Source: Balanoglossus misakiensis (lineage: Eukaryota > Animalia > Hemichordata). Taken from it: DNA of 64,000 nucleotides. The stretch covers positions 7,430,047-7,494,046 of the forward strand of contig CM082591.2 of assembly GCA_040954595.2 (NCBI GenBank). The letters run 5' to 3'. This document shows positions 1 to 64,000 of this stretch, piece by piece. The position numbers and the translations under genes are program-made. The notes below the pieces were generated by a model that had not been told where the DNA came from, did not search any database, and saw only the letters and a program-made list of their open reading frames with translations. Each line of letters opens with the position of its first letter. Position 1 is the stretch's first letter.

Positions 1-957
1 ATTTTTTTAATTTGTTTAAACTTTAAATGTAGTTGAATGTTTAGCTGAGAAAGTGCATCTGTATATGGCACCTTGACTTCATCAATAGCCATAATTTAGT
101 GGCTAACAGTTGTGTTACTACTTAAGTCATTTTATTGAATGCAAGAATTTATGATGGAATTGGACGTAATCCCATGATTGACAGCCAGGTCGGCACATTT
201 TCATGATTGACAATATATATAGTAGTACCTATTTTTGATAGTTATGTAGGTCTCTTACACTAGTAAATGAGTCAGTTTGCAACATATATCTACATGTAAT
301 AAATGGGAATGTGATAAATTTAACACCTGTGTTTTGATTTCAATTAATTGAAGGTAATTATTACCCCCCCCCCCCCCCTCAGGTGACAGACTTCAATCCT
401 TTCATGGCAAAGTACAATTAATCAAAACCTTTATTGTTTACATTTATGAAAGAGACCAGGCACCTATGATTTGCTGGAATATGTGAATATTTCAGGTACT
501 ACTTGATTCATTGCAAAAAATAAACCATTAATAATCTACTTGTTGGCATTATTCATACCTGTTGTTGTCAATTTGGAAATTAACTACATTTACTTTGTTT
601 GCAGTGACACAGTCAAAGTTGACCTTATTTGACCTTCCCCTAGTTACATAGGCTGTCAACAATTTCTCAAAGTGAAACTGAAAAACAATTTCTACTTTAA
701 GTTGAGCAGACGGCAACAAAATTCCAATCACTAAAGAAATATCAAGAACTTTAGTATAAGGTACTAATAACTCTTGAGTTTATGAAGCTGTAGGGCATTT
801 TTTTCAAAGGTTTTTAGATTTGAATAGCTGACATGTTGTCAATGGAGACTGGCAATTGAACTTTGACAGTGTCTTGATCTCGACTGTGTTGGGCCACTGT
901 AAGTAAACTCTTTGTTTTGCACCCTCATGCACATCATTTTGGGTTTCTTTTGTTTTT

Positions 958-1617
958 TATGGGGTGAGATCCCCGCCAAAACTAAAATAATTCGATTAAT
1001 GCTTTTTGCTATTTAGTATTATTGACTATTTTTATCATTATTTGCTAAACATTTATATTTGCATAGATAGGTGCTGATTATTAGCAATTATGTGCTCAAT
1101 TAGAAGCAGGTAAACGATTTAGCGCTGAATTTTTCAAAGCTTTATAATTAGGTGACGAATTATTAGTAGGTAAAATATTTAATGCTGAATTATTAGCAAC
1201 TTTATGATTAGGTCCCGAATCTTTAGTAGGTGAAAAATTTGGTGCTCAGTTATTAGCAGCTTTATAATTAGGTGCCGAATTATTAGTAGGTGAACGATTT
1301 GGTGGTGAATTATTAGCAGCTTTATAATTAGGTGCCGAATTTTTAGTAGGTGAAAAATTTGGTGCTGAATTATTAGCAGCTTTATGATTAGGTGCCGAAT
1401 TATTAGTAGGTAAAATATTTGATGCTGAATTATTTTAGCAGCGTTATTATTAGGTGCCGCATTATTAGTATTAATTGAGCACATAGTTGCTAATAATCAG
1501 CACCTATCTATGCAAATATAAAATGTTTAGCAAATAATGATAAAAATAGTCAATAAAACTAAATAGCAAAAAGCATTAATCGAATTATTTTAGTTTTGGC
1601 GGGGATCTCACCCCATA
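958..1617. mobile_element. Foldback/MITE-type non-autonomous DNA element (~660 bp), copy 1 only
   Basis: ~145-bp near-perfect terminal inverted repeats (TATGGGGTGAGATCCCCGCCAAAACT... / ...AGTTTTGGCGGGGATCTCACCCCATA); GTTTTT on both flanks; empty site in the paralogous region near 28110-28125. Confidence 0.9.
1103..1470. repeat. ~60-bp minisatellite (dimer of ~30-bp subunits) inside the foldback element
   Basis: Successive 60-nt lines read tttat(a/g)attaggt(g)ccgaattattagtagg...gctgaattattagcagc. Confidence 0.85.
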
Positions 1618-2709
1618 GTTTTTTGAAGATTTTTGACAAAGACATGTTTTTCCGACCAGAAAACTCAGTTACAAATTATACATAATTTGATCAAATCACC
1701 TGCAAGGTTGAGGTGTATGTGTTATGAACAATGAAGTTGAAAAGTACTACTTTGATTCTTAAATGAATACTTCTCTGACAAGGATCTAAAATATATAAAT
1801 TCCATGTACTGTATTAAATTTCCTGTGTTTGTTTTTCGATCACTTATTCATAAACCTTTCAAAACTTTGAGTGGACGCAAAACAAAGAATTCACTTTCTT
1901 TGGCCTTATTTTACAGATCACATGACAAGCATTGTGTTAGCTCTAAGGTACTCAAGGCCACTCACTGGAACTTTTCTGCAGTTTTTTTTTCTCCTGGTGA
2001 ACACGGGCCAACTTCCTCGTATAATTTGAGGATTCCTACATTTATCAGTGGACCTGGATCGAAGATCTAACATGTGAAGGAATCAACCGCTCTTTTACAA
2101 CCCCTTTTAAGGTATGAATATACAGTGGAGCTGGTGATTGTCTTGTTTTTTAAGGGAATACATTGAATACATACATATAAGTGACGTGTTGTAAATGGGT
2201 GGCGGCAAAAAGATTCCAAACTCACAACACAGGTATGTGACAAGTACTGAGCAGCTCTGTGGTACTCGATCGGAACCAAACTCTGGGATTTCTCCTCTTT
2301 TTGCCAGTGGGAGCTAGCTCTAGCTTTGAATGGATCAAATGGATTGAAACTCTAACTTCTGAAGGAATCAACCTCTCTGTTACAACATTACTAGGTATGT
2401 GTGATTTATTGTCTTGAAATTCTTTCAGTCCTCAAACTCAACGACTTCTTCATATAACAGAAACACACCCTAAAAAAGAATTCTATTGAAAATAAGTCAC
2501 TAACACTTTTCTTGATTTGAATTCATGGGTCTGAAAAATGTCTATGATTCATCAATGTAAAAACTTTAAGGGACAATTATTTTCACCAACGTGGTACACC
2601 ATGGGTTATACAACATTTATTTTGCTTGGAGATATCCAGACTGCAAACTGGTATATATCACATGACAACCACAAGTAGCGGTAGGCTGTACGGTACTCAT
2701 GTAAGCCTA

Positions 2710-2831
2710 CAATCTGACTGAAATCAGATGTAGGGAACGGCGACATGGTTTTTTATCCATCCAAAGCTAGAGTAGCTCCCACTGGCAAAAAACTACGTTG
2801 CCGTTCCCTACATCTGATTTTAATCAGATTG
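2710..2831. mobile_element. ~120-bp palindromic mini-MITE (paralog ~29208-29329)
   Basis: CAATCTGACTGAAATCAGATGTAGGGAACGGC...GCCGTTCCCTACATCTGATTTTAATCAGATTG, flanked by direct repeat GTAAGCCT(A) at 2701-2708 and 2832-2839. Confidence 0.7.
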
Positions 2832-3450
2832 GTAAGCCTGTAGAACCAAACTCAAAGACATGATTTTGCCTAGTGAGCACTAACGTTCACTACAATTTGT
2901 GGAGATTGTACATTTATAAATGTAGGATTCCTGGCAACAAAGCCATGTCTTTTTGAGAAAATTGTCCACTTTTTTACAGACCTAAGTTGGTAGAGTATTT
3001 TATTGACAGGAGTGATCATTACAACAGCGGCCTACCCCTCAAATTCAATGCCTCCAAATAATTTTTGGTTTCACAGAGCGAGATCTATCTAAAAATAAAA
3101 TTCTACTTTAACTCTACTTTGAAATTCTGTTGACCACTGTAAGATTGAGACAATTTGTTGTGGTCTGGTTTTACACAGACAGTGACCTCATTTGACCTTT
3201 AGGGAGCTGTCTTTAATACAATGTCACATCACATGTAACCCTACATCTACTGAAGCAACTGCATTTAATTTGTCCATTCTTTAAAAAGTGATACAAATGA
3301 CACACCTTCACATCATCCCCACAATTACTGGTCGACTTCTCATTAAAGGCACATAAGCTGCAACTTTTGGGATAATTATCATAATATTTGTTTCAAACTG
3401 AACTACCATTAGTCCATGCAGATGAAGGCAGTGAACAATATACCAGTATT

Positions 3451-3659
3451 TTTTTTATTATTATTATTATTTTATTCATGTACAGTAGGCCACCGGCCCA
3501 AATGTATACATATGATTGATACACACGATATGCACGAGGGTGCCCAACAAAATTAAGCATTTGAGGTTACAAAAACTTAAGTTGAATCAGCTGCTGTATT
3601 TGCTCTTTTCTTCATAGCATAGAAAATGTATTTAGACAGATTTCGTATCACCGTGCTAT
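3451..3659 (-). mobile_element. 5'-truncated non-LTR retrotransposon 3' end (RTE-X-like), copy 1 only
   Basis: 12-bp target duplication TATACCAGTATT (3439-3450, 3660-3671); (TAA)n/A tail on the minus strand; minus strand reads NSTVIRNLSKYIFYAMKKR, resembling a LINE ORF2 C-terminus; absent near 29920. Confidence 0.75.
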
Positions 3660-4101
3660 TATACCAGTATTATAAAGCCTTAATATGAGTGCACATGCAA
3701 GTTTTAACCAGATAAATGATAAAGCTTTGCCGCAAGCAAAAATGGCCGCCACCGTGGGAAAATGCAAGAAACAATGAAAATGTTACATTTCCAGTAATGA
3801 AACTTCATAAACAAAACATGATCTCTTCCACATGAGCTCATGGAAGTAAATGTACACTGCTGAAACATTATATTTTCCTTTTGCATTGTTATATTGCACT
3901 TTTTAAAAATATGCAGGAATTTTCGTTTTTCTTTAATTTCTGGCCATTTTGTCATAAATAAGTGTTGAGCTTGATATATTATCATGTATTATCGTTTTAT
4001 ATAATAATAGACATAATTTAAAGCATATATGAGATTATTTAAAATTTTAATTTTTTTATCCAGTTGCAGCTCATTTACCTTTAATAACAAATTTGCTTTA
4101 A

Positions 4102-5377
4102 AGGGCAGGTATCGTCAGGTATGGGGGCGTTGTTGCGTGGGACTCACTAGCAATGTGACGAGCTCAGAAATCCCATAATCCTGTGCGAATACCAAACTCT
4201 CTAAAATGGCCACCAAAACCCTCGCTAAAACTACTAAAAGCTTTATTTGAGGATTCTTATACTCATTGGAATGACGAATAACTTGTAAACCATGATCACT
4301 ATTCAAATTCGGAATTTACAGCAGAAATTTCAGTGTCGATTGCTCTTCTGAATTTTTGTGAGAGAAGCCTTTGTATCGCACAATGTCCAGCACTTCTGTC
4401 CAGTCGAGACGGTGACGCGCGCAGAACACCGGGCGGCTTGTAAGCTGGCCCTGGAAGAGAGAAGAAACATTGCCGTGTACGATAATCAGCCTCGTAGGGG
4501 AAGACTGCGATGAAAGCAAATTTTGTGAAGATGTAAAAATTACCAGTCACAGTCACTGACTGTTTACAGGTATATACGGTGTTCGACGAGTAATCAACCG
4601 AGAAGAAAACTGCTCGGATTGGCAACAATAATTGCTAGCGATTGCTCAGGTGTGGATAATTAGACCTACAATAGGCGGTCAGATCAGCGATGATTTGCGC
4701 CAGCTAAAACAAATAAATGTATTGTAAAAGATTAATACAACGACAAAGAACTGAGCTAAGGTTTATACCAATGTGTGCTTTCAGTCCGTAGTGAGGTCGA
4801 TTTTGTTGTGGGTCGTCTTTGGTGTCTGCCGTTTTCATTTATACGAGCTATTTTCTCTCGTATTGGCTACGTACAACACGGGCATATATTGATCATCATA
4901 AAATTGTGCCGCAAAATAAAGGCGCACCATCAGAAATACACGAAACTTTCCAGATGAACTGTTTAATAGTGGAAGGTTTGTCACTAAAAGAAACATTTTG
5001 GTTCATGATCAACTTCAGTGTGAAGCACAAGGCTGATTGTGGGGACCAAGCTCTGTGCATGGCAGGGCCGTGTGTCGTACGGCCGATACCTTCACCACAG
5101 CCAGCCCTGCTCACTCAAAATACCGGGCAAAACCTGGCGATTCCCGACCGATCTTTGCGCAGTCATTTTGACTAGAATTTCCGTCTCTGAATCAAAACTC
5201 ATGGACCGATAACCGTTACCGAGCGCACCTCATCCATACGGGACAACGAAAACCCTCTTTGGACTTCATGCGAGAGAAACCACGGCCATCTTGTTCTAGC
5301 TAGCACACAATTTCTGCAGTGCATTGGGGCGAAAGTAATGTTTATCAACAAAGGCTAAATCAGGACGATACCCACCT
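4102..5377. mobile_element. Non-autonomous DNA transposon, TTAA-targeting (Kolobok-like), copy 1
   Basis: TTAA|AGGGCAGGTATCGTC at the left end and GACGATACCCACCT|TTTA at the right end (imperfect TIRs); CpG-richer than flanks; paralog at 31849-33010. Confidence 0.6.
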
Positions 5378-5992
5378 TTTACTTTATGTCCACATCTTAT
5401 TGTGGCACTGTGTAATGGTCCTGGACAGCGACTGACTATTGGCCAGTGTGCACCATGGGACCAAAATAAAAAGCGAAATTTTGGGGTCACCTGTGACACC
5501 TGCTTAACTCATTAATTATGTGCATACCTAATTCCAGGCTAACCAATAGGGCTAGACACTTGGTTTTTATTGGACATGGACAAGTATGGGGTCCAATTTT
5601 TTTGCCCAAGTATTGGGTGACCCGTATATCTTAGCATCCACAGCAGATACAGCATTGACACTTGATGAAATGGATTTGTCATGATTATCTCTATTTGCTT
5701 GGGCCCCTTCAATGCTGCTTGCAGCTTTAATTAATAACAAATTTGCTTTAACTGAAATACAAATTCTTTCTAAACAGGTATTTACTGCACAATACTGGTG
5801 ATTAATAACACGTACAGTGTAAGATTAAGAAATACAATTGAATTCCTTTCTCGAAATAAACAAGAGTCGTCAACATACAGTACATGTTGACAAGTAATTC
5901 AAGGGCTTGCTTACATACAGATAGTCACAGTCTTATGTTTACATTCAACTATACCCCTGTACTATATATTTCTTCCCAGCAGGAATATAAAT

Positions 5993-8519
5993 ATATCAGA
6001 ACCATCTGCAGCACTGGTTATATTGAAATCATGGGACAAGGAGGCAAAGACCTCCCAACCAACTCAAGCTATAATCAAACATCTCAAAGAAAACACACTC
6101 CAGTCTGAGAACATATCTGAATTGCACTGTACTACCCTTGAAGTTGAAGTGAGTGAAGAACAAAAGAAAGCTGCAGAAAGTGTTTGTGCTAATTTGATCC
6201 CAGCTAAAAGAAACAAGTGGTTGGATCCAAAGAAAGATCTACCTGGAGAACACTGGCTCTTCAACCATTGGGTCTACTTTCCAGGACTGAAGGAACTGAA
6301 AAACATCCAACATGTAGTCGGATATTCTCCACAGACAGAGAATGCAGCTGCAGCAATTCAGGAAAGTCTCTTCCCTGAAGCCAAACTTCACCAACTCAGT
6401 CTTCCTGACCCACCACCTGTGGCAGCATTAATGGTCATGCAAACCTGGCAGACAGAATCAGAAGATCAGACAACAACACCAACTCATCAGCTTGTCACTA
6501 AATTTCGAGAAGAAACCCTGAAGTCAGAGAAAGTTTCTCAATCCTACTGTACTACACTTGATGTTGAAGTGAGTGAAGAACAAAGGAAAGATGCAGAGAA
6601 ATTTGATGTTACTTTGATCACAGCTATGAGAGACGAGAGGATGGATCCTCTTGAAGACCCCCCTGGAGTAAACTGGCTTTTTCACCATGGTACATACTTC
6701 CCAGACTTGAAGGGACTGCAAAACATCAAGCATGTAGTGGGGATCATTTCTAAGACAAAAAATGCTGCAGTGGCAATTCATGAAAGTCTCTTCCCTGAAG
6801 CCAAACTTCACCAACTCTCACTTCCTGAACAACCATCTGCAGCGTTACTTCTACTACCAACCTGGGACACAACCTCAGAAGGGCAGATTACAAAACCAAG
6901 TCATATGCTTGTCAATGAGTTCCGTGAAAAGATAAAGTCTGAGAATGTTTCTGAATTCCTCTGTACTACCCTTCAAGTTGAAGTGAGTGAAGAACAAAAG
7001 AAAGAAGCAAAGGGTGTGAATGTCACTTTGATCCCAGCGAAAAGAAACAAGTGGTTGGATCCTCATGAAGACCCCCCTGGAGTACACTGGTTTGCCAGCC
7101 ACAGTATCCACTACCCAGGACTGAAGGAACTGAAAAACATCCAACATGTAGTCGGATATTCTCCACAGACACACAATGCAGCCAAAGCAATTCATGAAAG
7201 TCTCTTCCCTGAAGCCAAACTTCATCAACTCCATCTTCCACATCCACCTCCTGGGGCACTGTTTGTGTATAATGAATGGAACAAAGAAGATTGTGGCTTG
7301 ACTGGGTTTCACAGAACTCTTGTACAAGATTTCTGTAAAAGGAAAGTCAAAGAAGGAAGAGCTTACTCCACTCTGGTTGGTGTCAAAGTCAGTGATGACC
7401 AGAAGGCAGATGCTACCAAGTGTCGGGTTACATTGATTGCAGCACAACAACCAGAAGAGAAAACCGAACCAGAAGATGATCAGCCAAATTTAAAATGGTT
7501 GACGAAATATCATGAAATCTACTACCATCACCTCAGACAGCTACAAAACATAAAGTATGTTGTTGGTTATGCTCCAAGAACGGGATTCGCTGCTGCAAAT
7601 ATCAGAAAAAAATTGTTTCCTGATGCAGAACTAGTGATGATCAACCATGCCTATGAAGAACGCAACTGTCTGTTGAAACAACCAAAAGGGAAGTTTAGTG
7701 AAATGATGCTGAAGCTGGCCAGTGAAGCTGACATCATATTCTCAATTGGTCCAAGTATGTATGAGCATTTCAAGAATGAATACCGGGCTACCTTTGATGG
7801 CAGGGAACTACACATGATCCCTCATGCAGAGATTTTTCCCAGACCTGCTGAAGTCTTTTTCAGAAAAGACCCAACGTTCCTAGATGGAGTGATTACTCAC
7901 AGCATTCTGACATACGGGCAGATTGATACACAAGAAGCCTTGGACAGATGTGAGACAATAGCAGCTGCTATTGGAAGTGCAGCAAACATGGTGAAAGACT
8001 TTCACAACAAACTTCTGAATTGGTCAATACGGGGAGCAGGTGAGGCTGAACTGAAGCATATTCTACAGCAGATGAACAGCAATCATGTAATGGTATATCC
8101 TCACCCAGATTACGCAGAAAAGACCTTAATGATATCAGTGCATCAATCTCACAGTTGTCTTCCTGTCTCTGTCTACAAGGACTATCCATATAGCGGTTTA
8201 GAATCTATAGCAGTTGGACTACCAACCTATCCTGATGAATATTCCCAGCTTGGAAAGTTAGTCAAGAAATACTTTCCATACCACGCAGACAAATTTGTAG
8301 TGTCACACTCATGTGATAAAATTTCAAAGAAGATAATATGGAGTGTCAAGAACACCAGGTTAGCTTTTGAAGAAGCTAAGGAGCTGAAGAAGGCTCTCAT
8401 GGAGTGTGAAGATGTCAACAAGTGTTACGCCAAATTCACCAGTTTGTTGACACCAGAGGAAATAAGGGAACAGGAAGACAGAGTTGACCCATGTGGCAAG
8501 GATACTGAAAATCCTGCAG
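5993..8519 (+). CDS. Large exon: 3 tandem partial GT N-lobe repeats plus GT-B (GT4-like) glycosyltransferase domain
   Basis: Long ORF; three ~140-aa repeats (CTTL.V.VSEEQ.K.A...DPPG..W...H..YFP.LK.L.NI.HVVG...[12 protein letters not shown]); then [34 protein letters not shown] and [10 protein letters not shown] motifs; acceptor ttcccagcag upstream; donor gcag|gtatgg. Confidence 0.8.
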
Positions 8520-11500
8520 GTATGGGACATTATAAATATTTTGCCATCAACGCTTTGGTTCAGGATACAGTTATGTGGTTTTGTTTCTTGACCTGCAAGA
8601 CTATAGTCAATTTTTAATTCTTGACTATCGTATTAGAGGATTAATTCTCCTCAAAACCAATCATGGCTTCTGCAATGTTTGAAGTTTGAATTATCATTTA
8701 AACATTATATACCGGTACATATACAGATCTTAACTATTGGTCTTGTTAGCTCAGCTGCAAATAAATTATTAATATCAACCAGGTGCTTTGTATTTCAAAA
8801 TGCCATATTCCCTTATACAATGAACGGACTACCACAAGTGGTATGTCCATGCATGCTCATACCAAACAGAAATTAAGACTGATGCAGTGTGTGTGTGGAT
8901 GGATAAATTGTGCATATTAGTTCACTATGCAATGTTGTCTCTTACTCAATTGCTTAATTGTTCGTTCTACCTGTCATCACCCATAGATAATCCCACTGAC
9001 ACAAAAATTGCAATCCACGTCCAACTGGATGAAAATGTCTACCAGGAGTATCTAGCAGAAAATGGGGGCCAGAATGAGGAAAGGCAACAGGCAGCATCTA
9101 CAGCTTGGAACAACTGCCAACAAAAGTTGAACAGAAGAGCAGCTGATGTGGTATCCAATAGTGACGACATCAACAAAGTCAAGAAGGCCTGCACTGACAA
9201 ACTGGGTGAAGTGGACATAACAAATATGGAAACAGGGTCTCTGCAAATCACAGCCAACATGCGTAGACTTTATAATCTCTACAGATTGCGGGGAAGCTGT
9301 CTTGAAGATTCAAGAAGTTTAGCCAAGGCATTAGAACCAATCTTGATGACAGATGAAATGACAGAGGCCAACACAGCTGGAATCCCACTACAGTTGATAG
9401 CTACATATGACCAAGCCAGGTTTGATGAACTGGAACTATTCTTTCTGAACAGTAAGATTTGTTTATCAGAGAATGCAATAAATCTCTCAGACTATTGATC
9501 AAACCAGAAAAAAATTCAATTCAGGACAAAATGTGATGGTTGTTAATAATAGCACTTATTGATTAAATGTTCTCCAAAAGAGACAAACATCACTCTGAAA
9601 TCATAGACAATAGAATTATTAAACAGCAGAACTTGATTTGATAAAGATTTAATGGTTAACATATCTACATTCCTCAACATATTATTGTATTATTATCATT
9701 CAGGAGATGGTGGAGGAATAGGACCAGTGGTATGTGACGACAACGTAGACGATGAATATGTCAATGAGATATTGGCTGAGGTATGCATTGTAATTTTAAC
9801 CCTTAAAGTGGCACACCTGATCAATTGCAAGCCAAGTTGCTCTTGCATAATTGTCTTCAAGAGCAATATCAGCTGCACAGGTCAATACCGGTTGACCCGT
9901 TGAGAATCTGGTGACTGTGAGGTATTTGAGTGATGGGTATTATATCATGTGGTCAAAATTGTATTTCTGGGATGTGCACTTCAACAGTTTCCATGTTATT
10001 TATATATAGTTGTCAAATTATAAAAGTGTTCATTTCTTGCAATTTCAGATTGACAGAACACACCTGACTTTGCAACGGGAGTTAACAGAAAAATATTCTG
10101 ACACTGAACACACTGGCCTGAAACAAAGTGAGTGATATTACCATCATTTCAGTCAATGACAACAAACTTACATTTAGGCTTCATAAATATTCAAAGATTC
10201 AAAAAATACTGGCATAAAAGGTGTTTAGATATATCCAAATTTTCCTTGATGATACACATTTGACTTGGCGTTGCACTTACTTTTTTACCACATGAACAAT
10301 GTAGGAAGGTTTTTGTTGTGGCCATAAAAATTGATATCTCGTTATATTTTGTTAACTTGTAATGATGAGCTGTGATATGAAAGAAACAATTGTCAGCCAA
10401 CATTAACATTCTACTATACATTGCACAGTACCGGTACACCATTTGTTCTTTCTGAATCACCAGTTTGATTTGATGCTTGAAAGATTGATGTGCCAAGACT
10501 AAAACCCTGATTTTGTTTGTATTTTGCAGGTGGGATATTATCCAAGTTGTTGTTCCTTGAGATTGATCCGACACGAGAAATCCAAAAGTCAGCTGACAAA
10601 TATGCACCTCTGATACTCAACAGTGAGCAGTGTAAAAGACAGAAAGGAAGAGAGTTTGACATCATACAACTTACAGTGAAAATGACCGAGAAAGTTCAGC
10701 ATATCCTATCTCACAGACCTCAAGTCTTAGAGTTACTGGGTGTTAGAAGGTACCTAATGACTGACACAGAAAGCTTTGATTTCAGTGACTCAGGTAATTC
10801 ACAAATATGATGCAAACAGCACATTTACTTTACAAGGGAAGTATGTTTGTTGCACTTTGTAAAGAAAAGTAAATGGGCACATACACAGCTATGAACTGTG
10901 CAACATGAATGAAACTTTACAATAGTTATGCAATAATATTATTCTCTACGTGTGTGTGACCGCCAAAGCTTTTCCGATATATTCAAAAGTCAGAGTCGAG
11001 TTTCCATGTACGGGTCTTCGGTTTATTATCGATAAATCGATCGAGTGATCGCTGAATGCGACCGTACGAGACTGTACACAATAGTCAAAAGACTTCGAAA
11101 GACGAGACTGTGAACAGACCTCGATGCGAATGGACCGAGAACGAATAATCTATACCGTAATAGACCTTGTCTCGAATAAATCTAGTTAGACCAAGACCGA
11201 GTAAACCTCGGTACGAATAGACCGTAAAAACTGAAACATAAATACAATTACAAAATGTCAAATCGAAATAATTACATGTACGAAAATCGAGAATGATTTC
11301 AATCGAAACAGATATGTGCAAGCAACACAGTTCGATGTACGTGACTGATGTACATGATGTAGACAACTCGTCAAAGTCTGATTACAATAAAGTTTTCACG
11401 AAAATACAATTCATATCTGTAAGAATACCGAAAGATATATTACCTCGCTGGCGACTTGTAAAGCCTTGTGGTCGGGTAGTTTCGAAATACGAATGAAAAA

Positions 11501-14500
11501 TCGAAGGGTACGAAACGAGAGACGAGGGTGTACTTCACCGTCCCATAGCAAAGTCGAAAACACGAGGTAAAATGTGTAGTGATATGACAATCGTAGATGG
11601 ACTACTTTTAAAACTTTTGGGCGAAATATGGTTTGTCGATGTGTTCACAATGACCTTCAAAGGTACACACAAAGTCACAACATCTTTCTCTGTGAAAATT
11701 AAGTCTACAATATCGAAACTCGTAACAAAAAGGGAACTATTTTTAACGGGTAAGGTTTCAAAGCAGCAAAACGTTCGTGCATATCCCTCATTATTAAAAT
11801 ACGAAATTCCTTTGTTTTTGCATGGCTTCCGCCACACTCCCCCCAAAAATCACATTGATTTTACCTAATCGAAACACTGAAACCAACTACTGAAAACGTC
11901 CAAGCTATTTATCAGCTCTCCCTTGTGTCGCTGAAAACAACTTACCTTAGCATTTCTCTGCTAATGGATTCTCTACCAATAAAACAAGCTTATGAATAGG
12001 CCTTTCTAAAATTGTTGCCTTGTCTACTTTCTTACCTTGTTTCGAGAGGTTGGGATCACCCACAAGGATAGTAACTCTGCGTATCAAGCAATCATCATCA
12101 GACAAAGTGTCTATTACTTTCGCAAGTCTCCACTGATTTCTCACAGTGTCATCTTCCTTAAGAAGTACGATATTTCCAACTTCAAGATTTCTCTTCGTTT
12201 CCTGCCACTTCTGTCTGGCCTGTAGATTCTGTAAGTATTCCTTACGCCATCTTGTCCAGAACTCGTTCGCAAGATACTGAACAGCACGCTATCATTTCCT
12301 GGCATACAGATCTTCTCTGACGAAGTTGCCGGGCGGTGGCAAAATCACATCCGATTTCATAGTCAGCAGCTGATTTGGAGTAAGAGGCATCGGTCCAGTA
12401 GGGTCGTTCAAGTTCTCTGCTGATAAGGGTCGACTATTCACAATCGACATTGCTTCATACATCAGAGTACGAAGAGACGAAGTATTCAATCTGGATCCCA
12501 TCTTTTCCAGAATTCCTGCGAGAACGTTTCTGACCGACCGTATTTGACGTTCCCAAACGCCTCCCATATGACTCGAGGAGGGTGAATTGAAAACGAATTC
12601 ACACTGTCGTTTGGACAACGTATCTTTGATTCTTCCTTCGTCAAGCGCTTGCAGTCCAAGCTGAAGCTCATTCCTGGCTCCTACGAAATTGGATCCCCGA
12701 TCACAACGCAAGTGTCGTACGGGGCCTCTGATAGCGATGAATGTGCGAAGCGAATTCAGAAATGCATCGGTTGACATTTCTTCTACAACCTCTATGTGTA
12801 TGGTTCGAAGCGCTAGGCAAGTGAAAATGACACCATATCGTTCCTTGACGAAAGGTCCAAAGCAGTCCATTCCACAATAGATAAATGGCGGCGATGGCTC
12901 GAGACGATCTTTGGGCAAATCTGCCATTCTCTGTGTGTTGGCTTTGCCTCTGAGTTTCCTACACTGAACACACTTGTGTATATACGAAGCGACTGCTGCG
13001 TTGCAGTTGATGATCCAGAATCCACACGATCTGAGTTTGTTCACTGTAATACCACGTCCCTGGTGGGCCACTTGCTCATGACACCATCTGATAAGCAGTG
13101 TAGTCACGTGACTCTTTCGAGGTAGAATAATAGGGTGCTTGACATAGTCAGGCATGGAGGATCTACTCAGTCTGCCTCCAACTCTGAGTATCTGATGATC
13201 ATCTAGGTATGGGTTCAATGGGTACAGGTGACTGTTACGTTTCACCATCGAGGGTTCACTGTCTTCTGACGTGCGCAATTTCAATGACTCTATTTCTTCT
13301 TTGAAAGCTTCCTGTTGGGCCCATGCCACGATGGCCATGGTAGCTCTCTGTCTTGTTTCTCCGGAAGCGATTTCCTTTCGCTTTCCCTTCCCGGATACAT
13401 AGCGATACAAGGTGGCGAATGCTCCTACAACCTTGTTCCAATCCGAAAATCGCTCTACACGATGTAACATGGATGACGTTGCAGTCGAGGAAGTCATCAA
13501 TGTTCTGGTACTCTTTACCTCGGGATCATCTGCTGACACCTGTGCGTCTACCTGAGTGGAAAGAGGAAGCTCTTTGTCCCACAAAAAGGCAGGACCTCTA
13601 AACCAATTGGACTTCATCAGTCCATCAACGCTGAGTCCACGAGATGCATGATCTGCAGGGTTCTCCTCAGTGTGGACATAGCGCCACTGCTCTGGCTGAG
13701 ATGATTCTTTAATTAAGCAATAACCCCCGCCGCAGGCGGGTATACACGAGATTTTGGTACAATTCGAGACATATAGCACGAGCCGTTAGGCGAGTGCTAT
13801 ATGGAGCGAATTGTACCCAAATCGAGTGTATACCAGACTGAGACGGGGGTTATTGCTATTATATTATACCAACAATTGATTTTGTGGCATATCGGTGTCA
13901 TTTTCTTAACGAATTTTTTTTAGTAAAAGAAGTTACGATCGCGAATCAACATGGTGACGATAATTGTAAACACGAGCGCCCGGGACCGAGCATTAAACAT
14001 GAAGCAGGCGACAAAAAGTGACAAGACAGGCATCGGGCATAGCAAAATACCAAATATTCCCAACAGAGAAGTTCTAGAACAAATCGTCCGTAAATTCAAC
14101 ACCATGTTTATTTATTTGTTTAGTTTAACCCCACGCGACTGTGGTTTGACTGCACATTTCCCTGCTGCATGCTAGTTCAGGGGCCCGTTTTACCACTGCC
14201 AGCAGTGGTAAAACAGTATTTTACCATCGCTCTCGTCCAATCAGAATCGCGGACGGTAGCATGATATAATATAATTCTTTGTATACGATTCGCGACATAT
14301 ATGTGGAAGCGGCGAGCTTCATTTCCTATGTAGCCGAGTACCACTTTCGAGTCTGTCCAGTAGAAGTTCTCCATCACTGGGTAATCCAACTCTTTGTTCA
14401 GTAGATTGCTGACCTGTATAGAAACAACAGCAGCTTGAAGTTCCAATCGAGGAACAGTAATGGGTTTCAAAGGGGCGACTCTAGCCTTTCCCATCACGAG

Positions 14501-17500
14501 CGAACAATGAATATTATCTAGACCGTCGACTAGTCTGATATACGAACACTGACCATAACCTGTCAGGCTGGCATCCGAGAAATGGTGGAGCTCAACTTTC
14601 TTCACTGGTCCGAAATGTTGCGGCTTGAAGCATCTTCTTATCTTCAAGTCGTCTAGCTTGGGCAACTCAGCAAGCCATGATTCCCACCTCGGACGTAAAT
14701 CGTCTGACAAGGGATCATCCCAATTGGTTCCTTTCTTGCACATCTCTTGCAAGATCCGTTTTCCTCGAAGTACGAAAGGTGCGAGAAATCCGACAGGATC
14801 GAAAACAGATGCTACTGCCGAAAGTATTCCACGACGAGAAGGCGAGTGCATCTTGACGATAGGCGAAAAATGAAACGAGTCTGACTCAACGCGCCACTCG
14901 ATTCCAAGTGCTCTTTCGATAGGTAGCTCACTGAACGACAAATCCAAATCCTTGACGTTCTTGGCACGCTCTGAAATAGGGACAGATTCCATTGTAGTTC
15001 TGTCATTCGATATGAACTTGTGCAGACGTAAATTTCCTTCTGCGCAAAGGTTGCGAACATCCTGTATAAGTTGGACAGCCTCTGATGCCGTCTCGAGACT
15101 ATGGAGACCATCATCAACATAGAAATTCTTTGCGACGAAATCTACTGCGCTCTTTCCGTGCTGTGGGTTGTCCTTGGCCACTTGTCGAAGTCCGTAGTTC
15201 GCGCATCCTGGCGAGGACACAGCGCGGAATAGGTGAACGTTCATCCTGTAGGTAACTGGTTCCGAGTCGACATTACCATCTCTCCACCAAAGAAATCGGA
15301 GATAGTTTCTGTCATCTTTCTTTACTCTGAATCTGTGGAACATACGCTCGATGTCACACATGACTGCGATGTTCTCTTTGCGAAAACGACAAAGTACACC
15401 GATGAGGGAATTTATCTGATCCGGTCCCTGCAACAAATGATCGTTGAGGCTCGTTCCCTTGAACCTTGCACTACAATCGAACACGACACGAATCTTGTCT
15501 GGTTTTTTAGGGTGATACACCCCATGGTGTGGAATATACCACATCGATCCATCATGTGTATTCTTGTCGTCGACCAGTTCCGCATCTCCTGACGCGATAA
15601 TGTCTTCCATGAAGTTTCTGTAGTCATTCAGATACTTTGGGTTTGACTTGAAGCGCGTTTTCAAGTACTGAAGTCTCTGCTACGCTATACATCTGTTGTT
15701 TGGGAGCGCTGGTCTATCTTGTCTGAATGGAAGTGGCATTGTATAGAATCCATCTGGTTCTTTCGAAATACCATTTTCCATGATCTTCAAAAATTGAATG
15801 TCGTCTTGAGACATGACGGTTTCTTCAACTCTTTGTTCGTTGAAGTCCGATTCGAGAATTCTCACCACGTCCAAAGGGTTGAGGACTTGCTCCTTGGCTG
15901 AAGTCTTAAAGGCATAACGAACTGCCGACGAATGAGACTCTTCCATACGAAGTCTCTGCTGACTGTCTACACCTGGTTGTAGACCGTCTGGTATCATCTT
16001 TGTAAGTACTCTATGGGTAAAACTGAAGACATCTTCCCTTTCATCTCGATGTGTAAGATGTCCGACGATGCTCCATCCTAAGTCTGTCTCTACTGCGAAT
16101 GGCTGATTTCCACTGCCTGTGACACAGCTACGAGGTGCTAGGGCTTGAGGACAATCATAACCTATCAACAGACCAACTTCACATTTCTGTTGAGGATGAA
16201 TACGAGTAGCGATTTCTCTAAGATGAGGCCACCCATTGGCCATATCACGAGTGGGTATGTGCGATTTTTCCACTGGTATGTAATCAAGCGAATACGTAGT
16301 GGGCAACGGAACTATTTTGTCACAGTCAAACCCGCGAACTCTGAGTTTGCGATACTTGTGACAGGCAACAACCTTGTTGCTCGTTGTCATGGTTGTCATA
16401 CGGAGGTTTGCTGGCTCAGATGCTGTATGTAGCTGTTCAGTGACATGATCCAACACGAAAGTAGTATCTGACTGTGTGTCCAACAGCGCGTACACTAGAA
16501 TCTCTCTGTTCGGTTCTTCGTATCCAGAAATCCACACTGAAACGATCATCGACGAAATAGACTTTCCTCGCGGGCAAGTCACACCATAGCAGTCCGCTTT
16601 CTTCATTTCGGGTGTGGTTTCTTTTCTGTGGTCTCGCACTGGAGACTGAACAGTGCTCATGGTTTTGTTCATGGACGAATGCAGACTGGTGGGATGTTTC
16701 CTACTGCATTTCCTGCAAACGCCACGGGATTTGCAGTTCTTTGAGATGTGCCCCGTGTTTAGACATCTGAAGCAGTAACCGCCCTTTCGAACAAATTCCT
16801 GTCTATCGGACATAGGCGTGGAAGCGAAGCTATAACATTCCTGTATAGCGTGCCCAGTCTTTTTGCAGAAAACACACGACTGGTTTACCGCCCCTGGTTT
16901 TGCTGTGGTCGAGAGCGTACGTGCACCTGGGTTGCGCCTCCTGGTGCTGGTCGGAGTTTTCTGTGGGTCTCTGTCCGTTGGTTACCTCAGCGAGCCGATT
17001 GAGGTCAATGGGTCACATGCAATATCTGCCTCTTCCTCCATGAAGCAGACAAATCTTTTGAATGGGGGGTATGCATTTGTAGTCTTCTTTATTTTTGCTA
17101 CGATCCTGCTCCATCTGTTTACGAGCCAGTCTGGTAACTTCTGGAGCATTTTCCTATTTTCGTGGATATCGTTCAGCACTGCGAGGTCTGGGATATCCTT
17201 CATCGCAATCCGGCATTGTTTCAAGAAGTCTGCGAACTTTCGCAATGCCTTCCCGTCCTTGCCGGAGATTCTCGGCCATCTTTCGATTTTTTCTCTAAAG
17301 GCCTCTGTTACGGCGAAAGAATTACCGTATCGTTCTTCCAGAATCATTCTCGCCTCGTCATATGCCCCTTCACTTCGGAGTAAGAAGCATCCGACGACTG
17401 CTTCCTTAGCAGGACCACCCAAATACTTCTTCAGGTGATGGATTCTTTCGATTGGTGGGACCCCTCGTGATTCAACTAAGGTAATGAAAGACGATATCCA

Positions 17501-20500
17501 ATCTGGATAAGAAAGTGGGTCTCCCATGAACATTGGTGGTTCGGGTGTAGCAAGTCTGCTCAAGGACACAGATGTTGCCAAGGCTTCTGTCAATACCTTG
17601 AGGTCTTCTCTGTTCTCCGATGGGCGATATTCATTTGCTGTTGCACGTAGTGTATAATCTTGTCGTTTCAGTTGCGACGTCGACGGCTTGGTAGTCGGCG
17701 GGGTGACTGGTTCTGTTTTTACAGTACGCGCGGGAATATGAGCAGCTGGGGCGACTGGCTGATCGGTTCGGTCTTCACGACAGGCAACTCGCTTGTCACC
17801 GGTGGCAACATAGTCTTCGCTAATGGCAGGTTGTCAAGTAGTTCTTCCTTTTCACAAGCGGCTATCTTCGCTTTCTCCACATGCAGTTCTCCTACTAATT
17901 TCTGTCTTTCTAACACTCTTCTCTTACGACGTATTTCTGCCTCCAAGTGTTCCAATTCCTCTTCATGTGCAGTCTCTTAATGTTTTGCCTCGATTTCCGC
18001 CTGTAGGGCAGCTGCCCTGACAGCAGCGTTTCTCCGTATTGATGACGTACTGGAAGAGCTGGATCGTTTGGATGACCTAGAGCTCGACTTTGTGTGGTGT
18101 GAAGGCACGGATCCGAATGAAACTGAGCTATGAGCATCGGCTCGCGCAATCAGTCGCTGTGCATAATTGATGACACTATCCGCGCGCAAATTCAAACGAT
18201 CGACGGCTTTCAAAACATCCTCTAAGGGGGTGTCTGACACGGCGCGTATCTGATCATGAATTTCAATCAAAACAGTGCGCTCGTGCTCCATTTCTTTCAA
18301 AATAGTATACACGTTTTCCACAGACTCCTTGTCGAATATGTCAGGGTTGTTCACACATGACAACAACCGATTGTGAGTACGCCAGAACTGCTTCTCCAAG
18401 TCGATTAACTTACCTTTCCTAGCTTTCTCAGTAAGCTTGGTACTCATTCTGACCTGCGTAATGTGTACACATTTTCATCCATAATTTCTACATTTGTTTC
18501 ATGAATCTCTGCCTTTGTTACAATTTGATCTGTTTCATCAGGCTTACCTTGATCATCAGCGGTTGGCACTGATTCCCGTGTGTCCTTTTCGGCCATAGTT
18601 GAACTTGGGTGAACACAACTAGAGAGCTGAAACAATCACTGTGACTATTCAGTGTAGATACAAATTTAGAAATCTAAACCCGAGGGAGTAACTACACAAG
18701 CAATTTGATGCCGGGTACTGACAGTGAACAATTTCAAACACTTTGACAAATACAAACTGTGTGAGTTTCAACAAAGGAGACTCTTTGTATCGCAAAAGCT
18801 GATGCGAATGACACTAATGTGCACAATTTTGGGACATTGAGAAAACTAAATATTCAATTCGCACATGCACACAAGCCAAAATTGACAATAATAATGTTCA
18901 AAGTCAATGTTCAATACTATGTCCTAATTCTGAAGGAGAGTGTCCAAAATGTTCAATCTGCTGCTTCTGTTAACAGTCGCTGAACATCACTCTTCTCTGC
19001 AGTCTGTGATCTTCATGGGTTGATTCAACAGTAGGGTAATAGGCGAATACTGGCTGAACCATGTAAAGGCGCCCTCAACGACGAGTCTTCGGCTGAACCG
19101 ATGACGTCACACACAACGATGTAGGACGATAATTTCACCTCCAGATCGAACAGCAATAAAATCGTTGAAAGACTTACGTCCCTTCCGAGTTCTGTTTCGA
19201 AGGTCCGAGTTCCTACTCGCGCTCGAGTTTTTACTGTGACCGCCATAGCTTTTCCGATATATTCAAAAGTCAGAGTCGAGTTTCCATGTACGGGTCTTCG
19301 GTTTATTATCGATAAATCGATCGAGTGATCGCTGAATGCGACCGTACGAGACTGTACACAATAGTCGAAAGACTTCGAAAGACGAGACTGTGAACAGACC
19401 TCGATGCGAATGGACCGAGAACGAATAATCTATACCGTAATAGACCTTGTCTCGAATAAATCTAGTTAGACCAAGACCGAGTAAACCTCGGTACGAATAG
19501 ACCGTAAAAACTGAAACATAAATACAAATACAAAATGTCAAATCGAAAGAATTACATATACAGAAAATCGCGAATGATTTCAATCGAAACAGATATGTGC
19601 AAGCAACACAGTTCGATGTACGTGACTGATGTACATGATATAGACAACTCGATCGTCAAAGTCTGATTACAATAAAGTTTTCACGAAAATACAATTCATA
19701 TCTGTAAGAATACCGAAAGATATATTACCTCGCTGGCGACTTGTAAAGCCTTGTGGTCGGGAAGTTTCGAAATACCAAGGAAATATCGAAGGGTACGAAA
19801 CGAGAGACGAGGGTGTACTTCACCGTCCCATAGCAAAGTCGAAAACACGAGGTAAAATGTGTAGTGATATGACCATCGTAGATGAACTACTTGTAAAACT
19901 TTTGGGCGAAATATGGTTTGTCGATGTGTTCACAATGACCTTCAAAGGTACACATAAAGTCACAACATCTTTCTCTGTGAAAATTAAAAGTCTACAATAT
20001 CGAAACTCGTAACAAAAAGGGGACTATTTTTAACGGGTAAGGTTTCAAAGCAGCAAAACGTTCGTGCATATCCCTCATTATTAAAATACGAAATTCCTTT
20101 GTTTTTGCATGGCTTCAGCCACAGTGTGATAATTATGGAACTTAATACATGTCCAAGGTTACTTGATATCAATAACATATTTATCTACATTCTTCATTTC
20201 AGAGTTTGAAGATGAAATCACACTACATGGAAGACCAATTCATCCCATACCAGCTGAATCTATCAGCTTTCAAGCAAAAAGCTTACTGCCCTTTGAAGCT
20301 AGTGCAAATCAGCTCAAAGAACTAAAACAACTGTTGGATGGGGCCCTGACAGAGAAGTCTAAAATTCAGACTGAGTCAGTTGAGAATAAGAGAAAGGTAG
20401 TTAAAGAAATCACTAAACTGCAGACAGACAAAATGATTCTAGAGAATCAGTTGGAAGAAGCACTTCAGGAAAAGTCACTTTTAGAAGAGCAGTACAAACA

Positions 20501-23500
20501 GAAACTTGCAAGTGTTGAGAAAGTAGCCTCAACACAACTTCTGGATGTCATTTCCTTGAAGCAAAGATTGAGAGAATCAGACCCTAGAAACATCCAAGAA
20601 TTACAATCTAAACTTGAACAACAAGAACAAACCATAACTGAGCTAAAGTCAAAATTATCCAAAATTCAGGATGAGCAATCTGACTCTGAGCTGCAACTGA
20701 AAACTGCTAAAACTCTTCAACTGCAAGAAGATGCAAAATTGGAAACTGGACAAGGTGAGATTGATATAAATCTGCTTCAATTATTCCTGCATCAAGAAAC
20801 CCTTGGTCAAATAAAATCTTCCAGCTCATATAGATTATAAAAAATTGCAAGTTTTCATTGTTGTAAGGATTAACCAAGTACTTAACATTTAATTTAAAAT
20901 ATTTGTAGGCAAACTCACACCATCTGATGTGCCTCTCAAGAAAGATGACACAGGAGACATATCACCAGTAACCATGGCTACAAAAGATGAAGATGAGCCT
21001 GTGAAACCAGCATCAATGCAACCTGAGATGGCATCAGAAAAAACAGGAGCAGAGAAAGCCAGACATCCACAACCAGAGACAATGGGAACAGAAGACATTG
21101 AGGCTGTGGCCAAGATGACGGAAGGAGATGGAACTGAGACTGAGAAAACCAAAGCAAAACAATCTGAGACAAAAGAAAAAGGTACACCAAACATGTCAGT
21201 GAGAAGCTTAGAAAGTTGGAACTATATTTACATTCAATCTGATGTTGGAAAGAGCAGTATTCTTGACAGAGAAAAAAAGCTAATGAGTTAATATTCAATG
21301 TTTGCCAAATGTGTATAGAATGAATTTACAACACTATATTTTCATTGTTTGATCACTTTCTTTTGCAGAAGAAAAGCCATCCAAAGGTGTCATCAGCAAG
21401 ACAAAGAGATTTATTGGTGGAAGTAAAGAAACTGCTGGTGATTCAGGGATTACAGGAAGTAAAGAGATATCTGAGGATACAAAGGGAGCCAGTGTTTCAG
21501 CAGAACCTTCTAAAACAGGTATGTGCATTCTCAGTGTTGGAAAATAAGTTGAATACATGTGTTGATAATAAGGGATCAGTTGATTCAAAACTTCAAGTAA
21601 AATTAATGTCCAAGTCATCTCTCCACTACAGGAAGTAAAGAGATATCTGAGGATACAAAGGGAGCCAGTGTTTCAGCAAAACCTTCTAAAACAGGTATGT
21701 GCATTTCATCTCAGTGTTGGAAAACAACAGTTGAATACATGTGTTGATAATAAGGGATCAGTTGATTCAAAACTTCAAGTAAAATTAATGTCTAAGTCAT
21801 CTCTCCACTACAGGAAGTAAAGAGATATCTGAGGATACAAAGGGAGCCAGTGTTTCAGCAAAACCTTCTAAAACAGGTATGTGCATTTCATCTCAGTGTT
21901 AGAAAATAACGGTTGAATACAGGTGTTGATAATAAGGGACCAATTGATTCAAAATTTCAAGTAAAATTAATGTCTAAGTCATCTCTACATTACAGGAAGT
22001 AAAGAGATATCTGAGGATACAAAGGGAGCCAGTGTTTCAACAGAACCTTCTAAAACAGGTATGTGCATTTCATCTCAGTGTTAGAAAATAACGGTTGAAT
22101 ACAGGTGTTGATAATAAGGGACCAGTTGATTCAAAATTTCAAGTAAAATTAATGTCTAAGTCATCTCTCCACTACAGGAAGTAAAGAGATATCTGAGGAT
22201 ACAAAGGGAGCCAGTGTTTCAACAGAATCTTCTAAAACAGGTATGTGCATTTCATCTCAGTGTTGGTAAACAACAGTTGAATACATGTATTGATAATAAG
22301 GGACCAGTTGATTAAAACTTCAAGTAAAATAAATGTCTAAGTCATCTCGCCACTACAGGAAGCAAAGAGATATCTAATGATACAAAGGGAGCCAGTGTTT
22401 CAACAGAACCTTCTAAAACAGGTATGTGCATTTCATCTCAGTGTCGGAAAATACCAGTTGAATACATGTGTTGATAATAAGGGACCAGTTGATTCAAAAC
22501 TTCAAGTAAAATTAATGTCTAAGTCATCTCTCCACTACAGGAAGTAAAGAGATATCTGAGGATACAAAGGGAGCCAGTGTTTCAACAGAACCTTCTAAAA
22601 CAGGTATGTGCATTTCATCTCAGTGTTAGAAAATAACGGTTGAATACAGGTGTTGATAATAAGGGACCAGTTGATTCAAAATTTCAAGTAAAATTAATGT
22701 CTAAGTCATCTCTCCACTACAGGAAGTAAAGAGATATCTGAGGATACAAAGGGAGCCAGTGTTTCAACAGAATCTTCTAAAACAGGTATGTGCATTTCAT
22801 CTCAGTGTTGGTAAACAACAGTTGAATACATGTATTGATAATAAGGGACCAGTTGATTAAAACTTCAAGTAAAATAAATGTCTAAGTCATCTCGCCACTA
22901 CAGGAAGCAAAGAGATATCTAATGATACAAAGGGAGCCAGTGTTTCAACAGAACCTTCTAAAACAGGTATGTGCATTTCATCTCAGTGTCGGAAAATACC
23001 AGTTGAATACATGTGTTGATAATAAGGGACCAGTTGATTCAAAACTTCAAGTAAAATTAATGTCTAAGTCATCTCTCCACTACAGGAAGTAAAGAGATAT
23101 CTGAGGATACAAAGGGAGCCAGTGTTTCAACAGAACCTTCTAAAACAGGTATGTGCATTTCATCTCAGTGTTAGAAAATAACGGTTGAATACAGGTGTTG
23201 ATAATAAGGGACCAGTTGATTCAAAATTTCAAGTAAAATTAATGTCTAAGTCATCTCTCCACTACAGGAAGTAAAGAGATATCTGAGGATACAAAGGGAG
23301 CCAGTGTTTCAACAGAATCTTCTAAAACAGGTATGTGCATTTCATCTCAGTGTTGGTAAACAACAGTTGAATACATGTATTGATAATAAGGGACCAGTTG
23401 ATTAAAACTTCAAGTAAAATAAATGTCTAAGTCATCTCGCCACTACAGGAAGCAAAGAGATATCTAATGATACAAAGGGAGCCAGTGTTTCAACAGAACC

Positions 23501-25974
23501 TTCTAAAACAGGTATGTGCATTTCATCTCAGTGTCGGAAAATACCAGTTGAATACATGTGTTGATAATAAGGGACCAGTTGATTCAAAACTTCAAGTAAA
23601 ATTAATGTCTAAGTCATCTCTCCACTACAGGAAGTAAAGAGATATCTGAGGATACAAAGGGAGCCAGTGTTTCAACAGAACCTTCTAAAACAGGTATGTG
23701 CATTTCATCTCAGTGTCGGAAAATACCAGTTGAATACATGTGTTGATAATAAGGGATCAGTGTATTCAAAACTTCAAGTAAAATTAATGTCTAAGTCATC
23801 TCTCCACTACAGGAAGTAAAGAGATATCTGAGGATACAAAGGGAGCCAGTGTTTCAACAGAACCTTCTAAAACAGGTATGTGCATTTCATCTCAGTGTCG
23901 GAAAATACCAGTTGAATACATGTGTTGATAATAAGGGACCAGTTGATTCAAAACTTCAAGTAAAATTAATGTCTAAGTAATCTCTCCACTACAGGAAGTA
24001 AAGAGATATCTGAGGATACAAAGGGAGCCAGTGTTTCAACAGAACATTCTAAAACAGGTATGTGCATTTCATCTCAGTGTTGGAAAATACCAGTTGAATA
24101 CATGTGTTGATAATAAGGGACCAGCTGATTCAAAACATATAGTTTCAGAAATTGATGTTTGTCTGCAGGTTTCTTGGAACTGAAAAACTACATGATTAAG
24201 GTAGGCAATGATCCTTGAGACATTGTTCAAGAATTGTGATGTAAGAAGTGCCAATTCCAAAATTATAAGGCAAAGATTATTCCTGTACTGATCTGTTAAG
24301 ATGTGTTACCATGACAACAATACCTGTCACTAAATCCAGAGTTAAGTTGAATAGGAATATTTTTCATTTCTTACAAAGACTCTCAATAAAGTGATAATTT
24401 CAGGTAATATTGCTGTTACTCGTTATAAAAAATAGAAATGGCAACTGATATTGGCATTTTGTCCAGTTTCCATGGTTACTTGAAATAAAAAAATGGGTAC
24501 ATATAGATTACTTTGGTAGAAATATATCATGGCAATACTTGACCTCGTTAAATTTGTAAAAAAAGTTTAAAGTTAAATTAAAACACTAACTTTAAAACAT
24601 TGCCAATGTTTTACAAAATACTTTGAGGTTCAGTTGTCATGGTTACCAGTGAATAATGCTACCATCTTACATTTTTTCCTGAAAATAATGGACCAAAGAA
24701 TTATCCCTGAAACTAAGTTCAAGAATTTTTATGAAATGTCTACAAGGTCAAAAGTTACAAGAAAAAGATTATTTTTGAACTGATTTCTTCAAATGTGTTA
24801 CCATGGCAACATCAATGTTAGTATTTCTATATTGAATGGATAAATAAAAGTCTTTCATGCATTTTATAATAAGCTGTCAAAAAGAGACAAAGTAAATTTC
24901 CTCCTAGCTATTGCAGAGAGAAAGAAAAAGTTCAAGAAACTCATGGTTACTCTGGTTGCCATGGTTATTTGTCTTTGTAAACACGGTGTAGAGAAACTGC
25001 CCTTTAGTAGTTCAGTTGCCAAAGCAATGATTCGTTTCTTTTTAAATATGTTTTATCTTGTTAAAATGAACAATAAAACGTACACTTACTAGCATTTATT
25101 TCCTAATGCATTTCAATACAGCATGTTTGACCTTTGACCTCTGTTTCACCTAACAGGTCACTGGTCAGTGAGGACACTGGATGGCCAAAGTCCAAAGCCA
25201 GGGCGAAAGTTTGAAGACCCAAGAGGTATGGTGTTCCATGGTGACAAACTGGTGGTGTGTGACTCAGGCAACAGGGTTGTACAGATACTGAATCAAGATT
25301 ACACCTGTGACAAAGTCTTGGGAAGTTTTGATGGTCAGTTTGCAAAGCCATTCCAGCCACGGGATGTAGCTGTCTCCCATGACAACATCTACTTCATAAG
25401 TGATGGTGGAAATTCTCAAATTGTTGTTTGTGATCAAAACAATAAAATTCTTAGAATAATTACTCTACCTGCAGGCGTCGATGTCTGTGGCATCGCTCTA
25501 CTGAATGGATTTGTTTTGGTCACTGAGGTCAAAGGTCATCGGCTAATCAAGTACACCCAAGATTGTCAGTATTGGGCAGATGTTGGTGGTTGGGGTGGTG
25601 GGCAAACACAATTCGATTTCCCATACTCTGTGGTGGTCAACAGTAAGAATGTCATCATGGTGTCTGACTGGTACAATGACTGCATCAAGTGTTTTGATGC
25701 TGAATTGAAATTCTTGTATCAATTTGGTGTGTGGGGTTCAGGTCCTGGTCAGCTGTTGGGTCCACGCAGCATTGACGTCGATGACGACGATAATTTGTAT
25801 GTGTGTGATTGGGGGAATGCTAGGATTGTGAAATGGAGATTTGATGGAAAGTGGATCTGTCACTTATTTGAAGGGGAGGTGGGATACCCTGAGTTCCTTG
25901 CAGTCAGCGGTGACAGAATTGCTGTTAAAGAATATGGCAGCGACCAAATCAAAGTATTCTACAAGCAGACATAA
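5993..25974 (+). CDS. Gene copy 1: GT-repeat / GT4-like glycosyltransferase / TRADD-N-like / coiled-coil / microexon linker / NHL protein (~2028 aa from the ATA at 5993)
   Basis: Frame-consistent GT-AG exons: 5993-8519, 8987-9451, 9704-9780, 10049-10127, 10530-10793, 20203-20754, 20909-21181, 21369-21518, fourteen 63-nt exons (starts 21632, 21814, 21996, 22178, 22359, 22541, 22723, 22904, 23086, 23268, 23449, 23631, 23813, 23995), 25157-25974. Total 6087 nt, divisible by 3. Start uncertain (ATA where copy 2 has ATG). Confidence 0.8.
8987..9451 (+). CDS. Exon 2, TRADD-N-like domain (putative)
   Basis: cccatag| and |gtaaga splice sites, phase 1/1; peptide [24 protein letters not shown]...[14 protein letters not shown] resembles the GS-hydrophobic-strand/helix pattern of TRADD-like N domains. 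Confidence 0.6.
10530..10793 (+). CDS. Exon 5 (unknown ~88-aa region), copy 1
   Basis: ttttgcag| acceptor, tcag|gtaatt donor, open frame; peptide identical in copy 2 (38804-39067). Confidence 0.7.
10955..11836 (-). repeat. 3' LTR, copy 1
   Basis: Direct repeat of 19235-20123; TGTGA...CCACA ends. Confidence 0.95.
11947..18600 (-). pseudogene. BEL/Pao gag-pol pseudogene (gag ~16850-18600, Zn knuckle/protease 15680-16813, RT/RNase H 14276-15664, integrase 11947-13713)
   Basis: CFRCLNTGH knuckle, ALLDTQSD protease site, FYVDDGL RT, DCFGPF and CDRGSNF integrase; broken by frameshifts in gag, TAG at 15680-15682, stops near 12290 and a 562-bp insertion. Confidence 0.9.
13714..14271 (+). mobile_element. 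Non-autonomous element with 5' hairpin (Crypton-like) nested in pol, copy 1 only
   Basis: Absent from copy 2 (empty site GATTCTTTAATTCTTTG near 42001-42017); TAAT at both junctions; ~145-bp hairpin AGCAATAACCCCCG...CGGGGGTTATTGCT at 13716-13858; no TIRs. Confidence 0.75.
19235..20123 (-). repeat. 5' LTR, copy 1
   Basis: Direct repeat of 10955-11836, followed by the GTGTG target duplication. Confidence 0.95.
20203..20754 (+). CDS. Exon 6, coiled-coil region, copy 1
   Basis: atttcag| and caag|gtgaga splice sites; L/E/K/Q-rich heptad-like peptide. Confidence 0.8.
20909..21181 (+). CDS. Exon 7, low-complexity E/K/T-rich linker, copy 1
   Basis: tttgtag| and aaag|gtacac splice sites, phase 1/1. 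Confidence 0.7.
21456..24135 (+). repeat. 181-182-bp tandem array; each unit is a 63-nt microexon plus a ~119-nt intron (14 microexons)
   Basis: Unit ...ctctccactacag|GAAGTAAAGAGATATCTGAGGATACAAAGGGAGCCAGTGTTTCAACAGAACCTTCTAAAACAG|gtatgt; encodes [15 protein letters not shown](T/A)(E/K)PSKT. Confidence 0.92.
25157..25974 (+). CDS. Terminal exon, NHL-repeat beta-propeller, copy 1
   Basis: cctaacag| acceptor; repeated F..P.G/D.A / VCD.GN.R.. motifs (FEDPRGM, FQPRDVAV, FDFPYSVVV, LLGPRSIDV), as in TRIM-NHL propellers; TAA stop. Confidence 0.88.
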
Positions 25975-26568
25975 ACATCACCATGAAATACATGTCAATG
26001 CAACATCAAAAACTGTGAAATTTGGGAGAAAATTTAGAGGCTGTGGCAATAAATTTACGAATTTACGTAAAGGACTCGCCCCTGCAGGCTAATAGCCATA
26101 GCCTACAAATGAGAGTCATCTGTTCTCCAATAGTGCTAAATCAAGGGAAACCCTTGTAAAAATGACTGGGGAAAATCAGTAACATTCACCAGGGTACTGT
26201 CATTAAACATTTGCATTCATTTCTGATGATGATCAAGTATCCCTCCACTGTACTACCAATATGTTGTTGATTCTGGAAAATTTGTCGATGGACAGGCCAA
26301 AATGTTTGGATGAAACCATGCACTCAAATGCACTGACATGATCAACCAATGAACATACAACCTAAAATTTAAGGAATAAACAACAGACAATAATAGTAGG
26401 TAGATAGTGTAGATTTATTGATATACAAACACTAGTATGAAAAATGGACAACTTTACACTGTTACACACAAGAAAATTGTCATTTCATACAATTTGGGGG
26501 AATTTTTCATTGTATTGGCCCTTTTGAATATATATTAAGATGAACGTTTTATTGAGTCTCTTTATTTA

Positions 26569-26571
<3 letters not shown>

Positions 26572-26611
<40 letters not shown>

Positions 26612-26970
26612 TGATTAGTGGTCTTTATTCAGTATTTCTAGGCCATCGGCCCAACATACTTCATATTTTAGTCAAACAAGTACAGAAAAAAATGACAGGA
26701 AAATAATATTTACAAACACTCAAAATAAGTCCATATCATGTATTTCCTTTCTCACTTTCATAGCATGGAAAGTGAAAGCTGCTAGACGTTGTAGTGTATC
26801 TGGATCCTCAGTTGTCATTAAACAAATAAACTTTCTTTCCGTTGGTGGATTAAAATAATAATGGGGAATATACTTCATCCTCATGTTTTCAAAAAAAATA
26901 CAGAATAAAACAAAATGACATTCGTTTTCAACTTCACTTTTGTTACACATCAAACATACTCAGTTTTCTT
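26572..26970 (-). mobile_element. LINE 3' fragment (RTE-X/L1-like ORF2 zinc knuckle) with poly(A) tail
   Basis: Poly-T at 26572-26609 and AATAAA on the minus strand; CLMCNKSEVENECHFVLFC (CCHC) ORF end; absent from the paralogous region near 53790. Confidence 0.75.
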
Positions 26971-29900
26971 ATATATGTACTACAAAATATAATGTCTTAT
27001 ATAGAAGTCTTATGATACTCTAGCATTGCTTTCTTTGTTTGTTTGTTTTTAGTTGATATTTTTGTAACTAAAATGTACATAGTCAGTAAACAATCAGTAA
27101 GTTGTCTATTGTGTTATTTTGTGTTTTTATTGTAAATAATCACATTCTGTTTGTGTTTACTTTATTTTTTGAATTTGTTTAAACTTTTAATGTAGTTGAA
27201 TGTTTAGCTGGGAAAATGCATCTGTATATGGCACCTTGACTTCATCAATAGCCATAATTTAATGGCTGAAAGTCGTGTTACTACTGTTAAGTCATTTTAT
27301 TGAATGCAAGAATTTATGATGGAATTGGACGTTTGTGAATCCCATGGTTGACAGCCAGGTCAGCACATTTTCATGATTGACAATATATATAGTAGTACCT
27401 ATTTTTAATAGTTATGTAGGTCTCTTACACTAGTAAATGAGTCAGTTTGCAACATATATCTACATGTAATAAATGGGAATGTGATAAATTTAACACCTGT
27501 GTTTTGATTTCAATTAATTGAAGGTAATTATTATCCCCCCTCAGGTGACAGACTTCAATCCTTTTATGGCAAAGTACAATTAATCAAAACCTTTATTGTT
27601 TACATTTATGAAAGAGACCAGGCACCTATGATTTGCTGGAATATGTGAATATTTCAGGTACTACTTGATTCATTGCAAAAAATAAACCATTAATACTATA
27701 CTTGTTGGTATTATTCATACCTGTTGTTGTCAATTCGGAAATTAACTACATTTTACTTTGTTTGCAGTGACACAGTTAAAGTTGACCTTATTTGACCTTC
27801 CCCTAGTGACATAGGCTGTCAACAAATCTCAAAGTGAAACTGAAAAACAATTTCTACTTTAAGTTGAGCAGACGGCAACAAAATTCCAATCACTAAAGAA
27901 TATCAAAAACTTTAGTATAAGGTACTAATAACTCTTGAGTTTATGAAGCTGCAGGGCATTTTTTTCAAAGGTTTTTATATTTGAATAGCTGACATGTTGT
28001 CAATGGAGACTGGCAATTGAACTTTGACAGTGTCTGGATCTCGACTGTGTTGGGCCACTGTAAGTAAACTCTTTGTTTTGCACCCTCATGCACATCGTTT
28101 TTGGTTTCTTTTGTTTTTAGAAGATTTTTGACAAAGACATGTTTTTCTGACCAGATAACTCTGTTACAAATTATACATAATTTGTTCAAATCACCTGCAA
28201 AGTTGGGGTGTATGTGTTATGAACAATGAAGTTGAAAAGTACTACTTTGATTCTTGAATGAATACTTCTCTGACAAGGATCTAAAATATATAAATTCCAT
28301 GTACTGTATAAAATTTCCTGTTTTTGTTTTTCGATCACTTATCCATAAATCTTTCAAAACTTTGAGTGGAAGCAAAACAAAGAAATCACTTTCTTTGGCC
28401 TTATTTTACAGATCACATGACAAGCATTGTGTTAGCTCCAAGGTACTCAAGGCCACTCACTGGAACTTTTCTGCAGTTTTTTTTTCTCCTGGTGAACACC
28501 AACTTCCTTGTATAATTTGAGGATTCCTACATTTATTAGTGTACCTGGATTGAAGCTCTAACATGTGAAGGAATCAACCACTCTTTTACAACCGTGTTTT
28601 GAGGTATGTTATACAGTGGAGCTGGTGATTGTCTTGATTTTTAAGGGAACACATTGAATACATACATATAAATGACGTGTTGTAAATGGGTGGTGGCAAA
28701 GAGATTCCAAACTCTGATATCACATCTACAGCACAGGTATGTGACAAGTACTGAGCAGCTCGTACGGTAATCGATCGGAACCAAACTCTGGGATTTCTCC
28801 TCTTTTTGCCAGTGGGAGCTACTCTAGCTTTGTATGGATCAAATGGATTGAAACTCTAACTTCTGAAGGAATCAACCTCTCTGTTACTACATTACTAGGT
28901 ATGTGTGATTTATTGTCTCGAAATTCTTTCAGTCCTCAAACTCATCGACTTCTTCATATAACAGAAACACACCCTAAAAAAGAATTCTATTGAAAATAAG
29001 TCACTAACACTTTTCTTGATTTGAATTCATGGGTCTGAAAAATGTCTATGATTCATAAATGTAAAAACTTAAAGGGACAATTATTTTCACCAACCTGGTA
29101 CACCATGGGTTATACAACAGTTTTTTTTTGCTTGGAGATATCCAGACTGCAAACTGGTATATATCACATGACAACCACAAGCAGTACGGTACTGACATGT
29201 AAGCCTACAATCTGACTGAAATCAGATGTAGGGAACGGCGACATGGTTTTCTATCCATCCAAAGCTAGAGTAGCTCCCACTGGCAAAAAAACACGTCGCC
29301 CTTCCCTACATCTGATTTTAATCAAATTGGTAAGCCTATAGAACCAAACTCAAAGACATGATTTTGCCAAGTGAGCACTAACTTTCACTACAATTTGTGG
29401 AGATTGTACATTTATAAATGTAGGATTCCATGCCTTATGAGAAAATTGTCCACTTTTTTACAGACCTAAGTTGGTAGAGTGTTTTATTGACAGAAGTGAT
29501 CATTTCAACAGCGGCCTACCCCTCATATTCAATGCCTCCTAATAAGTTTTGGTATCACAGAGCGAATTCTATCTAAAATGAAATTCTACTTTAACTCTAC
29601 TTTGAAATTCTGTTGACCACTGTAAGATTGAGACAATTTGTTGTGGTCTGGTTTTACACAGACTGTGACCTCATTTGACCTTTAGGGAGCTGTCTTTATA
29701 TACAATGTCACATCACATATACCCTACATCCACTGAAGCAACTGCATTTAATTTGTCCATTCTTTAAAAAGTGATACAAATGACACACCGTCACACCATC
29801 ACCACAATTACTGGTCGACTTCTCATTAAAGGCACATAAGCTGCAACTTTTGGGATAATTATCATAATATTTGTTTCAAACTGAACTACCATTAGTCCAT

Positions 29901-30346
29901 GCAGATGAATGCAGTGAACTATACACATGCATTATAAACCCTAAATATGAGTGCATGCAAGTTATGCCGCAAGCAACAATGGCCGCGACCGTGGGAAAAT
30001 GCAAGAAACAATGAAAATGTTGCATTTCTAGTAATGAAACTTCATAAACAAAACATGATCTCATCCACATGAGCTCATGGAAGTAAATGTACACTGCTGA
30101 AACATTATATTTTCCTTTTGCATTGTTATACAAATGTATTGCACTTTTGTAAAAATTGCAGGAATTTTTGTTTTTCTTTAATTTCTGGCCATTTTGTCAT
30201 AAATAAGTGTTGAGCTTGATATATTATCATGAAATATCGTTTTATAAAATAATAGATATAATTTAAAGCATATATGAGATTATTTAAAACTTTAATTTTT
30301 TTATCCAGTTTCAGCTCATTTACCTTTAATAACAAATTTCCTTTAA

Positions 30347-31844
30347 CACTTTCGCTGCGGGAGGGCATTTTCTGCGCCGGCAGTCAGAATGCGGGAGGCG
30401 CATAAATGCGCCAAGATCGCGTCCGTTACTTGGTCTGTTCTATTTTATGTTCGTTGCTTATTTACTCATTTTGTATGACTATATATAGGACAGGTGTCAA
30501 CCCTAATTGAGCATGCGCATATGTATTGTAAACAATCAAGTCGATTTTGTCATCAAAGGGTTTCCTTATACAGCTGATTTTAGGTCGCCCCGATCATATT
30601 TTTTCATTCACTTGGTATTTAAAAATGGCGACATGGGCAAAGTTTGATGCCGACAAAGTTCTTGAACAAGTCTTTCAGGATAGTGACAGCGATCATAGCG
30701 ATAGCGGAAGCCAAATTACGGACAACAACATCATAGAACCAGAAATAGAAGCCAGACACGGAGACAACAGAGTAGAGACAGAGAGAGAGGGAGGGTTTTT
30801 GTCATGTTCTCGGACGTCGTAACGTTGATGGTGACACGCGGTGGGTTTTGTATGACGTAAATGACAATTACACACCGGACTGGTTGTCTGTATACGATCG
30901 TCGCTAAGGTTTATTAGTTGACACTGATGACTTTGCACCGGTTGACTTTTTTCAGCTGTTCTTTCCTGGTGATGTGTTTGAGTTGATGTCATTGTCAGAG
31001 CAAACTGATATGTACACCGCACAATTTTTTGACAACCCTGCAATTGATGAGTTGCCCTTCCGGTCAAGATTTCGCTAGATGCCTACTTCACTGAATTAAA
31101 TGAAGGCGTAGGTTTCTTTGCAAATCTTGATGGGACTTTGCCAGAAGTCTATGTTGTCAGAGTATTATATCCATTTGAAATGAATTGCCAAAACAGTACT
31201 ATGCTAATGATTTTTTTTTAAATGTGTGTATATTCATATTTACCAACCTTGATTTCTTCAACTTGCAATTCATTAAAACGTAGAGTATTTAATAAATTAC
31301 TTAATTAATTTATTTTATTATTATTATTTATTTACAAGTTCAATCATTCACCTTTTCACTAATAATCTATATTTCTTTCTCAGATTTTAAACATGTATAC
31401 ATGTAAATGGTGGGCATGATTTGATAATTGTTTTTATGGTCCATTAATAAATTTGATCAAATTTCTTGCTCAAAAGTCACTTGTTATTCCCTTTTATACA
31501 GGGGGAAGTTGTTTTTGACTATGTTTGTCTGTCAGCTGTGATACAATGAATTAAATACAGTATTTCAGTCACTTATATTACAATATCTGTTGTTTTTACC
31601 ATATTTCGACAGAAATCCATTATGGCTGCCAGTGTCACATGACCAATTAATGGTCATGTGACCATTTTTCAGTTTTATTATGTTGGTTGTCTTATAAAAT
31701 ATACTTGCTGGAAATATCATTGCATATACTTTCATATTACAAGAGATAGAGAGGGTAAAGTAAAACATTGTTTATTAGTTAAATTTACCATAGGAAACTA
31801 CGCACAGGAATACATTAGCATATATTAACTACGCAGTGAAAGTG
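30347..31844 (+). mobile_element. piggyBac-family deletion derivative (~1.5 kb), copy 2 only
   Basis: TTAA on both sides (30343-30346, 31845-31848); TIR CACTTTC(G/A)CTGCG; remnant of a transposase N-terminus (MATWAKFDADKVLEQVFQDSDSD...; APVDFFQLFFPGDVFELM); empty TTAA at 4098-4101. Confidence 0.85.
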
Positions 31845-31848
31845 TTAA

Positions 31849-33010
31849 AGGGCGGGTATCGTCAGGTATGGGGGCGTTGTTGCGTGGGACTCACTAGCAA
31901 CGTGACGAGCTCAGAAACCCCATAATTCTGTGGGAATATCAAACTCTCTAAAATGGCCGCCAAACCCCTCGCTAAAACTACTAAAAGCTTTATTTGAGGA
32001 TTCTTACACTCTTTGGAATGACAAATAACTCGTAAACAATGATCACCATTCAAATTCTGAATTTACAGCAGAAATTTCAGTGCCGATTGCTCTTCTGAAT
32101 GTTTGCGAGAGAAGCCTATGTATCGCACGGTGTCCAGCACTTCTGTCCAAGCTGGCCCTGGAAGAGAGAAGAAACTTTGCTATATACGGTGTTCGACGGG
32201 AAAGAAATTGTAATCAACCGAGAAGAAAACTCGGATTGGCAGCGATAATTGCTAGCTATTGCTCAGGTGCGGATATAGGCCTACAATAGGCGGTCAGATC
32301 AGCGATGATTTGCGCCAGCAAAAACAAATAAATGTATTGTATTAATACATCGACAAAGAACTGAGCTAAGGTTTATAACAATGTGTGATTTAAGTCCGTA
32401 GCGAGGTCGAATTTGTTGTTTGCCGTCTTTGGTGTCAGCCGATTTCATTTATACGAGCTGTTTTCTCTCGTATTCGCTACGTACTACACGGGCATATATC
32501 GATCACCATAAAATTGTGCCGCAAAATAAAGGCGCATCGTCAGAAATATAGGAAACTTTCCAGATGAACTGTTTAATAGCGGGCGGTTTGTCACTAAAAA
32601 AACATTTTGGTTCATGATCAACTTCAGTGTGAAGCACAAGGCTGATTGTGGAGACTAAGCTCTGTGCGTGTCAGGGCTGTGTGTCGTACGGCCGATACCT
32701 TCACCACAGCCAGCCCTGCTCACTCAAAATACCGGGCAAAGCTGGCGATTCCTGACCGATCTTTTGGCAGTGATTTCGACTAGAATTTCCCTCTCTGAAT
32801 CAAAACTTGTGGACCGATAACGGTTACCGAGCAATTTACCTCATCCATACGGGACAACAAAACGCCTCACAACTTGTACAACGGCCCCTTTTTGGACTTT
32901 ATGCGAGAGAAACCACGGCCATCTAGTTCTAGCTCGCGCACAAGTTCTGCAGTGCATTATAGGTAAAGTAATGTTTATCAACAAAGGCTAAATCGGGACG
33001 ATACCCGCCT
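31849..33010. mobile_element. Kolobok-like non-autonomous element, copy 2
   Basis: AGGGCGGGTATCGTC...GACGATACCCGCCT TIRs; paralog of 4102-5377 with internal deletions. Confidence 0.6.
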
Positions 33011-33014
33011 TTTA

Positions 33015-33968
33015 TTGTGGCACTGTGTTATGGTCCTGGACAACGACTGACTATTGGCCAGTGTGCACCATGGGACCAAAATAAAAAGCAAAATTTTGGG
33101 GTCACCTGTGACACCTGCTTATGTGCATACCTAATTCCAAGCTAACCAATAGGGCTAGACATTTGGTTTTTGTTGGACATGGACAAGTATGAGGTCCAAA
33201 TTTTTTGCCCAAGTTTTGGGTGACCTCAGTTGACCTTTTACCTACTTTCCCATATCTTGGCATCCAGAGCAGGTACACCCTTGGTGTTTGGAGGAATGGG
33301 ACCATAATGAAATGCCAAATTCAGGGGTCACCTGTGACACCTGTTTAACTCATTAATTATGTTCCTACCTAATTCCAGCCCAACCAATAGGGCTAGTGTA
33401 GTATCCTGAACACTGTTGACCTTGACCCGAGTTACCCAGAATTCCGTATGTTGTTGTTGCTGCCCTTCCATGGGGGACATCTTGTGTTCACATGAATAAA
33501 GTGTTATTAATCTGTTAACATCACGTGTATCATTGGCCATCTACGTGGACACTATAGCTAGACGTCTGGTTTTTGTTGCACATGGACAAATATGGAATCA
33601 AAAATTGTTGTGCAATGTTGGGTGACCTCAGGTGACCTTTGACCTACTTTCACAAATCTCGGCTTCCACAGCAGGTACAGCCTAGGCATTTGGAGGGATG
33701 GAACACTGAATTCAGTCTTACACTTTACATCATTAATTATGCACATACCTAATTCCAGCCTAACAAATAGGGCTAGAGGAGTGGTTTTTGTTTGACATAG
33801 ACCAGTATAGGGTCAAACATTATTGCCTACAATTTTTGTGACCTCTATGACCTTCTTTCTCATATCTTAGCATCCACAGCAGATACAACATTGAAACTTG
33901 ATGCAATGGATTTGTCATGATTATCTCTATTTGCTTGGGCCCCTTCAATGCTGCTTGCAGCTTTCATT
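33015..33968. repeat. Modular interspersed repeat (shorter version at ~5395-5730)
   Basis: Recurrent blocks GGGGTCACCTGTGACACCTG and CCTAATTCCAG...CCAATAGGGCTAG; ends in GCTTGGGCCCCTTCAATGCTGCTTGCAGCTTT. Confidence 0.5.
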
Positions 33969-34266
33969 AATAACAAATTTGCTTTGACTGAAATACAAAT
34001 GCTTTCAAGTAACAGGTATTTACTGCACAATACTGGTAATCAATCACAGGCACAGCCTAAGATAAAGAAATACAATTGAATTCCTTTCTAGAAATAAACA
34101 AGAGTCGTCAACATACAGTACATGTTGACAAGTAATTCACAGGAAAATAAGAAATCCTCCAGCCCCACCCTGGAAGTAAATTCTGGACAGTCCCTAAGTC
34201 ACAGTCTTATGTTTACATTCAACTATACCTCGGTACAATATATTTCTTCCCAGCAGGAATATAAAT

Positions 34267-36793
34267 ATGTCTGAACCATCTGCAGCACTGGTTGTATTGA
34301 AATCATGGGACAAGGAGGCAAAGACCTCCCAACCAACTCAAGCTATAATCAAACATCTCAAAGAAAACACACTCCAGTCTGAGAACATTTCTGAATTCCT
34401 CTGTACTACCCTTGAAGTTGAAGTGAGTGAAGAACAAAAGAAAGATGCAGGAAGTGTTGGTGCTACTTTGATCCCAGCTATAAGAGACAAGAGATTGGAT
34501 CTTCATGAAGACCCCCCTGGAGTACCTTGGCTTTTTCACCATGGTACATACTTCCCAAGACTGAAGAAACTGAAAAACATCCAACATGTAGTTGGATATT
34601 CTCCACAGACACAGAATGCAGCCAAAGCAATTCATGAAAGTCTCTTCCCAGAAGCCAAACTTCATCAACTCAGTCTTCCTGAACCACCACCTGTGGCAGC
34701 ATTAATGGTCATGCAAACCTGGCAGACAGAATCAGAAGATCAGACAACAACACCAACTCATCAGCTTGTCACTAAACTTCGAGAAGAAACCCTGAAGTCA
34801 GAGAAAGTTTCTCAATCCTACTGTACTACACTTGATGTTGATGTGAGTGAAGAACAAAGGAAAGATGCAGAGAAAATTGATGTTACTTTGATCCCAGCTA
34901 CAAAAAGCGATTGGTTAGATCTTCATGAAGACCCTCCTGGAGTAAACTGGCTTGTTAACCATAGCATTTACTTCCCAGGACTGGAGGATCTGAAAAATAT
35001 CCAGCATGTAGTCGGATATTCTCCAAACACACACAAAGCAGCAGCTGCAATTCGTAAAAGTCTCTTCCCTGAAGCCAAACTTCACCAACTCTCACTTCCT
35101 GAACCGCCAGCTGCAGCGTTACTGCTACTACCAACCTGGGACACAACCTCAGAAGGGCAGATTACAAAACCAAGTCATATGCTTGTCAATGAGTTCCATG
35201 AAAAGATAAAGTCTGAGAATGTTTCTGAATTCCCCTGTACTACCCTTCAAGTTAAAGTGAGTGAAGAACAAAAGAAAGATGCAAAGAGTGTGAATGTCAA
35301 TTTGATTCCAGCCAAAAGAAACAAGTGGTTGGATCCAAAGAAAGATCCACCTGGAGAACACTGGCTTGTCAGTCACTCAATCTACTACCCAGGACTGAAG
35401 AAACTGAAAAACATCCAACATGTAGTAGGATATTCTCCACAGACAAACAATGCAGCCAAAGCAATTCATGAAAGTCTCTTCCCTGAAGCCAAACTTCATC
35501 AACTCCATCTTCCAGATCCACCTCCTGGAGCACTGTTTGTGTATAATGAATGGAACAAAGAAGATTGTGGCTTGACTGGGTTTCACATAACTCTTGTACA
35601 AGATTTCTGTAAAAGGAAAACCAAAGGAGGAAGAGCTTACTCCACTCTGGTTGGTGTCAAAGTCAGTGATGACCAGAAGGCAGATGCTGCCAAGTGTCGG
35701 GTTACATTGATTCCAGCACAACAACCAGAAGACAAAACTGAACCAGAAGAAGATCAGCCACATTTAAAATGGTTGACGAAATATCATGAAATCTACTACC
35801 ATCACCTCAGACAGCTACAAAACATCAAGTATGTTGTTGGGTATGCTCCGAGGACTGGATTCGCTGCTGCAAATATCAGAAAAAAAATGTTTCCTGATGC
35901 AGAATTAGTGATGATCAACCATGCCTATGAAGAACGCAACTGTATATTGAAACAACCAAAAGGGAAGTTCAGTGAAATGATGCTGAAGCTGGCCAGTGAA
36001 GCTGACGTCATATTTTCAATTGGTCCAAGTATGTATGAGCATTTCAAGAATGAATACCGAGCTACCTTTGATGGCAGGGAACTACACATGATCCCTCATG
36101 AAGAGATTTTTCCCAGACCTGCTGAAGTCTTTTTCAGAAAAGACCCAACATTCCTAGATGAAGTGACAACTCACAGCATACTGACATACGGGCAGATTGA
36201 TACACAAGAAGCCTTGGACAGATGTGAGACAATAGCAGCTGCTATTGGAAGTGCAGCAAACACGGTGAAAGACTTTCACAACAAACTTCTGAATTGGTCA
36301 ATACGTGGAGCAGGTGAGGCTGAACTGAAGCATATTCTACAGCAGATGAACAGCAATCATGTAATGGCATATCCTCACCCAGATTACTCAGAAAAGACCT
36401 TATTGATATCAGTGCATCAATCTCACAGTTGTCTTCCTGTCTCTGTCTACAAGGACTATCCATATAGCGGTTTAGAATCTATAGCAGTTGGACTACCAAC
36501 CTATCCTGATGAATATTCCCAGCTTGGAAAGTTAGTCAAGAAATACTTTCCATACCACGCAGACAAATTTGTAGTGTCACACTCATCTGATAAGATTTCA
36601 AAGAAGATAATATGGAGTGTCAAGAACACCAGGTTAGCTTTTGAAGAAGCTAAGGAGCTGAAGAAGGCTCTCATGGAGTGTGCAGATGTCAACACGTGTT
36701 ACGCCAAATTCACCAGTTTGTTGACACCAGAGGAAATAAGGGAACAGGAAGACAGAGTTGACCCATGTGGCAAGGATACAACAAATCCTGCAG
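34267..36793 (+). CDS. Large exon: 3 partial GT repeats plus GT4-like domain, copy 2
   Basis: [13 protein letters not shown]...; paralog of 5993-8519; donor gcag|gtatgg. Confidence 0.82.
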
Positions 36794-39700
36794 GTATGGG
36801 ACATTATAAATAGTTTGCCATCAATGCTTTGGTTCAGGATACAGTTATGTGGTTCTGTTTCTTGACCTGCAAGACTATAGTCAATTTTTAATTCTTTACT
36901 ATTGTATTAGTGGATTAATTCTCCTCCAACCCAATCATGGCTTCTGCACTGTTTGAAGTTTGAATTATCATATACACATTATATACCGGTACATATACAG
37001 ATCTTAACTATTGGTCTTGTTAGCTCAGCTGCAAATAAATTATTAATATCAACCAGGTGCTTTGTTTTTCAAAATGCCATGTTCCCTTATACAATGAACG
37101 GACTACCACAAGTGGTATGTCCATGCATGCTCATACCAAACAGAAATTAAGACTGATGCAGTGTGTGTGTGGATGGATTAATTGTGCATATTAGTTCACT
37201 ATGCAATGTTGTCTCTTACTCAATTGCTTAATTGTTCGTTCTACCTGTCATCACCCATAGATAATCCCACTGACACAAAAATTGCAATCCACGTCCAACT
37301 GGATGAAAATGTCTACCAGGAGTATCTAGCAGAAAATGGGGGCCAGAATGAGGAAAGACAGCAAACTATATCTACAGCTTGGAACAACTGCCAACAAGAG
37401 TTGAACAGAAGAGCAGCTGATGTGGTATCCAATAGTGACGACATCAACAAAGTCAAGAAGGCCTGCACTGACAAACTGGGTGAAGTGGACATAACAAATA
37501 TGGAAACAGGGTCTCTGCAAATCACAGCCAACATGCGTAGACTTTATAATCTCTACAGATTGCGGGGAAGCTGTCTTGAAGATTCAAGAAGTTTAGCCAA
37601 GGCATTAGAACCAATCTTGATGACAGATGAAATGACAGAGGCCAACACAGCTGGAATCCCACTACAGTTGATAGCTACATATGACCAAGCCAGGTTTGAT
37701 GAACTGGAACTATTCTTTCTGAACAGTAAGATTTGTTTATCAGAGAATGCAATAAATCTCTCAGACTATTGATCAAACCAGAAAAAAATTCAATTCAGGA
37801 CAAAATGTGATGGTTGTTAATAATAGCACTTATTGATTAAATGTTCTCCAAAAGAGACAAACATCACTCTGAAATCATAGACAATAGAATTATTAAACAG
37901 CAGAACTTGATTTGATAAAGATTTAATGGTTAACATATCTACATTCCTCAACATATTATTGTATTATTATCTTTCAGGAGATGGTGGAGGAATAGGACCA
38001 GTGGTATGTGACGACAACGTAGACGATGAATATGTCAATGAGATACTGGCTGAGGTATGCATTGTAATTTTAACCCTTAAAATGGCACACCTGATCAATT
38101 GCAAGCCAAGTTGCTCTTGCATAATTGTCTTCAAGAGCAATATCAGCTGCACAGGTCAATACCGGTTGACCCGTTGAGAATCTGGTGACTGTGAGGTATT
38201 TGAGTGATGGGTATTATATCATGTGGTCAAAATAGTATTTCTGGGATGTGCACTTCAACAGTTTCCATGTCATTTATATATAGTTGTCAAATTATAAAAG
38301 TGTTCATTTCTTGCAATTTCAGATTGACAGAACACACCTGACTTTGCAACGGGAGTTAACAGAAAAATATTCTGACACTGAACACACTGGCCTGAAACAA
38401 AGTGAGTGATATTACCATCATTTCAGTCAATGACAACAAACTTACATTTAGGCTTCATAAATATTCAAAGATTCAAAAAATACTGGCATAAAAGGTGTTT
38501 AGATATATCCAAATTTTCCTTGATGATACACATTTGACTTGGCGTTGCACTTACTTTTTTACCACATGAACAATGTAGGAAGGTTTTTGTTGTGGCCATA
38601 AAAATTGATATCTCGTTATATTTTGTTAACTTGTAATGATGAGCTGTGATATGAAAGAAACAATTGTCAGCCAACATTAACATTCTACTATACATTGCAC
38701 AGTACCGGTACACCATTTGTTCTTTCTGAATCACCAGTTTGATTTGATGCTTGAAAGATTGATGTGCCAAGACTAAAACCCTGATTTTGTTTGTATTTTG
38801 CAGGTGGGATATTATCCAAGTTGTTGTTCCTTGAGATTGATCCGACACGAGAAATCCAAAAGTCAGCTGACAAATATGCACCTCTGATACTCAACAGTGA
38901 GCAGTGTAAAAGACAGAAAGGAAGAGAGTTTGACATCATACAACTTACAGTGAAAATGACCGAGAAAGTTCAGCATATCCTATCTCACAGACCTCAAGTC
39001 TTAGAGTTACTGGGTGTTAGAAGGTACCTAATGACTGACACAGAAAGCTTTGATTTCAGTGACTCAGGTAATTCACAAATATGATGCAAACAGCACATTT
39101 ACTTTACAAGGGAAGTATGTTTGTTGCACTTTGTAAAGAAAAGTAAATGGGCACATACACAGCTATGCACTGGTGTGCAACATGAATGAAACTTTACAAT
39201 AGTTATGCAATAATATTATTCTCTACGTGTGTGTGACCGCCAAAGCTTTTCCGATATATTCAAAAGTCAGAGTCGAGTTTCCATGTACGGGTCTTCGGTT
39301 TATTATCGATAAATCGATCGAGTGATCACTGAATGCGACCGTACGAGACTGTACACAATAGTCGAAAGACTTCGAAAGACGAGACTGTGAACAGACCTCG
39401 ATGCGAATGGACCGAGAACGAATAATCTATACCGTAATAGACCTTGTCTCGAATAAATCTAGTTAGACCAAGACCGAGTAAACCTCGGTACGAATAGACC
39501 GTAAAAACTGAAACATCAATACAATTACAAAATGTCAAATCGAAAGAATTACATGTACGAAAATCGAGAATGATTTCAATCGAAACAGATATGTGCAAGC
39601 AACACAGTTCGATGTACGTGACTGATGTACATGATGTAGACAACTCGTCAAAGTCTGATTACAATAAAGTTTTCACGAAAATACAATTCATATCTGTAAG

Positions 39701-42700
39701 AATACCGAAAGATATATTACCTCGCTGGCGACTTGTAAAGCCTTGTGGTCGGGTAGTTTCGAAATACGAATGAAAAATCGAAGGGTACGAAACGAGAGAC
39801 GAGGGTGTACTTCACCGTCCCATAGCAAAGTCGAAAACACGAGGTAAAATGTGTAGTGATATGACAATCGTAGATGGACTACTTTTAAAACTTTTGGGCG
39901 AAATATGGTTTGTCGATGTGTTCACAATGACCTTCAAAGGTACACACAAAGTCACAACATCTTTCTCTGTGAAAATTAAGTCTACAATATCGAAACTCGT
40001 AACAGAAAGGGAACTATTTTTAACGGGTAAGGTTTCAAAGCAGCAAAACGTTCGTGCATATCCCTCATTATTAAAATACGAAATTCCTTTGTTTTTGCAT
40101 GGCTTCAGCCACACTCCCCCCAAAAATCACATTGATTTTACCTAATCGAAACACTGAAACCAACTACTGAAAACGTCCAAGCTATTTATCAGCTCTCCCT
40201 TGTGTCGCTGAAAACAACTTACCTTAGCATGTCTCTGCTAATGGATTCTCTACCAATAAAACAAGCTTATGAATAGGCCTTTCTAAAATTGTTGCCTTGT
40301 CTACTTTCTTACCTTGTTTCGAGAGGTTGGGATCACCCACAAGGATAGTAACTCTGCGTATCAAGCAATCATCATCGCGCAAAGTGTCTATTACTTTCGC
40401 AAGTCTCCACTGATTTCTCACAGTGTCATCTTCCTTAAGAAGTACGATATTTTCAACTTCAAGATTTCGCTTCGTTTCCTGCCACTTCTGTCTGGCCTGT
40501 AGATTCTGTAAGTATTCCTTACGCCATCTTGTCCAGAACTCGTTCGCAAGATACTGAACAGCACGCTATCGTTTCCTGGCATACAGATCTTCTCTGACGA
40601 AGTTGCCGGGCGGTGGCAAAATCACATCCGATTTCATAGTCAGCAGCTGATTTGGAGTAAGAGGCATCGGTCCAGTAGGGTCGTTCAAGTTCTCTGCTGA
40701 TAAGGGTCGACTATTCACAATCGCCATTGCTTCATACATCAGAGTACGAAGAGACGAAGTGTTCAATCTGGATCCCATCTTTTCCAGAATTCCTGCGAGA
40801 ACGTTTCTGACCGACCGTATTTGACGTTCCCAAACGCCTCCCATATGACTCGAGGAGGGTGAATTGAAAACGAATTCACACTGTCGTTTGGACAACGTAT
40901 CTTTGATTCTTCCTTCGTCGAGCGCTTGCAGTCCAAGCTGAAGCTCATTCCTGGCTCCTACGAAATTGGATCCCCGATCACAACGCAAGTGTCGTACGGG
41001 GCCTCTGATAGCGATGAATGTGCGAAGCGAATTCAGAAATGCATCGGTTGACATTTCTTCGACAACCTCTATGTGTATGGCTCGAAGCGCTAGGCAAGTG
41101 AAAATGACACCATATCGTTTCACATCACTGCGACGTTCCTTGACGACGAAAGGTCCAAAGCAGTCCATTCCACAATAGATAAATGGCGGCGATGGCTCGA
41201 GACGATCTTTGGGCAAATCTGCCATTCTCTGTGTGTTGGCTTTGCCTCTGAGTTTCCTACACTGAACACACTTGTGTATATACGAAGCGACTGCTGCGTT
41301 GCAGTTGATGATCCAGAATCCACACAATCTGAGTTTGTTCACTGTAATACCACGTCCCTGGTGGGCCACTTGCTCATGACACCATCTGATAAGCAGTGTA
41401 GTCACGTGACTCTTTCGAGGTAGAATAATAGGGTGCTTGACATAGTCAGGCATGGAGGATCTACTCAGTCTGCCTCCAACTCTGAGTATCTGATGATCAT
41501 CTAGGTATGGGTTCAATGGGTACAGGTGACTGTTACGTTTCACCATCGAGGGTTCACTGTCTTCTGACGTGCGCAATTTCAATGACTCTATTTCTTCTTT
41601 GAAAGCTTCCTGTTGGGCCCATGCCACGATGGCCATGGTAGCTCTCTGTCTTGTTTCTCCGGAAACGATTTCCTTTCGCTTTCCCTTCCCGGATACATAG
41701 CGATACAAGGTGGCGAATGCTCCTACAACCTTGTTCCAATCCGAAAATCGCTCTACACGATGTAACATGGATGACGTTGCAGTCGAGGAAGTCATCAATG
41801 TTCTGGTACTCTTTACCTCGGGATCATCTGCTGACACCTGTGCGTCTACCTGAGTGGAAAGAGGAAGCTCTTTGTCCCACAAAAAGGCAGGACCTCTAAA
41901 CCAATTGGATTTCATCAGTCCATCAACGCCGAGTCCACGAGATGCATGATCTGCAGGGTTTTCCTCAGTGTGGACATAGCGCCACTGCTCTGGCTGAGAT
42001 GATTCTTTAATTCTTTGTATACGATTCGCGACATATATGTGGAAGCGGCGAGCTTCATTTCCTATGTAGCCGAGTACCACTTTCGAGTCTGTCCAGTAGA
42101 AGTTCTCCATCAATGGGTAATCCAACTCTTTGTTCAGTAGATTGCTGACCTGTATAGAAACAACAGCAGCTTGAAGTTCCAATCGAGGAACAGTAATGGG
42201 TTTCAAAGGGGCGACTCTAGCCTTTCCCATCACGAGCGAACAATGAATATTATCTAGACTGTCGACTAGTCTGATATACGAACACTGACCATAACCTGTC
42301 AGGCTGGCATCCGAGAAATGGTGAAGCTCAACTTTCTTCACTGGTCCGAAATGTTGCGGCTTGAAGCATCTTCTTATCTTCAAGTCGTCTAGCTTGGGCA
42401 ACTCAGCAAGCCATGATTCCCACCTCGGACGTAAATCGTCTGACAAGGGATCATCCCAATCGGTTCCTTTCTTGCACATCTCTTGCAAGATCCGTTTTCC
42501 TCGAAGTACGAAAGGTGCGAGAAATCCGACAGGATCGAAAACAGATGCTACTGCCGAAAGTATTCCACGACGAGAAGGCGAGTGCATCTTGACGATAGGC
42601 GAAAAATGAAACGAGTCTGACTCAACGCGCCACTCGATTCCAAGTGCTCTTTCGATAGGTAGCTCACTGAACGACAAATCCAAATCCTTGACGTTCTTGG

Positions 42701-45700
42701 CACGCTCTGAAATAGGGACAGATTCCATTGTAGTTCTGTCATTCGATATGAACTTGTGCAGACGTAAATTTCCTTCTGCGCAAAGGTTGCGAACATCCTG
42801 TATAAGTTGGACCGCCTCTGATGCCGTCTCGAGACTATGGAGACCATCATCAACATAGAAATTCTTTGCGACGAAATCTACTGCGCTCTTTCCGTGCTGT
42901 GGGTTGTCCTTGGCCACTTGTCGAAGTCCGTAGTTCGCGCATCCTGGCGAGGACACAGCGCGGAATAGGTGAACGTTCATCCTGTAGGTAACTGGTTCCG
43001 AGTCGACATTACCATCTCTCCACCAAAGAAATCGGAGATAGTTTCTGTCATCTTTCTTTACTCTGAATCTGTGGAACATACGCTCGATGTCACACATGAC
43101 TGCGATGTTCTCTTTGCGAAAACGACAAAGTACACCGATGAGGGAATTTATCTGATCCGGTCCCTGCAACAAATGATCGTTGAGGCTCGTTCCCTTGAAC
43201 CTTGCACTACACGACTACACGACACGAATCTTGTCTGGTTTTTTAGGGTGATACACCCCATGGTGTGGAATATACCACATCGATCCATCATGTGTATTCT
43301 GGTCGTCGACCAGTTCCGCATCTCCTGACGCGATAATGTCTTCCATGAAGTTTCTGTAGTCATTCAGATACTTTGGGTTTGACTTGAAGCGCGTTTTCAA
43401 GTACTGAAGTCTCTGCTACGCTATACATCTGTTGTTTGGGAGCGCTGGTCTATCTTGTCTGAATGGAAGTGGCATTGTATAGAATCCATCTGGTTCTTTC
43501 GAAATACCATTTTCCATGATCTTCAAAAATTGAATGTCGTCTTGAGACATGACGGTTTCTTCAACTCTTTGTTCGTTGAAGTCCGATTCGAGAATTCTCA
43601 CCACGTCCAAAGGGTTGAGGACTTGCTCCTTGGCTGAAGTCTTAAAGGCATAACGAACTGCCGACGAATGAGACTCTTCCATACGAAGTCTCTGCTGACT
43701 GTCTACACCTGGTTGTAGACCGTCTGGTATCACCTTTGTAAGTACTCTATGGGTAAAACTGAAGACATCTTCCCTTTCATCTCGATGTGTAAGATGTCCG
43801 ACGATGCTCCATCCTAAGTCTGTCTCTACTGCGAATGGCTGATTTCCACTGCCTGTGACACAGCTACGAGGTGCTAGGGCTTGAGGACAATCATAACCTA
43901 TCAACAGACCAACTTCACATTTCTGTTGAGGATGAATACGAGTAGCGATTTCTCTAAGATGAGGCCACCCATTGGCCATATCACGAGTGGGTATGTGCGA
44001 TTTTTCCACTGGTATGTAATCAAGCGAATACGTAGTGGGCAACGGAACTATTTTGTCACAGTCAAACCCGCGAACTCTGAGTTTGCGATACTTGTGACAG
44101 GCAACAACCTTGTTGCTCGTTGTCATGGTTGTCATACGGAGGTTTGCTGGCTCAGATGCTGTATGTAGCTGTTCAGTGACATGATCCAACACGAAAGTAG
44201 TATCTGACTGTGTGTCCAACAGCGCGTACACTAGAATCTCTCTGTTCGGTTCTTCGTATCCAGAAATCCACACTGAAACGATCATCGACGAAATAGACTT
44301 TCCTCGCGGGCAAGTCACACCATAGCAGTCCGCTTTCTTCATTTCGGGTGTGGTTTCTTTTCTGTGGTCTCGCACTGGAGACTGAACAGTGCTCATGGTT
44401 TTGTTCATGGACGAATGCAGACTGGTGGGATGTTTCCTACTGCATTTCCTGCAAACGCCACGGGATTTGCAGTTCTTTGAGATGTGCCCCGTGTTTAGAC
44501 ATCTGAAGCAGTAACCGCCCTTTCGAACAAATTCCTGTCTATCGGACATAGGCGTGGAAGCGAAGCTATAACATTCCTGTATAGCGTGCCCAGTCTTTTT
44601 GCAGAAAACACACGACTGGTTTACCGCCCCTGGTTTTGCTGTGGTCGAGAGCGTACGTGCACCTGGGTTGCGCCTCCTGGTGCTGGTCGAGTTTTCTGTG
44701 GGTCTCTGTCCGTTGGTGACCTCAGCGAGCCGATTGAGGTCAATGGGTCACATGCAATATCTGCCTCTTCCTCCATGAAGCAGACAAATCTTTTGAATGG
44801 GGGGTATGCGTTTGTAGTCTTCTTTATTTTTGCTACGATCCTGCTCCATCTGTTTACGAGCCAGTCTGGTAACTTCTTGAGCATTTTCCTATTTTCGTGG
44901 ATATCGTTCAGCACTGCGAGGTCTGGGATATCCTTCATCGCAATCCGGCATTGTTTCAAGAAGTCTGCGAACTTTCGCAATGCCTTCCCGTCCTTGCCGG
45001 AGATTCTCGGCCATCTTTCGATTTTTTCTCTAAAGGCCTCTGTTACGGCGAAAGAATTACCGTATCGTTCTTCCAGAATCATTCTCGCCTCGTCATATGC
45101 CCCTTCACTTCGGAGTAAGAAGCATCCGACGACTGCTTCCTTAGCAGGACCACCCAAATACTTCTTCAGGTGATGGATTCTTTCGATTGGTGGGACCCCT
45201 CGTGATTCAACTTAGGTGATGAAAGACGATATCCAATCTGGATAAGAAAGTGGGTCTCCCATGAACATTGGTGGTTCGGGTGTAGCAAGTCTGCTCAAGG
45301 ACACAGATGTTGCCAAGGCTTCTGTCAATACCTTGAGGTCTTCTCTGTTCTCCGATGGGCGATATTCATTTGCTGTTGCACATAGTGTATAATCTTGTCG
45401 TTTCAGTTGCGACGTCGACGGCTTGGTAGTCGGCGGGGTGACTGGTTCTGATTTTACAGTACGCGCGGGAATATGAGCAGCTGGGGCGACTGGCTGATCG
45501 GTTCGGTCTTCACGACAGGCAACTCGCTTGTCACCGGTGGCAACATAGTCTTCGCTAATGGCAGGTTGTCAAGTAGTTCTTCCTTTTCACAAGCGGCTAT
45601 CTTCGCTTTCTCCACATGCAGTTCTCCTACTAATTTCTGTCTTTCTAACACTCTTCTCTTACGACGTATTTCTGCCTCCAAGTGTTCCAATTCCTCTTCA

Positions 45701-48700
45701 TGTGCAGTCTCTTAATGTTTTGCCTCGATTTCCGCCTGTAGGGCAGCTGCCCTGACAGCAGCGTTTCTCCGTATTGATGACATACTGGAAGAGCTGGATC
45801 GTTTGGATGACCTAGAGCTCGACTTTGTGTGGTGTGAAGGCACGGATCCGAATGAAACTGAGCTATGAGCATCGGCTCGCGCAATCAGTCGCTGTGCATA
45901 ATTGATGACACTATCCGCGCGCAAATTCAAACGATCGACGGCTTTCAAAACATCCTCTAAGGGGGTGTCTGACACGGCGCGTATCTGATCATGAATTTCA
46001 ATCAAAACAGTGCGCTCCATTTCTTTCAAAATAGTATACACGTTTTCCACAGACTCCTTGTCGAATATGTCAGGGTTGTTCACACATGACAACAACCGAT
46101 TGTGAGTACGCCAGAACTGCTTCTCCAAGTCGATTAACTTACCTTTCCTAGCTTTCTCAGTAAGCTTGGTACTCATTCTGACCTGCGTAATGTGTACACA
46201 TTTTCATCCATAATTTCTACATTTGTTTCATGAATCTCTGCCTTTGTTACAATTTGATCTGTTTCATCAGGCTTACCTTGATCATCAGCGGTTGGCACTG
46301 ATTCCCGTGTGTCCTTTTCGGCCATAGTTGAACTTGGGTGAACACAACTAGAGAGCTGAAACAATCACTGTGACTATTCAGTGTAGATACAAATTTGGAA
46401 ATCTAAACCCGAGGGAGTAACTACACAAGCAATTTGATGCCGGGTACTGACAGTGAACAATTTCAAACACTTTGACAAATACAAACTGTGTGAGTTTCAA
46501 CAAAGGAGACTCTTTGTATCGCAAAGGCTGATGCGAATGACACTTATGTGCACAATTTTGGGACATTGAGAAAACTAAATATTCAATTCGCACATGCACA
46601 CAAGCCAAAATTGACAATAATAATGTTCAAAGTCAATGTTCAATACTATGTCCTAATTCTGAAGGAGAGTGTCCAAAATGTTCAATCTGCTGCTTCTGTT
46701 AACAGTCGCTGAACATCACTCTTCTCTGCAGTCTGTGATCTTCATGGGTTGATTCAACAGTAGGGTAATAGGCGAATACTGGCTGAACCATGTAAAGGCG
46801 CCCTCAACGACGAGTCTTCGGCTGAAGCGATGACGTCACACGCAACGATGTAGGACGATAATTTCACCTCCAGATCGAACAGCAATAAAATCGTTGAAAG
46901 ACTTACGTCCCTTCCGAGTTCTGTTTCGAAGGTCCGAGTTCCTACTCGCGCTCGAGTTTTTACTGTGACCGCCATAGCTTTTCCGATATATTCAAAAGTC
47001 AGAGTCGAGTTTCCATGTACGGGTCTTCGGTTTATTATCGATAAATCGATCGAGTGATCGCTGAATGCGACCGTACGAGACTGTACACAATAGTCGAAAG
47101 ACTTCGAAAAACGAGACTGTGAACAGACCTCGATGCAAATGGACCGAGAACGAATAATCTATACCGTAATAGACCTTGTCTCGAATAAATCTAGTTAGAC
47201 CAAGACCGAGTAAACCTCGGTACGAATAGACCGTAAAAACTGAAACATAAATACAAATACAAAATGTCAAATCGAAAGAATTACATATACAGAAAATCGA
47301 GAATGATTTCAATCGAAACAGATATGTGCAAGCAACACAGTTCGATGTATGTGACTGATGTACATGATGTAGACAACTCGATCGTCAAAGTCTGATTACA
47401 ATAAAGTTTTCACGAAAATACAATTCATATCTGTAAGAATACCGAAAGATATATTACCTCGCTGGCGACTTGTAAGCCTTGTGGTCGGGTAGTTTCGAAA
47501 TACGAATGAAAAATCGAAGGGTACGAAACGAGAGACGAGGGTGTACTTCACCGTCCCATAGCAAAGTCGAAAACACGAGGTAAAATGTGTAGTGATATGA
47601 CCATCGTAGATGAACTACTTGTAAAACTTTTGGGCGAAATATGGTTTGTCGATGTGTTCACAATGACCTTCAAAGTTACACATAAAGTCACAACATCTTT
47701 CTCTGTGAAAATTAAAAGTCTACAATATCGAAACTCGTAACAAAAAGGGGACTATTTTTAACGGGTAAGGTTTCAAAGCAGCAAAACGTTCGTGCATATC
47801 CCTCATTATTAAAATACGAAATTCCTTTGTTTTTGCATGGCTTCAGCCACAGTGTGATAATTATGGAACTTAATACATGTCCAAGGTTACTTGATATCAA
47901 TAACATATTTATCTACATTCTTCATTTCAGAGTTTGAAGATGAAATCACACTACATGGAAGACCAATTCATCCCATACCAGCTGAATCTATCAGCTTTCA
48001 AGCAAAAAGCTTACTGCCCTTTGAAGCTAGTGCAGATCAGCTCAAAGAACTAAAACAACTGTTGGATGGGTCCCTGACAGAGAAGTCTAAAATTCAGACT
48101 GAGGCAGTTGAGAATAAGAGAAAGGTAGTTAAAGAAATCACTAAACTGCAGACAGACAAAATGATTCTAGAGAATCAGTTGGAAGAAGCACTTCAGGAAA
48201 AGTCACTCTTAGAAGAGCAGTACAAACAGAAACTTGCAAGTGTTGAGAAAGTAGCCTCAACACAACTTCTGGATGTCATTTCCTTGAAGCAAAGATTGAG
48301 AGAATCAGACCCTAGAAACATCCAAGAATTACAATCTAAACTTGAACAACAAGAACAAACCATAACTGAGCTAAAGTCAAAATTATCCAAAATTCAGGAT
48401 GAGCAATCTGACTCTGAGCTGCAACTGAAAACTGCTAAAACTCTTCAACTGCAAGAAGATGCAAAATTGGAAACTGGACAAGGTGAGATTGATATAAATC
48501 TGCTTCAATTATTCCTGCATCAAGAAACCCTTGGTCAAATAAAATCTTCCAGCTCATATAGATTATAAAAAATTGCAAGTTTTCATTGTTGTAAGGATTA
48601 ACCAAGTACTTAACATTTAATTTAAAATATTTGTAGGCAAACTCACACCATCTGATGTGCCTCTCAAGAAAGATGACACAGGAGACATATCACCAGTAAC

Positions 48701-51700
48701 CATGGCTACAAAAGATGAAGATGAGCCTGTGAAACCAGCATCAATGCAACCTGAGATGGCATCAGAAAAAACAGGAGCAGAGAAAGCCAGACATCCACAA
48801 CCAGAGACAATGGGAACAGAAGACATTGAGGCTGTGGCCAAGATGACGGAAGGAGATGGAACTGAGACTGAGAAAACCAAAGCAAAACAATCTGAGACAA
48901 AAGAAAAAGGTACACCAAACATGTCAATGAGAAGCTTAGAAAGTTGGAACTATATTTACATTCAATCTGATGTTGGCAAGAGCAGTATTCTTGACAGAGA
49001 AAAAAAGCTAATGAGATAAGTTAATATTCAATGTTTGCCAAATGTGTATAGAATGAATTTACAACACTATATTTTCATTGTTTGATCACTTTCTTTTGCA
49101 GAAGAAAAGCCATCAAAAGGTGTCATCAGCAAGACAAGGAGATTTATTGGTGGAAGTAAAGAAACTGCTGGTGATTCAGGGATTACAGGAAGTAAAGAGA
49201 TATCTGAGGATACAAAGGGAGCCAGTGTTTCAGCAGAACCTTCTAAAACAGGTATGTGCATTCTCAGTGTTGGAAAATAAGTTGAATACATGTGTTGATA
49301 ATAAGGGATCAGTTGATTCAAAACTTCAAGTAAAATTAATGTCTAAGTCATCTCTCCACTACAGGAAGTAAAGAGATATCTGAGGATACAAAGGGAGCCA
49401 GTGTTTCAGCAAAACCTTCTAAAACAGGTATGTGCATTTCATCTCAGTGTTGGTAAACAACAGTTGAATACATGTTTTGATAATAAGGGATCAGTTGATT
49501 CAAAACTTCAAGTAAAATTAATGTCTAAGTCATCTCTCCACTACAGGAAGTAAAGAGATATCTGAGGATACAAAGGGAGCCAGTGTTTCAGCAAAACCTT
49601 CTAAAACAGGTATGTGCATTTCATCTCAGTATTGGAAAATAACAGTTGAATACATGTGTTGATAATAAGGGACCAGTTGATTCAAAACTTCAAGTTAAAT
49701 TAATGTCTAAGTCATCTCTCCACTACAGGAAGTAAAGAGATATCTGAGGATACAAAGGGAGCCAGTGTTTCAACAGAATCTTCTAAAACAGGTATGTGCA
49801 TTTCATCTCAGTGTCAGAAAATACCAGTTGAATACATGTGTTGATAATAAGGGACCAGTTGATTCAAAACTTCAAGTAAAATTAATGTCTAAGTCATCTC
49901 TCCACTACAGGAAGTAAAGAGATATCTGAGGATACAAAGGGAGCCAGTGTTTCAGCAAAACCTTCTAAAACAGGTATGTGCATTTCATCTCAATGTTAGA
50001 AAATAACAGTTGAATACATGTGTTGATAATAAGGGATCAGTTTATTCAAAACTTCAAGTAAATGTTGAATCATTGGTTGCCAGAAAGCAGACCATCTCTG
50101 GTTGGCTGGAAAAAGAAACAAAACCTATATCACAACAACATTACTGATAGTACATATAGTTAGAAATATTTTCTTTATATCGCAAAGCAATAGAAATAGT
50201 TTAAGAAATTGATGTTTGTCTGGTTGCCCTGGTTTCCTGGCACTGAAAAACTACAAGTATTAGGTAGGTAGGCAATATTCCTTGAGACATTGTTCAAGAA
50301 CTTTTATGTAAGACCTACTAATTCCAAATTACAAGGCAAAGATTATTCCTGTACTGATCTGTTAAGATGTGTTACCATGACAACATTACCTGTCACTAAC
50401 TCCATTGAGCAGTTGAATAGGCATATTTTTCATTGTTTACAAAGACTCTAAATAAAGTGATAGTTTCAGGTAATATTTCTGTTACTCATCATAAAAAAAA
50501 GAATTAGTAATTGATATTGACATTTTGTCCAGTTTCCATGATTACTTGGAATTGGAAAATGTGTACATATAGAGTACTTTGGTAGAAACATATCATGGCA
50601 ATACTTGAACTCATTAAATTTGTAAAAAAAAGTTTAAAGTTAAATAAAAACACTAACTTTAACACATTGCCAATGTTATACAAAAAACATTGAGGTTCAG
50701 TTGTCATGGTTACCAGTGAATAGTGCTACCATCATACATTTTTTCCTGAAAATAATGGACCAAAGAATTATCCCTGAAACTTAGTTCAGGAATTGTTATG
50801 AAATGTCTACGGAGTCAAAAGTTACAAGAAAAAGATTATTTTTGAACTGATTTCTTCAAATGTGTTACCATGGCAACATCAATGTTAGTATATCTATTGA
50901 ATGGTTAAATAAAAAAGTCTTTCATGTATTTTATAATAACCGGTCAAAAAAGAGACAAAGTAAATTTCCTTCTAGCTATTACAAGAAAAAGAAATAGTTC
51001 AAGAAACTCATGGTTACTCTTGTTGCCATGGTTATTTGTCTTTGTAAACATTGTGTAGAGAAACTGCCCTTTAGTAGTTATGTTGCCACAGCAATGACTC
51101 GTTTCTTTTGTAATATGCTTTCTCTTGAACAATAAAACACTAACTCTAGCATATTCCTAATGCATTGCAATACAGCATGTTTGACCTTTGTTTCACCTAA
51201 CAGGTCACTGGTCAGTGAGGACACTGGATGGCCAAAGTCCAAAGCCAGGGCGAAAGTTTAAAGAACCAAGAGGTATGGTGTTCCATGGTGACAAACTGGT
51301 GGTGTGTGACTCAGGCAATAGGGTTGTACAGATACTGAATCAAGATTACACCTGTGACAAAGTCTTGGGAAGTTTTGATGGTCAGTTTGCAGAGCCATTC
51401 ATGCCACAGGATGTAGCTGTCTCCCATGACAACATCTACTTCATAAGTGATGATGGAAATTCTCAAATTGTTGTTTGTGATCAAAACAATAAAATTCTTA
51501 GAATAATTACTCTACCTGCAGGCGTCGATGTCCGGGGCATCGCTCTACTGAATGGATTTGTTTTGGTCACTGAGGTCGCAGGTCATCGGCTACTCAAGTA
51601 CACCCAAGATGGTCAGTATGTTGCAGAGGTTGGTGGTGGAGGTTTTGGCCAAACACAATTCCGTTCCCCATACTCTGTGGTGGTCAACAGTAAGAATGTC

Positions 51701-52021
51701 ATCATGGTGTCTGACTGTTTCAATCACTGCATCAAGTGTTTTGATGCTGAATTGAAATTCTTGTATCAATTTGGTGTGAAAGGTAAAGGTCCTGGTCAGC
51801 TGAGGTATCCAGACAGCATTGACGTCAATGAAGACGATAATTTGTTTGTGTGTGATTGGTGGAATCATAGGATTGTGAAATGGAGATTTGATGGAGAGTG
51901 GATCTGTCACTTATTTGAAGGTGAGGTGAGCTTCCCTGAGTTCCTTGCAGTCAGCGGTGACAGAATTGCTATTAGAGAGTTGAACAGCGACCAAATCAAA
52001 GTATTCCACAAGCAGACATAA
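34267..52021 (+). CDS. Gene copy 2: GT-repeat / GT4-like / TRADD-N-like / coiled-coil / microexon linker / NHL protein (~1818 aa)
   Basis: Exons 34267-36793, 37261-37725, 37978-38054, 38323-38401, 38804-39067, 47931-48482, 48637-48909, 49102-49251, 49365-49427, 49547-49609, 49729-49791, 49911-49973, 51204-52021; total 5457 nt, in frame from ATG to TAA. Confidence 0.83.
37261..37725 (+). CDS. Exon 2, TRADD-N-like domain (putative), copy 2
   Basis: Paralog of 8987-9451 with conserved splice sites. Confidence 0.6.
39232..47851 (-). mobile_element. BEL/Pao LTR retrotransposon, same insertion, gene copy 2
   Basis: LTRs at 39232-40113 and 46964-47851; GTGTG target duplication (39227-39231, 47852-47856); 868-aa RT-RNaseH-IN ORF at 40566-43172. 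Confidence 0.95.
40224..46330 (-). pseudogene. BEL/Pao gag-pol pseudogene, copy 2
   Basis: Same motifs as copy 1; stops at 43416, 43215 and 40566, plus gag frameshifts. Confidence 0.9.
47931..48482 (+). CDS. Exon 6, coiled coil, copy 2
   Basis: Paralog of 20203-20754. Confidence 0.8.
49189..50062 (+). repeat. 182-bp microexon array, copy 2 (4 microexons)
   Basis: Same unit as 21456-24135. Confidence 0.9.
51204..52021 (+). CDS. Terminal exon, NHL-repeat beta-propeller, copy 2
   Basis: Paralog of 25157-25974; same acceptor and same length. Confidence 0.88.
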
Positions 52022-52993
52022 ACATCACCATGAAATGCATGTCCACACGACATAAAAAAATGTGAAATTTGGGAGAAAATTTAGAGGCCGTCGATAAATT
52101 TACGATTGATCGCATGCCATGGCAACAAAGTTCAAACTGAACCAATGTCACTTTCACAATTTTGGGAGTTATTTTCCACATTTTGAAGTAAAATTCAGCA
52201 CAGAAATAATTTGTAGGTTCAGTCGCTACATGTACTGAGTGTAGGCAAAATAAACTGAGGGTGTTTTGAGTAATTTTTGCAGTTTTTTTGAGGGATTTTG
52301 AGACAAGACTGTTTGAAACTGAACGCATTCCGTCAACTCAAGGCATGTAAATAATCTAAAATATTTCAGCCTACAGTCGCTTCATATAACGAGTATAAAC
52401 AATCCAAATCTGAGTCGTTTTGGAATATTTTTACTCGTTTTTTTCATGAATTTTTACATGGAGGGGTCTGAAAGTTATGATGTACACAGTACAGTCCACT
52501 TCCCATCAGATCTTCATTGCATCCGAAAGGATAAAGGCGTTTCATCAATTTATGTGTGAAAATAATTCTAAAAACTTACCTGTAAATCGCCTGATATATA
52601 TTGTATTGTAATTTGTACATATTTCCATTCGATAGTCCAAAATTGTTGTTATTTCACATATATATGAACAAGGGATGTAAACGGCGAAGTTTTACCGCCA
52701 TGATTTGCATATCCACTTTTGATTAATGGTGTAGAGGGCGCACTTAGAGCTCGATGAGACTAGCGTGAAAGAGTGATTTTGCAGTTCTATGTTATTCAGA
52801 TATGTACAGAAAGTTTTTCGTTGTTGTTGTTGGTTTTTTTCCGTTGATTTCAAGGAGTAAAATTTCGCTGCCTGGCTGACAAGCGTTAATACAGCCATCT
52901 GATTCAGAGGCAGCAACTGAAATATCAACAGTAGGGGGCGCTATGACCATTTTTGCTATCAGGCCGATGACACTGGCTGTTCTCGATCGTCCT

Positions 52994-53057
52994 TAGTCTC
53001 GGTTACCCAGACGCCTTTGCTTCTTCCGATGCTCAGGCGTCTGGGTAACCGAGACTA
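52994..53057. mobile_element. 64-bp hairpin mini-transposon with 9-bp target duplication (AcademH-like ends)
   Basis: GATCGTCCT|TAGTCTCGGTTACCCAGACGCCT-18 nt-AGGCGTCTGGGTAACCGAGACTA|GATCGTCCT. Confidence 0.8.
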
Positions 53058-54629
53058 GATCGTCCTGTGTGTTTTGAGGGCACTGTCCATTTTGCCAGAT
53101 AGAAATATACCTTAGCAAGCACAGATGACTTGCGCAGATTGTATGATACTCTAGCATGCTTTCTTTGTTTGTCTTCAGTTGATATTTTTGTAACCAACAT
53201 GTACATGGTCATCAGTAATTGCTTTCCGCGTTATTTTTATTTTTTATTGTAAATATCACATTCTGTTTGTATTTAGTTTATTTGTTTGTTTGAATGTTAC
53301 AATACATACATACCGGGGTACATGTACATACATACTTGCATGTGTGTGTGATGTGTGCAAGATATACTTCCCCATGTTTTGAGTGTGAATGGAGGACATC
53401 CCTATGGATATAGGTATCTGAAGGACTCCCCCCAGCAGGCTAATAACCATAGTATACAGATGATAATCATTTGTTCTCCAATAGTGCTACATCAAGGGAA
53501 ACCCCTGTAAAAATGACTGGGGAAAATCAGCAACATTCACCAGGGTACCGTCATTAAACATTTGCATTCATTTCTGATGATGATCAAGTATCCCTCCATT
53601 GTACTACCAATATGTTATTGATTCTGGAAAATTTGTCAATGGACTGGCCAAAATGTTTGGATGAAACCATGCACTCAAATGCACTGACATGATTAGCCAA
53701 TGAACATACAACCTAAAAGTTAAGGAATAAACAACAGACAATAATAGTAGGTAGATAGTGTAGTTTTATTGATATACAAACACTAGTATGAAAAATGCAC
53801 CTGTGTGTTTTGAGGGCGCTGTCCTTTTGCCCGATAGAAATATACCTTGGCAAGCAACGACGACTTGCGCAGATTGTATGATACTCTAGCGAGCTTTCTT
53901 TGTTTGTCTTCAGTTGATATTTTCATAACTAAAATGTACATAGTCAGTAAACAATCAGTAATTGTTTATCGTGTTTATTTTGAGTTTTTATTATAAATAA
54001 TTACATTCTGTTTGTATTTACTTTATTTTTTAATTTGTTTAAACTTTTAATGTAGTTGAATGTTCAGCTGAGAAAGTGCATCTGTATTTGGCACCTTGAC
54101 TTCATCAATAGCCATAATTTAAATGGCTGAAAGTCGTGTTACTACAGTTATGTCATTTTATTGAATGTGAGAATTTATGATGGAATTGGACGTTTGTAAT
54201 CCCATGATTGACAGCCAGGTCAGCACATTTTCATGATTAACATTGTAGAACCTAATTAATAGTTATGTATAGGCCTCTTACACTAGTATGCGAGTCAGTT
54301 TGCAACATATATCTACATGTAATAAATGGGAATGTGATAAATTTAACACCAGTGTGTTTGATTTCAATCAATTTTAGGTAATTATTATGCCAACTCAGCA
54401 TTTTTCACCAATGGTTTGTCTATGGGCCAAATTTTTAATGCAATTTATCTCGAAATAAAAAGCGCGGTGACCCCTATATTTTATTTGACGAATAAATTTA
54501 TATTTACTGGACTGAGCTATGTGACAATAGTAGAAGTTTGTTTTCTAGCAATTTTCAATGTAATCCTATGGGGAAAAAGTCGGGTGCACGCAGTTTTCCT
54601 GTTTATGTTCCGCGCGTACATCCTTAATT

Positions 54630-56155
54630 GCTAGTGAGAAAGCAGCAAATCAGGTGCCATACCTGATTAAATACATACGTGACCTGAATGAGATGGGTAA
54701 ATTGTTAAAATTTTCGCCTAAATTACTCAGAATGCTAATTGAGATGAGCAAAGCTGCTCATAGTGAATCGACAGCCAAAAAAATCAAACAAGTGTTTTTC
54801 ACTCGATGGCTATCATTCAGTGATTGTGTAGATGCTCTTGTTGGTTGCTTAGACAGTGTAATTTCATGGTTGGTACAAATTGCAAAGGATTCGAACCACA
54901 AAGATTTAGCAGTGAGGCTGAGGGATGTTAAAACGAGTTGCAACATATACCAGTTTATTGCCATGACATAATTTGCAGCTGATGCCATTGGGTTGTTAAC
55001 AAGATTGTGTAAGGCTATGCAAAGAGAAGATGTTGTATATTCTGAAGTGAAAAGTCAAATAGATGGGTCAGTAGTTGCACTTCAAGCATTGCTTCTTTCA
55101 GATGGGCCATTTTGTGAAGAGTTCAGAAAGCTTGTGCCTGATATGCCTACTGATGAAGGCACAGTGTTCAAATCTCACAACATAAAAGACTCTGTGTCTG
55201 AGAGGGAGAAATTTGAAAGTAACAAAGCAAAATTCATTTCAGAAATTGTGAAACATCTGCATGAGTGGTTTCCTTACAGTTAGCTCATGGAGGCATTTTG
55301 TGTGTTGGACCCACAAAATTCACCTGAAAACCCTGGGTCTAACTATGGCTCTGATAAACTAAAAGAGCTACTTGATCATTTTGGTACACCAAAACCAAAT
55401 AAAGCTGGAAATATCCATGAGCCAGTTGTCAAATCAAATGAGACCAAGCTTGAATGGGCTATCTTGAAATCTCTAATGCATAAGAATAGAACAAAGAATA
55501 CACAGGCCTTTTTAAGGATGTAGTATTGCAGAACAAGGAAGTGTATCCTAACATATGTTATTTCTATGCATTGGCACTGACATGTCCGGTGACATCTGTC
55601 AACTGCGAACGGGGGTTTTCTCAGTATAATTTGATAAAAACTTCACATAGAAATTTATTGACTGTGCCACATGTCAATGATATAAGTTGAGGGCCCAAGC
55701 ATCCATGAGTTTGATTTTGAGTCGGCATTTCATGTGTGGATTAACATGAAGGACTAGATCTGCTTTCTCTAATATGATGACTAGAGTCGAAAGGCACAAT
55801 GTTTCCTTGCAGAATGATGATTGTGATGTAGACAGCATCCTTGAAACTGTTGAAAATGTTGCTTCCCATGTAGAAAAAATCACCTCTTTGTTAAATGAAA
55901 AGGACATTGATGCATAATTGTAGAGTGGAATACTGTATGAATGTTCATTGAATATTGGAAATAAAACTCTGCAAACACGAGAGAAATGTGTTGACTTTTT
56001 AATTTAATGTACATGCACAACAAGATGAAAATTCACACGAGAAACAATATTTTTGTAAAAAAAAGTGTGGCTAATGAAATCTTCTTGTGGCTAATCAAAA
56101 ATTGAAACTATTAGCTACAGTGGCTAATAAATTTCAAAACCCAGCGCTAACACAC
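54630..56155 (+). mobile_element. hAT transposon 3' remnant (ZNF862-like transposase pseudogene)
   Basis: FFTRWLS motif; C-terminal dimerization motif CPVTSVNCERGFSQYNLIKTSHRNLL (~55575-55660); in-frame stops; subterminal GTGGCTAAT repeats at 56067-56128. Confidence 0.8.
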
Positions 56156-57085
56156 TTATCCCCCCCCCCCCTCAGGTGACAGACTTCAATCCTTTCATGG
56201 CAAAGTACAATTAATCAAAACCTCTATTTTTTACATTTATGAAAGAGACCAGGTACCTATGATTTGCTGGAATATGTGAATATTTCAGGTACTACTTGAT
56301 TCATTGCAAAAAATAAACCATTAATACTGTACCTTGTTGGTATTATTCATACCTATTGTTGTCATTTTGGAATCTTGTCAGAGATAGGGTCACTGCACTT
56401 GTTATGAAAATACTGAACCATGAATTTAGTCAATGATAGAAGAAAACTGCTGACTCAGCATTTTTCACCAATGGTTTGTCTATAGGTAAAACTTGTAACA
56501 AAATGTATCGCAAAATATAGCGCGGTGACCACACAATTTTATTTAACCAATGAATTTATTTTTTTACATGACTGAGCTATGTGTAAAATTTTGTGAAAAA
56601 AGTAGAAGTTTGTTTTCTAGCAATTATCAATGTAATCCTATGGGAAAAAGACACACGCACTCTTTATCAGTTATGTTCTCCACGTACATCCTTAACAGAT
56701 GAAAACGGATTTATCTGCAATCGACCTTATCTGACCTTTACCTCATATAACCAACTGTCCTGTTGACAAACATTAAATGGAAATCCAACAGAAAGAAATA
56801 TATTTGGATTGAATATAAGATGACAAAGTTGCAGTCACCAAAGAATATTTAAAACATTTGATGAAGTTTTAGTTAGTTGCAGTGAAACATTTTCTAAGTT
56901 AATAACTGAACTTCAATTGCTGACATGTTCTAAATGGACAATGTAAGTTGAACTTTGACAGAGTCCAGACTAGATGTACAACACAGAAATTTACTCAGAT
57001 CACATGACCAGAGCTGCAACTGCTTGGTATCTCGAGGTGCAAAAAATCTGACTCAGTGACTTTTCTGCCATCGATTCTAGAATTC

Positions 57086-57452
57086 AACGCCCGGTGACAG
57101 TCTAGCAATGTCCTGCTGAGCTGAAAGATAGTTGCCCTGGCAACGATCAGGGTCGCCTAGTAACGAATGGATAACGAGTGATCTATCAAATGTTGACGGG
57201 CGCCAGTGGTTGGATGATATAATTAACAAAGCTTGGTTATGAATATTTATACACCTTCAAAACCATTCCCACATCCCGTCGCGGGAATTTCACACATAGG
57301 GTGCTTTGACTCCACCTCTATTTCCTTATTTAGAATGCGATGATGTCATTTGGTTTACATTGAGTGACCAATTACCTTACACGCAAGATCTACCACCCGT
57401 GTTGTTCTACGCACAGAATTCTGTGCGTAAATAGAGACTGTCACCGGGCGTT
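57086..57452. mobile_element. ~370-bp element with 18-bp inverted ends
   Basis: AACGCCCGGTGACAGTCT ... AGACTGTCACCGGGCGTT; lies between two copies of a ~110-bp host segment (56951-57068, 57484-57593). Confidence 0.5.
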
Positions 57453-58309
57453 TCTTTTCCCCGACGCCCTGGTCTCCGGACTAAACTTTGACAGAGTCCA
57501 GACTAGATGTACAACACAGGTATTTTCTCAGATCACATGACCAGCGTGCTTGGTATCTCGAGGTACAAAAAATCTGACTCTGTGACTTTTCTGTCATTTT
57601 TTTCCGGTGAGCATGTCACCTGCAGAGCTCTTGATACAGTTGTGTGCCTCAGGACAGAATTTCTACCTTGTAAAGGAATTAACTTATCTGTTACAACACT
57701 AAGAGGTAATGTTGCATTGAACTTGGTGATTTTCAGTCTCTTTCTTTCAGTCCTCAAACTCAAGCCACACTTTTTTAATTTTCATGTATTACAGAAACAC
57801 ACCTTTAAAAAGAATGATATTGGAAATAACGTAACAATTTAGCGTCCAAACTTTTCTTGGCTTGAAAGATGACCAGAATATTGTGAATACCAATATACAT
57901 GTATTTACATGTGACTAATACCACTTATTTCAGATGTACCTGGATTGTAGCTCTAACTAGGGAATGAATCAACCACTCCACAACAACCGTTTTGAGAGGT
58001 ATGTTCTACTGGAGCTGATGATTTATTGTCTTGTTTTTTAACTGAATACACTGAATACATATACCCCTGGTAGGTGACATGTTGTAAATGGGTGGTGGCA
58101 AAGAGATTCCAAACTCTGATATCACATCTACAACACAGGTATGTGACAAGTACTGAGTAGCTCTGTGGTACTTGGAACCAGACTATCCGGATAGGGTATT
58201 TGCAATGCATGATGGTATAATTTGCGTTCAACATAGCGTCTAGTACATGGCCAACGCACGCGCAGTGACGCGCTCAAAACGCAAACTGTCCCACAACACC
58301 CTGCGTTAT

Positions 58310-59616
58310 CAGTTACGAAAAAGTAAGGCTTCTGGCGCAAAGTTGTGGTAAACTTACCGCAACTTTGCGGCACATATACCGCAACTGTTTGCGGCGCACG
58401 CGCGGCTAATGCATATTTTCGCATGCAAATGAGCTGTTGCGGCGCACAGTTGCGATAAACATACTGCAACTTTGTGGCACATATGCACCACGTATGCCAA
58501 AACAGGGGTTTGCGGCGTATATGCCGCAAATTCTGCCCTCTTGCTTTTGGTGGACCAGAAGAGGTTTTGCGGCGTATATGCCGCAAATTATGCCAGCTTG
58601 CTAATAATTAATCCCTACTGTGGCCCCTTCCTAGCTACCAGCCACCCGTAAAAAGAATTGCCAATCTATCCATTCTGTTCTTAAGTTTGCAATGACACAT
58701 ACTTCCCAGTACATGTATCTTGGTTCAGCAAATCTTAATTCTCATGTGAATCTGGTGTGTCACATTCATACATGTACTTACTATGTACTTCCCATAAGGA
58801 GAGTTATCCCAAGTATATTCAACAGGCATGGACCAAACATCATTTCTTTGTGAAATTGTGACCCTCGTTGTTTATTTCAACAACAGGAATTATTTTATAG
58901 CTATCTCAGGTGATTCAACTACCACAGAAACCAACAACATTTAGAAACTCACCCAGCTGTATACATGTCATTGCAATGTTCTTTTCTCAAGTGTCCTCTT
59001 ACTGGTATATGTCTTGGATCAACATCAGAGTTTTTCTTTTAGTACAAGATTATGACATCATCCTCAGGAAATTGTTCAAACCACTGACCTCTGGTAATGC
59101 ACAAATATCGCAACCACAGTATTCAAGTGAAGCAGTTTCCAGCTGTATGGATTGGTGACATCAAATTCATGGTTTTTGATGGGCACAGAGATCCCAGTGT
59201 AACCTTACACAATCAAAATGTCCGCCTAAATGAAATCAGCCCCATTCTCGTTTCTGCACATGTCACCAAAAAGTAATTATAACCAGCTGCATATTCAAAT
59301 TCTGTTTACTTGAACGTTCTGGCATATATACCGCAACCGTGCAGCAACAGACTCCACTGATGACTAGATAATATCAAACTCCCTGTTTACTTTACTTTTG
59401 CGGTATATGCGCCGCATATCACCATATCACCGCTCCACTGATCACCAGTAGTACAAGACTGTGTTTACTTAAATGTTGCGGCATACGTGCGAAAAAGGCT
59501 TGACTGATCGCCAGAAGTGTGCCGGTACTGGCGACCATCGGCGAATAGTCGCCACAATTTTGCGGTCAGAAAATTGAGTGCCGCACATGTGCCACAAGAA
59601 AACAACTTCGTAAGGG
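58310..59616. mobile_element. Degenerate non-autonomous DNA element with palindromic subterminal motifs (CACTA/EnSpm-like?)
   Basis: Clusters of TTGCGGC.TATA.GCCGCAA-type motifs at both ends; right end TTCGTAAGGG; left end degenerate (TTACGAAAAAG). Confidence 0.4.
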
Positions 59617-59750
59617 ATGCTATCTGTGAAGTGGTCCATGTAACAGAAACACACGAACACCCTCAAAAAGAATTCTATCAGAAATAGTCTACGATTTTTA
59701 TTGATTTGAATTAATAGATCTGACCAATCTACACATATATGATTTATTAA

Positions 59751-60481
59751 GGGGGCATTGCATGAAAACGTCGAGACTTCTTCAGAGGCCTATTTCTCAC
59801 CTAGACAACGTTGAAACCCCCATAAACCATATATATTCTGGAAGCTGAGTTTTTAAACTTTTGTTTGAGTTGCATATATAATTGATCCCCGGAAATGGTG
59901 GCGTTTTGGGGGTTAAAAAACCCATTTTGTGATATTATGTCATTAAATTTAAATTAGGTAAAAAAGTTGACCATGCATCATGCATCTTCATATGTCATTC
60001 GAAACTAGAGTAAACGTGCAAAAAAGCGAAAATTTTGTTTTGCGTTATCTGCTTCCATTGAGGAGTAACAGCGTTTGAAAGTTAGATTTTTAGAAAATTT
60101 GAACAAATGCACGGTGAGTTGTATAAAATCAGAGTTTATTCCCGCCAGGGACACTTTATCGACTAAAAAAAATTAGTTTTGTTGGATGGGTCATACACAA
60201 TCCCCTGTTAAAATTTGAGCAATTTCGCCCAACGCAGAGCGAAGCTAAAATCTTCTGAAGTTGTCAAGAGCAGCGAAAATGCAAACTGAGAAAAACGGCC
60301 GTTTGCATTGTTGACACCTATTTGTTAAGCTGTGAACTCATTCATAAAAGTGCTATTTTAGGTGATTATGCACCATTTCCGCCAAGGCGTATTAGTCAGG
60401 ATGTGGATCAGTATTAGGCCTACCGATTTATGTAAAAAAGTAAAATTTGACAAAAATCACAACGTTTCATGCAATGCCACC
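59751..60481. mobile_element. TTAA-flanked non-autonomous DNA transposon (Kolobok-like)
   Basis: TTAA|GGGGGCATTGCATGAAA ... TTTCATGCAATGCCACC|TTAA. Confidence 0.8.
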
Positions 60482-60626
60482 TTAATACTGAAACTTGGTA
60501 ATGAAAGCAGCTTTGTTTTTTATCAAACTTTTTAATGCTGTCACATATGCTACCTTCCAGACATGAAAATGAAAGAATGACACTTATTTTTAAATGCACT
60601 GCAGGTCAATTTTGATAAATAAGTAA

Positions 60627-61272
60627 CATGGCTCGAAATTAACGGGCTATAGCCCCAGGGCCAGGGGCTACCAAAACCTGTCTTGGGGCTACAATTTTCC
60701 AATTTTGGTAGCACACTCGGGCTAGCGCAATTTTTGACTAACGTACAATATGCTGTGCTTTGATCGCAGTATCATTAGCGAGCTTCAGTGGCTGCGCTTG
60801 TTTTTTAAATTTCCTTGCAGTTGCTTGGTCTCTGGGGACGCAATGAAACCACATACTGCATCCTCTGTTCTTTTGAGTGCGTCTTTACATAATTTGCATA
60901 TCTTGATTAGGTTGTTGGTGGTGCCCTAATTGTCTCAAAATGTAACGTTTTAGTATATTGATAAAAATACTTGCAACATATTATTCAATAATCTTTGAGG
61001 CCGGCCAGCTAGCTGAGCGTAGTGTGTAGTACTGTACTCTGACATAAGACATACCTACCGGCAGGCAACCGCTGTATTACTAAATTTTCCATTGTGGTCA
61101 AAATGACCACCAGCTTCCACATGACTAGTACAAAGTTAGAAGTGCCAGTGTCACATGAACTGTATAATGGGGTGATTTTTGTGGGCTACCAATTATGGGT
61201 TTGGGGCTACCAACTTTGGGAAATGGTAGCCCAAGTGGGCTACCTCTCAAAAAAAATAAAATTCGAGCCCTG
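60627..61272. mobile_element. hAT-like MITE
   Basis: CATGGCTCGAAATT ... AATTCGAGCCCTG ends; GGGCTAC subterminal repeats at both ends; 8-bp target duplication only partly matching. Confidence 0.65.
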
Positions 61273-61503
61273 AGTAGTATAGTTAACATTTTAAACCAAA
61301 CATATTGCCGCGATGTGACCTCCTTTGACCTTCCAGGCTCCACTGCCCTTCCACAGTTTCAATCTGTCAATCATGTAGAATAACTGTACATGCATATTAA
61401 CTACATGTTTTGTCGCCATTCTGTAACAAAGGCTATACAAGTTACAAAGTACCACATAACCTGGCCTTGGTCATATGGAGGTCTACAAACTATTTAACAA
61501 TTT

Positions 61504-63316
61504 GGCTAGTTATACTTTGCGAAACAACGAAACAGCGAAACAACGAAACCACAAAATTTACCTGTATAATTAAATATAACGATTACAAATAGGTGTAATG
61601 TTTCCAAAATTACTCCCGCACAAAATACGACGTACTACATTGTATGGCAAGTGCGAGATCGTGACTGCCTATTACCCGCCATATTTGTTTTCGAAGTTTA
61701 TGTCGATTTTAGATTCAGATTAAGCCACGGATTCCGATTCACTAGTAACGCGTTTCCTTTTCTTATTTCCTTGCAAATATAAAAGTATATCGTAGCACAC
61801 GACAAACTAAAAAACAATAAATACATAGATAATAATGTTCCTTCACTTGCGGTGATCTTTCACCGCCAGGCATTTGTATTCAACCTGTCCTCCATTATAT
61901 CAGTGGGAAGGGCAACATTATGATTTTTTGTGCAGGGGTTATTTCTCATTGTGGTAATATTGATCATGCACATATGATGTGGCTATTATAACAGAACTTT
62001 CTTCTGAAGATTGTTTTCCTTGCCTAGATTATTTTTTATCAAAAGTGATTTGATTTTATCCATGTTTACATAATTTATGTATGTATGTATTTATTGTTTT
62101 TTCTTATTTTGGAATAAACTCTTTGAAATTTAACTGCTTGTTTGTGAATTTTTGGCAAGAAATATATACGCATTTGACATACAGCAAATCTATAGTAATA
62201 ATCCTAATGGAAGGAAAATAAGCGCAGTGTGTGAGGACACAAAGTTTGTCAAAAAGTCATAAATTTGAGTGACTGCCAAATCCAAAATGTTTTCCATGGG
62301 CTTTATTCTGATGGACAGATAAGCAGGACAAAATCGATCTTGCCACTCTGAATGTTGAGCTAACTAAAGTACAGACCTGGTGTAAGTCAAATAAACTTAC
62401 AATTAATATTGACAAAACAAACTATGTTATTTTCAAAACAGCCCAGGCGAAGTTTAAGCCTGAGGGAGATTTATATGTCTCTGATTTACCATTACATAAT
62501 GTTTCTTCTGCTGTTTATTTTGGAGTTACTCTTGACTCATCATTATCCTGGAAATCTCACATCAACATTATTTTTAAGAAGGTTAGCCAAAAAATCGGTA
62601 TTATTTCATATGTACGCCATTATCTCCCTAAGTCTATAATTTTATTATTATACAATTGTCTTATCCTTCCCCATATAATGTATTGTATCGAAATATGGGG
62701 AAATGCGTTTAAAACCTATTTAGATTGTATTTTCAAATTGCAAAAGAGACTTGTAAGACTTATAACATTTTCTAGCCCCAATACACATAGCGCACCACTT
62801 TTTCAGCAACTTGGAATTCTTAATGTTTACAAACTCTGTAAATTTCAAACTTGTGTTTTTGCGTATGATCTAAAGGCAGGGCATTACGCCCACTCACTAG
62901 ATCGCTATGCTTCATTTGTATCACACAATTATTTTACAAGATTTGCCTCTACTTATAAGTTTACGCTTCCCAAAGTAAAACTTACTTCATCTCAAAATAA
63001 TTTATACTATTCTATTGCCAAGCATTGGAATGAAATTCCTACACAAATAAAATCAATTCAATCAAGGAATTTATTTAAAAGCTCTCTGAAAATGTATCTG
63101 TTGAGCATAGATTAATTTAACCTCTTTTATAAACCTGTTTACTTTGTCACCGCGTTGTTTGACTACCAACTATTGTTTTGTGATATGAATTGGCAATTAT
63201 ATTAATTGTTTCAATGATTTGTATGTATTTAGGGCCAGGGACACGACTAGTTCCACTAGAACTACTTCCCTGGTCCGCACCAGTTATGTAAAATGCATCT
63301 TTCTGGTGAAATAAAA

Positions 63317-63348
<32 letters not shown>

Positions 63349-63728
63349 GAAATTCTTATTTAAGTATTGAACTGATTTCCAAATTTGCAATTTATTTTGT
63401 CGTATGCTACAAAATACGTTGATATCTGTAATACAATGCAAGCAAAAAGAAAAGAAATGCGTTACTAGTGAATTGGAATCCGTGGCTTAATCTGAATCTG
63501 AAATCGACATAAACTTCGAAAACAAATATGGCGGGTAATAGGCAGTCACGATCTCGCACTTGCCATACAATGTAGTACGTTGTATTTTCTGCGGGAGTAA
63601 TTTTGGCAACATTACACCTATTTGTAATCGTTATATTTAATTATACAGGTGAATTTTGGGATTATACTTGAGGTCAAAAAGAATTTTGTGGTTTCGTTGT
63701 TTCGTTGTTTCGCAAAGTATAACTAGCC
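61504..63728. mobile_element. Long-TIR foldback element (~260-bp TIRs, GGC...GCC ends) containing a LINE fragment
   Basis: GGCTAGTTATACTTTGCGAAACAACGAAAC... (61504-61760) is the reverse complement of ~63450-63728; (AA)CAAT on both flanks. Confidence 0.8.
62339..63348 (+). mobile_element. 5'-truncated CR1/L2-group LINE (RT C-terminal pseudogene plus (CTAT)n tail)
   Basis: LNVELTKVQTWCKSNKLTINIDKTNYVIF and YCIEIWGN...LQKRLVRLITFS...HSAPLFQQLGIL motifs; frameshifted; AATAAAA followed by (CTAT)n at 63310-63348. Confidence 0.85.
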
Positions 63729-64000
63729 AACAATGTCTTGTTCTCACTGAAAAGCACTTTATTCTTTTAGTTACTAGGTGTAATAACAACAAATCCGAAA
63801 TAATGATTATGGCAATAAGTACATTTTGTAAAACTGTGTATTTGTATGGTCACTCATGACGTCATATATTGCAGTATTTGGTTAATATTTAAAGCCGCAA
63901 TTTTTAATCCCTGGTTCTGGAATTAGTAGGTGCTCCTTCTAGTCATACATTAGGCTACTTGCGACGTACACACACGAATCACAACAGTTTACCACCTTAG

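Follow-up and report, generated by a model that had tools for sequence, protein, structure and literature searches.

The question raised by this locus, a window of 64,000 nt from the acorn worm Balanoglossus misakiensis, is whether its two similar genes encode intracellular immune receptors, as the original prediction proposed, and which parts of such proteins would sense and signal. Hemichordates sit close to the root of the chordates, and few studies have dealt with the immune proteins inside their cells.

Gene models and the history of the locus

Splicing of the predicted exons gives two collinear open genes, copies A and B (Table 1), with the codon numbers originally proposed, GT-AG introns throughout and no internal stops. 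Both encode, in the predicted order, three partial GT4 N-lobes, a GT4-conflict domain, a TRADD-N-like domain, a coiled coil, a stalk and an NHL propeller. The triplet at 5993 is ATA, not ATG, at the place where copy B and the relatives have their initial Met, so that the model of copy A lacks a start codon; the earliest ATG in its frame is codon 147 (6431), preceded by three out-of-frame ATGs. Neither protein has a signal peptide, and a hydrophobicity scan found no membrane-helix-like stretch, in line with the earlier reading (the highest 19-residue Kyte-Doolittle means, 1.93 in A and 1.56 in B, both fall within an NHL blade). A membrane receptor was rejected for want of a TM helix.

Table 1. 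Features of the window, with positions counted from its first nucleotide.
Feature	Position	Strand	Remarks
CpG-rich promoter-like zone 5' of A	4000..5500	.	CpG o/e 0.93
Gene copy A	5993..25974	+	23 predicted exons, 2028 codons, first codon ATA not ATG
A, three partial GT4 N-lobe copies	5999..7246	+	~140 aa each, strands 1-5, aa 3-418
A, GT4-conflict domain	7247..8467	+	aa 419-~825; Pfam, motif register
A exon 2, TRADD-N-like ferredoxin-fold domain	8987..9451	+	aa 843-997; via copy B, 98% identical
A exons 3-5	9704-9780, 10049-10127, 10530-10793	+	linker and 88-aa module of no known family
BEL/Pao LTR retrotransposon, intron 5 of A	10955..20123	-	antisense to gene; TG..CA ends, 5-bp target duplication
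A exon 6, predicted coiled coil	20203..20754	+	weak coiled-coil Pfam matches
A exons 7-8, low-complexity stalk	20909..21518	+	splice model
A, 14 predicted 63-nt phase-1 exons	21632..24057	+	21 aa each, in 182-bp exon+intron array
A last exon, NHL beta-propeller	25157..25974	+	Pfam, structure match
Junction block	27011..27740; also 1-578, 53877-56372	.	flanks and separates the copies, occurs three times
CpG-rich promoter-like zone 5' of B	31800..33100	.	CpG o/e 1.01
Gene copy B	34267..52021	+	13 predicted exons, 1818 codons, ATG start
B, three partial GT4 N-lobe copies	34273..35520	+
B, GT4-conflict domain (GT-B fold)	35521..36741	+	Pfam, AlphaFold, Foldseek
B exon 2, TRADD-N-like domain	37261..37725	+	fold model, structure searches
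B exons 3-5	37978-38054, 38323-38401, 38804-39067	+	splice model
Same BEL/Pao insertion, intron 5 of B	39232..47851	-
B exons 6-8, coiled coil and stalk	47931..49251	+	splice model
B, four predicted 63-nt exons	49365..49973	+	splice model
B last exon, NHL beta-propeller	51204..52021	+	Pfam, structure match

The ~9-kb retrotransposon said to split the gene was located as a BEL/Pao LTR element in intron 5. The gene bodies are CpG-poor (o/e 0.02-0.36). Divergence between the copies is mosaic, about 1% in the central 14 kb and 8-16% at the ends. The nearly identical centre (about 99%) and the single LTR insertion common to both could mean that A and B are two alleles set side by side by the assembler, or that A, without its ATG, is a young pseudogene. 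This is quite unlikely, since the three occurrences of the junction block follow the X-A-X-B-X order that unequal crossing-over would give, the divergence is not uniform, and copy A is open, without stop or frameshift, through 2028 codons. The family-level reading is untouched by it in any case.

The predicted effector, adaptor and stalk

The GT4-conflict assignment (PF20706) is strong, at 136 and 146 bits against a Pfam cut-off of 26 (E~1e-40). The AlphaFold model is a two-Rossmann GT-B fold (pLDDT 79.5, pTM 0.56), matched by GT-B enzymes in Foldseek at E 1e-11 to 1e-9, and the GT-B fold expected at about aa 420-830 is thus found nearly where it was placed. The repeats before it, proposed as one source of diversification, hold as such, and can now be identified as degenerate half-lobes, duplicated from the front half of the GT4 N-lobe, that have lost its Gly-rich loop; natural variants in the family carry 0-3 of them. 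In the Atlas, the closest clusters consist of GT4-conflict proteins from cnidarians. The general GT4 models PF00534 and PF13692, present in all members of the three nearest of these clusters, do not match the window proteins, and the C-lobe found no match among solved structures. An out-group profile search returned 14 matches in total, only Ptychodera proteins and five NHL-only microbial ones; plasmids yielded no match, and none of 77 pattern matches in prokaryote genomes was confirmed as a relative.

The catalytic motif is another matter. Among 51 near-full GT4 domains in the acorn-worm family alignment, in an EX7E register taken from an ungapped but weak glycogen synthase match (E 0.016), the first Glu is present in one (Asp in two) and its site holds 14 residue types, while the second Glu is invariant and the position after the lost Glu is Asp or Glu in 48. 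By motif position, without superposition, the site of the usual Arg has Arg in 2/51 and Gln or Glu in 41/51, with Lys at +5 in 11/51 and a basic residue at +9 in 26/51. Copy A has Gln643 at the Arg site and Lys729 at the first-Glu site, and retains Glu737. The Gly-rich N-lobe loop and the next His are conserved, and between the copies the domain is under purifying selection (pN/pS 0.33-0.5). Given the loss of the first Glu, the GT4 "effector" is likely catalytically degenerate and not a canonical sugar transferase. Some activity is still conceivable, given the shifted acidic residue, the invariant second Glu, the basic residues at +9 and published cases of GT4 enzymes that can spare one Glu.

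Exon 2, directly after GT4, is TRADD-N-like with moderate confidence. Modelled on copy B, it forms a predicted ferredoxin fold (pLDDT 92.6) whose first-ranked Foldseek match is TRADD-N 1f3v (E 0.03, prob 0.89, TM 0.42). In the wider structural search, VIA, TRADD-N (Z 6.0, rmsd 4.1, 109 aligned) tied with a protocadherin-15 domain (6c10, Z 6.1) and a transposase (2ec2, Z 6.0); neither exon 2 nor its relatives have a TRADD-type Pfam match, and an Atlas search gave no usable one. A by-eye, unscored comparison of 72 family members with the echinoderm and coral rows of Kaur et al. (2021) found the DEDD2-clade pattern (small-Ser turn, strand, helix, Ser-Gly, LxTDE). SEA-type self-cleavage at the turn was considered and rejected, as Gly precedes Ser in only 24/72. 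The domain occupies all of exon 2 (aa 843-997) rather than about aa 890-995.

The array downstream of the coiled coil comprises 14.8 units in A and 4.9 in B. It is present as described earlier, but its satellite nature was rejected because each unit contains an in-frame 63-nt GT-AG exon, called from splice signals only, and length differences are confined to the introns. Independent events bearing on satellite nature are few, and the evidence against it is correspondingly weak. Limits for microexons are usually set at up to 27-51 nt, which these exons exceed, so that label does not apply. In relatives, the stalk differs between isoforms by 33 and 118 aa in two of six pairs compared.

The NHL propeller and the family

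The predicted six-bladed C-terminal NHL propeller is supported by Pfam (PF01436, 66 and 65 bits, cut-off 20) and by six blade motifs read from the sequence; the closest solved structures are TRIM71 (best, E 2e-49), Thin, TRIM2/3 and Brat. Differences between A and B are concentrated on one predicted face, with 21 of 37 falling in 36 motif-defined positions out of 272 (p 2e-12). At these positions pN is 0.365 against a pS of 0.042, and 0.037 in the rest of the domain; with face sites picked from relatives only, pN is 0.343 and pS at the same codons 0.128 (three changes). In 25 relatives, face entropy is 2.44 bits against 1.36 elsewhere in the NHL. These are site-level signals: the whole exon has a pN/pS of about 2, not significant (p 0.11), and whole-domain mean entropy is no higher for NHL (1.48) than for GT4 (1.44) or exon 2 (1.53). 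The variable positions coincide with the RNA contacts of TRIM71, and this concentration of change between A and B at apparent RNA-contact positions, hypervariable in relatives too, is new. The Arg/Lys cage of the upper face of TRIM71/LIN-41 is not conserved, the equivalent positions varying. The last intron is itself 8% diverged, so that exchange with a paralogue further removed accounts for some of what separates A from B. All three kinds of diversification originally proposed are thus seen, in the repeats, in the number of 63-nt exons (14 and 4) and in the NHL.

All named relatives (RefSeq predictions) are from acorn worms. GT4-conflict and NHL share a single chain in 15/35 Ptychodera clusters, and 19 relatives, including Glandiceps proteins, have GT4, the exon-2 domain and NHL together (21 with A and B, among the 51 near-full GT4 domains), which supports the linkage of GT4 and NHL in one gene assumed from the start. 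Ptychodera has dozens of members, scattered over many chromosome-sized contigs. Alternative heads occur, TPR or NB-ARC+TPR (as in P0055), and one relative opens with a DED. Counts exclude P0074 and P0085-P0089, which are not family, and the isoform duplicates P0015 and P0077-P0079; P0016 was omitted from the half-lobe tree, and the GT4 tree is a quick one.

Known systems and possible roles

The architecture had been thought undescribed, but the lists of Kaur et al. (2021) include an amphioxus GT4+TRADD-N+beta-propeller combination, the propeller type unspecified, and GT4 + TRADD-N (DEDD2 clade) proteins in cnidarians, cephalochordates and hemichordates; they proposed the sensor-switch-effector logic and predicted GT4 to be a glycosylating effector. 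Shared with these are a GT4-conflict domain directly 5' of the TRADD-N-like one, a variable sensor of C-terminal repeats, a lineage-specific expansion in a sessile marine animal and an association with retrotransposons, and A and B are likely a variant of this listed class of marine-invertebrate defence proteins. They differ in their NHL-type head, long coiled coil, repeat stalk, extra half-lobes, lost first Glu and site-level selection. The word NHL is absent from the main text of that paper and occurs in its supplements only inside sequences, where the canonical EX7E motif word had no match; "NHL domain" is absent among the literature matches listed, and the Ptychodera family of dozens does not appear among 30 of its 149 GT4+TRADD-N rows. 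The coarse architecture is therefore known; the NHL-face change, lost EX7E Glu and half-lobe repeats are new here.

Coral glycosyltransferase-NLRs and GT4-STAND proteins also have an N-terminal GT4-conflict domain in a modular cytosolic protein, but the window genes have no Pfam match to NACHT or NB-ARC, and the coiled coil would have to mediate their oligomerisation. TRIM-NHL proteins (TRIM71/LIN-41, TRIM2/3, Brat, Thin) likewise end in a coiled coil and NHL propeller; A and B differ in having no RING, B-box or filamin matches (no RING or B-box in exons 1, 2, 5, 6, 7 and last, and no Cys/His pattern in exons 3, 4, 8 and the 21-aa exons) and in hypervariability at RNA-contact positions that TRIM-NHL proteins conserve. 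The predicted absence of NACHT, RING and B-box thus agrees with the Pfam scans. Metabolic GT4 enzymes (BshA, MshA, sucrose-phosphate synthase) share the GT-B fold (TM 0.67-0.74 over target for BshA and MshA) and the second EX7E Glu, but at 10-12% identity and with a first Glu that the family does not conserve and an Arg/Lys pair that it appears not to conserve.

Because the predicted binding face changes unusually fast, A and B are likely intracellular immune sensors; we infer this role, as originally proposed, from architecture and NHL variation. The full reading, in which they are recent duplicates in an expanded acorn-worm family of cytosolic immune sensors, with NHL sensing and a non-canonical GT4, is held at about even confidence. 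Foreign ligands of variable kind would attach to the fast-changing face of the propeller; ligand would cluster or reorient coiled-coil oligomers and flip the TRADD-N switch, following the model of Kaur et al., and the signal would pass through the coiled coil and TRADD-N-like domain to the GT4 module. That module may keep nucleotide binding, with its invariant second Glu, and serve as scaffold or decoy, assisted by the extra half-lobes, which lack the Gly-rich loop. The number of stalk exons and their splicing would set its reach. Copy B would be the intact gene, and copy A translationally impaired or started at codon 147. A more specific version, a large family of NTPase-free pattern receptors with an NHL face diversified in antibody fashion at the RNA positions of TRIM71, an inherited bacterial-type GT4 effector turned nucleotide-binding pseudo-enzyme, and repeatedly duplicated, shuffled half-lobes as integrated decoys for pathogen inhibitors, is unlikely.

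The same sensor chain could instead end in a working glycosyltransferase, the shifted acidic residue replacing the first Glu. The intact GT-B fold, the conserved loop and His, the acidic residues, purifying selection and the expendable Glu of some GT4s make this a minority possibility, set against a freely variable first-Glu site, Gln or Glu at most Arg sites and general GT4 models that miss the window proteins yet match the cnidarian ones. Diversified RNA-binding regulators in the TRIM-NHL manner, tracking transposon or endogenous transcripts, would explain the closest structures, the variable RNA-contact positions and the 5-6 Lys/Arg and 9-10 aromatics among the 36 face positions; with 6-7 acidic residues on the same face, no fixed basic cage, no RING or B-box, and heads that swap with TPR or NB-ARC+TPR, such a role is improbable. 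One-face polymorphism among paralogues and modular shuffling are typical of incompatibility loci. The NHL face and modules of this family resemble that pattern, but intracellular self/non-self or gamete-compatibility recognition, rather than pathogen sensing, is the least probable of these roles and highly doubtful, given no signal peptide or membrane helix, a Ptychodera expansion dispersed over many contigs, and immune/apoptotic domain partners.

GT4/TRADD-N defence proteins have so far rested on domain lists, and this family offers them a concrete, testable case, supplying a site-level signal of diversifying selection on the sensor face, residues defined for catalysis tests, and natural variants with differing half-lobe numbers and with NHL, TPR or NB-ARC heads. 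The "glycosylating effector" model in the literature would need revision for this branch if its GT4 proves to be a pseudo-enzyme. Should the more specific version with an antibody-like face and decoys be true, neither a diversified receptor repertoire built on NHL nor an integrated-decoy design in an animal GT4 system would have a precedent.

Duplicated genes and the mobile DNA around them

Self-comparison finds a unit of ~27 kb twice in the window, at 85–99% identity depending on the segment. GT-AG splicing reproduced the length originally predicted for each of the two genes (see table), and there are no internal stops in either spliced frame. The standing of copy A as a full gene is less secure: its 2028-codon frame holds, but its first codon is ATA, which the original prediction overlooked, where copy B has an ATG and the relatives (homologous proteins, mostly from Ptychodera) have their start Met. 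The earliest in-frame ATG of copy A is codon 147, preceded by three out-of-frame ATGs opening 25, 1, and 29 codons. Copy A is therefore impaired, or one repeat shorter, or supplied by an unseen exon. A junction block (X) occurs three times, in the order X-A-X-B-X, which favours a real tandem duplication over two alleles.

Positions of features within the window
Feature	Positions	Description
Copy A	5993-25974	23 exons, 2028 codons, GT-AG splicing
Copy B	34267-52021	13 exons, 1818 codons, GT-AG splicing
Exon 5, A and B	10530-10793; 38804-39067	88-aa module, same in both copies
BEL/Pao element, A	10955-20123	intron 5, antisense; Peptidase_A17, DUF1759
BEL/Pao element, B	39232-47851	intron 5, antisense; Peptidase_A17, DUF1759
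A array (copy A stalk)	21996-23511	three-unit higher-order repeat (unit lengths 182, 182, 181), three times
60-bp tandem repeat	1086-1470	6.4 copies, internal 15-bp period, within short inverted segment
Two adjoining open frames	54564-55283	inserted in third junction block
267-codon frame	62312-63115	within inverted repeat pair
310-bp inverted repeat pair	61502-61811; 63391-63730	

The same BEL/Pao element sits in both copies, ending in TG..CA and flanked by a 5-bp target duplication. Divergence is 1.7–1.9% between its two LTRs and 0.7–1.1% between same-side LTRs of copies A and B, so the insertion predates the last shared history of the two copies. An 882-codon pol frame is intact in copy B, while in copy A pol is broken into separate frames. 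The frames in the third junction block, without Pfam support at cut-off, resemble a broken hAT-type transposase, and the 267-codon frame, without a Pfam match, is similar to the stretch that follows the reverse transcriptase in LINE-like elements. The 60-bp repeat has no counterpart at the equivalent site upstream of copy B.

The gene bodies are CpG-poor (o/e 0.02–0.36), with a CpG-rich zone upstream of each copy (0.93 and 1.01); the BEL/Pao elements are undepleted (~1.05). Gene-body methylation in invertebrates links CpG-poor gene bodies to germline transcription, and the pattern suggests that these genes may be so transcribed.

The GT4-conflict domain and its half-lobes

Exon 1 matches GT4-conflict (Pfam PF20706, E 2e-39 and 2e-42 in the two copies), and its predicted model (pLDDT 79.5) has GT-B enzymes as structural matches, bearing out the GT-B fold proposed for it; in the Atlas, its closest clusters (score 0.98) consist of GT4-conflict proteins from cnidarians. 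In GT4 enzymes, the first Glu of the EX7E motif serves the donor sugar and the second the ribose, together with an Arg/Lys pair (PMC8760489, in the part available; similar statements appear in part of bioRxiv 2025.10.15.682550). With the register set from a glycogen-synthase match, the first Glu is present in one of 51 family domains and the second in all 51, with Arg at the Arg site in two. An acidic residue one position after the first Glu is kept in 48, and the GT4 region is under purifying selection between copies A and B, so the domain has some function; it is likely nucleotide-binding, yet non-canonical or inactive.

In the exon 1 model, the three N-terminal repeats share their strand-helix order with the opening half of the GT4 N-lobe, and they score 119–137 bits against a profile of that half. 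Among 51 near-full GT4 domains, one extra half-lobe of this kind is found in 31, two in four, three in both window genes, and none in 13 (several of them cut at the N-terminus); one was unscorable. In a fast tree of 137 columns, a single branch with 95% local support takes 37 of the 41 extra half-lobes, which makes the unit an old one. The unit no longer has the Gly-rich loop that follows strand 1, and it probably arose a second time in the group of P0071, one of the relatives. Repeat shuffling, as proposed, is evident between the copies: over its first 200 bases each repeat matches its positional counterpart, and later segments match best in a different repeat (A1-B3, A2-B1).

Exon 2, the stalk, and the NHL face

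The TRADD-N-like reading of exon 2 stands in part. Its confidently predicted fold (pLDDT 92.6) has TRADD-N at Foldseek rank 1 (E 0.03), and by eye its sequence pattern resembles the DEDD2-clade rows of the Kaur alignment; Pfam returns no match, and in a wide structural search TRADD-N (Z 6.0, rmsd 4.1, 109 aligned) tied with a domain of protocadherin-15 and with an IS200 transposase. TRADD-N-like is, with moderate confidence, the best label. Exon 5, without a Pfam match and present in just 7 of 35 relatives examined, appears to be a mobile unnamed domain between this and the coiled coil, itself identified from weak Pfam matches and composition. Amino-acid variants match the higher-order repeat of the A array, a sign of unequal crossing-over, although assembly could also affect copy number.

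The last exon is NHL, as predicted (Pfam, E 2e-18 and 4e-18). Copies A and B differ by ~1% in exons 3–8 and by 8% in the last intron; the NHL exon has pN 0.081 and pS 0.042 (p 0.11 on its own). Thirty-six face positions, around the Pro and Asp-x-x-Asn of every blade, take 21 of 37 amino-acid differences (p 2e-12); they were chosen post hoc, knowing those differences, and two independent checks were made on relatives. Entropy at face positions is 2.44 vs. 1.36 bits (25 relatives), and the 36 most variable sites picked from relatives alone have an A/B pN of 0.343 vs. 0.041 elsewhere. In TRIM71 alignments, the face motif positions coincide with RNA contacts of zebrafish LIN41, which include Cys563, Arg564, Arg581, Ser582, Arg611, Lys628, Asp629, Tyr658, Trp660, and others (PMC5908797, in part). 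On these grounds the face appears to be under diversifying selection and the scaffold not. Taken as a whole, the NHL domain varies on average no more than GT4 does.

Family, precedents, and proposed function

All 35 clusters from a GT4 domain search are Ptychodera flava RefSeq proteins, most 45–53% identical, with NHL on the same chain in 15. A library-wide search with exon 2 matched 51 proteins; of 20 looked up, 14 are from Ptychodera, three from Glandiceps talaboti, and three are fragments. GT4, the exon-2 domain, and NHL occur in that order in 19 relatives, relatives have low-complexity repeat stalks of their own at the equivalent place, and two of six isoform pairs differ by a stalk segment of 33 or 118 aa. 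This supports a probable exon-1-to-NHL linkage and spliced stalk, with the relatives themselves being gene models. In the tree the window genes nest within Ptychodera proteins, adjoining two-half-lobe members; the family as a whole makes an acorn worm the likely source of the window. Other relatives have C-terminal TPR or NB-ARC+TPR, or a DED at the start; the NB-ARC+TPR, TPR, N-terminal DED, or reverse-transcriptase fusions of four Ptychodera proteins (P0055, P0008, P0010, P0029) are evidence of apparently ongoing module swapping.

GT4 followed by TRADD-N is known from cnidarians, cephalochordates, and hemichordates, beta-propellers have been proposed as invader sensors tripping the TRADD-N switch, and one amphioxus protein among the 30 of 149 GT4+TRADD-N rows and 2 of 8 TRADD-N+propeller rows examined joins all three (Kaur et al., 2021; PMC8195603, in part). 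The architecture is thus not wholly undescribed, but no NHL version, nor the Ptychodera expansion, was found in the open-access literature searched; nor were the selected NHL face, degenerate GT motif, or mobile half-lobes.

The main rival reading, in which the GT4 output is an active transferase, is a minority possibility; one EX7E Glu is expendable in some GT4 enzymes (PMC8760489, in part). RNA regulation is improbable, and compatibility recognition more doubtful still. The preferred reading, to which about even weight is given as a whole, is that the NHL propeller would act in the cytosol by binding a variable ligand of an invader, oligomers of the coiled coil would then cluster or reorient, and the TRADD-N-like domain would switch, with the GT4 module and its half-lobes as scaffold or decoy. 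The window genes are a real, well-formed finding, with this function predicted for them.
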